Source: Heterodontus francisci
Taxonomy: Eukaryota
Reading direction: 5' to 3'
Assembly: GCF_036365525.1 (NCBI RefSeq)
Contig: NC_090404.1
Span: 4,712,001-4,776,000, forward strand
Length of the DNA: 64,000 nucleotides
Part shown: positions 1 through 64,000 of the stretch, one piece after another
Numbering within the stretch: position 1 is the stretch's first letter
How the letters are laid out: each line of letters starts with the position of its first letter
The notes under the pieces: generated by a model
The model's database searches: none
Seen by the model: only the letters and a program-made list of their open reading frames with translations
Told to the model about the DNA's origin: nothing
Made by a program: the position numbers and the translations under genes

Positions 1-1510
1 CTCTGTTTATATTAAGCTGGAACTTGCTTATGTCTATATTATACTAGATGTTGTCACTGTTTATATTATGTTAGGTCATTTTCCAATTCGTATTCCAACA
101 ACCATTGTCTCTGAACATATAAAAACAGTCCATTGTTCAGCTATCCCGACATTGGCCCAATCTCAGGTGTTAATACTCTGGACCATGTTCCAGCTTGCAC
201 CACACAATACCCTGTCTAGGTCATTCCTGCACGAGATCACATTTCTGTTTCTATCACACAAAGCCCTGTCTCTGTTATTACTGTGATGAACCATCTCTCT
301 GTTACTACTACACGGAATTCTGTCTCACCTAGTGCTGCACTTGTCCATGTCTCAGATCATTGAAATCGAGGTTCTGTATCAATAATTACTGCACTGGACC
401 TTGTCTCGGTTTTTCTTCTAATGGACCCTGTCTCACGTTCTATCATGTCCCTGTTCTCATTACACAAGACTCTGTCCCAATTATTATTGCACTCGACAGA
501 TTTCAGATTACACTTGATCATGTATCTGTTTAACTTACACCAGAACATGTCTGTTAATACTACACGAGACACAATCTCAGTTTTTACTGAGCTAGATCCA
601 GTGTTGGTTCATATTACCGTATATCTTGTATCAATAATTGGTGCACTGGAGCCTGTCTCAGTATTCCTGCACCAGGCCCTGTCCCTGTTTATATTACCAC
701 AGTGCCTGTCTCTGATCATGTTGCACCAGTCCCTCTCTCAGTTATTACTGTTCTGGACCCTATCTCAGCTGCTACTACACAGGACTATGCCTCTGTTTAT
801 ATTAAGTTCGGCAAAGTCTCTGTTATTGCTGCACCAAACCCTGTGTCTGTTTATAGTACACTAAACCCAGTCTCAATTAGTGCTGGACCATTCAATGTCT
901 CCGTTCATATTACACTGGAACATGTCCCTGTTAATACTCCACTTGCACATGTCCCTGTTCGTATTAAAATAAGTCTTGTCTTTTCATTACTAATGTGTTT
1001 ATATTGCAATTAGAACACTCTCTGTTTATATTACACAGGACCCTGTCTCTTTTTATATGACACTTGACCCTGTCTCTTTTTATATTACACTGGACCCTGT
1101 CTCTGTTTATATTCCATTTGACCCTTTCTCTGTTTATATTACACTGGACCATGACTCAGTTACGACTGCACTTCGTTGCATCTCTGTTTATATTACATTC
1201 GACCCTATCTCTGTTCTTACTACACCAGGCCTTGGCCCTGTTTATATTACACTCGACCTTATCTCTGTTCTTTCTGCACTAGGCCCTGTCTCGATTTATA
1301 TTACACTCGACCTTATCTCTGTTCTTTCTGCACCAAGCCCTGTCACTGTTTATATTACTCTCGGCCCTGTCTCTGTTTGCATTACACTCGGCCGTGCCTC
1401 TGTTTATATTAAACTAGGCCCTGTCTCTGTTTATATTACTTTGGACGCTGACTCTGTTTATATTACTGTTAACACTGTCTCTGTTTATATTTCACGAGAC
1501 CCATTTCGGC
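1..1510 (+). repeat. Degenerate 27-bp tandem satellite (consensus ~CCCTGTCTCTGTTTATATTACACTGGA)
   Basis: Unit visible repeatedly (e.g. 1040-1100, 1400-1500); produces the 9-aa periodic pseudo-ORFs (PVSVYITLD) at 421-864 and 1057-1518. Confidence 0.9.
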
Positions 1511-1529
1511 AAAAGTGACCATAACGCTG

Positions 1530-4100
1530 GAAGGTTTAAGATAGTTATGGAAAATGACAAAGATAGACCAGAAATAAAGGTACTGAGTTGGGGGAAGGAC
1601 GATTTCAATACGATAAAATAGGATCTGGCCTAAGTGGACTGGGAGCCGCTACTTGGAGGAAATTCTACATCAGACCAGTGTGAGTCATTCAAAGGGGAAA
1701 CAGTGAGCGTTCAAAGACAACATGTACCCGTTAAGGTGAAGGGAACCCTGGATGTCAAGGGATATAGAGGATTGGATCAGGGAAAAAGGAAGCTTTTGGC
1801 AGATTCACAGCGCTGAAAGCAGTGGAGGTACTAGATGAGTATCGAAAGTGTAGCGGGGGGGGGGGTACTTAAAAAAGTAATTAGGAGAGAGAAGAGTAGA
1901 TAAGAAAAAACACTGGCAGGCTAGATAAAGGAAACTTCTAAAGCGTTTTCTAAGTATATTAAGGGTAAGAGGATAACCAGGGAAAGAGTAGGACCCATTA
2001 GGGACCAAAGGTGCAATCTCTGTGTGGAGCTGGAGGACATTGGTGAGGTTTTAAATGATTACTTTTAATCTGTGTTCACCTTAGAGAAGGTCAATGTTGG
2101 TGCAGAGATCAGGGAAGGGGATTGTGATATACTTGAACATATTAGCATTGAAAGGGAGGAAGTATTAGCAGTTCTGGTGAGCTTAAAAGTGGATAAATCA
2201 CGAGGCCCAGATGAGATGTATCCCAGGCTGTTATGTGAGGCATGGAAAGAGATAGCAAGGACTCTGACACAAATTTTCAAATCTGCTCTGGCCACAGGAG
2301 AGGTACCAGAGGATTGGAGGACAGCGAATGTGGTACCATTATTCAAGAAGGGTAGTACGGATAAACCAGGGAATTACAGGCCGGTGAGTCTAACATCAGT
2401 GGTAAGGAAACTATTGGAAAAAATTCTGAGGGATAGGATTAATCTCCACTTGGAGAGGCAGGGATTAATCAGGGATAGGGAGCATGGCTTTGTCAGGGGG
2501 AGATCGTGTCTAGCTAACTAGATTGAATGTTACGAGGCAGTGACTCGATGTATAGATGAGGATAAAGCAGTTGATATTCTACATGGACTTCAGTCAGGTT
2601 TTTGATAAGGTCCCACATGGGAGATTGTTTAAAAAGGTAAGATCCCATGGGATCCAGGGCAATTTGGCAAATTGGATCCAAAATTGGCTCAGTAGCAGGA
2701 GGCAGAGGGTGATGGTTGAGGGTTGTATTTGCAAGTGGAAGGCTTTGACCAGTGGTGTACCACAGGGATCGGTGCTGGGACCCATACTGTTTGTAGTGTA
2801 CTTTACTGATTTAGGCGTGAATATAGGAGGTGTGATCAGTAAGTTCGCAGATGACATGAAAATTGGTGCTTTCGTAAATAGTGAGGAGGATGGCCTTACA
2901 TTACAGGACGATATCGATGGGCTGGTAAGATGGGCGGAACAGTGGCAAATAGAATTTAGTCCTGAGAAATGTGAGGTGATGCATTTTTGGAGGACTAATA
3001 AGGCAAGGGAATATATAGTGGATGGTAGGACCCTATGAAGAACAGAGGGTCAGAGGGACCTTGGTGTACTTGTCCATATATCACTGAAAGCAGCAGCACA
3101 AGGAGATAAGGTGGTTAGGAAGGCATATGAAAATTATGAGGGGTATTTATGGGTTAGATAGGAAGAAACATTTTCCCCTAACGGAGAGGTTCATAACTAG
3201 GGGACATAGATTTAAGGTAAGGGGCAGGAGTTTTAGAGGGGAGTGGAGGAAGGAAAGTTCACCCAGAGGGTGATTGGAATCTGGAACACACTGCCTGAAG
3301 AGGTGGCAGAGGCACGAACACACATGACATTTAAGAAATATTTAGATGAGCACTTGAAATGCCATAGCATACAAGACTAGGGGTCAAGTGTGGGCAGGTG
3401 GGATTAGTATTGGACAGGTGCTTGATGGTCAGCGCAGGGGCGCTGGGCCGAAGGGCCTGCTTCTGTGTTGTAAAACTCTATGACCCGATAGGATTCTTGC
3501 CTTTATGAGCCGAGGCATTGAATATAAGTGCAGGGAGGTTATGATGGAGCTCTCTAAAACACTGGTTCGGCCACAGCTGGAGTACTGTGTGCAGTTCTGG
3601 GCACCACACTATAGGAAGGATGTGATTGCACTGGAGAGGGTGCACAGGAGATTCACCAGGATGTTGCCTGGGCTGGAGCATTTCAGCTATGAAGAGAGAC
3701 TGAAAAGGCTAGGGTTGTTTTACTTAGAGCAGAGGAGGCTGAGGGGGAACATGATTGAGGTATACAAAATTATGAGGGGCAGTGATAGGTTAGATAGGAA
3801 GAAAATGTTTCCCTCAGCGGAGGGGTCAATAACCAGGGAGCATAGATTTAAGGTTTAGAGGGGATTTGAGGAATTTGTTTTTCACTCTGAGGATGGTTGG
3901 AATCTGGAATGCACTGCATGAAGAGGTGGTGGAGGCAGGAACCCTCACAACATTTAAAAAGTATTTGGATGAACACTTAAAACGCCATAGCATACAAGGC
4001 TACGGGTCAAGTGCTGGAAAATAGAATTAGAATCGTTCGGTGCTTGAGGCTGGCACAGACACGATGGGCCGAATGGCCTGTTTCTGTGCTGTCTGACTCT
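1530..4100 (+). mobile_element. CR1-type LINE (degraded ORF2 plus 3' tail) with a nested 5'-truncated CR1 3' fragment at ~3129-3487
   Basis: ORF pieces 2072-2521, 2556-3038 and 3505-3858 carry CR1 RT motifs ([50 protein letters not shown]); two 3' tails (GGGCCGAA.GGCCTG.TTCTGTG.TGT). Confidence 0.9.
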
Positions 4101-4104
4101 ATCC

Positions 4105-4450
4105 AGTTTATGTTTCACGACACCTTATCTCTTTTTATATTGCACTAGACCTTGTCTCTGGTTATATTGAACTTGACCCTTTCTCTGTTTATATTACACG
4201 AGACCATGTTTCAGTTATGACTGGACTTCGTTGCCTCTCTGTTTATATTACACTAGACACGATCTCTGTTCTCACTGCACCAATCCCTGTCTCTATTTAG
4301 ATTACATTAGATCCTCTCTCTGTTTATATTAGACTAGACCCTATCTCTCTTCTTACTGCACCAGGCCCTGTCTCTGTTTACATTCCACTAGACCCTCTCT
4401 CGGTTTATATTACACTGGGCCATGTTGGGTTTTCACTGCACTAGGCCATG
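4105..4450 (+). repeat. Continuation of the 27-bp satellite after the CR1 insertion
   Basis: Same unit and orientation as 1-1510. Confidence 0.85.
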
Positions 4451-5309
4451 TTTCCAGTAGATGAAGAGATATTATTATGAATAAGGATGTTCGACTGGAA
4501 ATTGTTATCAGGTGACGGCCGAACGGACGCTTTTGGCTCGGCCGCCCGTTCTACCCAGGGCCTGGTGTTCAATTACATTGCAGTTAACGGAGTTGCTGCC
4601 AATACCAAGCGGTCAATCCGATAGTGACTCTTTCTGTGCCACTGTCTGAAACCAATTTCCATCTTATGTGTTTGTGTGTTGGGCGGGTGTAACCATTCTC
4701 TTATGGAAGAACACTTTTAATCTTGTTAATAGCTATCAGTAGCTTATGTGAAATTTCTAATTGCTCTGGTATTATGTGGGTAATATTTGTGTTAAAAGGA
4801 TGGGCTGAATCCTGCAACAATCTCCCAGAGACGGACTGGGTGGGATTGAAGGATTAAAGGTCAGTAATAGTGCCCTGCACTTCACAATACTTGGTAACAA
4901 ACTCTGTTGTGTTAAAGTGTGCTAATTCACACTTGTGTTGTACTGTGACAATTCCTCACTTTATAATGTTCAGGATATTTTTGTCGCTGCGGGATTTTCA
5001 ATTCAGAGTTCACTTGACCTCGTGATTGTGTTCGAAACAGCCTGGAACAGTGACCCCGCAGCCCCAAACGACAGGCTGCCGCAGGGTCCTAATGTCCACC
5101 AAGTTCAATCATCTGATCAACAGGGACAACTGAAATGAAAACACACAATGTTTTATATAGGCGAGTGTGTGTGTGTGTGTGTGTACCAAATAAATCATCC
5201 TTCATGATTGCAAGGTGGTTCCACATAGTTATATGACCTATTTCACTAGATTGTTTCTGCATTTTATTTCCTTTTATTCAAACTGTAATTGCAGATTGTT
5301 TAATACCGT

Positions 5310-5740
5310 GTGATATAAACAGAGATATGGCCTCGTGCAATGATAACAGAGAGACAGGACATCAGGTGAAACTATAAGAACCATGTCTTGATGTAATCAT
5401 AATTGAAACAATACATTGTACAATAATAACTGAAAGTGGTCATAGTGTAAGACTAGCAGAAGCAGGGTCAACTTTAACAATACCAGAAACAGGTTCCTAC
5501 TGAAAAGTGACAGAGACAAAGTCTCCAGCAATAATAATAGAGGTGTGCACTAGAATTGGAATAACAGGCAGGTTATTTTTCTAAAAATAAGAATGGCAAT
5601 GTGTAACAATTACACAGACAGGGTCTAATACAATAAGAGTAGAGGCAGGATCCAGAGTATAACAGCAAAGATGTGGCTTACTTTGAGTGTAACAAAGGCA
5701 GTGTTTGATCCAATAATAACAGAGGCAGGCTGCAGTGTAT
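5310..5740 (-). repeat. 27-bp satellite in reverse orientation (resumes at ~10770-11000 and ~11290-11400 after the Tx1 insertion)
   Basis: ATAAACAGAGA(C/T)AGGG / AGTGTAATAA units are the reverse complement of the left array. Confidence 0.75.
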
Positions 5741-6013
5741 TTTTTTTTTTTTTTTATTTCCAAAATATACTTTATTCATAAAAATCTGTAAAAATTACAT
5801 TGCCAAACAGTTTCCAAACAGCACCAAAAAATACAAACATTGCAAAAGGGATCAGTTTCTTTCAATAATGTCATGAGTTTCTTCCCAACCCTTCCGTTTC
5901 ACAATTGTCATGTCAATTACAGTTTTACATTTACAGCAATTGAGAATATTAACGATACAGTTCGAGGGGTTTCCCATGAATCCAGCCCCTCAGTCCAGCT
6001 TGGTGGGGGAACC

Positions 6014-9000
6014 TTACACTGTGGTCTTTCCCCATTGAGCCTTTGCTGCGGCTGCCCCAAGCTTTAGTGCGTCCCTCAGCACGTAGTCCTGGACCTTGGA
6101 ATGTGCCAGTCTGCAACATTCGGTGGTGGACAACTCTTTGCGCTGGAAGACCAGCAAGTTTCGGGCAGACCAAAGGGCGTCTTTCACCGAATTGATAGTC
6201 CTCCAGCAGCAGTTGATGTTTGCCTCGGTGTGCGTCCCTGGGAACAGCCCGTAGAGCACAGACTCCTGTGTTACAGAGCTGCTTGGGATGAACCTTGACA
6301 AAAACCACTGCATCTCTTTCCACACCTGCTTTGCAAAGGCACATTCCAGGAGGAGGTGGGCGACCGTCTCTTCCCCACCACAGCCAACGCGGGGGCACTG
6401 TGCGGAGGGGGCGAGACTTCGGGTGTGCATGAAGGATCTGACGGGGAGGGCCCTTCTCACCACCAGCCAAGCTACGTCTTGGTGCTTGTTTGAAAGTTCT
6501 GGTGATGAGGCATTCCGCCAAATGACTTTGACGGTCTGCTCGGGGAACCATCCGACAGGATCCACCGTTTCCTTTTCCCGTAGGGCCTTGAGGACATTCC
6601 GTGCAGACCACTGCCTGATGGACCGGTGGTCAAAGGTGTTTTTCCGCAGAAACTGCTCCACGAAGAATAGGTGGTACGGCACGTCCCAACTGCATGGAGC
6701 GTTCCGCGGCAATGTGACCAGGCCCATCCTTCGCAACACCGGGGACAGATAGAACCTCAGCACGTAGTGACACTTGGAGTTTGCGTACTGGGGATCTACA
6801 CATAGCTTGATGCAGCCGCACACGAAGGTGGTCATCAGGATGAGGGCCACGTTGGGTACATTTTTCCCGCCCATGTCCAGAGATTTGAACATCGTGTCCC
6901 TCCGGACCCGGTCCATTTTAGATCCCCAGACGAAGCGGAAAATGGCTCGGGTGACTGCCACGGCGCAGGAGTGGGGTATGGGCCAGACCTGCGCCACGTA
7001 CAGCAACAATGTGAGCGCCTCGCACCTGATGACCAGGTTCTTACCCACAATGGAGAGAGATCGCTGCCCCCACATGCCCAACTTTTGTCGTACCTTGGCT
7101 ACTCGCTCCTCCCATGTTTTGGTGCACGCCCCGGCACTTCCGAACCATATCCCCAGCACCTTCAGGTAATCTGACCTGACGGTGAAGGGGACAAAGGATC
7201 GGTCGGCCCAGTTCCCAAAGAACATGGCCTCGCTCTTGCCGTGGTTAACTTTGGCTCCCGAGGCCAGTTCGAACTGGTCGCAGATGCTCATCAGTCTGCG
7301 CACGGACAGCGGATCCGAGCAGAAGACGGCGACGTCATCCATGTACAGGGAGGTTTTGACCTGAGCGCCTCCGCTGCCTGGGATTGTCACCCCTCTTATG
7401 CTCGCATCCTTCCTAATAGACTCAGCAAAGGGTTCAATACAGCAAACAAACAAGACCGGGGACAGAGGACAGCCCTGTCTGACTCCAGATTTGATCGGGA
7501 AACTTTCAGATTCCCACCCGTTGATTGAGACTGCGCTACTGATGTTTGTGTAGAGCAGTTGGATCCAATTGCAGATTCCCTCCCCAAACCCCATTTTGGA
7601 AAGCACGTCCATCATGTAGGTGTGCGATATCCTGTCAAAAGCCTTCTCCTGGTCCAGGCTGATGAGGCAGGTGTCCACCCTCCTGTCCCGTACGTAGGCG
7701 ATCGTATCCCTGAGTAGCGCGAGACTATCAGAGATCTTCCTGCTGGGTACAGTACAGGTCTGATCGGGGTGAATCACCAGCTCCAGAGCAGACTTGACTC
7801 GACTGGCTATGACTTTGGACAGAATCTTGTAATCAACATTAAGCAGTGAGATGGGCCGCCAATTTCTGATTTCTGCCCTCTCCCCCTTCTGCTTGTAAAT
7901 GAGGGTGATGATGCCTCTTCTCATGGATTCTGACATGCTGCCGGCCAGGAGCATACTCTCGTATACTTCCAGCAGGTCCAGGCCGACCCAGTCCCACAGG
8001 GACGAGTACAACTCGACCGGTAAGCCGTCGCTCCCGGGGGTTTTACTCGTCTCGAAAGACTCGACGGCCTTTGTCAGCTCGTCCAGAATTAGCGGCTTGT
8101 CCAGTCTCTCCCTCCTGCTGTCATCTAGGACCTCTGTGATAGATGACAGGAAGGACTGGGAGGCTCTGCTGTCTGTGGGCTTCGCGTCATACAGCCCAGC
8201 ATAAAAGGATTTGCTGATCCTTAGTATGTCGGACTGCGAAGACGTTACCGAGCCATCTTCTTCCTTCAGGCTGCTGATAACAGAGCTCTCTCTGTGTACC
8301 TTTTGGAAGATGTAACGCGAGCACGTCTCATCCTGCTCGATGGAGCGGACTCTGGACTGGAAGATGATCTTGGAGGCCTCCTTGGCAAAGAGCGAGGCCT
8401 GCTGGCTCTTCACCTCTTGGAGGTCCTCCTTGACCTCGACCCCCATTGACTGCAACCGGAGTAGATTTTGCATAATTTTCTGGAGTCGGGACAGTTCCCT
8501 CTGTCTCTCTCTCGCCTTCTGAACACCTTTGTGGATGAAGAACCTCTTGATGTTCTCCTTTATCGCTTCCCACCAGTGAACTGGAGACTCAAAGAGGGGT
8601 TTCACGGTCCTCCAACCTTTGTAATCCCTTTTGAGTTCCTCAACGTTCTCTGGGGTCAGCAGTGTCGCATTGAGCTTCCACGTCCCTCTGCCAACCCGCT
8701 GGTCGTCCTGTAAGTGACAGTCGGCCAGTAAGAGGCAGTGGTCGGAGAAGAACACCGGCTTGACGTCGGTGGATCCGACCGTGACAGCACGGGACACAAA
8801 CAGGAAGTCAATCCTGGAACGGGCAGACCCGTCCGATCTTGACCATGTGTATCTGCGCTGCGCTCCGTCTGCAGGTTTGCTGAAGACGTCGTGCAGTTTG
8901 GCATCCTTAACTGTTTCTATTAGGAATCTGGACGTAGCGTCCAGTTTGCTGTCGTCACTGCCGGATCGTCCAGCCGCATCGATGATGCAGTTGAAGTCAC

Positions 9001-9421
9001 CGCCTAGGATGACCGGCCTGGACGTCGCGAGCAGCAGTGGGAGCTGCTGGAAGACGGTCAGCCGCTCGCTGCGTTGTACCGGGGCGTACACGTTGATCAA
9101 CCGGAGCGGAGCGTTGTTGTACATCACGTCTGCTACGAGGAGGCGGCCGCCCACCACCTCCTTAACTTCGGAGATGGTGAAGTTACCTCCCCGCAGCAGA
9201 ATACCCAGGCCGGAGGAACGGCAGTCATTACCCCCCGACCAGATCGATGGCCCGTGGGACCACCATCGCGACCACTGCCTGCAGGTGCTGAGGTGTGGTA
9301 TTCCACACTCCTGCAGAAACAGTAGGTCAGCTTTGACCTTGGCAAGGTAATCCAAGGTTGAAACACATCGCGTAGTAGATTTAATGCTACGCACATTAAT
9401 GGAAGCAATTCTTACACCCAT
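6014..9421 (-). CDS. Tx1 ORF2: APE endonuclease, reverse transcriptase and C-terminal zinc finger, uninterrupted 1135 aa
   Basis: SINVRSI..LQE, GGDFN, SRIDF, FSDH; NWRPISLLNVDYKI, DQEKAFD, GVRQGCPLSP, YMDD; CPRVGC..ETVAHLLLEC. Confidence 0.95.
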   Translation of the reverse strand: MGVRIASINVRSIKSTTRCVSTLDYLAKVKADLLFLQECGIPHLSTCRQWSRWWSHGPSIWSGGNDCRSSGLGILLRGGNFTISEVKEVVGGRLLVADVMYNNAPLRLINVYAPVQRSERLTVFQQLPLLLATSRPVILGGDFNCIIDAAGRSGSDDSKLDATSRFLIETVKDAKLHDVFSKPADGAQRRYTWSRSDGSARSRIDFLFVSRAVTVGSTDVKPVFFSDHCLLLADCHLQDDQRVGRGTWKLNATLLTPENVEELKRDYKGWRTVKPLFESPVHWWEAIKENIKRFFIHKGVQKARERQRELSRLQKIMQNLLRLQSMGVEVKEDLQEVKSQQASLFAKEASKIIFQSRVRSIEQDETCSRYIFQKVHRESSVISSLKEEDGSVTSSQSDILRISKSFYAGLYDAKPTDSRASQSFLSSITEVLDDSRRERLDKPLILDELTKAVESFETSKTPGSDGLPVELYSSLWDWVGLDLLEVYESMLLAGSMSESMRRGIITLIYKQKGERAEIRNWRPISLLNVDYKILSKVIASRVKSALELVIHPDQTCTVPSRKISDSLALLRDTIAYVRDRRVDTCLISLDQEKAFDRISHTYMMDVLSKMGFGEGICNWIQLLYTNISSAVSINGWESESFPIKSGVRQGCPLSPVLFVCCIEPFAESIRKDASIRGVTIPGSGGAQVKTSLYMDDVAVFCSDPLSVRRLMSICDQFELASGAKVNHGKSEAMFFGNWADRSFVPFTVRSDYLKVLGIWFGSAGACTKTWEERVAKVRQKLGMWGQRSLSIVGKNLVIRCEALTLLLYVAQVWPIPHSCAVAVTRAIFRFVWGSKMDRVRRDTMFKSLDMGGKNVPNVALILMTTFVCGCIKLCVDPQYANSKCHYVLRFYLSPVLRRMGLVTLPRNAPCSWDVPYHLFFVEQFLRKNTFDHRSIRQWSARNVLKALREKETVDPVGWFPEQTVKVIWRNASSPELSNKHQDVAWLVVRRALPVRSFMHTRSLAPSAQCPRVGCGGEETVAHLLLECAFAKQVWKEMQWFLSRFIPSSSVTQESVLYGLFPGTHTEANINCCWRTINSVKDALWSARNLLVFQRKELSTTECCRLAHSKVQDYVLRDALKLGAAAAKAQWGKTTV

Positions 9422-9434
9422 TTTTTACTAAAAA

Positions 9435-10764
9435 TTAGTTGTTGCTTCCCATACCATTTGTCCTCGCTAGTCCCAGTCCTTCCCCTTCGGGATGTTCCTG
9501 CATACCCATCGTATGCGCAAGCAGTTTCACGTTGGTTGGGCTCAGAAACCCCTCCTGATTTTTCATGCAGGGTTTGTGCCGCTCGGGTGACATCGGGGGG
9601 GTCTTGTAGGCAGAGAGGATTGGGTTGTCCTCAGCTGCTTCCATCTGTTCCTCCTCGAAAACATCACAGCTCCCGGTCTCCCGGAGCTCAGGTGCGCCAG
9701 ATGTGTCTCTGCTCCCGGTGTCGCAGAGCTGAGATGCGTTGGCCACTTCGTTACGTGTGGGGCATTGGGGTTGGGGCACGCTGGGCCCATCACAGCTTCC
9801 AGTGCCCGGGGGCTGGGATGCTTTATCATCCATCTCGGAGTTCTGCCGCCTCTTTTGAAGGGGCTGTCGTTCCAGCATTTCCCCGTCCAGTGAAGAGGAG
9901 TTGTTGCAGTCTGATTCAGAAGAGAGCCTCCTCTTGCCACTGGTTTGGGTGGTGGCTTTGGGATGTTTTTTCTTTGTGGTTTTCCTCTGGACCACTTGCC
10001 ACTGACCTGTTTGTCCATCTGCTGCCTCCTCCTCCATTGATTCTGTCTGTGGAGGAGGGGTTTCCGGGCGCTGGGTAGGTGCTGGGTCGTTGGTTTCAGC
10101 TGCCTCCCCTTCCTTCTCAGGTTGAAGTTCCTCACTGCGAAGAAGGTTGCTGGTCTCCTTTCGAACAGCGGACGCCTTCGTCGAACCTTCTCCCGGCCTT
10201 TCCTTGGACCTTGCCGCCTGAGCATAGCTGAGGCAACGTTTGGGGCAGGTCTTGTAGAGATGGCCTGCCGCACCGCACAAGTTGCAACACTTAGTCTGCT
10301 TACAGTCCTTGGTCTGATGGCCTTCCTCCTTGCAGTTCTTGCAAACAACCGTGCTGCAGTTGGCTGCCATGTGACCAGATTTGCCACAGGTGCGACAAAC
10401 TCTGGGCTGCCCAGCGTAGACCAAGAAGCCTCGACTTCCCCCGATAGCGAAGCTGGAGGGAGGGTGGATGATGGCTCCACTGGGATCTACCTTCAAGGTC
10501 ACCTTGACCTGCCGCTTGCTGGTCCAGATCCCAAAGGGGTCCTTGACATCAGTGCTGCTGCCGGTCACCTCGACGTACCTGGCGAGAAAGGTGAGTACAT
10601 CCACCACAGGAACATGGGGGTTGTAGAGGTGAATCGTCACCACCCGGTCCCGTTGTGACGGAAGCGTGAAGAGCGGCTCCGCTGTGAGGATCGACAGTGG
10701 AGCCCGGTCCCCTTTCTCCTTGAACGCCTTCAGGAACTTGATGCATCCCGCCACGTTCCGGAAC
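9435..10764 (-). CDS. Tx1 ORF1 (gag-like, three CCHC zinc knuckles), N-terminally truncated
   Basis: CRTCGKSGHMAANC, CKNCKEEGHQTKDC, CNLCGAAGHLYKTC; frame is open to the element's 5' junction with no native ATG. Confidence 0.88.
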
Positions 10765-11654
10765 GTGTATTACTGAACACATCACTACATCCAATGTGAT
10801 GATAACACAGTCAGTATCCAGTGCATCAAAACCAAAGCTTTGGTCTCCTATCATAGTGCATGTGAGTCAGAATCTATTCATATAACAGCAAATACTTTGC
10901 CGAACACCTCATAACAGAGTCAATGACCACTGCAGTTTGAATGAGATGGGCTTAGTGTAATAACACAGGCACTATTTGGTGTAATGGGAGCTGGGAAAAG
11001 ATCATGTCAGCATTGACACTCTCAGCCTCAGTCAGAAGGTGTGGGTTCAAGCCCCACTCCAGACACTCGACTGCATAATCTAGGCCGATGCTCCCGTTGC
11101 CAATATAAATACAAGTCGTTCTGTTCTTTTGCCCACTATTTTGTTAGACTCAGAAGGAGTGAGGGGAATTGCAGATGGAGAAATTCTAGGCAATTTCTCC
11201 ATCCAGCGAGGCAGGGGCTCTGGTGACATAATTGCAAGTTTGACGTGACTGCCCATTCCTAAACAACCTCTTCCCCCCTCCCCCTAATAATCACAGAGGC
11301 CGGCTCAAGGGTATCAATAACAGAGGCTGCTTTTACTGCAGGAACTCTTACCTTGAGAGAGGCAGAGGGTCTAATAAACACCCGATTGCAATAGGAAGAC
11401 AAAGTGCAGGGAAGCACTGACGTTTTGGGCCCAGTACAGGCTTCTGTGTTATGGTGAGTGAAACAGGGAGTAGTGTGAGAAAATAGGAATGGAAACATCA
11501 TGACAGGCACATGTGGCTGACTCCATCCGACTACGCTGATGCACAAAAGGGGGTGACCACGAGGACAGGGCGTACTCCAGAGATTTCTGATATCTGAGGT
11601 GACAATGGTGCATGTCTCAGAGGAACTGAAAAGAAACTGCTTCTTCTCATCTGT

Positions 11655-12120
11655 CAGCTGTGCCTCAGTTTTTACAACGCTCACCTTTGAGTCATAAGCT
11701 TCCAGGTTCAAGACCCAATCCGGGGCTTAACAGCAAAAATCAAGGCTGATACAGTAGTGCAGTATTGAGGGAGCACAGCACTGCCAGAGGTGCCGTCTTT
11801 CAGATGAGATGTTAAACCGAGGCCCAAATCTACTTGCTCGGGTGGATGTAAAAGCTCTCTGGTACTATTTGGAAGAAGAACAAAGGAGTTATCCCCAGTG
11901 TCCTGGTCAAGGTTTATCCCTCAATCAACATCACAAAAACAGATTATCTAGTCTTTATCGCATTGCTGCTTGTGGGAGTTTGCTGTTTGTAAACTGGCTG
12001 ATATGTTTCCTGCATTACAACAGTGACTACACTTCAAAAGTACTTCATGGATTCTAAAGCATTTTGAGATGTCCGGTGGTTGTGAAAAGCCTGATATAAA
12101 TGCAAGTCCTTCCTTTCCTT
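11655..12120 (+). mobile_element. Deu-domain SINE (SacSINE1/AmnSINE1-like); 5' fragment also at ~11010-11110, reverse fragments at ~21930-21990 and ~57870-58000
   Basis: tRNA-like head (GAGTCA.AAG...GGTTCAAG), Deu-type core GGTGCCGTCTTTCAGATGAGATGTTAAACCGAGGCCC, tail ...TATAAATGCAAGTC. Confidence 0.75.
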
Positions 12121-12674
12121 TTTGCAGTCGCTGTGTTGCACAGGAACATCGGGGCCGGATCTGACAGTTCGTAGAAACCAATGTTTTAAATCTTCTGCTA
12201 AAGCCAATTAAATTCAAAGTTCAAACCTCACCAGAGGAAAATTCAGAGTTGTGCAAAAATGAGTGAGCTGTCCAATTAATCCCATTGTTCATATCGCTGC
12301 CAATTTGCACCCCCCACCCCCACTCCACTACCACCATCTATATGGCAACAAAACCAAAAGGGGAGATGAGAAGAATTTTGTTTTAATACAGAGATTTTCT
12401 GTGATCTGGAATGCACACCGTGAAAGGGTGCTTGAAGCAGATTGAATAGTAACTTTCAAAGGGAACTGGATAAATACCTGAGGGGAGGTGGAAGATTGTT
12501 GCAGGATTCACCCCATCCTTTCAACAAAAATATTACCCACATAATACCAGAGCAATTAGAAATTTCAAACAGCTTCTGATAACTATTAACAAGATTAAAG
12601 ATATTCTTCCATACAGAAAATGATTACACCCGCCCTATTTGGAACACTTCTATTAAATAGTAACACACGCAGGT

Positions 12675-12679
<5 letters not shown>

Positions 12680-12715
<36 letters not shown>

Positions 12716-12716
12716 A
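12680..12716 (+). repeat. (GA)n microsatellite
   Basis: Direct inspection. Confidence 0.9.
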
Positions 12717-13254
12717 AAACAGACACTTTTAAAAAGGCAGAAACACGAGGTGGTGAGAGATAAAAGCTGAGAAATAGAGAAAACAAGGAACACACAGAGA
12801 GAATGGCATAAAATTAAAGGGAGCAAACTGCCAGCTGCCGGTTTCAGAGAGCAGAGGGAGCTCAGTGACTGATCCACAGACATGGTCAGTTATGTCCGGA
12901 AATGGAGACTCGAAACAGAAACAAAAGGTTCATTTGTAAATGTCACCACAATGTGATCTGTGTGACTCTGCAACGACTCTGTGGACAGATATAGGCCGCC
13001 TTGGCATATGTTTCCACCAGATTGTGGCCCCTGGATTTATTTTCTGCTCAGAAGTGAGATGTGTGGTTTGGAACCGGCAGAAGAGAAACAGGAAGTTGTG
13101 TTGCCTGAGAATGAAATAGCAGGTGTCAATTTCAGGTTTTCACCATGAACAGTCTTCCTGCCTGTGAGGGTGGATTCAATCTGACAGCACCAAGAACAAG
13201 CTCAAAGATTGCTTCTGGTCTCAACATCACGTTCACCTCCATTCACATTTAATT

Positions 13255-13950
13255 CACATTTGATTCAGTGAGTTCAGTCTGCGAGAGAGGACAGCGGTTC
13301 ATTAAGTTCAGTCTGAGCAAGAGGAGAGAGGTTCAATGAGTTCAGTCTGAGAGAGGAGAGAGGTTCAGTGAGTTCATTCTGAGAGAGAGGCGAGTGATTC
13401 CGTGCGTTCAGTCTGAGAGGAGAGAAATTCAATGAGTTCAGTCTGAGAGAGAGGAGAGAGGTTCAGTGAGTTCAGTCTGAGAGAGAGGAGATTGATTCAG
13501 TGAGATCAGTCTGACAGAAAAGAGAGAAATTCAATGAGTTCCGTCTGAGAGACAAAAGAGAGATTCAGTGAGTTCAGTCTGAGCGAAAGGAGAGAGATTC
13601 AGTAAGTTCAGTCTGAGAGAGGAGAGAGAGGTTCAGTGAGTTCAGTCTGAGAGAGAGGAGAGAGATTCAGTGAGTTCAGTCTGAGAGAGAGGAGAGAGGT
13701 TCAGTGAGTTCAGTCTGAGAGAGAGGGGATAGGTCCAGTGAGTTCAGTCTGAGCGAGAGAAGAGTGATTCAGTGAGTTCAGTCTGAAAGAGAGGAGAGAG
13801 GTTCAGTGAGTTCAGTCTGAGAGAGAGAAGAGAGATTCAGTGAGTTCAGTCTGAGAGAGAGGAGAGAGATTCGGTGAGTTCAGTCTGAGAGAGGAGAGAG
13901 CTTCAGTGACTTCATTGCATCTGAGAGAGAGGTTCAATGAGTTCAGTGAC
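13255..13950 (+). repeat. ~34-bp minisatellite (GTTCAGTGAGTTCAGTCTGAGAGAGAGGAGAGAG), about 20 copies
   Basis: Near-perfect tandem units at 13420-13910. Confidence 0.95.
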
Positions 13951-14185
13951 AGACGTGTTCGCCTGGGCAATGGAAGGGTCTGTGTGAGATCACTTTCTCA
14001 ACAAGACCACACAACAGATTGTGTTGTGAATAGGTGTTATCGTTAATGAATGATACGGAATGCTATTACATTTTGAATAAATTGAAATTGAATAAAATGT
14101 TGTACAACGCTTCATGCACATAATCACTTATGTTAGTGCAATGCATTGCATGCATTAAGAAGTATGTGTTCTGGGCACACCGTAT

Positions 14186-14193
14186 CCACACAC

Positions 14194-14230
<37 letters not shown>

Positions 14231-14310
14231 GCCTCACACACGGTCACCCACAAACCACACACCCACACCCACAGAGCATACCACACACATGCACATACGC
14301 ACACACAGAA
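14186..14310 (+). repeat. (CA)n microsatellite; orthologous (TG)n tract at 5165-5184 in the inverted paralogous module
   Basis: Direct inspection. Confidence 0.85.
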
Positions 14311-14544
14311 ACATTTTGTTTTAGCTGGTTTCAGTTGCACCACTTAACTCGTTGATGAAAATCTAATCGGGTGGACATTAGGACCCTACGGCAGCCCATC
14401 TTGTGGTGCTGGGAGGACACGGTTCCAGACTCTGTCCAACACAATCTGTGGGTCAGGCGAAAGTTAAACAGAAATTCCTGCAGAAAAAAAAAATCCTTAA
14501 CATTAAAAAAAAACTATCAGCAATGGAGACAGTACAACACAAAT

Positions 14545-17500
14545 ATCATAGAGTTATGCAGGACATAAACAGGTCCTTCGGCCCATTGTGTCTTTCCCAT
14601 TCATCAAGCACCTAACTATTCTAATCCCATTTTCCAGCCATTGGCTCAGAGCCTTGTATACTATGGCGTTTCAGGTGCTCATCTATATACTTCTTGCTGT
14701 GAGGGTCCCTGCCTCTACCACCTCTTCAAGCAGTGCATTCTAGATTCCAACCACTCTCTGGGTGAAAATGTTTTCCTCAAATCCAGTCTAAACCTCCTGC
14801 ACCTTACCTTAAATCTATGCCCCCTGGTTATTGACCGCTCGGCTAAGGGAAAATGTTTCTTCCTATCTAACCTATCAATGCTCCTCATAATTTTGTATCC
14901 CTCAATCATATCTCCCCTCACCCTTTTCTGCTCTAAGGAAAACAACCGTAGCCTTTTCAGTCTCTCTGCATAGCTGAAATGCTCCAGCCCAAGCAGCATC
15001 CTGGTGAATCTTCTCAGCACCCTCTCCAGTGCAATCACATCCTTCCTATAGTGTGGTGCCCAGAACTGTGCCCAGTACTCTAGCTGTGGCCTAACTGGCA
15101 TTTTATACAGCTGCATCATAACCTCCCTGCTCTGAAATTCTATGCCTCGGCTCATGAAGGCAAGTATCCCATATGCTTTCCTAACCACCTTATCTACCTG
15201 TGCTGCTGCCTTCAGTGATCTATGGACAAGTACACCAAGGTCACTCTGACCCTCTGTATTTCCTAGGGTCCTACCATCCATTGCATATTGCGCTGCCTTG
15301 TTAGTCCTCCCAAAATGCATCACATCACACTTCTCAGGATTAAATTCCATTTGCCAAAGCTCCACCCATCTTACCAGCCCATCAACATCGGCCTGTAATC
15401 TGAGGCTTTCTCCTCACTATTTACGACACCACCAATTTTCGTGTCATCTGCGAACCTACTTCCATACCTCCTATGTTCACGTCTAAATCATTAATGTGCA
15501 CTAAAAACAGCAAGGGTCGCAGCAACGATCCCTGTGGTACACCACTGGTCACAGGCTTCCACTCACAAAAACAACCCTCGACCATCACCCTCTGCCTCCT
15601 GCCACTGAGCCCATTTTGGATCCAATTTGCCAAATTGCCTTGGATTCCATGGGCTCTTAGCTTCTTGACCAATCTCCCATGTGGGACCTTATCAAAAGCC
15701 TTACTGAAGTCCATAAATACTACATCAACTGCTTTACTCTCATCTACAAAATGTCATCACCGCCTCAAAAAATTCAATCAAGCTAGTCAGACATTATCTC
15801 CCACTGACAAAGCAATGCTCACTATCCCTGATTAATCCCTGCCTCTCCAATTGGAGATTACGCCTGTCCCTCAAAGATTTTTCCAATAGTTTCCCAACAA
15901 ATGATGTTAGACTCACTGGCCTGTAATTACCTGGTTTATCCCTGCTACCCTTCTTAAATAATGGTATCACATTCGCTGTCCCCCAATCCTCTGGTACCTC
16001 TCCTGTGGCCAGAGAGGATTTGAAACTTTGATTCAGAGCTCCAGCTACCCCCTCCCTTGCCTCACATAACAGCCTGTGTTACATCTCATCTGGGCCTGGG
16101 GATTTATACAGTTTTAAGCCCGATACAACTGCTAATTCTTCTTCCCTTTCAATGCTAATATGTTCAAGTATATCACAATCCCCCTCCCTGATCTCTACAC
16201 CTACATCGTCCTTCTCCATAGTGAACACAGATGAAAAGTAATCATTTAAAACCTCACCTATGTTCTCCGGCTCCACACACAGAATGCCACTTTGGTCCCT
16301 AATTGGTCCTACTCTTTCCCTGGTTATCCTCTTGCCTTTAATATACTTGCAAAACGCCTTAGGATTTTCCTTTATCTTGCCTGCCAGTGTTTTTTCATGT
16401 CCCCTCTTCGCTCTCCTAATTACTTATTTAAGTACCCCCCTACAATTTCTATACTCCTCTAGTACCTCCACTGTTTTCAGCACACTGAATATGCCATAAG
16501 TTTCCATTTTTTTACTGATCCAATCCTCTATATCCCTTAACATGTAGGGTTCCCTGAACTTGTTGGTTCTACCCTTCACCTTACTGGTTACATGTTGGCT
16601 CTGAACTCTCACTATTTCTTCTTTGAATGACTCCCACTGATCTGATGTCGACTTTCCTACAAGTTGCTGCTCTCAGTCCACTTTGGCCAGATCATGTTTT
16701 ATCATCCGAAAATCGGCCTTCTCCCAATTCAGTACCTTTATTTTCCGTCCATCTTTGTCTTTTTCCATAACTACCTTAAATCTTGCAGAGTTATGGACAC
16801 TATCCCCGAAATGTTCCCCCACTGACACTTCTGCCACTTGTCCAGCTTCATTCCCTAGGATTAGGTCCAGTACTGCCCCTTCTCTTGTTTGGACTATCTG
16901 CGTTCTGGCTGAAAAAGCTCTCCTGCATGAATTTTAAGACTTCTGCCCCCTTTAAGCTATTTGCACTGAGACTATCCCAGTTGATATTGGGGAAGTTGAA
17001 ATTCCCTGCTATTATTACCCTATTATTTTTACATCTCTCTGAGATTTGCCTACATATCTGCTCCTCTATCTCTCCCTGACTATTTGGAGGCCTGTCGTAC
17101 ACTCCGAGCCAAGTGATTGCCTCCTTTGTGTTTTTAAGTTCTACCCATTTGTGGAACCTTCTAAGATATCATCCCTCCTTATTGCAATAATTGACTCCTT
17201 TGATCAACAGTGCAAGGCCAACTCCTCTTTTACACCCTCCCCTATCATGCCTGAAGATCCTATTCCCTGGGATACTGAGCTGCCAGCACTGCCCTTCCCT
17301 CAACAATGACCCTGTGACAGTAATAATACCATATTCCCATGTGTTAATCAACACCCTCAATTCATCTGCCTTACTTGTAAGATTCCTTGCATTAAAATAG
17401 ATGCAATCCAGCCTTGCATTTTGCACTTGTGCCTTAACAGGTCTATATTTGCTCTGCCTTCCAGATTGACTCAGTTTATATCTATGACTATGCATCACCC

Positions 17501-17945
17501 TCTACTATACCAACACTCAGTATCCCATCCCCCTGCCAAGTTGGTTTAAACCCCCCCCCCCCCCCCCCCACCACCCCAACACCCCCCAACAGCACTAGCA
17601 AACCTCCCAGCAAGGATGTTGGCCCGTTCCGGTTCAGGTGCAACCCGTCCAACTTGTTCAGGTCCCAAATTTGCTGGAAACAGACCCAGTGCTCCAGGAA
17701 ATTAAAGCCTTCCCTCCTGCACCACCTCCTCAGCCACGCATTCATCTGCTCTGTCCTTCTAATCCTATACTCACGAGCACGTGGCACCGAGAGTAATCCA
17801 GGGATTACAACCTTTGAGATCCTGCTTGTTAATCTGCTTCCTAGCTCACTAAATTCTTGTTACAGGACCTCATCCCTCTTTTCACCTATGTCGTTGGTAC
17901 CAAAGTGTACTACGACCTCTGACTGTTCCCCTCCCCTTTCAGAAT
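14545..17945 (-). mobile_element. CR1 LINE: ORF1 C-terminal SGNH-esterase region plus frameshifted ORF2 and 3' tail
   Basis: ORFs 17488-17787 (NAWLRRWCRREGF..DGLHLN), 17169-17498 (CIYFNAR), 16848-17102 (YDRPP, GNFNFP), 15421-15714, 14715-15365. Confidence 0.92.
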
Positions 17946-18341
17946 ATGAATTAGTAAACTTTGACACAACAGAGTGTGTCACTAAGTAATGTAAAGCGCA
18001 GTGCACTATTGCTCACCTTTAGTCCTGTCCCTCAATCCCAGTTCATCTCTGGGAGACTGTTGGAGGATTCAACCCATCCTTTCAACACCAATATTACCCA
18101 CATAATAAAGAGCAATTAGAAATTGAACACAGCTGCTGATAATGATTCACAAAACTAAACGTATTTTTCCAACGAAAAATGATTAAATCCTCACACACAA
18201 ATGTTTATCTTTATATGTATTAATATATATGACTGTCACTGTCGTCCCATCTAGCTATATGTCTGTCTATCTCCCAATCTATCTGTCTGTCTGTCTCGCT
18301 TTATGGCTAGCTAGCTATCAAGCTATTTCTGTGGCTATATG

Positions 18342-18379
<38 letters not shown>

Positions 18380-21030
18380 AGAATATAAGAAATAGGAGCA
18401 GGAGTCGGTCATTCAGCCCCTCGAGCTAGCTTTGCTGTTCAATCAGATTATGGGCTGATCTGCTCATGACCTTAACTCCACTTTCCTGCCTGTCCACCAT
18501 AACCCTTGACTCTCTTATAGATCAAAAATTTGTATAACTCACCTTTGAATATATACAACGACCCAGCTTCCACTGCCCTCTGGGGAAGAGAATTCCAACC
18601 ACTAACGACCCTCTGAGAGAATAAATTCCTCTTCCTCCGTCTTAAATGCGAGACCCCTTATTTAGAGACTGTGCCCCCGAGTTCTAGATTCCCCCACGAG
18701 GGGAAACATCCTCTCCGCAGCTACCCTTTCAAACCCACTCAGAATCTTATATGTTTCAATAAGGTCATCTCTTATTCTTCTGAACTCCAATGAGTATAGG
18801 CCCAACCTACTAAACCATTTCTCATACGACAGCCCTTCATCCCAGTCACTGGACTAGTAATCCAGATGCCCAGGCTAGTGCTCTGGGGACATGGGTTAGA
18901 ATCCCACCACGGCAGATGGTGAAATTTGAATTCAATTAATAAACCTGGAATTGTAAAAACTAGTCTAATGTTGACCATGAAACCATGTCGATTGTTATAA
19001 AAACCCATCTGGTTCACTCATGTCCTTTCGAGAAGGAAATCTGCCGTCCTTGCCTTGTTTGGCCTACATGTGACTGCAGACCCAGAGCAATGTGGTTGAC
19101 TCTTAAAATGCCCTCTGAAATGGCCTCGCAAGCCATTCAGTTCAAGGCCAAATAAAGATGGGCAATAAATGTTCCCCTAGCCAGCGATGCCCATATCCCA
19201 TGAACAAATAAAAGAAAGGGAATCGGCCTAGTGAAACTTCTCTGAACTGCTTCCAATGCAAGTACATCCCTCCTTATGTAAGAAGACCAAAACTGTACCA
19301 ATGCCCTGTACAGTTGTAGCTAAAGTTCCCTACTTTTATACACCACCTTCCTTGCAATAAACACCAACATTCCATTTGCCTTCCTTATTACTTGCTGTAC
19401 CTGCATGCTAACTTTTTGTGATGCATGTACAAGGATACCCAGATCCCTCTGTACCACAGCATTCTGCAGTCTCTCTCCCTGTAAATATTATTCTGCTTTT
19501 CTAAACTCCTGCATTATACTCCATCTGCCAAATTCTTGCCCAGTCTCTTAATCTATCTATATATCTCTTTGCTGACAGTTGTGTCTTCCTTACAACTTGC
19601 TTTCCGAACAATTGTCCACAAATTTGGCTACATACACTCGGTCCTTTCATCCAAGTCATAAATATAGATTGTAAATAGTTGAGGCCCAAGCACTGATCCC
19701 TGTGGCAGTCCACTAGTTATGGTTTGCCAACCTGAAAATGTGCCATTTACCCTGTCTCTCTGTTTCCTGTTAATTATCCAATCCTCTATGTATGCGAACA
19801 TATTACCCCCAACACCATGAGCTCTTATCTTGTGTAATAAACTTTTTTGTGGCAGCTTATCGAACGCCTTTTGGAAATCCAAAAGCACAACAACTGTTGG
19901 TTCCATATTATGCACCCTGCTTGTTACATCGTCAAAGCACTGTAATAAATTTGCCAAATACAATTTCCTTTTCATAAACCATGTTGACTCTAACTGGTTG
20001 CATGATAGAGTCATAGAGTCATAACGGTACAGGAGGAGGCCATTCAGCCCACCGAGTCCATGCTGGCTCTCTGTAGAGCAATCCAATCAACCCTGTTCAC
20101 CAGTTCTATCTCCGTAGCCCGGAAAATGTATTTCTCTCAAGTGCTCATCCAATTTCCTATTGAAATCATTCATCATCTCTGCTTCCACACTCTCGTGGGC
20201 AACAAGTTCCAGGTCATTACCACAAGATGTATAAAGCAGTTCTTCCTCATATAACCACTGCATCTGTAGCCAAAAACCTTAAAATTGTCTCCTCTAATCC
20301 TTGCACCATCAGCGAATGGGAACAGATTTGCTTTATCTGCTCTATCCAAACCTGTCATAATCTTGCATACCTATATCAAATCTCTCCTCAGTCGCCTTTG
20401 CTCCAAGAAGAACAACACCAGATTCTCCAACCTAACCTTGCAGCTAACATTCCTCATCTCTGGGGCCATTCTTATAAATCTCCTCTGCACCCTCACATCC
20501 TTCCAAAGTGTGGTGACCAGTACTAGATGCAATACTTTAGTTGTGGCCTAACCCGAGCTTTACAGAGGCTCAGCATAACTTCCCTGCCTTTGAGCTCAAT
20601 ACTTCTATTTTTGAAGCCCAAGATCGCATATGCTTTGTTAACTCCTCTCTTACTATGTCCTGCTACCTTTAAAGATCTATACACATGAACCTCTAGTTCC
20701 CTCTGCCCCTGGACACTCTTTGGAACTGTAACATTTGGTCTATACTGCCTCGGCTTCCCCCTTTTGTCAAAATGCATCGCCTCACATATCTCTGTAATAA
20801 CTTCCATCTGCCACTTGCCTGTCCGTTATACTTGCCTATCTATGTACTTTTGCAGTTGATTTGTATCATCCTCATTGTCTGCCAAATGATTTTCTAAATG
20901 ACCTGTTTCTATTTCCTTAATCATGAATTCTAGCATTTTTCCAATGACACATGTTCGGCTAACCTGGCTATAGTTCCTTGCTTTCTGTCACCTTCTTTCT
21001 TGAATCGAGGTGTTACATTTGCGTTTGTCC
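18380..21030 (-). mobile_element. Nest of CR1 fragments (18380-18840, 19220-20000, nested 20005-20880, 20890-21030) inserted in a (TCTA)n microsatellite
   Basis: RT motifs in ORFs 19628-20086 and 20523-20807; TCTA tracts on both sides at 18245-18380 and 21030-21110. Confidence 0.8.
18845..19215 (+). mobile_element. tRNA-derived SINE sharing its 3' tail with the second LINE family; 5' fragment also at ~28030-28125
   Basis: Head TCACTGGACTAGTAATCCAG...GGGTT.GAATCCCACC; tail GATGGGCAATAAATG...CCAGCGATGCCCATATCCCATG matches the reverse of 26660-26730. Confidence 0.7.
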
Positions 21031-21031
21031 C

Positions 21032-21085
<54 letters not shown>

Positions 21086-21119
21086 AATCTAGCTGTCTAT
21101 CTATCTATCTTTGTAAGAG

Positions 21120-21450
21120 ATGTTTTACAGTGCAGCAATAAATAAGATAGGACCTGGTGTAATATAAAAAGAGACAGGAGAGAATGCAGTCTTGACTGAG
21201 ACAGGGCTGTGGGTAATATAATTTGAGACTGGGCCTTGTGCAGTAATAACTGAGACATTGCCGAGTGTAAAATAACCAGATACATGGTCTAGCCGAGTAA
21301 TGATCTGGGCATGTTCTAGTGTAATCTAAGCAAGGACTGGGGGAGGCCTAGTGGAATATAAACAAAAACAAGGTCATTTAAATAAAAAGTATGTGAGGGC
21401 CTTGTGTAATGTAACCAGAGACATGTTCTCGAGTAATAGAGACATCAACA
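21120..21450 (-). repeat. Degenerate 27-bp satellite, reverse orientation
   Basis: GTGTAATATAAA.AGAGACAGG-type units. Confidence 0.65.
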
Positions 21451-23074
21451 GTCAATTTTATTGTAAACAGAAAAAACAGTTAATATAGCAAGAACTGAGA
21501 GAGGGCCAAGTGAAGCTAATAAAGCTGCATGACCTCAAATAAAATAAACTAAGAGAGATTTTTACTTCAATATCCTTCCTAATAGCATTGTGAGTGTACC
21601 TACTCCACAGGGACTGCAGCTGTTCAAGAAAGCAGCTCACTATCACCTTCTCAAAGGATATTTTGGATCGGCAATTAATGTTGGCCTGGCCAGCGACACC
21701 CACAACCCATTAAACGAATAAATAAAATAGACTTTCACTGCCATCCGCTGGCCCGACATTGCCATTGCTCCTACTGTGAAAATGTCAATGTCGCTTGCTG
21801 TTTCTGTAGTAATGTGTCAAGAAACAACTCAACTAATTCCAGATGAACGTGGCCGATTTGTGCCTCGATACATCAGGAACAGTGCAAAGCGGTTGAATTC
21901 CAGTTTATGTATTTTTGTTGATCTTGGTTCAAGGGAGGAGTGTTGACCAGGACACAGTGTGGAACTATGGGACTTTTAATGTCCACCTCAACAAAAAAGG
22001 GGTGGGGGAGAGATTATTGTTTCAAAATGTCCCTGGAATGATATTGCCCTTTCATTAATGGACCCATTGGAAGCCTGGTTAATATACTCAGTTTCTGAAG
22101 CTGACATGGAATCCACAAATTACTGATTCTGAAATCAGAGTCAAGTTGTGTTACCCAAGTTGCTGCTGAAATGTTTCCTGTGTCCAGGTGACATTTTATA
22201 TCAACATTGGGTAATACCATTGCTGTTACGCTTCCGTATACTGATATCACAAATAGCAACTTCTGGATTACAATTACAAAACGTTTGATTGATACAATTG
22301 AAATTCATTGAATCATGGAATCTGACAGCACAGAAGGAGGCCATTCGGCCCATCGTGGCGGCTGCTTGAAAGAGCTATCCAATCAGTTCCATTCTCCTGG
22401 TCTTTCTCCAAAGTCCTGAAAATCTTTCCTTTTCATGTAATTATACAATACACTTTTGAAAGTTACAATTGAAAGTGGTTACACCAACCTTGCAGGTATT
22501 TCATTCCAGCTCATAACAACTCGCTGAACTTTAAAAATAAAACTCCTCATCTTCTCCCTTCTTCACTTACCATTGATTCTAAATCTGTGTCCTCTCGTTA
22601 TCAACATTCCTGCCAGTGGAAACTTTGTCATGGATATTTTTCCGTGCGATTTGTGTGGTTTAGAACGGGGAAATGTTCGTTCGAATGAGCGAGTTCAGAG
22701 GATTCAGTATTTCACCTTCTTCCTCAACACCTGAGGCCAAGAAGTTAGATGTTGATGTAATGTAGCTGATATCAGCTTTGCCTGACACGGGAAAGGTCCC
22801 TGGTCACTTGGGAAACCTTTCATTCAGTTTGTGACAGGATGTTGCTGGTTTACTAACAGTAATGTAAACTATTATCATTCGCCTGACAGATGAACTGTTT
22901 TGTGACAAAAGCAGAAAGCGCTGCAAATACTCAACAGGTCTGGCAGCATCTGTGGAGAGAGTAGCAGTGCTAAATTTTCAGGTCTGTGACCTTAACTCAG
23001 AACACAGATCAGCACTTTCTATTTTCATTTCACACTTCCATCATCGGCAGTTTTTCCTTTTATTGAACGCTTGC

Positions 23075-23146
23075 TTCCCTGGTCAGGAAACAAACCCGGC
23101 TGTGGCGGCAGGAACTCCCACTTCTAACCACTAGACCATCAAGCAA
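23075..23146 (-). pseudogene. Degenerate tRNA-Glu-like pseudogene
   Basis: Reverse strand reads ..TGATGGTCTAGTGGTTAGAAG...CCGGGTTTGTTTCCTGACCAGGGAA, matching vertebrate tRNA-Glu A box and 3' end; anticodon arm and B box degraded. Confidence 0.6.
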
Positions 23147-23944
23147 CAGGACCTGCGAGCTCCGGAGCCATTGTTGATATAATTGAAGGTATCGGTGTGA
23201 ATTTCTTAATTTAATTTGTGCTGGATGCAAAACCATTTCATAACGCTGCTGCTTCCAGATCTATTTAAATGTGTCTGTATATTTCGTTCACGTTTCGAGT
23301 CAGTCTGTCTTCATCCTGAAAGTACTTTCTGCCTGTTTATTTCCCTCTTACTTTTCATTTACACCTAAATATTATCACGGTCTTGTGTTTTATTTCTCTC
23401 TTTGGGAAATATTGTGCTGTTCCTTTAAGACTGTCAAAGATGAGTGCAACTTTCAGGCAGTAAGTTCCGGAGGGTCAGTGAGCCAGGGTGCATTCCGATT
23501 GCCAAACAGCAGCCACAGAGAAAGAGAGGACACGAGATTCAATGTTACAGGTTAGACTTTTAAAATTAGCCGAACAACTGTCAGAAGCGGAGCTCTGAGA
23601 CAATTTAAACTGAAAAAAACTGTGTTATTTCTCTCTCAAAATTCTACAAAGCGTCAAGCCGAATTAATTCTACAAAAAATAAGAAAAGGCTTCTTCTTTC
23701 ACAACAAGTTATCTGCTGTGTTCATTGCTGGAAAAAAAAGAAGAGGTTAATGCAACAACTGCCGAACTGCTGAACCTATATATTTGAGGTATCCTTTTTC
23801 TCATGGGACCATGGAAGTCTGCAAGTGAACTTTGACTGTAGTGTATTGGAAGACCAGTCGTAACTTACAGAGACTTGTTTATTTGTTCTATTTCTGAGAG
23901 GAAGATACACTTACAAATCAACAATCTTTTAAAACCGAGTTTCT

Positions 23945-26490
23945 AGAATCATAGAGTGATAGAGCACAGAAGCAGGCTCTTCGGCCCATCCTGTCCACGC
24001 CGGCCATCAAGCACCTATCCATTCTAATCCTATTTACCACCATATGGCCCATAGCCTTGTATGCTATGGCGTTTCAAGTGCTCATCAAAATACTTCGCAA
24101 ATGTTGTGAGGGTTCATGCCTCCACCAAAATATCAGGCACTGTGTTCCAGATTCCAACCGCACTCTGGGTGGTTTGTTTTCCTCAAATCCCCTCTAAGCC
24201 TCCTGCCCCTTATCTTTAATCAATGCCCACTGGTTATTGACACCTCTGCTGAGGGAAATCGTTTCTTCCTATCTACCCAAACTATGCCCCTCATAATCTT
24301 CTACCCCTCAATCAGGTCCCCCCTCAGACTATCCTGCGCTTAGGAAAACAACCCTAGCCTATCCACTCTCTCTTCACTGCTCAAATGCTCCAGCCCAGGC
24401 AACATCCTGGTGAGCCTCCTCTGCACCCTCTCCAGAGCAATCACATCTTTCCGATAGTGTGGCGACGAGATGTGTACAGAGTACTCCAGCTGTGGCCTAA
24501 ATAGTGTTTTGTACAACTCCATCATAACTTCCCTGCTCTTATATTCTGTGCCTCGCATAATATAGGCAAATATCCCAAATGCCTTCCTAACCACCTTATC
24601 TACCTGTGCAGCTGCCTTCAGTCTTCAGTGATACATGGACAAGTCCGCCAAGGCCCTTGTGACTCTCTCTACTTCCGAGGGACCTACGACACATTGCATA
24701 TTCTCCTGCCTTGTTAGTCCTCCCAAAATGCATCTCAGGATTAAATTATATTTGCCACTGCTCCACACATCTTATCAGCCCATATATATCGTCCTGTAAT
24801 CTAATGCTATCCTCCTCACTATTTACAACACCACCAATTTTCGTGTCATCTACAAATTTACTGATCATACCTCCTATATTCACGTCTAAATCATTAATGT
24901 ACACCACAAACAACAAGGGTCCCAGCCCCGATTCCTGTGGTACACCACTGGTCACAGGCTCCCAATCGCAAAAACAACCCGCAACCACCACCCTCTGCCT
25001 CTTGTCACTAAGCCAATCTTGGATCCAATTTGCCAAATTATCCTGGATCCCATGGGCTCTTATCTTCTTTCCCAATCTCCCTTGCGGGACCTTATCAAAA
25101 GCCTTACTGAAGCCCATGTAGACTACATCAACTGCTTTACCCTCATCGACACACCTAGTGACCTCCTAGAAAAATTCAATCAAATTTGTTAGACACAATC
25201 TCCCTCTGACAAATCCATGCTGACTATCCCTTATTAATCACTGCCTCTCCAAGTGTAGTTTAATCCTGTACATCAGAACACTTTCCAAACGTTTCCCAAC
25301 GACTGGTGATGGACTCATTTGCTTGTAAGCAACTAGTTTATCCCTACTTCCCTTCTAGAATAATGATACCTCATTCACTGTCCCCCAGTCCTCTTGCACT
25401 TCTCCTGTGGCCAGAGAGGTTTTGAAAATTTGTGTCAGAGCCCCAGTAATCTCCTCGCTTGTCTCACAAATCAGCCTGGGATACATCTCATCTGGGTCTT
25501 GGGATTTATCCACTTTTAAGCCCACTAAAACCATTCATACCTCCTCCGTTTCAATGCTAATTTGTTCAAGTATATCACAATCCCCCTCCCTGATCTTTTC
25601 ACCTACATCGTCCTTTTCCAATGTGAACACACATGGAAAGTAATCATTTAAAACCTCACCTACATCTTCCAGCTCCACACACAGATTGATGCTTCGGTCC
25701 TTAATGGGCACTACTCGTTCCCTGATTATTCTCTTGCCATAAATATACTTATAAAACGCTTTGGGATATTCCTTTATCTTGCCCACCCGTGTGTTTTTCA
25801 TGCCGCCTCTTCCCTCTCAAATTTTTTTTTCACTACACCCCGACACTTCCTCTCATCCTCGAGGGCCTCCACAGCTTTCAGCTCTCTGAATATGCCGTAG
25901 GGCTCCTTTTGTTTTCCTTATTCAATCCTCTATATCACTTGACATCTTGGGTTCCCTAGACTTATTGGTCCTACCCTTTACCTTTACTAGAATATGTTGG
26001 CTCTGAACTCTCACTATTTCCTTTTTGAATGACTCTGATATATACTTTTCTGAAAGTAGCTGATCCCAGTCCAATTTGACCAGGTCCTGTTTTATAATAT
26101 TTGAAAGCGGCCTTCCCCCAATTCAGTACCATCATTTCCGGTCCATCTTTGTCCTTTTCCATAACTACCTTAAATCTTACAGAGTCCTATCCCCGAAATG
26201 CTTCCCCACTGACGCTTCTACCACTTTTCCGGCTTCATTTTCGAAGCGCAGATCCTGTATGGCCCCTTCTCTTGTAGGACGTTCTACGTGCTGGCTAACA
26301 AAGATCTCACAGATGCACTTTAAGAATTACGCCCCCTTTAAACCTTTTTCACTGAGACTATCTCAGCTAATATTGTGGAAGTTGAAATACCCTACTATTA
26401 TTACCCTATTATTTTTACACCTCTCTGAGATTTGCTGACATATCTGCTCCGTTACCTCTCCGTGGCTGTTTGGAGGCCTGGAGTGCAGTT
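23945..26490 (-). mobile_element. CR1 LINE, degraded ORF2 plus 3' tail
   Basis: ORFs 24340-24594, 24746-25117 (FSKAFDKVP, SGVPQ, KFVDD), 25535-25801. Confidence 0.9.
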
Positions 26491-26654
26491 GGGGGTACTC
26501 ATTCAAGGAATGCACAAAATTAATATGTAAGTGCAGCAGGCGATTAGGAAGGCAAATGGAATGTTGGCCTTTATTACAAGGGGGTCGAAATACAGGAAGA
26601 AAGAAGTCTTACTGAAACACTGTCTGCATTTTTGGTCTCCACATTTAAGAAAGG

Positions 26655-28030
26655 AATTTTTTATTCGTTACATGGGATGTGGGCGTCGCTGGCCAGGCCA
26701 GCATTTATTGCCCATCCCTAATTGCCCTTGAGAAGGTGGTGGTGAGATGCCTTCTTCAACCGCGGGTAGGTACGCACAGTGCTATTAGGAACGGAGTTCC
26801 AGGTTTTGATGCAGTGACAGTGAAGGAACAGAGATCTCGTTCGAAGTCAGGGTGGTGTGTGGCTTGGAGGGGATCTTGCAGGTGGTGGTGTTCCCAACCA
26901 TTGCTGCCCTTGTCCTTCTAGTTGGTAGAGGTCGCGGCTTTGGAAGGTGCTGTCGAATGAGCCTTGCTGCATTGCTGCAATGCATCTTGTAGATGGCACA
27001 CATTGCTGCCACTGTGCGTCGGTGGTGAAGCGAGTGAATGTTTGCGGATGGGGTACCAATCAAGCCGGTTGCTTTGTCCTTGACGGTGTCCAGATTCTTG
27101 AATGTTGTTGGAGCTACATCCATCCAGGCAAGTGGAGAGTACTCCCTCACAATCCTGAATTGTGCCTTGCAGATGGCAGACTGGCTTTGGGGAGTCAGGA
27201 GGTGAGTTACTTGCCACAGGATGCCTAGCCTCTGACCTGCATTTGTAGTCACGGCTACTCCTGTATGTTTCTGATCAATGTTCACCATCAGGATGTTGAT
27301 AGTGGGGGATTCGGCGATCATAATGCCATTGAATGACAAGGGGAGATGGTTAGATTCTCTTTTGATGAAGATGGTCATTGCCTGGCACGTCGGTGGTACG
27401 AACGTTGCTTGCCACTTATCAGTCCTCACTGGATATTGTCCAGGTCTGGCTGTATTAATACACGGGATGCTTCAGTATATGAGGAGTTGCGAATGGTGCT
27501 GAATATTGTGTAATCATCAGCGAACATCCCCACTTCTGACCTTATGATTGAAGGAAGGTCATTGATGCAGCAGCTTAAGATGGTTGGGCCTAGGACAGTA
27601 CCCTGAGGAACTCCTGCAATGATGTCCTGCAACTGAGAATTTTGACCTCCAACAACCACAGCCATCGTCCTTTGCACTAGGTATGAGTCCAACCAGTGGA
27701 AAAGCTTCCCCCTGATTCTCATTGATTCCAGTTTTACTAGGGCTCCTTGGTGTCGTTCTCGGTCAAATGTTGCCTTGATGTCAAGGGCAATCACTCTCAC
27801 CTCACCTCGAGAGTACAGCTCTTTTTTCCATGTTTGAACCAAGGCTGTAATGAGGTCTGGAACTGAGTGGCCCTGGCGGAACTCAAACTGAGCGTCACTG
27901 AGCATGTTATTGCTGAGCAACTGCCGCTTGATGGCACTGTCCGGGTCACCTTCCATCACTTTACTGATCATCGAGAGTGGACTGATGGTGCAGTAATTGG
28001 CCAGCTTGGTTTTGCCTTGCCTTTTGGGGA
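26655..28030 (-). mobile_element. Second LINE family (CR1/L2 group) 3' portion, inserted into a plus-strand CR1 fragment (26490-26655 and 28240-28665)
   Basis: ORFs 27426-28055 (LDIKATFDR, AGVPQGTVLGP, FADD) and 26785-27429 (HSLHHRRTVAA..YKMHC). Confidence 0.85.
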
Positions 28031-28924
28031 GGCGGTGTCGTAGAGGCATTGTCAATGCACTAGTAATCCAGAAACGCAGGGTATTCCCTTAAGGGAAGGA
28101 GTTCGAATCCCACCATGGCAGAAATTGGACGAAAAGCAAAATACTGCGGATGCTCGAAATCTGAAATAAAAACAAGAAATGCTGGAACCACTCAGCAGGT
28201 TGGGCAGCATCTGTGGAGAGAGAAGCAGAGTTAACGTTAAGGGACACTGACTATGATGAGAGGTTGAGTAAATTGGCCGATATTCTCTGGAGTTTAGAAG
28301 AATGAGAGGTCTTCTAATTGCCAGGGTAGAAGCTGAGAGATGGTTTTCATTGGTCAGGGAATGCAGAAAACTGGGACACAGCCTTAGGATAAGGGGCCAA
28401 TCATTCAGGCGTCAGATGAGGAGAAATTACTGCACTCAAAGCTTTGTGAATGTTTGGAATTCTCTACCACAGAGGGTTGTGGATGCTCCACTATTGCATA
28501 CATTTAAGGCTGGGATAGATAGTTGTTTGGCTTCGCAAGGATTCAAAGGGTATGGGGAGTGGTAGGAAAGTGGCGTAGAAGCCCAAGATCAGCCATGATC
28601 ATTTTAAATGGCGGAGCAGTCTCGATGGACCAGATGATCTACTTCTGCTCCTCTTGCTTGTGTTCTTGTGGGAGCTCCCTTGGGCAGTGGTATTTGGCAA
28701 ATAACCCTCTGGCTGGGTAATCTTTTGCAAGTTTCGATTGGATGCTGCTTTCATGCAACTGATGCACTTAAAACTTGCCTCCTCCCAACTGAATAGAATT
28801 CCGCAAGTGTTGTTGTCGAGAGTTGTTGTCATTTCAAATTTCAGTGAGATCTTTGTTTCACAGCAGAGGCTGTTTATCGGTGTGACAGCGCCCTCTGGTG
28901 AGCACTAATCGGAACTCTCATTCT

Positions 28925-31320
28925 GGAGTTTTTGACGAGAACATCGGAGCAGGAGCAGGCCACACAGCCAATCGAGCCGACTCCGCCATTCAACACGATC
29001 TTGGCAGATCATCCACTTCAACGACTTTTCCCACGCTATCTCCCCTTTATGCCATTGACGTCTAGAAATCATGTTAATGATTGCTTTAAATATCCTCATT
29101 GACTGAGTTTCCACAAACCTATGGGGTAGAGAATTCCAAAGATTCACAACCCTCTGAGTAATGACATTTCTCCTCATCTCTGCCTGAAGTGGTTTCACCC
29201 TTATTTTGAGATTGTGCCCCCTGGTTCTAGATCCCCCAACAAGGGGAAACATCTTACCTGCATCTACCCTGTCTATCCCCTTAAGTATTTTGTAAGTTAC
29301 AATGAGATCATCTCTCATTCTTCGAAACTCTAGAGAATACAGGCCCAGGTTCCCCACTCTCTTTTCAGAAGGCAGTCCTGCCATCCCGGGAGCAAACCTG
29401 GTGAGCCTCGTTGCACTCTCTCTTTGTTAATAATATCCTTCCTCAGTAAGGGAACCAAAACGGCACACAATCCTGCAGGTGCTGTTTAACCGAGGTTCTA
29501 TACAATTGAAGCCAGACTTCACTAGTCCCGTACTCAAAACCTCTTGCAAAAAAATCTAACATGTCATCAGCCTTCCTAATTGCTTGTTGCACCTGCATGT
29601 TCGCTTTCAATGACTTATTGACGAGGACACCCAGGTCTCTTTTACATCTGCTTTTATTTTAGAGATACAGCACTGAAACAGGCCCTTCGGCTCACCGAGT
29701 CTGTGCCGACCATCAACCACCCATTTATACCAATGCTACACTAATCCCATATTTCTACCTCATCCCCACCTGTCCCTATATTTCCCGACCACCTACCTAC
29801 ACTAGGGGCAATTGCTAATGGCCAATTTACCTGTCAACCTGCAAGTCTTTGGCATGTGGGAGGAAACCGGAGCAGCCGGAGGAAACCCACGCAAACACAG
29901 GGAGAACTTGCAAACTCCACACAGGCAGTACCCAGAATTGAACCCGGGTCGCTGGAGCTGTGAGGCTGCGGTGCTAACCACTGCATTATTTAATCTCTTA
30001 CTATTTAAGAAATACTCTGCACATCTATTCCTCCTGGCAAAGTGAATAACCTCACATTTTTCCACATTATGTCCATCTGCCACGTTCTTGCCTACTCACT
30101 AGGTCTCTCCAAATCCCCTTGAAGCCGCTTTGCATCTTCCTCACAACAGACATTCCCGTCTAGTTTTGTGTCATCCACGAACATTGAAATATTACATTTG
30201 GTTCCCATATCTAAATCATTGACATATATTGTGAACAGCTGGAGCCTAAATACTGATCCTCGTTTTACCTCACCAGTCACAGCCTGCTAATGCGAGAATT
30301 ACCCATTTATTACTACTCTCTGCTTTCAGCCTGTTAACAAATCCTTAAACTACTCCAGTATATATTACCTCCTATCGCATGTGCTTTCATTTTGCTGACC
30401 AACCTCCTGTGGCGGACTTTATCAAAACGTTCTGAAAATCCATGTATACTACGTCCATTGACTCTCCTTCATCACTTCTGTTAGTAATATCTTCAAAAAA
30501 CTTCTAAAGTTTCGTCAAACATGATTTCCCATTCATAAAACCATGTTTACTATGCACAGTCTGATCATTATTATCCAAGTGTCCACTTATTACATCCGTT
30601 ACAATACATTCTAGCATTTCCCCAGCACTGATGTAAGACTAACAGGTCCTGTGCTTCCCTGTTTTCTCTCTCCCTCCCTTCTTAAATTGTGGGGTGACAT
30701 TTCTCACCTTCCAATTTGCCGGAAACGTTCCAGAATCTATAGAATTTTGGAATATGATCACCAACACTTCCACTATCTCATTGTTGCCGCTTTTAAAACA
30801 CTGAGATACGAACATAGGAATTCGGAGCAGGAGTAGGCCACTCAGCCCCTCGAACCTGCTACACCATTCAATACGTTCATGGCTGAACTGATTATTGCAC
30901 ATTACCACCTACCCCCGATCATCTTTCACCCCCTTGCTTATCAAGAAGCTATCTACCTCCGCCTTAAACATATTAAAAGACTCTGCTTCCATTGTCTTCT
31001 GAGGAAGAGAGTTCCAAAGACCCACGACCCTCTGAGAGAACTGGGATGAGAGAGGGATATACAATATCAGGTCCCATGGACTTATCAGCATTTAGCCCTA
31101 TTAATTGCTCCAATACAACCTTCTTACTAACACCAAATTCCTTCAATTACTCATTCTCCCTAGTCCCTTGAATCTCTAAAGCTGGGAGATTAATTATACC
31201 TTCCTCAGTGAAGACTGACACAAAGTAAACATTTAGCTTCTCTACCATTTCTCTAATCCCCACTTTAAATTCACTTGAATCTGCCTGTAATGGACCCACA
31301 TTAGCCTGAGCCTAACGAGT
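28925..31320 (-). mobile_element. CR1 LINE split by a V-SINE and a nested CR1 3' fragment (~30810-31040)
   Basis: ORFs 28905-29384, 30092-30280 (FVDDTKL) and 30639-30908. Confidence 0.8.
29651..29984 (-). mobile_element. V-SINE (HE1-like, shark), near full length, with CR1-derived 3' tail
   Basis: Reverse: GCAGTGGTTAGCACCGCAGCCTCACAGCTCCAGCGACCCGGGTTCAA; V-domain GTGGAGTTTGCAAGTTCTCCCTGTG..GGTTTCCTCCCACA; tail GAGCCGAAGGGCCTGTTTCAGTGCTGTATCTC. Confidence 0.85.
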
Positions 31321-31337
31321 ACGATGCAAACCTGAAG

Positions 31338-31837
31338 TACTGCGGGGCTCATGGCGCAGAAATGCAAGGTGATGTTGGAGATCAGGGCATTGCCAATCGC
31401 TAGCTCAGTAATCTTGGCATCTTTTGTCAACATAGAAACAAACCAATTAATGATGTCGGTGTTCCTGTGTACATTCCCTCCATTACGATGAAGCATACAC
31501 TGTGCCGGCTGCCCAGGGTGCTGACTGCACCAGTACATATAAGTGTTAGAATCGTTTCTCTTTTCAAGCTGCACAGTCGTGTGATGTTACTTTTCTCTTC
31601 AATTGTCATTTCAAGGACAGTCTGTTCAATTGTGTCTTGGTGGTTCAATTATAAGAGAATATCATAGTAATAGTCATGATTAGAAGCATTATCATCACCA
31701 CCATCTCAATGAACATAATTATCATCATTTGACCAATAATGAAACCTAGGTTGCAGCAGGGAAAATGCATTTTTGCTTGAAAGGAAACATTACAGTAAAG
31801 TAATTTAATGATGATTAACAGTGTGAGCCTGTTCCAT
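31338..31837 (-). pseudogene. TCR alpha/delta-type V pseudogene (leader 31794-31837, V exon ~31345-31648), reverse orientation
   Basis: Joined frames read QDTIEQTVLEMTIEEKSNITRLCS/..SNTYMYWCSQHPGQPAQCML..WFVSMLTKDAKITELAIGNALISNITLHFCAMSP; degenerate heptamer CGCAGTA at 31338-31344; frameshifted leader MEQ/LTLLIIIKLLY|GTAATG. Confidence 0.75.
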
Positions 31838-32284
31838 ATGATGCTTTCTGAGTCTGTAACTCTGCAGTCTGGAAAATCCGCTGTCTGAGCGAACGCATTT
31901 CCTAACCCACTGACCTTCTAACTCAGCCAGTGCCAAACAGGGAACAGTGACAGCAATCTCTCCATAAACACAGGGGAAGCAAGGCGGCTCAGAGCCAAAG
32001 CAACTGAAGTTTTGCGGGCGGGGCTGCCGCGGGGGCAGTGTTGACACACGGAGGATTCATTTGTAAGGAACTGAATTCATTCATAATGTCTCAATCTGAA
32101 ATTGTATAACTCTACCTGTCTCGAAGAGTTGTTTTACTTGCGAAATTATTGCACATTCGCTACAAGCAGGCTTGCGATATGAAAGACAGAATTATTATAT
32201 TATTTACAAGTTACCGAAATCTTCATCAGTGAAGTGGGTTAAAACTCGGGTGGGAATGTAACGGTGGGAAATGGAATGAAATGT

Positions 32285-32838
32285 TAATAAAAGCAAAATA
32301 CTGCAGATGTTGGAAATCTAATCGGACAAGGTCACAGAAAATAACTGAGCAGCAGGTCATGGACCAAAGGCAGCGGTATGTTACTGGTGTGGTCACATAC
32401 AAGCGTTACTGCAGAGAGGGTGCAAATTGACAGAAAAAGAACAGCCCTGACCCCAAGCACAAGCATGGAAAAAACTGTGAGTAGGCACAATAGAAACAAA
32501 CGAAGCAAATTAAAGTAAAATAAAAGAAACAAATAACAAAGAAAAAAGAAAAAATAACTAAGAATAAAAATTAAAAGGTGGGTCCGTCATGCACTGAAAT
32601 TTTGAACTCATTGTTCAGTCCGGCAGGCTGTCGTGTGCCGAATCGGTAAATGAGATGCTGTTCCTCGAGCTTGCGTTGTCGTTCACTGGATCACTGCAGC
32701 AATCCCAGGACAGAGATGTGGGCATGAGAACAGGGGGTGTATTGAAATGGACAGCAACCGGAAACTCGGGGTCGTGCTTTCGGACTGAGTGGAGGTGTTC
32801 CGCAAAGCGGTCACCCAAACTGCGTTTAGTCTCCTCGA
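32285..32838 (-). mobile_element. Penelope-like element fragment (GIY-YIG end plus terminal repeat)
   Basis: ORF 32615-32818 LGDRFAEHLHSVRKHDPEFPVAVHFN. Confidence 0.8.
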
Positions 32839-32988
32839 CATTGGGGACGGAAGTGACTGTTCAGAGTGGTAGAAATGGACGGGAGAAGAAATTCCAGCCG
32901 GTCGAATAACAACACGGCGCTGTTTCTTCCTTTCCAGTTCTGTAAGGTCGCAGTCTCTATTTCTGAAGTTCAGACTGGAACCGCAGAG

Positions 32989-33462
32989 ATAAAACTCTGC
33001 CTGACACCACTTATTGTCCTGATCACAGGTCGGTACCATTAGAAACTCCCTGCAACATTCGCCAATCATCATTAAATTTCCCATCTCCAGCTGTGGGTCA
33101 CTTTCACTTTATTGTACTTCATCTAACATGCTGTGTGTCCGCTGTTTATTTTCAGAGATGGGTAACAGAGACTCAGGGCTCCAGTAAGAACAAGGAGTTG
33201 GATCAGTAAATTTAGCAATAATCTATAGTTGTTCTGCATTGTTTCACTTGCCAGCTGTAACCTGTTCTGGTATCACCAGTATCCACACCGAGCTCCTTAG
33301 TATCTGTTCAGAACCGATAGTCACGGCAAGAAGGAAACGGCTCCCGGTTTTGAACACTTCAGCGGTAATCTCAACCGGATGCAAGGCACTTTTCTCCTGC
33401 CTATGAAAGGCTTGAGGATCACAGACAACGACTATTATTACTGCACCATAAGACCCACAGTG
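32989..33462 (+). pseudogene. TCR alpha/delta-type V pseudogene (leader 32989-33028 with ATG>ATA, V exon 33156-33455, perfect heptamer, nonamer lost)
   Basis: (M)KLCLTPLIVLITG|GT; CNLFWYHQYPHRAP*YLFRT...LRITDNDYYYCTIRP followed by CACAGTG at 33456-33462. Confidence 0.82.
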
Positions 33463-34339
33463 AATAAGATTCCTCGAGCAGAACACAGGTCGGCATTAAG
33501 GGTGGGCGCCAAGAAAATACATGGGATTGAATCCCAGAGAGTTTGCACAGAAAATGAAGGGAATATGCACTTTTTCCGAGCTGTTTTCTCAGTCAGTGCT
33601 CTCACCGTTGTGAAAGGTAACATTTTTGTAGCATTTGAATCTAGGGTCAAATTCAGATATTCCCAGCTACCTGTTAACAATGACTTGCAGATCTCTGGGA
33701 TGAATAACAGGATCGATCTGTCCAAGTAACATATCCGTCAGGCCACATCTTGCAAAGTTTCTGGAATTGCATTGGTAACAAAAGTGGCTGAATGAAATCA
33801 TCACTTTACTGGTACAAGTTGAACATAAGTGATACCGCACAACGATTTGAAGAGGAGTGGCTACTTATAATGTCCCTGATAGCCTTAGGACTGTAGCAAT
33901 GATGTTCATGGTCGGGAGGGTATTCATTCATACCAGGGCTTGAGAGCAAATCGAATGATTTCACCTTAATTAGAGAGAGATCTATTTCTCATATAACATA
34001 AAGATATCCAGTTAGACAACAATGGAGACAATGTGAGAAAGAAGCAGAAAGACTGCCAACGAGATAAACAACAAGTGACTGAGACAGGGAGAAAGACGCA
34101 CAAACGTATTCAGGGAAGAAAGTATTGGTGAGACAAAGCAGTAATTAGTACTCAACGAACCTGATTGGTTCACAGCTAACATAATATCTGAGCCACCAGC
34201 CAACGTAACCCAGAGAAACACCCGTCCGTTTTCCAATAAGTGAATTCTGCCTCGATCAAAGGTCATTCTTCAATATCGGATTGGAAAATTAACAATTAAA
34301 GCATTCTGCTATTTTCAGTCGAACGCTAAACCAGACAGC

Positions 34340-34806
34340 ATGTGCTTCCTACGTTTCTTACTGATGATACTGGTCTTGTTGTCCGGTGAACCTATGTTTA
34401 AATGATCAGTGTGTCCTCCATTGGTTATATTCAGTCTTTTGATTTTGACTTCTGTGTATTGTTACAGGAATGAGTGGTGACGATTCAGTGTCCCTGGACC
34501 CACTTGAATTAACGGTTCAGGAAAGACGGGTGGTAATTCTGAACTTTAGTTACACGACAGCGTAGCCTGACTTAAATCTCTTCTGGTACATGCAGTATCT
34601 GAGGGAAGCTCCGAGATTTTACTGAGAACATGCGGCATGATAAAGGGGGATAAATCTCCAGATTTTCCGGATTCTGGTGAATTGGATAAAGACAAGAAAA
34701 CAGTTCCTTCAAAGGTCGACGGGGCTCTTGTCTCTGACTCTGCGGTGCGTTACTGTGTCCTCCGCCCCACACTGTCAGAGGAGCGCAGTAAGTCAGTACA
34801 AACATG
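34340..34806 (+). pseudogene. TCR alpha/delta-type V pseudogene (leader 34340-34385, V exon 34468-34767, 23-RSS)
   Basis: MCFLRFLLMILVLLSG|GT..AG|GMSGDDSVSLDPLELTVQERRVVILNFSYTTA*PDLNLFWYMQYLREAPRF/../SGELDKDKKTVPSKVDGALVSDSAVRYCVLRP; CACACTG 34768-34774, 23 nt, ACAAACATG 34798-34806. Confidence 0.88.
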
Positions 34807-36106
34807 GCAAAGGACTCTCACCTCCTCTCACTGAATCTGGATTGTTATCTGATAATGGAACACAAACCAAACTATGGAGGGAAACACATGGGTCAATTTA
34901 TAGATGGGTAGTTCATTAAACAGTTAGAAAGATAAATGGACAGTCTCCCCGCCTTCACTTTCTCATTCAATGATCACTTCCTCCTTTGTTTTGAAAGTAT
35001 CCAGCTGCTGCAGACAAACGCCTGTGAATTCCGGCTGTGGAGTCTGTGAGTATAAAGCTCAGTGTGTTTCACAGCTCAGTAAGGGGTTGGTTCTTGTTCG
35101 TTTGGGAGCTGAATGATGAGATAGTTGGACATTAGCACTTCAGTCATCACTCCGATTGCCCGACTGCAACATAACCAAGAGGTGGATCGGATCATGAAGA
35201 ATATAAAACAGTTAACTCTGGATATAACTTTAAATTAAACTGCGGAATTATAGCTTAGGGACACGGGTTCAAACTATGAAAGGTCATTTCAGGACCGGTA
35301 TCAGGAAATTCTTCAGCAATCAATGCGTGGAATCAAGTTCCAGATGCAACAGAAGATGGTCAAACCTGGGAATAATTTCATTAAATGATGGATATTCCAA
35401 TGGCGAAGATAGGAGCAGGATGGGGTTGGAGGCATGTTGGTGTTAGACAGTCTATCCTAAGAGTGGCAGAATTCCAACTCCCGCCCTGCATGATCCTGTG
35501 ATCTTGTGATCAATCGCAGGAGTCGGCAATTTCTTTTGGACATGCAGTCGCTTGTAGTCACCAGCAGAGGGCACTAAATGTCTTCACTGTGTTGGTGTCA
35601 ATGTGGAAGCGACTGCAGCTTCAGTATTGAGTAACTTTACTGAAGAAGCGGATTGAAGAAAAGTTTCGGTAACAGAACCATTCATTTCAAATGGAAGTTG
35701 TTTTTATCAATGTCATGATGAAGGAATAAAATATTATTACTAATGGCGATATTCTGCATTTTTTAACAAGCAGATCACCACAGAATCACTCAGTCCATTT
35801 GTTGCGACACTCCGCCACTCTCCTCAAAGCTGTTAATTATTCCCTATTGCATTCAAGTAAAAGGCGCTGGCTGTCTCGTTTATCTGCAGAACAACTGCAA
35901 ACTTGTTATGCTGGCTGTGGAAATTCTAATGAGCAGTACACAGCTCTTCTCGTGGAATTCAATGGCACAGATGCCAGGACAACATGAATTATTTTCCTCA
36001 TGCACCAGCCTCACAGACTGGCTCTGTTAAAGGGCCAACATTGAGTTTTAACCCCGTCCAGTTCCCTGTTGTGAGAGCAATTTCATTGGACTCCATGTTC
36101 ACTGCT

Positions 36107-36260
36107 CTGATGTCATCAATTCTGGATGAAAGGACCGAAGAGCTGATTGGATGAATTGCAATACTAATGCGCTGAGTGCTGATTGGATGAACTGGAGAAT
36201 AAAGGATTTGTGATCTGATTGGACGAATTAAACAACAAAGGACCCGTGAGTTGACTGGAT
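36107..36260 (+). promoter_or_regulatory. V promoter: CRE-like TGATGTCA plus inverted CCAAT boxes on a 36-bp period
   Basis: CTGATGTC 36107; CTGATTGG at 36143, 36179 and 36215; TTGACTGG 36251; lies immediately upstream of a V leader. Confidence 0.55.
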
Positions 36261-36336
36261 GTCACCTGCTGTCCATGCCAGCAATGGACCTATTGGGAGA
36301 AAGGCTGGATATCGAACAGCATCTTCTAAAGGCCTG

Positions 36337-37249
36337 ATGAAAACAATTCCAGCTTCAATCAGTTCAGTTCATATCAGCCCACAACTGTCTGAAAACATCT
36401 TGGATGTTACTTTATATTTATTCCTCACAGCTGCAGCTCTCTCAACTGGTAAGTTCACAATTTACACAAGGCCGTCTTTCACATCTTGATCATATAGTTC
36501 ATCGGTCTGTTCCCTGAAGACAAGGGTAACAATCGATTGATCAGAAGTGAACAAAGCAATCCGGATCTACCTTGAGTCTGAACACTGTTTGAGCAAACTC
36601 GACAAGCTCCCCCAATAAGAGAAATTTGAAGAGTTGAGCTGAGATTACAGGGGAATGGCTGACAGACATGTTCCTCCCCACCAGGGCTAATGACAGACAC
36701 CGATACACACACGAGTCTTACACCCACAGGTCGTTTGTCGGCTTCCCTTTACAGTCGATCCCAGCACCTTCCTGTTGCAGCTTCTGAACTGTGGAAAGTG
36801 TATTTGTGTTTACCTGTCCTGATTTCTCAGTTAAGTATTGGGGCTAACGGGCTGATTCTGGGAGATAGACGTTGGTTAATTTAATATTGCTCTGTTCTTG
36901 CAGGACATTGTCGAGGAGACTCCATTTCACAGTAACCAGCTGTAATCATAGTAAGTGAAGGAGACGATGTTCGGTTGCACTGTGATTATACAGCTACAAG
37001 CAGCAGCAATCCTTACCTATTCTGGTACCGTCAGTATGCCAGTGGATACATGGAATATCTGCTGCAAAGAAACAAATACAGTGAGGACCGAGAAAGATTT
37101 CCAGAGGACCGTTTTTCAGCGGAGCTCGATGATTCGATCCGAACCGTCCCGCTGAAAGAATCTAAAACAGAACTGACAGACTCTGCGGTGTACTACTGTG
37201 CACTGAGACCCACAGAGACACAGAGCTGGGCTGATCCTGTACAAAAACT
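36337..37249 (+). pseudogene. TCR alpha/delta-type V, nearly intact (leader ending 36448, V exon 36904-37210, one in-frame TAA at 36933-36935, 23-RSS)
   Basis: ..LYLFLTAAALSTG|GTAAG; GHCRGDSISQ*PAVIIVSEGDDVRLHCDYTATSSSNPYLFWYRQYASGYMEYLLQR..DRFSAELDDSIRTVPLKESKTELTDSAVYYCALRP; CACAGAG 37211-37217, 23 nt, ACAAAAACT 37241-37249. Confidence 0.92.
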
Positions 37250-37544
37250 ATCAGAGAGTTGCTCAACATAACAGCAAGTTAGGGAAACATTGTGATTGGA
37301 GGCGAGTGTCTGCATTAGTGATTAGAACTTGTACTGTTAATGTTAATATACAGTTATTCTTATTCCTGCAATGTTTCACTTTTCAAATAATGATCTAATT
37401 TCCTTTTAAAAGTAACGATTGAATCTACCTCCACCAACATTTTCAGACAGTGTATTATGGAGCATAACATCTCGCTGAATAAAGGCAAAATTCTCTTCCT
37501 TTTTCCTCTGTTTCTTTTAGCAAGTATCTATGTGTTTTTGTAGA

Positions 37545-38850
37545 TCAGCAACACCGGACAGCCCGCTTCTACCTCCTTCCGAAAATTCACAAACAAGACT
37601 GTCCTGGCAGACCCATCGTTTCAGCCTGTTCCTGCCCCACTGAACTTATTTCTTTCTATCTTGACTCTATCTTTTCTCAACTGGTCCAGTCTCTTCCCAC
37701 CTGCATCCGTGACTCTTCTGAAGCCCTACATCGTTTATGACAATTTCCAGTTTCCTGGCCCAAACCGCCTCCTCTTCACGATGGACGTCCAATGTTTCTA
37801 CACCTCCATCCCCCACCAGGAAGGTCTGCGGGCTCACCCCTTCTTCCTTGAACAGAGTTCTTCATTATGCCTGCCTTTTTGTGGGATATGTCGAACATTC
37901 CTTGTTGTAGTCCAACTAAGGCCCCCTGACCCAACTCGTTTTCCGGTATATTGATGATTGTATCGCTGCCGTTTCCTGCACCCGCCCCGAACTGGAAATC
38001 TTTATCAACTTTGCTTCTAATTTCCACCCTTCTCTCTCCTTTACATGGTCCATCTCCGACACATCCCTTCCCTTCCTTGACGTCATTGTCTCCATCTCTC
38101 GGGATAGGCTGTCTAATATAAGCCCACAGACTCCCATAACTACCTCGACTACACTTCTTCACACCCGACCTCCTGTAAGTACTTTATTCCATTATCCCAG
38201 TTTCTCGGTCTCCAGCGCATCAGTTCTGATGATGCAACCTTCGGCAACAGCGCTTCTGACCCGCAACAGGGTTCCCCTTGTCCTCACTTTCCACCTCACC
38301 AGCCTCCATATCCAAAGGATCATCCTCCACCATTTCTGCCACGTCCAGCGTGATGCCAATACCAAACGCAGCTTCCCCTCCCCTCCCATGTCAGCATTCC
38401 GAAGGGATCATTCCCTCCGCGACACCCTCGTCCACTCCTCCATTACCCCCAAAGGCCGTCCCATTCCTATGGCTCCTTCCCATGCAATCACTGGAGGTGG
38501 AATACCTGCCCCTTTACCTCCTCTCTCCTCACTATCCAAGGCCCGAAACACTCCGTTCAGGAGAAGCAGCGATTTACTTGTACTTCCTTCAATGCAGTAT
38601 ACGGTATTCGCTGCTCGCAATGCAGTCACCTCTGCACTAGGGAGACCAAAGGCAGTTTGGGTGACTGCTTTCGGGAACACCTCTGCTCAGTCTAAAAACA
38701 TGCCCCGAGCTTCTTGTCGCTTGTCATTTCAATACCCGCACCCGCTCCCACCCATACAAAGTCCCGCCCCCTCCCTTCCTCCACCCACCCCCCACCCCTC
38801 CCCCCAACTCTGCTCTCTTGCCGAATTCTCTGTCCTGGACTTGCAGCAGT
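37545..38850 (+). mobile_element. Penelope-like element (degraded RT plus GIY-YIG); its terminal repeat resumes at ~40660-41035 after CR1 insertions
   Basis: LFTMDVQCFYTSIPH, FRYIDD, RVPLVLTFH, GIRCSQC..GDCFREH. Confidence 0.82.
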
Positions 38851-38859
38851 GTTACGTGT

Positions 38860-40660
38860 GCTGTGGATAGAGTGGAACCAGTGGATGGAGCTTACTTAGG
38901 TTTCCAGAAGGCATTTGATAAGGTGCCACATCAAAGGTTATTGCAGAAAATAAAAGCTCATGGTGTAGGGGGTAACATATTGACATGGACAGAAGATTGG
39001 TTAGCTAACAGCAACAGAGAGTATGCATAAATAGGTCAGTTTCTGAATGGCAAGATGTAACGAGTGGTGTGTCACAGGGATCTGTGCTGGGGCCTCAACT
39101 TTTTACAATTTATATAAATGACTTAGATGAAGGGACCGAAGGTATGGTTGATAAACTTGCTGATGACACAAAAATGGCTGGAAAGTAACTTGCGAAGAGG
39201 ACATAAAAATGCGACAAAGGGATGAAGATAGGTTAAGTGAGTGGGCAAAGATCTGGAAAAGTGAGTATAATGTGGGAAAGTGTGAGATTGTCCTCTTTGG
39301 CAGGAAGAATAAAAAAGAAGCATGTTATCTAAATGGTGAGAGATTTCCGAGCTGTGAGATGCAGAGGGATCTGGGTGCCCTAGTGCATGAATCGCAAAAG
39401 GTTAGTATGCAGATACAGCACATAATTAGGAAAGCTAATAGAATGTTATCGTTTAATTGAATACAAAAGTAAGCAGGTTATGCTTCAGCTATAAAGGACG
39501 TTGGCGTGACCACATCTGGATTACTGTGTACAGTACTGGTTCCTCATTTAAGGAAGGATGTAAATACGTTGGAGGCAGTAGAGAGATGGTTTCCGAGACA
39601 AATACCATGAATGGATGGGCTTTCTTACCAGGAAAGGTCCTGGGGAAAATTGATATACTGAGAGATTTGGGTGTTCAGGTCTATTGTTCCCTGAAGGAGG
39701 CAACGCAGGTCAATAGAGTGGTCAAGAAGGCATACGGCATGCTTTCCTTCATCGGACGGGGTATTGAGTACAAGAGTTGGCAGGTCATGTTACAGTTGGA
39801 TAAGAGTTTGGTTCTGCCACATTTGGAATACTGCGTGCAGTTCTGGTCGCCACATTACCAAAAGGATGTAGATGCTTTGGAGAGGGTGCAGAGGAGGTTC
39901 ACCAGGATGTTGCCTGGTATGGAGGGCGCTAGCTATGAAGAGAGGTTGAGTAGATTGGGATTATTTTCATTAGAAAGACGGAGGTTGAGGGAGGACCTGA
40001 TTGAGGTGTACAAAATCATGAGAGGTATAGACAGGGTGGATAGCAAGAAGCTTTTTCCCAGAGTGGGGGATTCAATTACTTGGGGTCGCGAGTTCAAAGT
40101 GAGAGGGGAAAAGTTTAGGGGGGATATGCGTGGAAAGTTCTTTACGCAGAGGGTGGTGGGTGCCTGGAACGGGTTGCCAGCGGAGGTGGTAGACGCGGGC
40201 ACAATAGCATCTTTTAAGATGTATCTAGACAGATACATGAATGGGCAGGAAGCAAAGAGATACAGACCCTTAGAAAATAGGCGACATGTTTAGATAGAGG
40301 ATCTGGATCGGCGCAGGCTTGGAGGGCCGAAGGGCCTGTTCCCATGCTGTAATTTTCTTTGTTCTTTGTTCTTTGAAAGATAGGATAAGGTCGGCTTGCA
40401 TCCGCTGGAATTTAGAGGAGTAAGAGGCGACTTGATTGAAACAGATAATATCTTGAGGGGGCTTGACAGGGTGGATGTGGAAAGGATGCTTCCCCTAGTG
40501 GGAGAATCTCGAACTGTCACTGTTTAAAATTAAGGTGTCGCCCATTTAAGACCGAGATGAGGAGAATTTTTTTCTCTCAGAGGGTCGGCAGTCTTTGGAT
40601 TCCTCTTCCTCAAAAGGCAGTGGAAGCAGAGTCTTTGAATATTATTAAGGTACAGTTAGA
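38860..40660 (+). mobile_element. CR1 fragment with a nested younger CR1 3' fragment (~39640-40375)
   Basis: ORFs 38818-39030, 39209-39460 and 39457-40293 (chimeric across the nest junction). Confidence 0.85.
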
Positions 40661-41226
40661 TATTTTATTTATTTTCATCATTCGTTTTTTAACCATGTGT
40701 CTGCCCACTTTTTGTTCGTGTTTGTGCTTTTGGCTTGGGCTGTTCATTATTCTGTCATTTATTATCCTCTCTGCACTAATGCTTCGTCCTTCACCACACG
40801 ATTGGCACTCTCTTTGCCTTTGCCTTTGCCCCATGACCTCCTTGTCTGTTAATCGCTGACCATCTGTCCTATCAACACTTTCCCTTTTGTTCCCTTTACC
40901 CCCAACCCCGCTTTATTTGTATCGAAGCTATTACATTTCTAAACTTTGCCAATTCTGATGAATTGTCAGTGACATGAAACGTTAACTCTGCTTCTCTCTC
41001 CACAGATGCTGAGTGTTTCCATCACGTTTTATTTTTATTAATGTTTTTGTGTCCAGCTCTTACTGACCCTCCCTCACACGGGCAACAGTTTCTCGTTATT
41101 CACTCTATCAAAATCCATTTTTTTTCAAATGTCACTCAGTGATCTTTTATTCTTTAAATTTTATCCTGCTTTTGTTGGGATTTACTATTCACACATTCTC
41201 TAAATGTTTCTCTCTCTATCCTGCAG

Positions 41227-41571
41227 AGAGCGGCCTTGAAGGCATCACTCATCAACCAAAAGAAGATGTGACAGCTCGGGGAGGAGTGATCTGCACCATG
41301 ACCAGCTCCTATACTGAGGTGACGAGAGTTTGCCTGGACTGGTACCGGGATGGTCTCTCCGTGGATCCGGAGAAATTCTCATCCGCTGCACCGATGGGTT
41401 CATTGACAATTCGTCTTTTGCAAGCCGGCGCTTCACCACATCTTTGGTCAAAAAATACACGGCCGTCAGTGAAACAGTTTCACAGGTGACAGCTGCCGAT
41501 ACCAGGAAATACTTCTGAGTCTTAACACCGCACACAGCCGTGTAGGTTGGGAAAGAGCCGATACATAAACT
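41227..41571 (+). pseudogene. TCR alpha/delta-type V pseudogene, no leader visible, 23-RSS
   Basis: AG|ESGLEGITHQPKEDVTARGGVICTMTSSYTEVTRVCLDWYR/..EILIRCTDGFIDNSSFASRRFTTSLVKKYTAVSETVSQVTAADTRKYF*VLT; CACAGCC 41533-41539, 23 nt, ACATAAACT 41563-41571. Confidence 0.8.
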
Positions 41572-42037
41572 GAAGATGTTATGACACGAATACTGTGTCA
41601 GTGAACTCCCAGTATCATTGTATTTCATGGTCGCGACGGAGTGCAATGCTCTACTGGAGAAGTGTAACAACTCTTTCATCCATTTTTCCCTCAGTGTATC
41701 ATAAACGGACAGATTGACAATTTTATCGAACATTGTGCACCCAAAGGATTTTATTTTTGTTGACCACAAATTACAGATATCTCAAAAACACTTGGACTCC
41801 CAAATTCCTTCATTCATCCACAAGAGTCAGCGTCTGAGTCAATGACACCATTTCTGGCACAGAATTTCACATTCATACTTCTTACTTTGTGATAAACTTC
41901 CTTTTATTTAAAAGTCAATCTTCTGCTGTTTGAAAGCTCACACTATTGGCTATCTTTATTGTCGCTGGTTCCACAGGGAAAAGCAGAGTTTCTTCTTTGC
42001 TTTGCATAGTTACAGTCCATTTTACCAGATTGTGTTG

Positions 42038-42358
42038 ATGAGCGGTCACCTCCTCCTGGGAATGCCCCGTCCATCCACCCCCAACACCTTGGATTCAGTC
42101 TCCAAACCTCTCAGTCATTCTCTCCGCTCAACAGGACACCTGTCGGGACCCAGGAAGCTCCCGGCAGAAAGGAGGTTCTGTTTGGAATGACTCCATTAAT
42201 GACTGGGCAGTGGAGGGCTGAAGCTCCCACAATTCATAGCAGCTAGCAAACGCCTGGGATGTCGCTGACAGTGACGTTTCAGTCAATGATATCGCATTTG
42301 CGAATGTGTGGGTCGTGAGCCATCTGACATCAGCAAACAAGACCTTCAAGTTTTTGAA
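42038..42358 (+). pseudogene. Possible heavily degraded V remnant truncated by a Penelope element
   Basis: MSGHLLLGM leader-like start; acceptor at 42134 then GHLSG; WVVSHLTSANKTFKF resembles WFVSMLTKDAKITEL of the 31.5-kb V. Confidence 0.35.
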
Positions 42359-43283
42359 AGCAAGAAATGCTGGAAATACTCAGTAGGTCTGGCAGCATCT
42401 GTGGAGAAGAAGCAGAGTTGATGTTCACTGGAACGGACAGAGATGTGAGCTTGAGAGCGGGGGGACTGTTGAAATGGCAAGCAACCGGAAGCTCGGGGTC
42501 ATGCTTTCGGATTGGGCGGAGGTGTTCCGCAACGTGGGCACCCAGTTTGCATTTGGTCTCCCCAGTGTAGAGGAGACCATATTGTGAGCAGCGAATACAG
42601 TATACTACAGTGAAAGAAGTATGAGTAAATCGTTGGTTAACCTGAAATGAGTGTTTGGGGCCTTGGATAGTGAGGAGAGAGGAGGTAAAGGGGCAGGTAT
42701 TACACCTCCTGCGATTGCAGGGGAAGGTGCCTTGGGAAAGGGACGAGGTGGAGTGGGTAATGGAGGAGTGGACCAGGGTGTCGCGGAGGGAATGATCCCT
42801 TCAGAATGCAGACATGGGAAGGGAGGGGAAGATGCATTTGGTAGTGGCATCACGCTGGACGTGGCGTAAATGGCGCTGGATGATCCCTTTGAATATGGAG
42901 ACTGATGGGGTGGAAAATGAGGACAAGGGGAACCCTGTCGCGGTTCTGAGAGGGGGGGAAGGAGTGAGGGTAGAGGTGCAGGAAATGGGCCGGACATGTT
43001 TGAGAGTCCTGTCAACCACAGAGGGGGGAAATTCTTGGTTGAGGAAAAGGAGAAGTCATATCAGAAGCGCTGTCATGGAAGGTAGCATCATCACAGCAGG
43101 TCCATCGGAGACAGAGAAAGTGGGAGAATGGAATGGAGTCCTTACAGGAGGCTAGGTGTGATGAAGTCTAGTCAAGGTGGCTGTGGGAGTCGGTGGGCTT
43201 ATAATGGATATTAGCAGACAGCCTATCCCCAAAGATGGAGACGGAGAAGTCGAGGAAGGGAAGGGCAGTGTCGAAGATGGATG
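42358..43283 (-). mobile_element. Penelope-like element fragment
   Basis: Reverse copy of the 37.9-38.7-kb sequence (LPFLDFSVSI, HYKPTDSHSHLD). Confidence 0.8.
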
Positions 43284-43289
43284 GTTTCC

Positions 43290-43510
43290 CATGATATTTC
43301 CTGAATCTGTAACTCTGCAATGCAGGAGAATCTCTGACGGAGCAGAAATACAAATCCCACTCCCCCTCCTCTGCTGATCCAACCAATGACAAGAATGGAC
43401 CCGCGGCAGCACTCCCTCCAATAACACAATCGGGTCAGAGCAAGAGCAGCAAACGGAAGTTGTGGGCGAGGATGCCGCAGACTCAAAATTTGAGTGAAGT
43501 GTGAGGCGAC
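43290..43510 (-). promoter_or_regulatory. Orphan V promoter/5'UTR and ATG, paralogous to 31835-32050
   Basis: CATGATATTTCCTGAATCTGTAACTCTGCA vs TATGATGCTTTCTGAGTCTGTAACTCTGCA; shared downstream CAGAGC..AGCA..GAAGT..GGGCG.GG.TGCCGC blocks. Confidence 0.55.
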
Positions 43511-44044
43511 ACTCTGCTGCACTCGGAACTGATTGAGCGGGAATAGTGTCTGTTGAATCTCCAGAATTCTGTGGCTATTCTCCACCTGCTTACTGTTCAG
43601 TTGACTGGGAAATTTAGAGTGGAGGGAGAATGAAGGTACCAGAATAATAGAATCTGAGAGCACAGAGTGAGGCCATTCGGCCTATACTCCCGATGCCTCT
43701 TTGGAAGAGTTCACTAATTCATACCTCACCCCCTACATTTTTCACATTGTCCTGTTTTGTTGTGCATTTTCAAGTATATATAGAATTCCCTTTCGAAAAT
43801 TACTGTTCAATCTGCTTCCACCACCCTTTCAAGCAGTACATTCCAAATCTTAACAAATCACCGTGTATTAAATATAACTCAATTTTCCCTGTCATTTTTC
43901 AACAACTCTTTTAAATTGGAGTCCTTGGGATACACAATTTTATGCCAGTAGAAACAGTTACGTGCAATCTACTCTCTACTGATATATGGAGAACAATCCC
44001 AGCTTTCTCTCGTCCCTCTGCATAAAAGTTCATCATTTTACTTA

Positions 44045-45160
44045 TTCTTTAATCGGAGGTGGGCATCTCTGGTGAGGTCAGTATTTAATACCTGTCTCTA
44101 CTTGCCTTTGATAAGGTGGTGGTGAGCTGCCTTCTTGAACTACCGCAGTCCTGGGGGTGCTGGGTCACCCACAGTGCTATTAGGAAGGGAGCTCCAGGAT
44201 TTTGACCCAGCAACAGTGAAGGAACAGCGCTTTAGTTTCAAGTCAGGATGGTGTGTGGTTTGGAGGGGAACTTGCAGCTGCTGGCGTTCCTAAGTTTCTA
44301 CCGTTCTTGTCCTTCTAGGTGTTAGAGATCACGGGAATGGAAGGTACTGTCCAAGGCGTCTTGGTGCGTTGCTGCAGTGCATCTTGTAGATGGTACACAC
44401 TGCTGCTACTGTGTGTGGGTGGTGGAGTGAGTGAATGCTGAAGGTTGTGGATGTGATGCCGATCAAGCGGGCTGCATTCTCCTGGATGGTGTCGAGCTTC
44501 CTGACTGTTGTTGGAGCTGCACGCATACAGGCAAATGGAGGGTATTCCATCACACTCCTGACTTATGCATGTAGGTGGAGGACAGGCTTTGTGGAGACAG
44601 TAAGTTAGTCACTCGCCGCAGAATTCCTAGCCTCTGACCTGCTCTAGTAGCCATAGTACTTTTATGGCTGGTCCAACTCAGTTTCTGGTCAATGATAACC
44701 TGCAGAATTAGGTACGTGGGGGATTCAGCAATGGCAATGGTATTGTACATCAAGGGAAGATGGTTCGATTCTCTTTTGTTTGAGATGGTCATTGCCTGGC
44801 ACCTGCGTTGTGTGAAGTTTACCTGCCACTTATCAGCCCAAGCCTGGATGTTGTCCAGTTCTTGCTGCATCTGGATACGGACTGCCACGAATGGTGCTGA
44901 ACATTGTGCAATCCTCAGCGAATATACCAATTCTGACCTTATTATTGAAGGAAGGTCATTGACGAAGCAGCTGAGGATGGTCTTTCCTCGGACACTACCC
45001 TGAGGAACCCATGCAGTGATGTCCTGGGACTGCGATGATTGACCTCCAACAACCACAACCATCTTCATTTGTCCAGGTATGACTCCAACCAGCGGAAATG
45101 TTCCCCCTTGATTCTCATGGACACCCGTTTTGCTCAGGCTCCTTGATGCTATACTCCTGC
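44045..45160 (-). mobile_element. Second LINE family 3' portion (same family as 26655-28030)
   Basis: ORFs 44329-44553 and 44550-45248. Confidence 0.85.
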
Positions 45161-45829
45161 TACCATTTTGGTTTACTTCCTCTGCACTCGCTTCAATGTC
45201 TTGAGATTCTTTTTCAATCGTGGGGACAGCTGTTAAGCTAACAGGCATATAATTTCCTGCTGTCTGTCACACCACTTTTTGCGAGTTTTCAATCCTCTCG
45301 GAGGTTTCCAGAATCTAGGGTATTTTGGGAGATTGCAACCAATACATCCACTATCTCTACAGTGACTTCTTTTAAAGGGAGATGGAATGGAGCAAGGTGA
45401 GGGGATCCCTCGGCTGATGTTCAGTGAGTTCAGGAAGATGGTATCAGAGGGAATGGAGCAGGGAGAGAAGATTCCTGGGGTGATCTTCAGTGAGTTCAAG
45501 GAGATGGTGTAAGAGGGAATAGAGCAGAACAAAGAGGAAGTTCATCTGAGGCGGGGGGGCGGGGGGGGGTGGGGGTGGTTGCGGATTGCAAATAACGAGG
45601 TATAGTAGAAATGATGGAGGCAGTGATTCAACATGTGCATAACAGAAAAGTGGACACTGTGTGTGTATCTGACAGAACAGGTGGACAGTGTGGTTTGTGT
45701 ATATAACAGTAAATTTGAAGTTAGAGTCTATGTGTCAGATAGGCCTCAGAATCCGGGGCTCATTCCGACCGTTTGTCCTCCCTCTTGTGTCTACCAGATC
45801 CCAGGCTCTGGGAGTCATCCGAGCAAATA

Positions 45830-48800
45830 ACTTGATTAAAATTCATTGAAACCCTAATTAACTAATTAATTAATAAATAGAGGAGCAACTACACCGAAGG
45901 GAGGAGATTACAGCATTTAATATTTATAGTAGAAATCTAGCGCTAGGGACCATATAGTTAATTGTAACTTTATTTAGTAAGGATTTAATAAGTATTTCTT
46001 TTAAATTAATTTATTAATTAGTGCTAGAAATGTCTGTTAGAGGTGTAAAGTGCTTCATTGTGAGATGTGGGAGGTCCGTGACACTTCCAGCATTGCGGAC
46101 AACGTCATCTGCAAGAAGTGTACCCAATTGCAGCTCGTCACAGACCGCATGGATCGGTTGGAGCAGCAATTGGATGCGATTAGGAGCATGCAAGTGGTGG
46201 ATAGCATCATAGACAGGAGTTTTAGAGACGTGGGTACACCCAAGGTGCATGCAGATGGATGGGTGACCGCTAGAAGGGGCAGGCAGTTAGTGCAGGAATC
46301 CCCTGTGGCTGTCCACCTCTCTAACAAGTATACCGTTTTGGATACTGTTGGGAGGGATGGCCTATCAGGGGAAAACAACAGCAGCAGCCACAGCAGTGGC
46401 ACCACGGCTGGGACTGTTGTTCAACAGGGAGTGACAAAGCGCAGAAGAGCATTAATTCTTGGGTACTCTATAGTCAGGGGCACGGATAGGCACTTCTGAG
46501 GACGTGAACGAGACTCTCGGATCGTATACTGCCTTCCTGGTGCCAGGGTCAAGGATGTCTCTGAACGGGCAGGGGGCATTCTGAAGGGGAGGGTGAACAG
46601 CCAGAGTTTGTGGTACACATTGGTACCAACGACATAGGCAGGAAGAATGACGGGGTTCTGCAGCAGGAATTCCGGGAGTTAGGTAGTAAGTTAAAAAACA
46701 GGACCTCTAGGGTTGTAATCTCGGGATTACTCCCTGTGCCACGTGCCAATGAGACTGGAAATAAGAAGATAGTGCAGCTGAACACGTGGCTAAACAGCTG
46801 GTGGAGGAGGGAGGGTTTCAGATATCTGGATCATTGGGGTCTCTTCCGGGGCAGGTGGGACCTGTACAAGAAGGATGGGTTGCATCTAAACTGGAGGGGC
46901 ACAAATGTCCTGGCCCCGACTTTTGTTAGCGTCACTCGGGAGGGTTTAAACTCGTGTGGCAGGGGGGTGGGAACAAGAGCAGTTGGTCAGCAGGTGAAAC
47001 AACTGAGGGGGAACTAGTAAATAAGGCCAGTAAGACTGAGAGGAAGAGCAGGCAGGGAGATGTTGCTGAGCACTGCGGGACTGGTGGTCTGAAGTGCATT
47101 TGTTTCAATGCGAGAAGTATAACAGGTAAGGCAGATGAAATTAAAGCTTGGATTAGTACTTGATGTTGTTGCTATTACAGAGATTTGGTTGAGGGAAGGG
47201 CAGGATTGGCAGCTAAATGTTCCAGGATTTAGAAGCTTCAGGCGGGATAGAGGGGGGTGTAAAAGGGGTGGGGGAATTGCATTACTGGTTAAGGAGAATA
47301 TCACAGCTGTACTGCGGGAGGACACCTAAGAAATACCTCGGCAGCGAGGCAATATGTAGAGCTCAGGAATAGGACGGGTGCAGTCACAATGTTGGGAGTT
47401 TACTACAGGCCTCCCAACAGCCAGCGGGAGAGAGAGAAACATATATGTAGATAGATTTTGGAAAGATGTAAAAGCAACAGGTTTGTTGTGGTCGGTAATT
47501 TAAACTTCCCCTGTATTGACTGGGACTCAATTAGTGCTAGGGGCTTGGATGGGGCAGAATTTGGAAGGAGCATCCAGGGGGGCTTCTTGAAACAATGTGT
47601 AGATTGTCCAACTAGGGAAGGGGCCGTACTGTACCTGGTATTGGGGAATGAGCCCAGCCAGGTGGTCGATGTTTCTGTAAGGGAGCATTTCCGGAACGGT
47701 AGCCATAATTCCGTAAGTTTTAAGGTACTTGTGGATGAGGATAAGAGTAGTCCTCCGGTGAAGGTGCTAAATTGGAGGAAGGCTAATTATAACAATATTA
47801 GGCAGGAACTGAAGAATTTAGATTGGGGGCGGCTGTTTGAGGGTCAATCAACATCTGACATGTGGGAGTCTTTCAAACGTCAGTTGATTAGAATCCAGGA
47901 CCGGCATGTTCCTGTGAGGATGAAAGATAAGATAGGCAAGTTTCGGGTACCTTGGATAACGAGGGATATTGTGAGCCTAGTGAAAAAGTAAAAGGAAGCA
48001 TTCGTAAGGGCGAGAAGGCTGGGAACATACGAAGCCCTTGAGGAATATAACGAAAGTAGAAAGCAACTTAAGCAAGGAATCAGGAGGGTTAAAAGCGGTC
48101 ATGAAAAGTCTTTGACAAACAGGATTAAGGAGAATCCCAAGGCTTTATATACGTATATAAAGAACAAGAGGGTAGCCAGGGTAAGGGTTGGTCCACTCAA
48201 GGACAGAGGAGGAAACCTATGCATGGAGTCTCAGGAAGTGTGCGAGGTACTAAATGAGTACTTTGTATCAGTATTCACCCAAGAGAAGGACTTGGTGGAT
48301 GATGAGTCCGGGGAAGGGAGTGTAGATAGTCTGGGTCATGTCGATATCAAAAAGGAGGTGTCTTGAAAAACATTAAGATAGAGATGTCCCCAGGGCCTGA
48401 TGGGATCTACCCCAGAATACTGAGGGAGGCAAGGGAGGAAATTTCTGGAGCCTTGACAGAAATCTTTGTATTCTCATTGGCTACAGGTGAGATCCCAGAG
48501 GACAGGAAAATAGCCAATGTTGTTCCTTTGTTTTAGAAGGGTGGTAAGGATAATCCAGGAAATTAGAGGCCGGTGAGCCTTACGTCAACGGTAGGGAAAT
48601 TATAAGAGAGGATTCTTCGGGACAGAATTTATTCCCATTTGGAAACAAATGGACTTATTAGCGAGAGGCAGCATGGCTTTGTGAAAGAGAGGTCGTGTCT
48701 CACTAACTTGATCGTGTTGTTTGAGGAAGTGACGAAGATGATTGATGAAGGAAGGGCAGTGGAAGTTGTCTACATGGACTTCAGTAAAGCCTTTGACAAG

Positions 48801-49890
48801 GTCCTTCATGGAAGATTGCTACAAAAGGTGAAGTTACACGGGATCAGAGGTGAGCTGGCAAGATGGATGCAGAACTGGCTCGGTCATAGAAGACAGAGTG
48901 AAGCAGTGGAAGGGTGCTTTTCTGAATGGAGGACTGTGACTAATGGTGTTTTACAGGGATCAGTGCTGGGACCTTTGCTGTTTGCAGTATATGTAAATGA
49001 TTTGGAGGGAAATGTAGCAGGTCTGATTAGTAAGTTTGCGGACGACGCAAAGGTTGGTGGAGTTGAGGATAGTGATGAGGATTGTCAGAGGATACAGCAG
49101 GATATTGATTGGTTGGAGACATAGGCAGAGAAATGGCAGTTGGAGTTTAATCTGGACAAATGTGAGGTAATGCATTTTGGAAGGTCTAATACAAGTGGGA
49201 AGTATACAGCAATGGCAGAACCCTTAGGAGTATTGACAGGCAGAGCGATCTGGGCGTACAGGTCCAAAGATCACTGAAAGTGGCAACGCAGGTGGATAAG
49301 GTAGTCAAGAAGGCATATGGCATGCTTGCCTTCATCGGTTGGGGCATAGAGTATAAAAATTGGCAAGTTATGCTGCAGCTGTACAGACCCTCAGTTAGGC
49401 CACACTTGGAATATTGCATTCAATTCTGGTCGCCATACCACCAGAAGCATGTGGAGGCTTTGGAGAGGCTACAGAAGCGGTTTGCCAGGATGTTGCCTGG
49501 TCAGGAGGGTATTAGCTACCAGGAGAGGTTGGATAAACTCGAATTGTTTTCAACGGAACGACGGAGGTGGAGGGGTGACATGATAGAGGTTTACAAAGTT
49601 ATGAATTGCATGGACAGAGTGCTTAGTCGGAAGGTTTTTCCCAGGGTGGAAAAGACAGTTACTAGACGACATAGGGTTAAGGTGCGAGGGGCAAAGTTTA
49701 AAGGGGATGTGCGAGGCAAGTTCTTTACACAGAGGGTGGTGAGTGCCTGGAACCTGCTGCCGGGGGAGGTGGTGGAAGCAGGTACGATAGTCGCGTTTAA
49801 GAGGCATCTTGACAAATGCACGAATAGGATGGGAATAGAGGGATACGGTCCCCGGATGTGCAGAAGGTTTTAGTTTAGACAGGCATTGTT
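45830..49890 (+). mobile_element. Near full-length CR1 LINE: ORF1 (CxxC zinc finger, coiled coil, SGNH esterase) and frameshifted ORF2 (APE-RT)
   Basis: ORFs 46050-46499, 46610-47017 (HIGTND, DGLHLN), 47458-47991, 48639-49124 (FADD) and 49280-49873. Confidence 0.92.
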
Positions 49891-50154
49891 CATTGTTCTT
49901 TGAATTGTGCCTCCTTCTTTGTCTAATATGCTTCAGGATTAGGAAGTCATTCCCAGGGGTTGTCCTCTCTGATGTATTAGATAGTCCCTTGGATGTGGAC
50001 TCATTCATCGTGTTTTTGCTCCCTTTTGTGGGAGATGGACCCCAGGCTCTTGGAATAATTCCCAGCATTTATTCTTAATGGTCTATCGTTCCAGATATTC
50101 ATTAGTCTTGAGGAATCATTCCCAGCGTTTATTGTCTCTCATGTCTGTGTTATA

Positions 50155-50340
50155 TTTCTAACCTGGTCTGTGCCTGCCCTGGGAGCGTTTGCTGGTGCAG
50201 TGCAGAGGGAGCTTTACTGTGTATCTAACCCGTGCTGTGCCTGCACTGAGAGTGTGTGTTGTGGCAGGGTGAAGGGAGCTGTACTCTGCATTATCCCGTG
50301 CACGACCTATTCTGGGAGTGTTTGATGGACAGAATTCTTT
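50155..50340 (+). repeat. ~65-bp degenerate tandem repeat (GGGAGTGTTTGATGG.ACAG.GTAGAGGGAGCTTTACT.TGTATCTAACCCGTG)
   Basis: About three units; inverted array of the same family at ~61100-61490. Confidence 0.7.
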
Positions 50341-51120
50341 CATATACTATACTGTATCAGCCTATGATGGAGCAGGACGCTGCTCTTTAATGCAACGTGG
50401 CACCTGACTGTGACAGACTATAAGATGGGAGGTGCTCCTCTTCGCTGTGCGGCCATTCTGTCCCTGGGCATTGGCATTTTGAGGCAGAAGGAAAGGTGTC
50501 TTTATTCTGATGGGCCACTGGATGGCGCAGCAGCACCGTCACCGAAAGACTTTTGGTTCAAACACAAACCAGACAGGACTGGTGGAAAATAGCTGTCAGG
50601 AAAAGGAAAAATGTGTAATCGGTAAAATGGAGTGTGTGAATGGGCCTTGGAGCAAGGAATTCAGCAAAGTCAAGTTAGTCCATTTGTTACTCAAGATTTA
50701 TTAACAATTTCAAAAAAAACATTTTACAGAAACATTCTTAAAGGGTCCAAAGTGAATTTAACACCTGTGAGTCACATTGAGGACAAAACACATGCGATCT
50801 GAGCTGTAGACTACTTCTAAAATTGTTACAGATCAGAGAGAAAACAGGGGCTCAACATAAAGAGAAGGAAACAGTTGCGAATAAGGAATAGTTATTTATT
50901 TACAGATGAAATTCAAACTATTGTGAAACGCGAAGGCGCATAGACATTATAGGTAAGATTATCTGACACAATTCAAAGAGAAAAACGGAAACAATGTTTA
51001 TGATCTTCTCAGCTACAGATTCTGAACCATAAACTGACGGCAATTTACTTTTACAGTTTGTTTGATAATACAGAAATGTTAAAAAATAAGGAAAATCCAT
51101 GGCGGCCGAAATTCGATCGA

Positions 51121-51129
51121 TTACTTAAC
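51121..51129 (-). CDS. IGHM: IgM TM2 exon (VK-stop); poly(A) signals at 50895-50900 and 50697-50702
   Basis: TTTTGCAG|GTT AAG TAA. Confidence 0.9.
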   Translation of the reverse strand, partial: VK

Positions 51130-51261
51130 CTGCAAAAGAGGGATAAATGAATGAAGCAGAGATTTCGTGGTCTTGGACATTCATCTCAGAACTATGAAAT
51201 TTTAGAGATTTGTTAAACAGCTTCATTTAATTTGAAATGTGAGTGGATTGAATATTCTCAC

Positions 51262-51389
51262 CTTCACCAGAGTGACGGCAGCGCTGTAGAAAATGCTCAG
51301 GAAGAACAGGATGATGAATGTGGAAGCGGTTGTCCAGATGTTGCCGCTCTCTTCCTCATTGTCTTCAATCCAGATGTGGCCTGAGTAAT
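51262..51389 (-). CDS. IGHM: IgM TM1 exon
   Basis: [43 protein letters not shown]|GTGAG (CART motif); splices from the internal Cmu4 donor after 54256. Confidence 0.95.
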
Positions 51390-51899
51390 CTTCGGGTTTT
51401 TAGAGGAGAAATATATTTAGATCGTTCATTAATCCAGGATATAAGATTGTCAATTTGCACTCGCAGAGTTCTTCCTTAAGCCATTATTTTGCTCTCTAAT
51501 TTAATTTTCAATTTGTATCGATTGTGAGGTTAATCACTCTTAGCAATCTACCTCTGTTACTAACCCCACAGCCATTCTTCCCATATGATCCTCGTCCAGG
51601 CCCTGTTGGAAAATATGATATTTCTTTCTTCAGGGTCAGGCGCTATTCTAGTCTGGATCAATCTTGTTCTATCATTCGGGATATCGATGGAATTTTACTG
51701 ATCAATATCGATAGTTTTGAGATTTTCATTGGTGCTGGGAAAGAGATTGGATGCGAGTTCTAATCTTGTTTATTTGTGATGGAAGTTGTTGGGCAATCAT
51801 TAATTGACCTAACTTTCTAAGCGAAAACTTTGCTTCACTGTGTTTGTAGGTCCAACATATACGAGGGAATATGTTGGAGAAGGTGCCCATTCAAACAGT

Positions 51900-52880
51900 G
51901 CATTTGAATGCTACTTTCACATATCGCCTGGTGCTTTTGTTTGTACGCTTTAATACATGTGTATGTGTGCATAAGTATCTGTTACTTTTCATCACTCAGT
52001 GCGTGTCCATGGCTTGTGTGTGTGAGATTTAATGTATGTTTTAATGCGTTTCTTTGTGCACCCGCCTGTGAATGTCTCAATGTGCGTATTTATATCTTGA
52101 TGCCCGTGTGTTGTGTCCCTGTATGTTAGTATGTGCTTATGTGCCAATGTGTATCAATGTGTGTTTTCAAGTGGCCGCGTGTGTGTGTATGTGCATGTGC
52201 GTGTGTATAAAATATATCATCCTTAATGTTTTGTCTTCATTCATCCATGTGTGTGCATGAGCATGATAATGTTTGTTTTTGTGTGTGGTTTGGTCCCCAT
52301 GCGTGCTTCATGTTGTGAGCATTTGTGTTGACAGATGTCTTTATGTTTTCCTGTGCGTCAATGTGTGTTTATGTTTCCATGTGTGCGTATGCGTTTGTTA
52401 ATGTTTGTTTTGTGTGCTTCTGTCCCCATAAGTGTGATAATGCGTCTGCTTTTGTGTTGATGTCTACGTTTATGCATTAATATGTGTGATTATGTGTACA
52501 TGTGTGCTAATGCGTGTGTTATGTGCATGTTTTTGCATCCATGTATGTGTCATAATGTTAATGTTGGTGTCTATTTGTGTGTGAGTGATCGTGTTAATGT
52601 GTCTGTTTAAATGTTTGAGTGCAGATGTGTTTGTCTGTTAATGTGCGAGTATGTTTCCATCTAGCTGTGTTTATGTCTATGATAATGAAAGCTTTTCCGT
52701 CTATGTTTCTGTGTTTGTGAGACTGTACTAATGTGTACATTTATGTTTATTTTTGCGTGGGTGACTGTGAAGTGTTTATATCTGCGTTTGAGTCTGTTTG
52801 TGTGTGTAGGTGTAAGTGTGTGGTTGTGCATTTGAGTGTGTTTATGTGTGTGTTTTTGTCTGTGTGCCTGCGCATCTTTA
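51900..52880 (+). repeat. ~1-kb degenerate (TG)-rich low-complexity tract in the Cmu4-TM1 intron
   Basis: Direct inspection. Confidence 0.8.
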
Positions 52881-53034
52881 TTCTTGTTCAAAGTTTTACA
52901 GAGAATAAATAACCGGGTCTGACCCTGACGGTGTGCATTATGGAGAATATTCTTCACTGTTCTGTGTATAAATGTATTCTGTGCGAGATGTCATCTGACA
53001 TCATCTGAATGACTGCAACAATGCAACTGATGGA

Positions 53035-53245
53035 TAAAAACAGAAGTTCTGGAAATACTCAGCAGGTCAGACAGCAGCTGTGGACAGAGAAGCAGAATTA
53101 ACGTTTCAGGTCGGTGCCCTTTTCACACACCTGAAATGTTAACTCTGCTTCTCTCTCCACAGATGCTGCCTGACCTGCTGAGTATTTAAGCATCTTCTGT
53201 TTTTATTTCAGATTTCCAATATCTGCAATATTTTGCTTTTATTTC
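53035..53245. mobile_element. Palindromic Penelope-derived non-autonomous element (~75-bp arms); related pieces at ~22905-23060 and ~28130-28240
   Basis: AAAACAGAAG.TCTGGAAATACTCAGCAGGTCAG...AACGTTTCAGG / CCTGAAATGTTAAC...CTGACCTGCTGAGTATTT...CTTCTGTTTT. Confidence 0.75.
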
Positions 53246-54193
53246 CATGAAACTGATGGGCCACAGAAACATCAGGAACAGGAGATGATTAAATCTTCAG
53301 CTAGATTTAGATGATTATGTTATTGGAATTTAACAGGGAAACCGTGAACGATATTACGTTACATAAATATATATTTTACAATGTGATTCCCATGTGGAAA
53401 GTTTAAAATCTTCGCACACTGCGCTCGAAGCCGACTTTGTACTGATGGCATTTGAGTCCATTTAATAGAGAGCAGGGGGAGTGGGAGTATAAGGTTTACA
53501 AATGTCCTTGCCCCTTTTTCTGTTGGAGGAAATGTGGCGAGGAGCTACAGTCAGTTCACAATTCTCTTTCCCGTCTGTCTGTTGCAGAAGTACCGTTGCA
53601 GTGGATTCACAAGTACCCTTTCCTCTTCTCTGTTTGGGAAGTGGGGTACAGTGTTTTAGTAAATTCCTCTTCCCCCTCTTTCTGTTGGGGGATTTTGGGA
53701 AGATTTCGTATTCGTGTGTGGCCATCACTTCAGTTCCCAGTGCGCATGATGCTGCAACTAAAAACTGACCCTATTCTGAAGGGATGGCCAACACGAGAAG
53801 CAGGTACACCGAGATCTAAATGCACTGCGTATTTTTGTTGGTAAGGAGAAATGTCCAGATTCCCCATCTCCTCCTCCCCGGCCCCCCACCCCTGTCCCCC
53901 TCTAATGCTCCCCACCGCCTCCCCCTCCTCCAACGGGAGGAAAGTTGCTGAAATACTTCCACAGAATCCAATAATGAATCAGGTTTACTCTGTGAATTAT
54001 TATGTGCTGGAAACACTGGTTGTACAAGACTTGGGCCCGAGACCTGCAAATATCATGCTTTGATGAAAAGACATACACTTAGCAAATGTGGGAAGCACAA
54101 TTAATTGAGCTGTTGTGTATTTAAATCGCGATTGGAAGAAAAGGTCTTTATAGTGTTTTTTTATTTAAGAATTGAAATGCAATCGAGAAATTC

Positions 54194-54588
54194 TCATTGA
54201 CATGAATTAACGGTGTCCAACAGTGCAAGGGAAATGTTCACAAAACTCGGTTTACCGCTGGATTTATTAACTGTTCTGTTGATGATCTTCAAGGGGATCG
54301 CTTCATGTCCCACCACACAGGAGTAAGAAGCGCCGCTGGCCCACTCCTTTGCTGCAATGGATAACAGGCTGTAGATGAAGAAGGAGCTCTTGTCGTTCTC
54401 CGCCATCACCTCGGTGTTCTTGTAGTTGCCGGGATTCACCGACTTGTCATTGACGGTCCACTTGACGAAGATCTCTCGGGGGGAGAAACCTCGCACTAAG
54501 CAGGTGAGGGAGAGGAACCTCTCTGCGGAGATTTCTTCTGCTGGGGGCAGGAGAACAGACACAGACGGTTCCCGCAGATCTTTCCATG
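54194..54588 (-). CDS. IGHM: IgM Cmu4 plus secretory tailpiece; poly(A) signal at 54160-54165
   Basis: AG|(A)[15 protein letters not shown]...[44 protein letters not shown]; penultimate Cys; internal G|GTAAA donor at 54256/54255. Confidence 0.97.
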
Positions 54589-55058
54589 CTGAAAAATTAA
54601 AATAAATGTCAATAAACTAGACAATTTCAGAGACAATGACACCAGTGGTTAAATGTGAGAGAAATTGTGAAGGTTTTCCTTTTCGTCTCTGGGGCCTGTG
54701 CTGTTTTCCAGCCGGTGCAGAGGTGCTGCAATCCTGCTCGCTGAGAACATAAAGGATTAGACTGGAAAATTACATAGAACTTGCAGCACAGGAGCAGGCC
54801 ATTAGGACGAGCTAGCCTATGCTGGTGTTTATGCTGCACACGGACCTCCTCCCACCTTACTTCAGCTCTTTCTATTCCTTTCTCCATAATCTACGTATCT
54901 AGCATCACTTAAAATGCATCACCTCTGGTCCCAGGGAGGTTCATTAGTGAATTACAATTAAATTATCAGCGTAATCCATTCAACCACTTAATTGGGCCTT
55001 GCACAAACACCGGCAAGAAGCACAACATCTGATTTATTGCTTCAATCACATTGCTCAC

Positions 55059-55364
55059 CTTCCTTGTGGATGGCATCTCTGAGAGGAGTCGGCAGATCCT
55101 GATGGCTCACCACACAGTAGAACACAGCCTCACTCAGCCAGGCTTGTGTCGAGATGTCTACAGTGCTGATCACGCTGTCGGGATCCTCTCCGGGTTGGAC
55201 GGCAATCTCTGATTTCAAAGGCTTCTGTTCTTGTGTCCAGGACACGTTGACACCATAAGGAGCATTAGACACGACGCAGGTTAAGGTGACCGTCGCCTCC
55301 AGTAAGACCTGTTCTATTGATGGTGGCAGTAGTTTAATTACTGGATGATTGCACTCGGAAGAAT
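55059..55364 (-). CDS. IGHM: IgM Cmu3 exon (306 nt)
   Basis: [30 protein letters not shown]...[21 protein letters not shown]; AG/GT phase-1 boundaries. Confidence 0.97.
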
Positions 55365-56768
55365 CTGTAGAACAGAAATGAGAGTCAAAGAAATCTCCAT
55401 CTTCAGGATCAGGACGCGAGTATTTAACTATCACTTTTTTCAGGAGGGGAAAAACACCTTTCGCTTCAACACTGTCGTTCATGGGAAGGGCAACGATTTG
55501 TAAAATCTGGGACATCCAAGCGGATCACATCTCTGCTGAATATAATGGCTCTGTCACCCTAGGACATGAGCTACACATGTAATTCATACTGGCTCAAAAC
55601 GAATGAAATTACGAATTTTAGGACCAACTGGAAACAAAGTTAATGTTCTGGTGCCTTGTCAGTATATTTGGGGAGATGAAAATGTTCAGCAACCAGTCAG
55701 AGGAGGGGCGAAAGGTCGGTAAAATGCAGTCCCAAGGTTTTTGTTTTTGTGTGGTGAGGAATAATTCGCAATACCGGATGAGATAGTTTTCTAATATCTG
55801 CCACGAGTGAGTATTTCTCATGTGTCGGCCTGGAGTTAGAAGGCGATCTGACCACAGGACTGTAATAAGAGCATAAGAATAAGATTAGGCCATTCAGCCC
55901 CTCGAGCACGTTCCGCCATTCAATTACACGATGGCTGAATTGTATCTTAATTCTGTTTACCCATGTATAACCCTTAATACCCTTACCTGTCAGAAATCTA
56001 TCACTCGCAACATTAAAGTTTTCAATGGATGTCAAGCTTCTAAAGTGAGTTGGGGGAGAGAATTCCAGATTACCGCTATCTACTGTGTGAATACTCCCTT
56101 CCTGATATCATTCCTGAATGACCATGGTCTAATCTGAAGGTTATGCCCCCTTGTTCTGAAGTTCCTCACCCGAGGAAATATTTTTCTCCATTGACTCCAT
56201 CAATTCCAGTAAACATCTTAACCACCTCAATTAGATCACCCTTTAATCTTCTGTCCTCAAAGCAATACCAGTTTGGCCTGTGAAACCTGTCCTCTTAACT
56301 TAACCCGATCAGCCCCGTTATCATTATGGTCAATTCTTGTTGCACCACTCCCAAGGCCAATACATTCTTCCTGTGCTCTGCAGTCCAGAATTGAACACAG
56401 TTTTCTAAATAGGGTAGATGCTCTTTCTGGCACCTGATTCCGAGGCCGTTACCAAGAAAGGGTTCCAGATGCCGATTGCTGCTCCGTGTATGATTAACCC
56501 ATTCAGGATAAAGCTGATATACAGGCCACCTCACTCACTATATAACATCACAGGAGAGCTAAACATTCTTTCATGATGTGATGACATGTTGAACCGTGAG
56601 CAATCCTAATTTCTAATTTCTAAATCCTAAACTCACAGCCAAATAACACATAAAAACTGCACGATGGCGATTTAGAAATTGTTCTTTGTACTAACTCCAA
56701 TAAATTCCTGACTTTCAGTAACATGGAGTACAGAAAGGTGTGGAGCTTCCTGGGACTGTGCATCTTAC

Positions 56769-57086
56769 CTGGCGATCCGGTGATGTTTCGGCTTTGGGTG
56801 GCCGCTTGATGGGAGACCTGGCAGGTATAGACCGTGTTGGTGAACCATTCCCGAGCGGGGACTGTCAGCCGACTGGTCGCTGAGAAATTCCCGTTCGTTT
56901 CACAGGCGGGAGAGGTGACGAAGCCCGATTCCATGGGATGTCCATCCTTCAACCAACTCACGGTTATTGCTTCTGGATGGAAATCGATGATTGAACACAC
57001 GACAGTTGCAAATCTGCTGCTTGTGATTTCTTCACTGGAAGTCTGGGTGAGGATAACCGTTGGATGGACGATGTCACCTTTACAAT
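56769..57086 (-). CDS. IGHM: IgM Cmu2 exon (318 nt)
   Basis: [15 protein letters not shown]...[20 protein letters not shown]...[20 protein letters not shown]; phase-1 boundaries. Confidence 0.97.
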
Positions 57087-57298
57087 CTTCAAGAAAAAAC
57101 ATGTTAGACATTTCTAGAAGAAGTTAATAACTGATACAAACTGTTCTGATATTTTAACAGGTTATTTGCATCAAGCAGGCACTAACTGATGTTTCCAGGG
57201 GTCTGCACTGTGCACAACACTCTAAATGTGGAATAGCCAATGTTCTACACAAGATCCTTCTAGCTTTTCTGTTTTTCCACAGTTTCCACAACACTAAC

Positions 57299-57595
57299 CT
57301 GGAATTTCCTTGATCCAGAGCGACTCGCCGCGTCGAACCTCGCAGTAGATTTTGCTGCTTCCCACCTCTGACTCGGTGATGGTTAATTGGCTGCTCAGGG
57401 TGTAGGTTCCCTTCTTGTTCAGCACTGACGGGTAAGTCTTCAAACCAGTGGTGATCGGTTCTTCACCTTTCTTCCAGGAAACGCTGGTGATTTGGGGGAT
57501 GTAGTCCATCGCCAAACAGCCGTAGGCCATGGAGCCATCGGTGTTGGGTTGTTCACAGGAGCACAGGCCGTAAAGAGTTGGGGGAGACGGTGTCG
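57299..57595 (-). CDS. IGHM: IgM Cmu1 exon (297 nt)
   Basis: [43 protein letters not shown]...[17 protein letters not shown]; phase-1 boundaries. Confidence 0.97.
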
Positions 57596-59129
57596 CTAGG
57601 AAAGAATGGCAAATTGAACAAGTTAGACTGTGATTCATGCTTATTAAGTAACCAGACATCTCGCAATTCGACTCCAGCTGGAAACTGATTCCAATATTTT
57701 CCGATTAAAACCTTCATCCGCATTTGAGCTGCGATCAGTTACATCATTTGGTGTTCATCACCTGTCGGTCCCCTGGTCAGGAACACACCTCTCTTTCAAG
57801 ACCTGTCACATTACAAAACTAAGAGCCTTTTGAAGTTATCTCAATGAGGTATTTTTCATTGGATTAAACTGAAAGAGGAGTTTCCCCACTTTGTTCGGCC
57901 AATATTTATTTCTAAATCAACAACACTTGGTCAAAAAACATGCGGCATTTAGTTTTTGGAAATTTCTTCTCTGCAAATTGACTACTGGGTTTCCCCGCAC
58001 CTCCACCTCCTCCCAGCAACCCTCCCCACCACCAGCAGACCACCCCGCCCCCCAACTCCCACTCCCCCTCCAAAAATATAGCAACTACTCTGAAAAAGTG
58101 CCATTGGAATGCGTGCTTGTAAAATGAACTTAATACTGTAAACTTGAATACAAGGCAAATTCATACCATTACTTTCCCATAAAAACCTACAATACATCTG
58201 AGCATGCTTATGACCCTGGGTGATAAATTCATAGACATGATAGCTGAGAAGAAGGCCATTCGGTCCATCAGGCCTGTGAAAGATCACTCCAGCGATCCCG
58301 CTGACCTTCCAATTCCTTATCTTTTCAAAATTTCATTTTATCCAGCTATTTTAGATTCTGTTTACAGCCCTCTTTCTGATAGGACATTCCAGATCCTAAC
58401 AACCCCCTGTGTAGAAAAGTAGATTCATACACTCTTCCTTCATTCTTTTGACGCTGATTTTAAATCAGTGTCCTCTGCAGACCAACTCACTGATCTGGGC
58501 AAATTGGTATCTGAATTTCTGGATAAAACATTCATTATTCAAAACACCTCTACCAGACTTCATTTTAATCTTCTATGTTCCTATAATAATGAAGAACTTT
58601 TACAATAAATAGTTGAAGTCTACTTTAAAATATGGACTGAATCATTTCGTACACAGATTTCAGAGGGGAATTTTTACACAGCCTAGTTTCTGGAATTAAA
58701 GTTTTTAATGACTCGGCAATGACTCTAAGCTATCACTTTCCTTTTCAGTACTTGAAGATTGTGACTTCTGTTCTATATTATTCGACTGAATGGATTCTCT
58801 GGAGTTTGCTTCTCCCTCCAACTCAAATAATAAACCGAATTAGATCCGATTCCTAAAAATCGGTCATTTGGACTGATGCACTTTAAATGGTCCATTTAAC
58901 TTTCCAAAGTATCTTCCCACCCCTCACCAGTGAGAACTGGTGTTGCTGACTGTGTCGTTACAGACACATCTTCTTGCTGCTTGCACCGACCATAATGTGA
59001 ACATCAGGACTATTTTACAAATATTCTACAAATATCTGATATTGTCATTACTTAAACATTATAAATCGAGTGAATATCAGTCGGTTCCATGGAAGGAAGG
59101 ACAAAAGTTCCTGAAGTGTTATTGCTGAC

Positions 59130-60380
59130 ATGGTCAACTCTCACTTCTGATTTGTGCGGATAATTCAAACACCTGAGGCCTATCGGTCAGATATTGGAAG
59201 CTCGCTCACCAATATGATGTGAAAGAGGATGCTGGTTATGCTGGCGCAACAGTAGGACATATGGGCTTTCAAATGGCATTAGATAACATGTCACGTAAGA
59301 GAACATTCGGAAAATGGAAGCGCGTGGATTAAAGGGGTCTGAGTAACCTGTTCAGGTATAGGAAACAGAGAGTGACGGTGAACCAATGATTTTCTGACTG
59401 GAGAGAATTAAGCATTGTGATCCCCCCTTGGGTTGGTCATAGGGTCATTATTATTTTTGTTAAATATAATGACGTGGTATTGGGTATGGGGCGTAGAATT
59501 TCGAAGGTCAAAGACGATACTAAACAAATAGTGAGCAGGATAGTATCAGAGTTCAGAAGGACATGGGCAGGTGAAATGTTCAGAGACAGAGCAAATACAA
59601 TTTCATGCGGTTAAATGTGAAGTGCTGGAACTTTTGAGGGACAACACGGAAAGTTAATGCAATCTAAATGGTCCGATATTCAAGGGGTAGAAATGTAGAG
59701 GGACCAGAGTTGCATTTTCACAATGTTTTTTTTCAAGGTCGTTAAGAAAGCGAATGGAATACTTGGTCTTATAAAATGTAGTACGAATTACAAAAAACCA
59801 GGAAGTCATATTAAAGTATTACTCATCACTAATTAGGCTGGAGTATTTTTGCACAATTCTGGCCGTCACACTTTCGAAAGGATGTCAAGGCTTTGTGGGG
59901 AGTGTCGAGGGAGTTTACCAGACTGATGCCAGGAATGAGGGAGTTCAGTTATATAGAGTTATTATACGAGATAATTGTTCTCGTTAGGCGATTACCGATT
60001 AGTTATGTTCAAAATTATGGGATGTTTTGATAGAGCAGATAAGGAAAAACTATTTCCTCTGAAAAGTGGGTCAGTAACAAAATAATTAATTGTCAAAAAC
60101 GAGCGTGGGCGGGTGGTGGCTGCGGAAAATGGATTCATTCCAGACAGAGGGGGCTTTTCACAGATGCATCGAACGATTACACCACAAAAGGAGGCCATTC
60201 AGCCCGTCGTGTCTGTGCAGGTTCTCTGCAGGCGCAACCGGACATATCCTCGAAGGACATTAATTTGCGTGGCTATGAGGGAAAAACTGTCTTGTAAGAT
60301 TAAATTGGAGAGCGCTTTGAGAGCTAACACAGGCATGACGGGCTGAATGGCCAAATTCTCTGCGAGAACTTTCTATCATT
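59130..60380 (+). mobile_element. Old degraded CR1 in the J-Cmu intron; other old CR1 3' fragments at ~54770-54925, 55865-56420 and 58230-58600 (minus)
   Basis: Recognisable decayed RT and 3'-tail sequence (e.g. GACGGGCTGAATGGCC, AGGAGGCCATTCAGCCC). Confidence 0.65.
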
Positions 60381-61099
60381 CTACCCGACTCAGTCGTATT
60401 AGTTATCCCCAATTTAATGGGACGAAAGGCTTCATAAATTTTAACATCTCTGTGACATATATTTTGTTGCTTTTTATAATGAAAGAGGGTTTTTAAAATA
60501 AGAGGTTCTGAGCGATTTTATTCAAATGAGTCAATCAGATACTGTCAGAGACTTAAAGCATATTGTGATTGACATTGATTGCAAGCTCATTGTATCACTT
60601 CAAAAATTTCACAAGAGCTTACTTCAGTGGCTCTGTGCCCTCTGCTGTGACACAATCCAATGATTGCAACTCACCAGAGTTTATCACTGACTGTCACCTT
60701 TTGAAAATACTAGAACTAAATAATGATTTCAAACATGAGAATATCATGATGGTTATTCGGAGCGGGAGTCTCCACTATCTCCATTTAAGGTGCCAAAATA
60801 ACGTCCAGTCTCCCATCAGATCAGAACAGGCGTTGGTCTCTGGAGCGTTACAATCACTTCCTGAAACTGTTTGTTCTGAAAGTGCACTCAAAATCAGGCC
60901 AATCTCATTCAATAATTATCTGAAACTTAATATGTTTAAATATTATTAATTCATTAAAATTTGGCCAAGAATTATTATTAAAATCAATTCATGTGCATTG
61001 TTTCATCTGGACAATTGAATAATTTATATTCATATATCTGGGTCGAGGACTCACAGCTTATGAGTTTGATGCACATTGAGATTCCTTGAACACTGTGGG

Positions 61100-61490
61100 G
61101 AAAACATTCTCAGATCAGGTACAGGACAGTTAAGCTGCAAAGTAAAGATCCCTCTATACGGCCCTATCATGAGTTGTAATCTCAGACATCGCAAGTGTTA
61201 AATTCCGTAGAAAGCCGCCTCTAGACTACACTGTCACTCTGGGTCAGGTACACCATCTGTTTAATATAAAATAAAAATTCCCTCTACGCTGTCCCATCAA
61301 ATATATCCAGGACAGGTTCAATCCGGTTTAGATACTGAGTAATTCCTCCCTCTACGCTGTCCCCATTAAGTAGTCCCAGGACAGTTACAATATAGATTAA
61401 ATATACAGGAAGACTTCCTCTACATTGCCGAATCAATCACTCCCAACGGAGGTACATTACTGATTACAAACTGACCAAATCTCCTTCTGC
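61100..61490 (-). repeat. ~65-bp degenerate tandem repeat, inverted relative to 50155-50340
   Basis: CCCTCTACGCTGTCCCATCAA...CCAGGACAG units. Confidence 0.7.
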
Positions 61491-64000
61491 TGTCCGTCTG
61501 TTGTGTCTCTGAACTGTTATTTCTGACTGCCACAGACTGGAATTATGATCTCATTGCTGAGGCGCCTCATCAAACTTAAAGTCAAACTTTTAGGTTTCTC
61601 GGGGGTACAAGTTTCTTAATTAAATGGATCAAGTTGCACTCCTTGAAATGAAACGAACCAGTCTGTTTGCAACCTGCAGGGAGGATTCCTCGTCCTGACA
61701 CAGTGAGCAGGCGCACAGAAACAGAACAGACACAAACGGTGCAACAATCGGGCTCTCAGCAGATAGATCTGTTCAATTGTCAATTTCAATGAAGCTGTTT
61801 TATTCTAGTTCATCAATTGTCAAATTGTGACCACTCCAAGTCTGTATACTCTTTGAAATTAAACTGATATTCATTTCAAAAACTCCCTTCGACCTCCAAA
61901 TGTTTCTCCCTGTCTGTTTACAATCTTAAAAGCATGTAAGAAAGTTTCGCTTAAAATGAGTACATCAGAAGAATACACATTCAGGAAAATTAGATGTCCA
62001 TAACCAGAACTCAGTGACAGAGTAAGAATTTAGAAAATCAGGAGATATGTATCTTGCAAACTGATTACCCACTGATTTGACACAATTTCATAATTCAATT
62101 TTACAAAAAAAATTAGTTGAACCACTGCTCAAAGTTAATTCATTAAAATCTGCGGTGATACTTGATTGAGCTGAGAACAGCTGAGTAAGAAATGTATTGT
62201 TCTCTAAGTTATTGCCAGACATAATGAATTAATCTCTCCGATTCTTGAGATTTTGCACTCATTGGAATCCTGGCAAGTATACTATTGAATTGTGGGAGGT
62301 CATTTATGTTTAGTGAATTAGCACTATTATATTCTAAGCTAATATTCATGTTAGCTGATTTTATACTGCATTTATCATTTATAAATAAATAAAAATAAAT
62401 AAATTAGTTAATATTACTTCAAGACCAGTTTCTGCCTGGCACCTTGTGAATTAATGGAGTTTTAATTAAGTTATTATGACACTTTATCAGTATTAAATAA
62501 TTAACGTCATATTAATAGATGAAAACCTTCAGACAAATATATTACTTCATGCTGAAATCGAATCACAGTGCAATAATTTAAAATGAACAATAACTTCTCG
62601 TCCCGCCCTGCTTTCTCTCTACAAACTTGTAAACTGGGCAGGTATCTGAATGCGTTGATATATTATAAGCTCCTTCCATTCTCAGCGAGTATTTCACACA
62701 ATGTATTTAGCCTGGCCGGGGTCACATGTCACTAACTGGGCTGCAACATGGCATGTTTGTGAAAGCAGCTCTCCCGTGTTTAAATATCGTTATAAATCTT
62801 AACTATATGAGATAAAATATCTAAAACATCCGGGCACTTTGCGATCAGTAACTATGCTGCCACTATTTAATCACACGATGTTTTTAGATTTTACTCCCGT
62901 AATTCACAAATTAATTGCAAAATATATTTTGATTTTTATTGAAAGAAGTTCCAAAATGATCACTGCAAAACTGGACAAAAACAACTCTTTCAGATCATCT
63001 GTGACATTGAAACCTAATGAGCAAATGTAGCCGAGATTTGGCGGATCAATTTAATATTTATTAAGCATAACTCTCAGGTATAATCTGTTCTTTGTCTATC
63101 ATTCCATCCTGCGTGCAGCACAACTATGGGAGACAGGATGTTGTTACTGAATTCAAAACTAACATTAAACTTTTGTAATTAATTGAATCTGCTTGAATTT
63201 CCAGGTGTTGTTTGTTTGTCTTTAGCCTTACGCAGTCTGCAAGTTTCTTCAAGTTAAATAAAATCATATGCACAATTCTTTGACTGCCATTGACCTCTTC
63301 TCCCAGGAAAATGGTTAATATTAGATTAGTGATAATTATCGCACTATCCAACAACAAATGACATTGAAGAAGGAACATGGAAGAACATGAACGCAAAGAA
63401 TGTAATAACCGGACAGATATATTACACTGACAAACTGCAATTTACAACGCCTATTTAAGTTGTAAGTAAATACAAGCTGACATTCACCTGTTTTAATCAG
63501 GAATATCACAATTAATTTAAAAGCGCTCATTAACCTGAAAACAGCACTGGAATAAGTACACTCTTATTGAAATAATTTCAAGCACAATTAAAAATAGTCT
63601 CCAGTCATAAAGTTTTCCGGTCACGACAATTGTGCGCTTGGCACGCCAGAACTGTAAAAGACGATTCTTGAATAATGAATCGATATTAATATGAAAGCGT
63701 ATTTGGTTTATATGAGGACATATTGCCGCATTATAATTGTTTGAATTGTATTAATTTTACTCTCCAATCTGCAAACCTGCTACTTATTCAGTTTGTAATT
63801 GCAGTAACATTTCACGGATTGAAGGAGCGTTACAAACCATGACTTAACAGTTCAATCTGCAATTATCATTTAAATTTTTTTAAATGCCTTGAAATATCTT
63901 TTTATTTTATTTCTGAAATCTGCCTGTTATCCGGCTTTCGAATCGTCTTTGAAGCAGTTTCAAACAAATAGAATGTATCCATTTGATCAGAAAACCTGCA

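What the first reader, a model, noticed from the sequence alone, without database searches (positions are those of the whole stretch)
31338..57595. Intact IgM constant-region gene directly adjacent to an array of TCR alpha/delta-type V segments
Seen: five V segments ending in the TCR-type YYCAL(R)P/CAMSP motif, three with full 23-RSS, lie ~10-20 kb from the IgM TM exons, with only transposons between. Known: shark IgH genes are V-D-D-J-C mini-clusters; IgH-V/TCRdelta chimeric rearrangements, TAILV segments and NAR-TCR are described in nurse shark; IgH-TCRalpha/delta linkage is reported in chondrichthyans. Inference: a whole, apparently functional IgM cluster is embedded in or abuts the TCR V array. 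That would make its VH a cis donor for Ig-TCRdelta chimeras and may preserve an ancestral joint Ig/TCR locus.
Basis: partly seen in the sequence, partly recalled or inferred. Interest (0 to 1): 0.85.

Follow-up and report, generated by a model that had tools for sequence, protein, structure and literature searches.

The report
Shark IgM gene beside dead TCR V genes
An undamaged horn-shark IgM constant-region gene lies 10-26 kb from five T-cell-receptor-type V gene segments, but all five are broken pseudogenes, and this mixing of antibody and T-cell-receptor genes was already published for other sharks in 2025.

Summary
On the minus strand at 51.1-57.6 kb there is a structurally intact IgM constant gene: CH1-CH4, secretory tailpiece, TM1 and TM2, all with canonical splice sites. 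Five V-like segments lie 9.5-26 kb downstream of its last exon. Four of them face the IgM gene in convergent orientation.

V4 is clearly of the TCR alpha/delta V family, and V1-V3 match a profile of that family. V5 is a V relic of unresolved type. All five are pseudogenes, with stop codons, frameshifts, a lost Cys104 codon or a lost leader. Only two (V3, V4) keep a convincing heptamer-23-nonamer signal, not three. Everything between them and the IgM gene is LINE or other repeat debris.

The IgM V-D-D-J part is not in the window. There is no V, D or J in the 6.4 kb upstream of CH1, so "whole functional cluster" is untested.

The interpretation (IgH clusters interspersed with TCR alpha/delta-type V exons, an ancestral joint locus) is stated in Flajnik et al. 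2025 (PMC12227049) for four other elasmobranchs. This scan noted the same pattern at many other places on this chromosome. This is a horn-shark instance of a known arrangement, and here the V segments are dead. Read evidence could not be obtained.

The parts
57299..57595 (-). IgM CH1 exon (297 nt, phase 1; carries the N-terminal Cys pair 'LCSC' and the intradomain Cys-Trp-Cys)
   Evidence: Sequence with AG acceptor and GT donor. Pfam C1-set, 2.9e-11.
56769..57086 (-). IgM CH2 exon
   Evidence: C1-set, 1.1e-20. A second in-frame acceptor 9 nt downstream is possible.
55059..55364 (-). IgM CH3 exon
   Evidence: C1-set, 1.7e-9. The CH2-CH3 intron (1.4 kb) holds a LINE 3' fragment.
54194..54588 (-). 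IgM CH4 exon with secretory tailpiece (one N-glycosylation site, penultimate Cys, stop), plus an internal G|GTAAAC donor for splicing to TM1. AATAAA at 54165-54160.
   Evidence: C1-set, 2.1e-21. Aligns over residues 4-129 with human Cmu4 plus tailpiece, E about 4e-47.
51262..51389 (-). IgM TM1 exon (acidic membrane-proximal stretch plus transmembrane helix)
   Evidence: AG acceptor, GT donor. Its frame fits the CH4 internal donor.
51121..51129 (-). IgM TM2 exon (Val-Lys-stop). AATAAA signals follow near 50.9 and 50.7 kb.
31338..31648 (-). V1: V-set pseudogene. It has a frameshift between FR1 and CDR1, stops in FR1, WC in place of WY, the ending FCAMSP, heptamer relic CGCAGTA and no nonamer. 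It has the same orientation as the IgM gene.
   Evidence: TCRa/d-V profile 6.8e-8. Generic V-set only 15.5 bits. PDB and atlas neighbours are mixed VL/Vbeta.
33156..33462 (+). V2: TCR alpha/delta-like V pseudogene. It has several stops and a frameshift, keeps the FR2 motif LFWYHQY, and ends YYCTIRP. The heptamer CACAGTG is perfect, but there is no nonamer at 22-24 nt.
   Evidence: tblastn against V4, 1.6e-5. Profile 6.3e-7.
34340..34806 (+). V3: TCR alpha/delta-like V pseudogene. The leader exon 34340-34385 has an ATG and a GT donor. The V exon 34468-34767 has two stops and one frameshift and ends RYCVLRP. Its 23-RSS is CACACTG/ACAAACATG (34768-34806).
   Evidence: tblastn against V4, 4e-7. 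Profile 1.5e-9.
36903..37249 (+). V4: the best-preserved TCR alpha/delta V. The V exon 36903-37210 has Cys23, Trp41 and Cys104 and ends YYCALR. Its single in-frame stop is a TAA at 36933-36935 in FR1. No ATG lies between 36693 and the V-exon acceptor at 36902; the nearest one (36690) opens a polar, non-signal-like reading. The expected leader donor reads TT. Its 23-RSS is CACAGAG/ACAAAAACT (37211-37249).
   Evidence: Pfam V-set, 5.2e-12. Among the hits, P0005 and P0007 are the two named TCR alpha(/delta). The best single-domain PDB hits are TCR alpha chains. In the profile search, every informative name is TCR alpha V.
41227..41569 (+). V5: V-like pseudogene of unresolved type. It has an AG acceptor, one frameshift after the FR2 motif WYRDG, and a TGA at the Cys104 codon (YF*VLTP). 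The heptamer is CACACAG and the nonamer is poor.
   Evidence: TCRa/d profile only 0.03. Weak VH-like FR3 hits, E 0.03-0.9. No Pfam hit.
46050..49873 (+). CR1-type LINE, frameshifted: an ORF1 with an esterase (GDSL) domain, an endonuclease-like ORF, RT and a C-terminal domain. It is the main filler between V5 and the IgM 3' end.
   Evidence: ORFs. Pfam RVT_1 2.7e-18 and Lipase_GDSL_2 1.1e-10. Repeated elsewhere in the window.
39209..40293 (+). LINE 3' fragment (C-terminal domain of the same repeat family) between V4 and V5
   Evidence: the ORF resembles those at 49280-49873 and 14715-15365. Repeated in the window.

Best explanation
**What it is.** The window is a piece of the horn-shark chromosome region where IgM heavy-chain miniclusters are interspersed with V segments of the TCR alpha/delta locus. 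Flajnik et al. 2025 call this region the 'antigen receptor complex'.

**Shown.**
- A structurally intact Cmu gene lies on the minus strand, able to make secreted and membrane forms by the usual CH4-internal donor to TM1-TM2 splice.
- Five V-gene relics lie 9.5-20 kb (to their RSS ends; about 26 kb if counted from CH1) downstream of its last exon. Four of them are convergent with it.
- At least V2-V4, and probably V1, belong to the TCR alpha/delta V family.
- All five are disabled.

**Inferred.**
- The V relics are decayed members of the TCR alpha/delta V array, stranded between IgM clusters as the clusters multiplied in this region. They have no present function.
- The mutual divergence of the five V segments (different subfamilies, not recent copies of each other) fits an old array rather than a recent local duplication.
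- The Cmu gene most likely belongs to an ordinary V-D-D-J-C cluster whose rearranging part lies just beyond the window end, and it works by rearrangement within the cluster.
- Any use of its VH on TCR delta would need long-range or trans rearrangement. This window does not address that.
For: - The Cmu exon anatomy, splice sites and open frames were read directly. Four C1-set domains. mu-type CH4 plus tailpiece. No second C relic in the window.
- The five V relics are the only strong matches (E up to 0.05) to a TCRa/d V profile anywhere in the six-frame window; the next is a 39-aa piece at 24.1 kb, E 0.1. V4's homologues are TCR alpha/delta V genes.
- V1-V3 score 8-35 bits higher on that profile than on generic Pfam V-set.
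- Defects were read directly. The V segments are mutually divergent.
- All other ORFs of 80 aa or more that were tested are RT, LINE ORF1 or have no family. 55% of 37.3-50.7 kb is repeated within the window.
[quoted passage not shown] Horn-shark clusters are about 18-20 kb (PMC2191167).
- Unchecked scan notes report the same pattern at more than 10 other places on this chromosome, and TCR constant genes about 3.7 Mb away.
Against: - No V, D or J of the IgM cluster is in the window, so the gene could be a headless orphan. A follow-up in this scan found such a case 5.7 Mb away.
- No labelled shark Valpha, Vdelta, TAILV, VH or VL references could be brought in, so no real phylogeny was made.
- The types of V1 and V5 are not settled.
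- The 'stranded by cluster amplification' history is inference. Other clusters' flanks could not be compared.
Confidence: 0.8

Rival explanations
1. This is a working mixed Ig/TCR unit. The V segments are usable TCR alpha/delta V genes, and the adjacent IgM cluster's VH serves as a cis donor for Ig-TCR-delta chimeras.
For: V3 and V4 keep heptamer-23-nonamer signals. V3 keeps a leader with an ATG and a donor. VH-to-TCR-delta rearrangement and TAILV are described in nurse shark, as cited in PMC12227049.
Against: Every V has at least one disabling lesion. V4 has a TAA in FR1 and no leader ATG. V3 has two stops and a frameshift. V2 has stops and a frameshift. V5 has a frameshift and Cys104 changed to TGA. 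V1 has a frameshift and a dead RSS. No VH, D, J or TCR C is in the window.
Confidence: 0.04
2. This is an orphan ('headless') Cmu gene. The constant gene is intact but has lost its V-D-D-J and is silent.
For: No V, D, J or J-type RSS lies in the 6.4 kb upstream of CH1. A follow-up elsewhere on this chromosome reported such an orphan (unchecked here).
Against: From CH1 to the membrane poly(A) signals is only about 6.9 kb, and published clusters are 18-20 kb (PMC2191167). A normal V-D-D-J would therefore lie several kb beyond the window end. All six exons are free of lesions, which is less expected for a long-silent gene.
Confidence: 0.15
3. This is an assembly artefact: an IgM cluster contig wrongly joined to TCR V sequence across repeat-rich DNA.
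For: The 37-51 kb bridge is mostly LINE and other repeats. Horn shark has very many near-identical IgM clusters (PMC2191167). No read spanning could be checked.
Against: There are no N runs in the window. The same juxtaposition is published for four other elasmobranch assemblies. First readers noted it at more than 10 other sites on this chromosome. DNA runs hold 0.59 of the sampled words of 31.3-37.3 kb, but they are probably from the assembly's own sample.
Confidence: 0.04
4. Some of the V relics (V5, perhaps V1) are not TCR alpha/delta V. They are Ig-like or Ig/TCR-intermediate V segments (TAILV-like, VL-like).
For: V5 barely matches the TCRa/d profile (0.03), and its only PDB hits are VH FR3 regions, E 0.03-0.9. 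V1's nearest PDB and atlas neighbours are V-kappa, V-lambda and V-beta. [quoted passage not shown]
Against: All these hits are weak and come from decayed fragments. V1 scores 29 bits on the TCRa/d profile against 15.5 on generic V-set. The exhaustive search with V5 gave only spurious repeat proteins.
Confidence: 0.3

Closest known systems
Elasmobranch antigen receptor complex (AgRC): IgM/IgW/IgNAR clusters linked to TCR alpha/delta, with TCR-alpha/delta-type V exons between IgH clusters (Flajnik et al., Sci Adv 2025, PMC12227049)
   Same: An IgM minicluster constant gene lies within 10-26 kb of TCR alpha/delta-type V exons, the arrangement described in section 6 of that paper.
   Different: The species (horn shark) is not among the four analysed there. 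Here every V is a pseudogene, and most are convergent with the IgM gene. The paper's text as held gives no statement on the functionality or orientation of those V segments.
Horn shark (Heterodontus) IgM V-D-D-J-C minicluster (Litman laboratory; about 18-20 kb, PMC2191167)
   Same: Four Cmu exons, a secretory tail, two TM exons and a compact layout.
   Different: Only the C part is in the window. V-D-D-J is not seen in the 6.4 kb upstream.
Vertebrate TCR alpha/delta V gene family with germline end YYCAL(R)P followed by a 23-RSS (for example teleost TRAV/DV genes; hits)
   Same: V4 shares 40-52% identity, the FR2 motif PYLFWYRQ, the ending DSAVYYCALRP and a 23-RSS. V2 and V3 share the FR2 and FR3 motifs.
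   Different: The window's copies are broken: stops, frameshifts, a lost leader and decayed RSSs.
TAILV / Ig-TCR-delta chimeric V usage in nurse shark (as cited in PMC12227049)
   Same: Ig and TCR gene segments are in close linkage. V5 has a faint VH-like FR3.
   Different: No VH-like intact V, no TCR delta D, J or C, and no transcript evidence here. The resemblance of V5 is not significant.

Membership tests
IgM heavy-chain constant gene (Cmu) | Four C1-set Ig domain exons with conserved Cys-Trp-Cys, open frames and canonical phase-1 splice sites | tested here: met
   No stops.
IgM heavy-chain constant gene (Cmu) | mu-type secretory tailpiece (N-glycosylation site, penultimate Cys) contiguous with CH4 | tested here: met
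   End-to-end alignment with human Cmu4 plus tailpiece.
IgM heavy-chain constant gene (Cmu) | TM1/TM2 exons reached from a donor inside CH4 | tested here: met
   G|GTAAAC lies inside CH4. TM1 is 51389-51262 and TM2 is 51129-51121, in frame.
Shark IgM minicluster (V-D-D-J-C) | VH, two D and JH with RSSs upstream of Cmu1 in the same orientation | tested here: inconclusive
   None in 57.6-64.0 kb.
Shark IgM minicluster (V-D-D-J-C) | Expression as mu mRNA | not testable with these tools
The RNA-like runs hold next to none of the V-region words.
TCR alpha/delta V gene segment | V-set domain whose nearest named relatives are TCR alpha/delta V | tested here: met
   Met for V4. Supported through the profile for V1-V3. 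Not met for V5.
TCR alpha/delta V gene segment | 3' heptamer-23-nonamer recombination signal directly after the Cys104-x-x-x codons | tested here: met
   Met for V3 (6/7, 6/9) and V4 (6/7, 8/9). V2 has a heptamer only. V1 and V5 are decayed.
TCR alpha/delta V gene segment | Functional gene: leader exon with ATG, intact splice sites, open V exon, Cys23/Trp41/Cys104 | tested here: not met
   All five have disabling lesions.
TCR alpha/delta V gene segment | Linkage to TCR D-delta/J-delta/C-delta/J-alpha/C-alpha on the same chromosome | not testable with these tools
   None in the window. Only unchecked scan notes place TCR constant genes about 3.7 Mb away.
[quoted passage not shown] | VH-like V sequence used with TCR delta | tested here: inconclusive
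   V5 has only weak VH FR3 hits (E 0.03 or worse). No usage data.
Elasmobranch AgRC arrangement (PMC12227049) | TCR-alpha/delta-type V exons lying between or next to IgH miniclusters | tested here: met
   Cmu gene at 51.1-57.6 kb and V relics at 31.3-41.6 kb. Neighbouring clusters are known only from scan notes.

The most novel reading that the evidence does not exclude
The recurring unit 'IgM cluster plus a few TCR alpha/delta-type V relics' along many megabases of this chromosome would mean that the horn shark's very large IgM cluster family grew by segmental duplications inside the TCR alpha/delta V region. Those duplications carried TCR V genes that then decayed. V5-type relics could be remnants of the Ig/TCR-intermediate V class. 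The flanks would then be a datable record of how the cluster organisation expanded.
Probability: 0.25. Interest if true: 0.4.

Novelty: new member of a known kind. Interest (0 to 1): 0.2.

Why it matters
It adds the horn shark, the species in which the Ig minicluster organisation was first worked out, to the sharks and rays whose IgH clusters sit among TCR alpha/delta V genes. At this site the TCR-type V segments are dead relics rather than usable segments. That limits how much such juxtapositions can be read as functional Ig/TCR sharing. It does not open a new question: the linkage and its evolutionary reading are already published.

Tried and rejected
No read evidence exists on the assembly, on V4's stop or on expression.
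- **Exhaustive HMMER search** with the V5 piece gave only multi-repeat spurious proteins.
- **Atlas search** with V5 gave bacterial SpoIIE noise.
- **Word-based homologue search** with V1 found no candidate.
- **PDB searches** with the V3 piece found nothing, and with the V2 piece only weak mixed hits.
- **The listing of cluster members** added no informative names.
- **Kokubu et al. 1987/88** papers, which give the horn-shark J-to-Cmu distance, are not held.
- **Labelled phylogeny** (shark Valpha, Vdelta, TAILV, NAR-TCR-supporting V, VH, VL) was not possible. No labelled references could be obtained without typing sequence.
- **Spliced IgM model** was searched exon by exon. The joined protein was not built or searched.
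- **Considered and rejected:**
  - A fifth TCR-type V with an intact Cys (it is a TGA).
  - Further V or C relics elsewhere in the window.
  - Non-transposon genes between the V segments and IgM.

Full report
**Source and setting.** Earlier notes of this scan identify the genome as horn shark. The window has no N runs. Outside the two features discussed here it is transposon-rich.

**IgM constant gene.** I read the minus strand from 57720 to 54100 and from 51560 to 50300. It shows six exons with canonical AG/GT borders and phase-1 junctions:
- CH1 57595-57299
- CH2 57086-56769
- CH3 55364-55059
- CH4 54588-54194
- TM1 51389-51262
- TM2 51129-51121 (Val-Lys-stop)

Other features of the gene:
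- CH4 runs into a 20-residue tailpiece with one N-glycosylation site and a penultimate Cys. An AATAAA follows at 54165-54160.
- Inside CH4 there is a G|GTAAAC donor whose phase fits TM1.
- Each C exon is a Pfam C1-set domain, with E from 1.7e-9 to 2.1e-21, and has no stop.
- CH4 plus tail aligns over residues 4-129 with human Cmu4 plus tailpiece, E about 4e-47.

The gene is therefore a structurally intact Cmu gene. I searched the exons one at a time and did not build or search the joined protein.

**What is not there.** In the 6.4 kb upstream of CH1 (57.6-64.0 kb, minus strand) there is no J motif, no VH and no credible RSS. Horn-shark clusters are given as about 18-20 kb (PMC2191167 abstract). 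CH1 to the membrane poly(A) signals takes only about 6.9 kb here. A normal V-D-D-J would therefore lie beyond the window end. 'Whole, apparently functional cluster' is thus untested. An orphan C gene remains possible at about 15%, and a follow-up of this scan reported one such case elsewhere on the chromosome (unchecked by me).

**The V segments.** I used tblastn with the best V and a profile built from that V and its 12 homologues. Both find the same places and nothing else of note in all six frames of the 64 kb.

| V | Strand | Span | Lesions | RSS |
|---|---|---|---|---|
| V1 | - | 31648-31338 | FR1 with Cys23 is in another frame than the rest; stops in FR1; WY changed to WC | heptamer relic CGCAGTA, no nonamer |
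| V2 | + | 33156-33462 | several stops, one frameshift | perfect CACAGTG, no nonamer |
| V3 | + | leader 34340-34385, V exon 34468-34767 | two stops, one frameshift; good leader with ATG and GT donor | CACACTG-23-ACAAACATG |
| V4 | + | 36903-37249 | one TAA at 36933-36935 in FR1; otherwise open with Cys23, Trp41 and Cys104; no ATG between 36693 and the acceptor at 36902; expected leader donor reads TT | CACAGAG-23-ACAAAAACT |
| V5 | + | 41227-41569 | frameshift after the FR2 motif WYRDG; Cys104 codon is TGA | heptamer 5/7, nonamer 4/9 |

The lesions were read directly. All five are pseudogenes. Two keep a convincing 23-RSS, not three. The five are very different from each other, so they are members of different V subfamilies and not recent copies of one another.

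**Type of the V segments.**
- V4 is a Pfam V-set domain, 5.2e-12.
- V4's database relatives share 40-52% identity, the FR2 motif PYLFWYRQ and the ending DSAVYYCALRP.
- The relatives with informative names are 'T-cell receptor alpha/delta variable' and 'T cell receptor alpha chain'.
- A profile search of 5.8 billion proteins returned 3525 hits. Among the best 120, every informative name is TCR alpha V.
- In the PDB, the best chains that match V4 through a single V domain are TCR alpha chains.
- V3, V1 and V2 match the TCR alpha/delta profile at 1.5e-9, 6.8e-8 and 6.3e-7 (34.6, 29.2 and 26.1 bits). On generic Pfam V-set they score none, 15.5 and 17.8 bits. This favours the alpha/delta type.
- V1's nearest PDB and atlas neighbours are mixed V-kappa, V-lambda and V-beta.
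- V5 matches the profile only at 0.03. Its only PDB hits are weak VH FR3 matches, and two further searches were uninformative. Its type is open.

I could not make a labelled phylogeny. No shark Valpha, Vdelta, TAILV, VH or VL references could be brought in through the tools.

**Between and around.**
- V2-V5 are on the plus strand and the IgM gene is on the minus strand, so they are tail to tail. V1 has the IgM orientation.
- From the TM2 stop it is 9.5 kb to V5's RSS relic and 13.9 kb to V4's RSS.
- The interval holds a frameshifted CR1-type LINE at 46.05-49.87 kb, with an esterase-domain ORF1 and RT.
- It also holds RT and LINE 3' fragments at 39.2-40.3 and 44.5-45.2 kb, and other repeats.
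- 55% of 37.3-50.7 kb recurs elsewhere in the window.
- No non-transposon ORF with a family hit was found anywhere else in the window. There is no second C relic.

**Reads.** DNA runs from what is probably the assembly's own sample hold 0.59 of the sampled words of 31.3-37.3 kb. Runs guessed to be RNA hold 0.06, 0.02 and 0.00. I have no read evidence on the join, on V4's stop or on expression. I worked beside those places afterwards.

**Comparison with what is known.** I found no paper doing this for horn shark. First readers of this scan noted the same IgM-next-to-TCR-V pattern at more than ten other places on this chromosome, from 0.56 Mb before to 8.6 Mb beyond this window. They also noted NAR-TCR and TCR constant genes about 3.7 Mb beyond it. 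These are unchecked leads.

**Verdict.** It is an intact Cmu gene next to five V pseudogenes, mostly of TCR alpha/delta type and mostly convergent with the IgM gene. The functional reading is not supported. The evolutionary reading is already in the literature. This is a horn-shark instance of a known arrangement and of low interest on its own. The one thing worth following up is chromosome-wide: whether IgM clusters spread as modules that carried TCR V genes with them.

Noticed in passing
window 6014-10754 (-): An apparently intact L1-type LINE. ORF1 is 439 aa (ZCCHC3-like RNA-binding domain plus CCHC zinc knuckles). It is directly followed by an uninterrupted 1135-aa ORF2 (endonuclease, RT, zf-RVT). 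The element lies in a 55% GC island against a 40-45% background and may still be active.
   Followed up: partly
window 1019-1502 and 4107-4416: 27-bp minisatellite arrays (about 18 and 7 copies, 67-69% matches) flank an RT-bearing LINE fragment at 2.0-3.9 kb. The arrays give long spurious ORFs.
   Followed up: no
window 13262-13932: 34-bp tandem repeat, about 20 copies, 83% matches, purine-rich on one strand.
   Followed up: no
window 52000-53000 (IgM CH4-TM1 intron): CA-rich, microsatellite-like low-complexity DNA that yields a His/Thr-rich pseudo-ORF (52661-52957). It accounts for the skewed composition of the 3-kb CH4-TM1 intron.
   Followed up: no
window 46610-47017 (+): The CR1-type LINE between V5 and IgM carries a GDSL esterase domain in its ORF1 region (Pfam 1.1e-10), as known for CR1/L2-type elements.
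   Followed up: partly
window 57080-57086 (-): CH2 has two in-frame AG acceptors 9 nt apart (…gaag|ATTGTAAAG|GTGAC…). Use of the second would drop three residues (Asp-Cys-Lys, including a Cys) from the CH1-CH2 junction.
   Followed up: no
I did not examine them or send them to any search afterwards.
   Followed up: no
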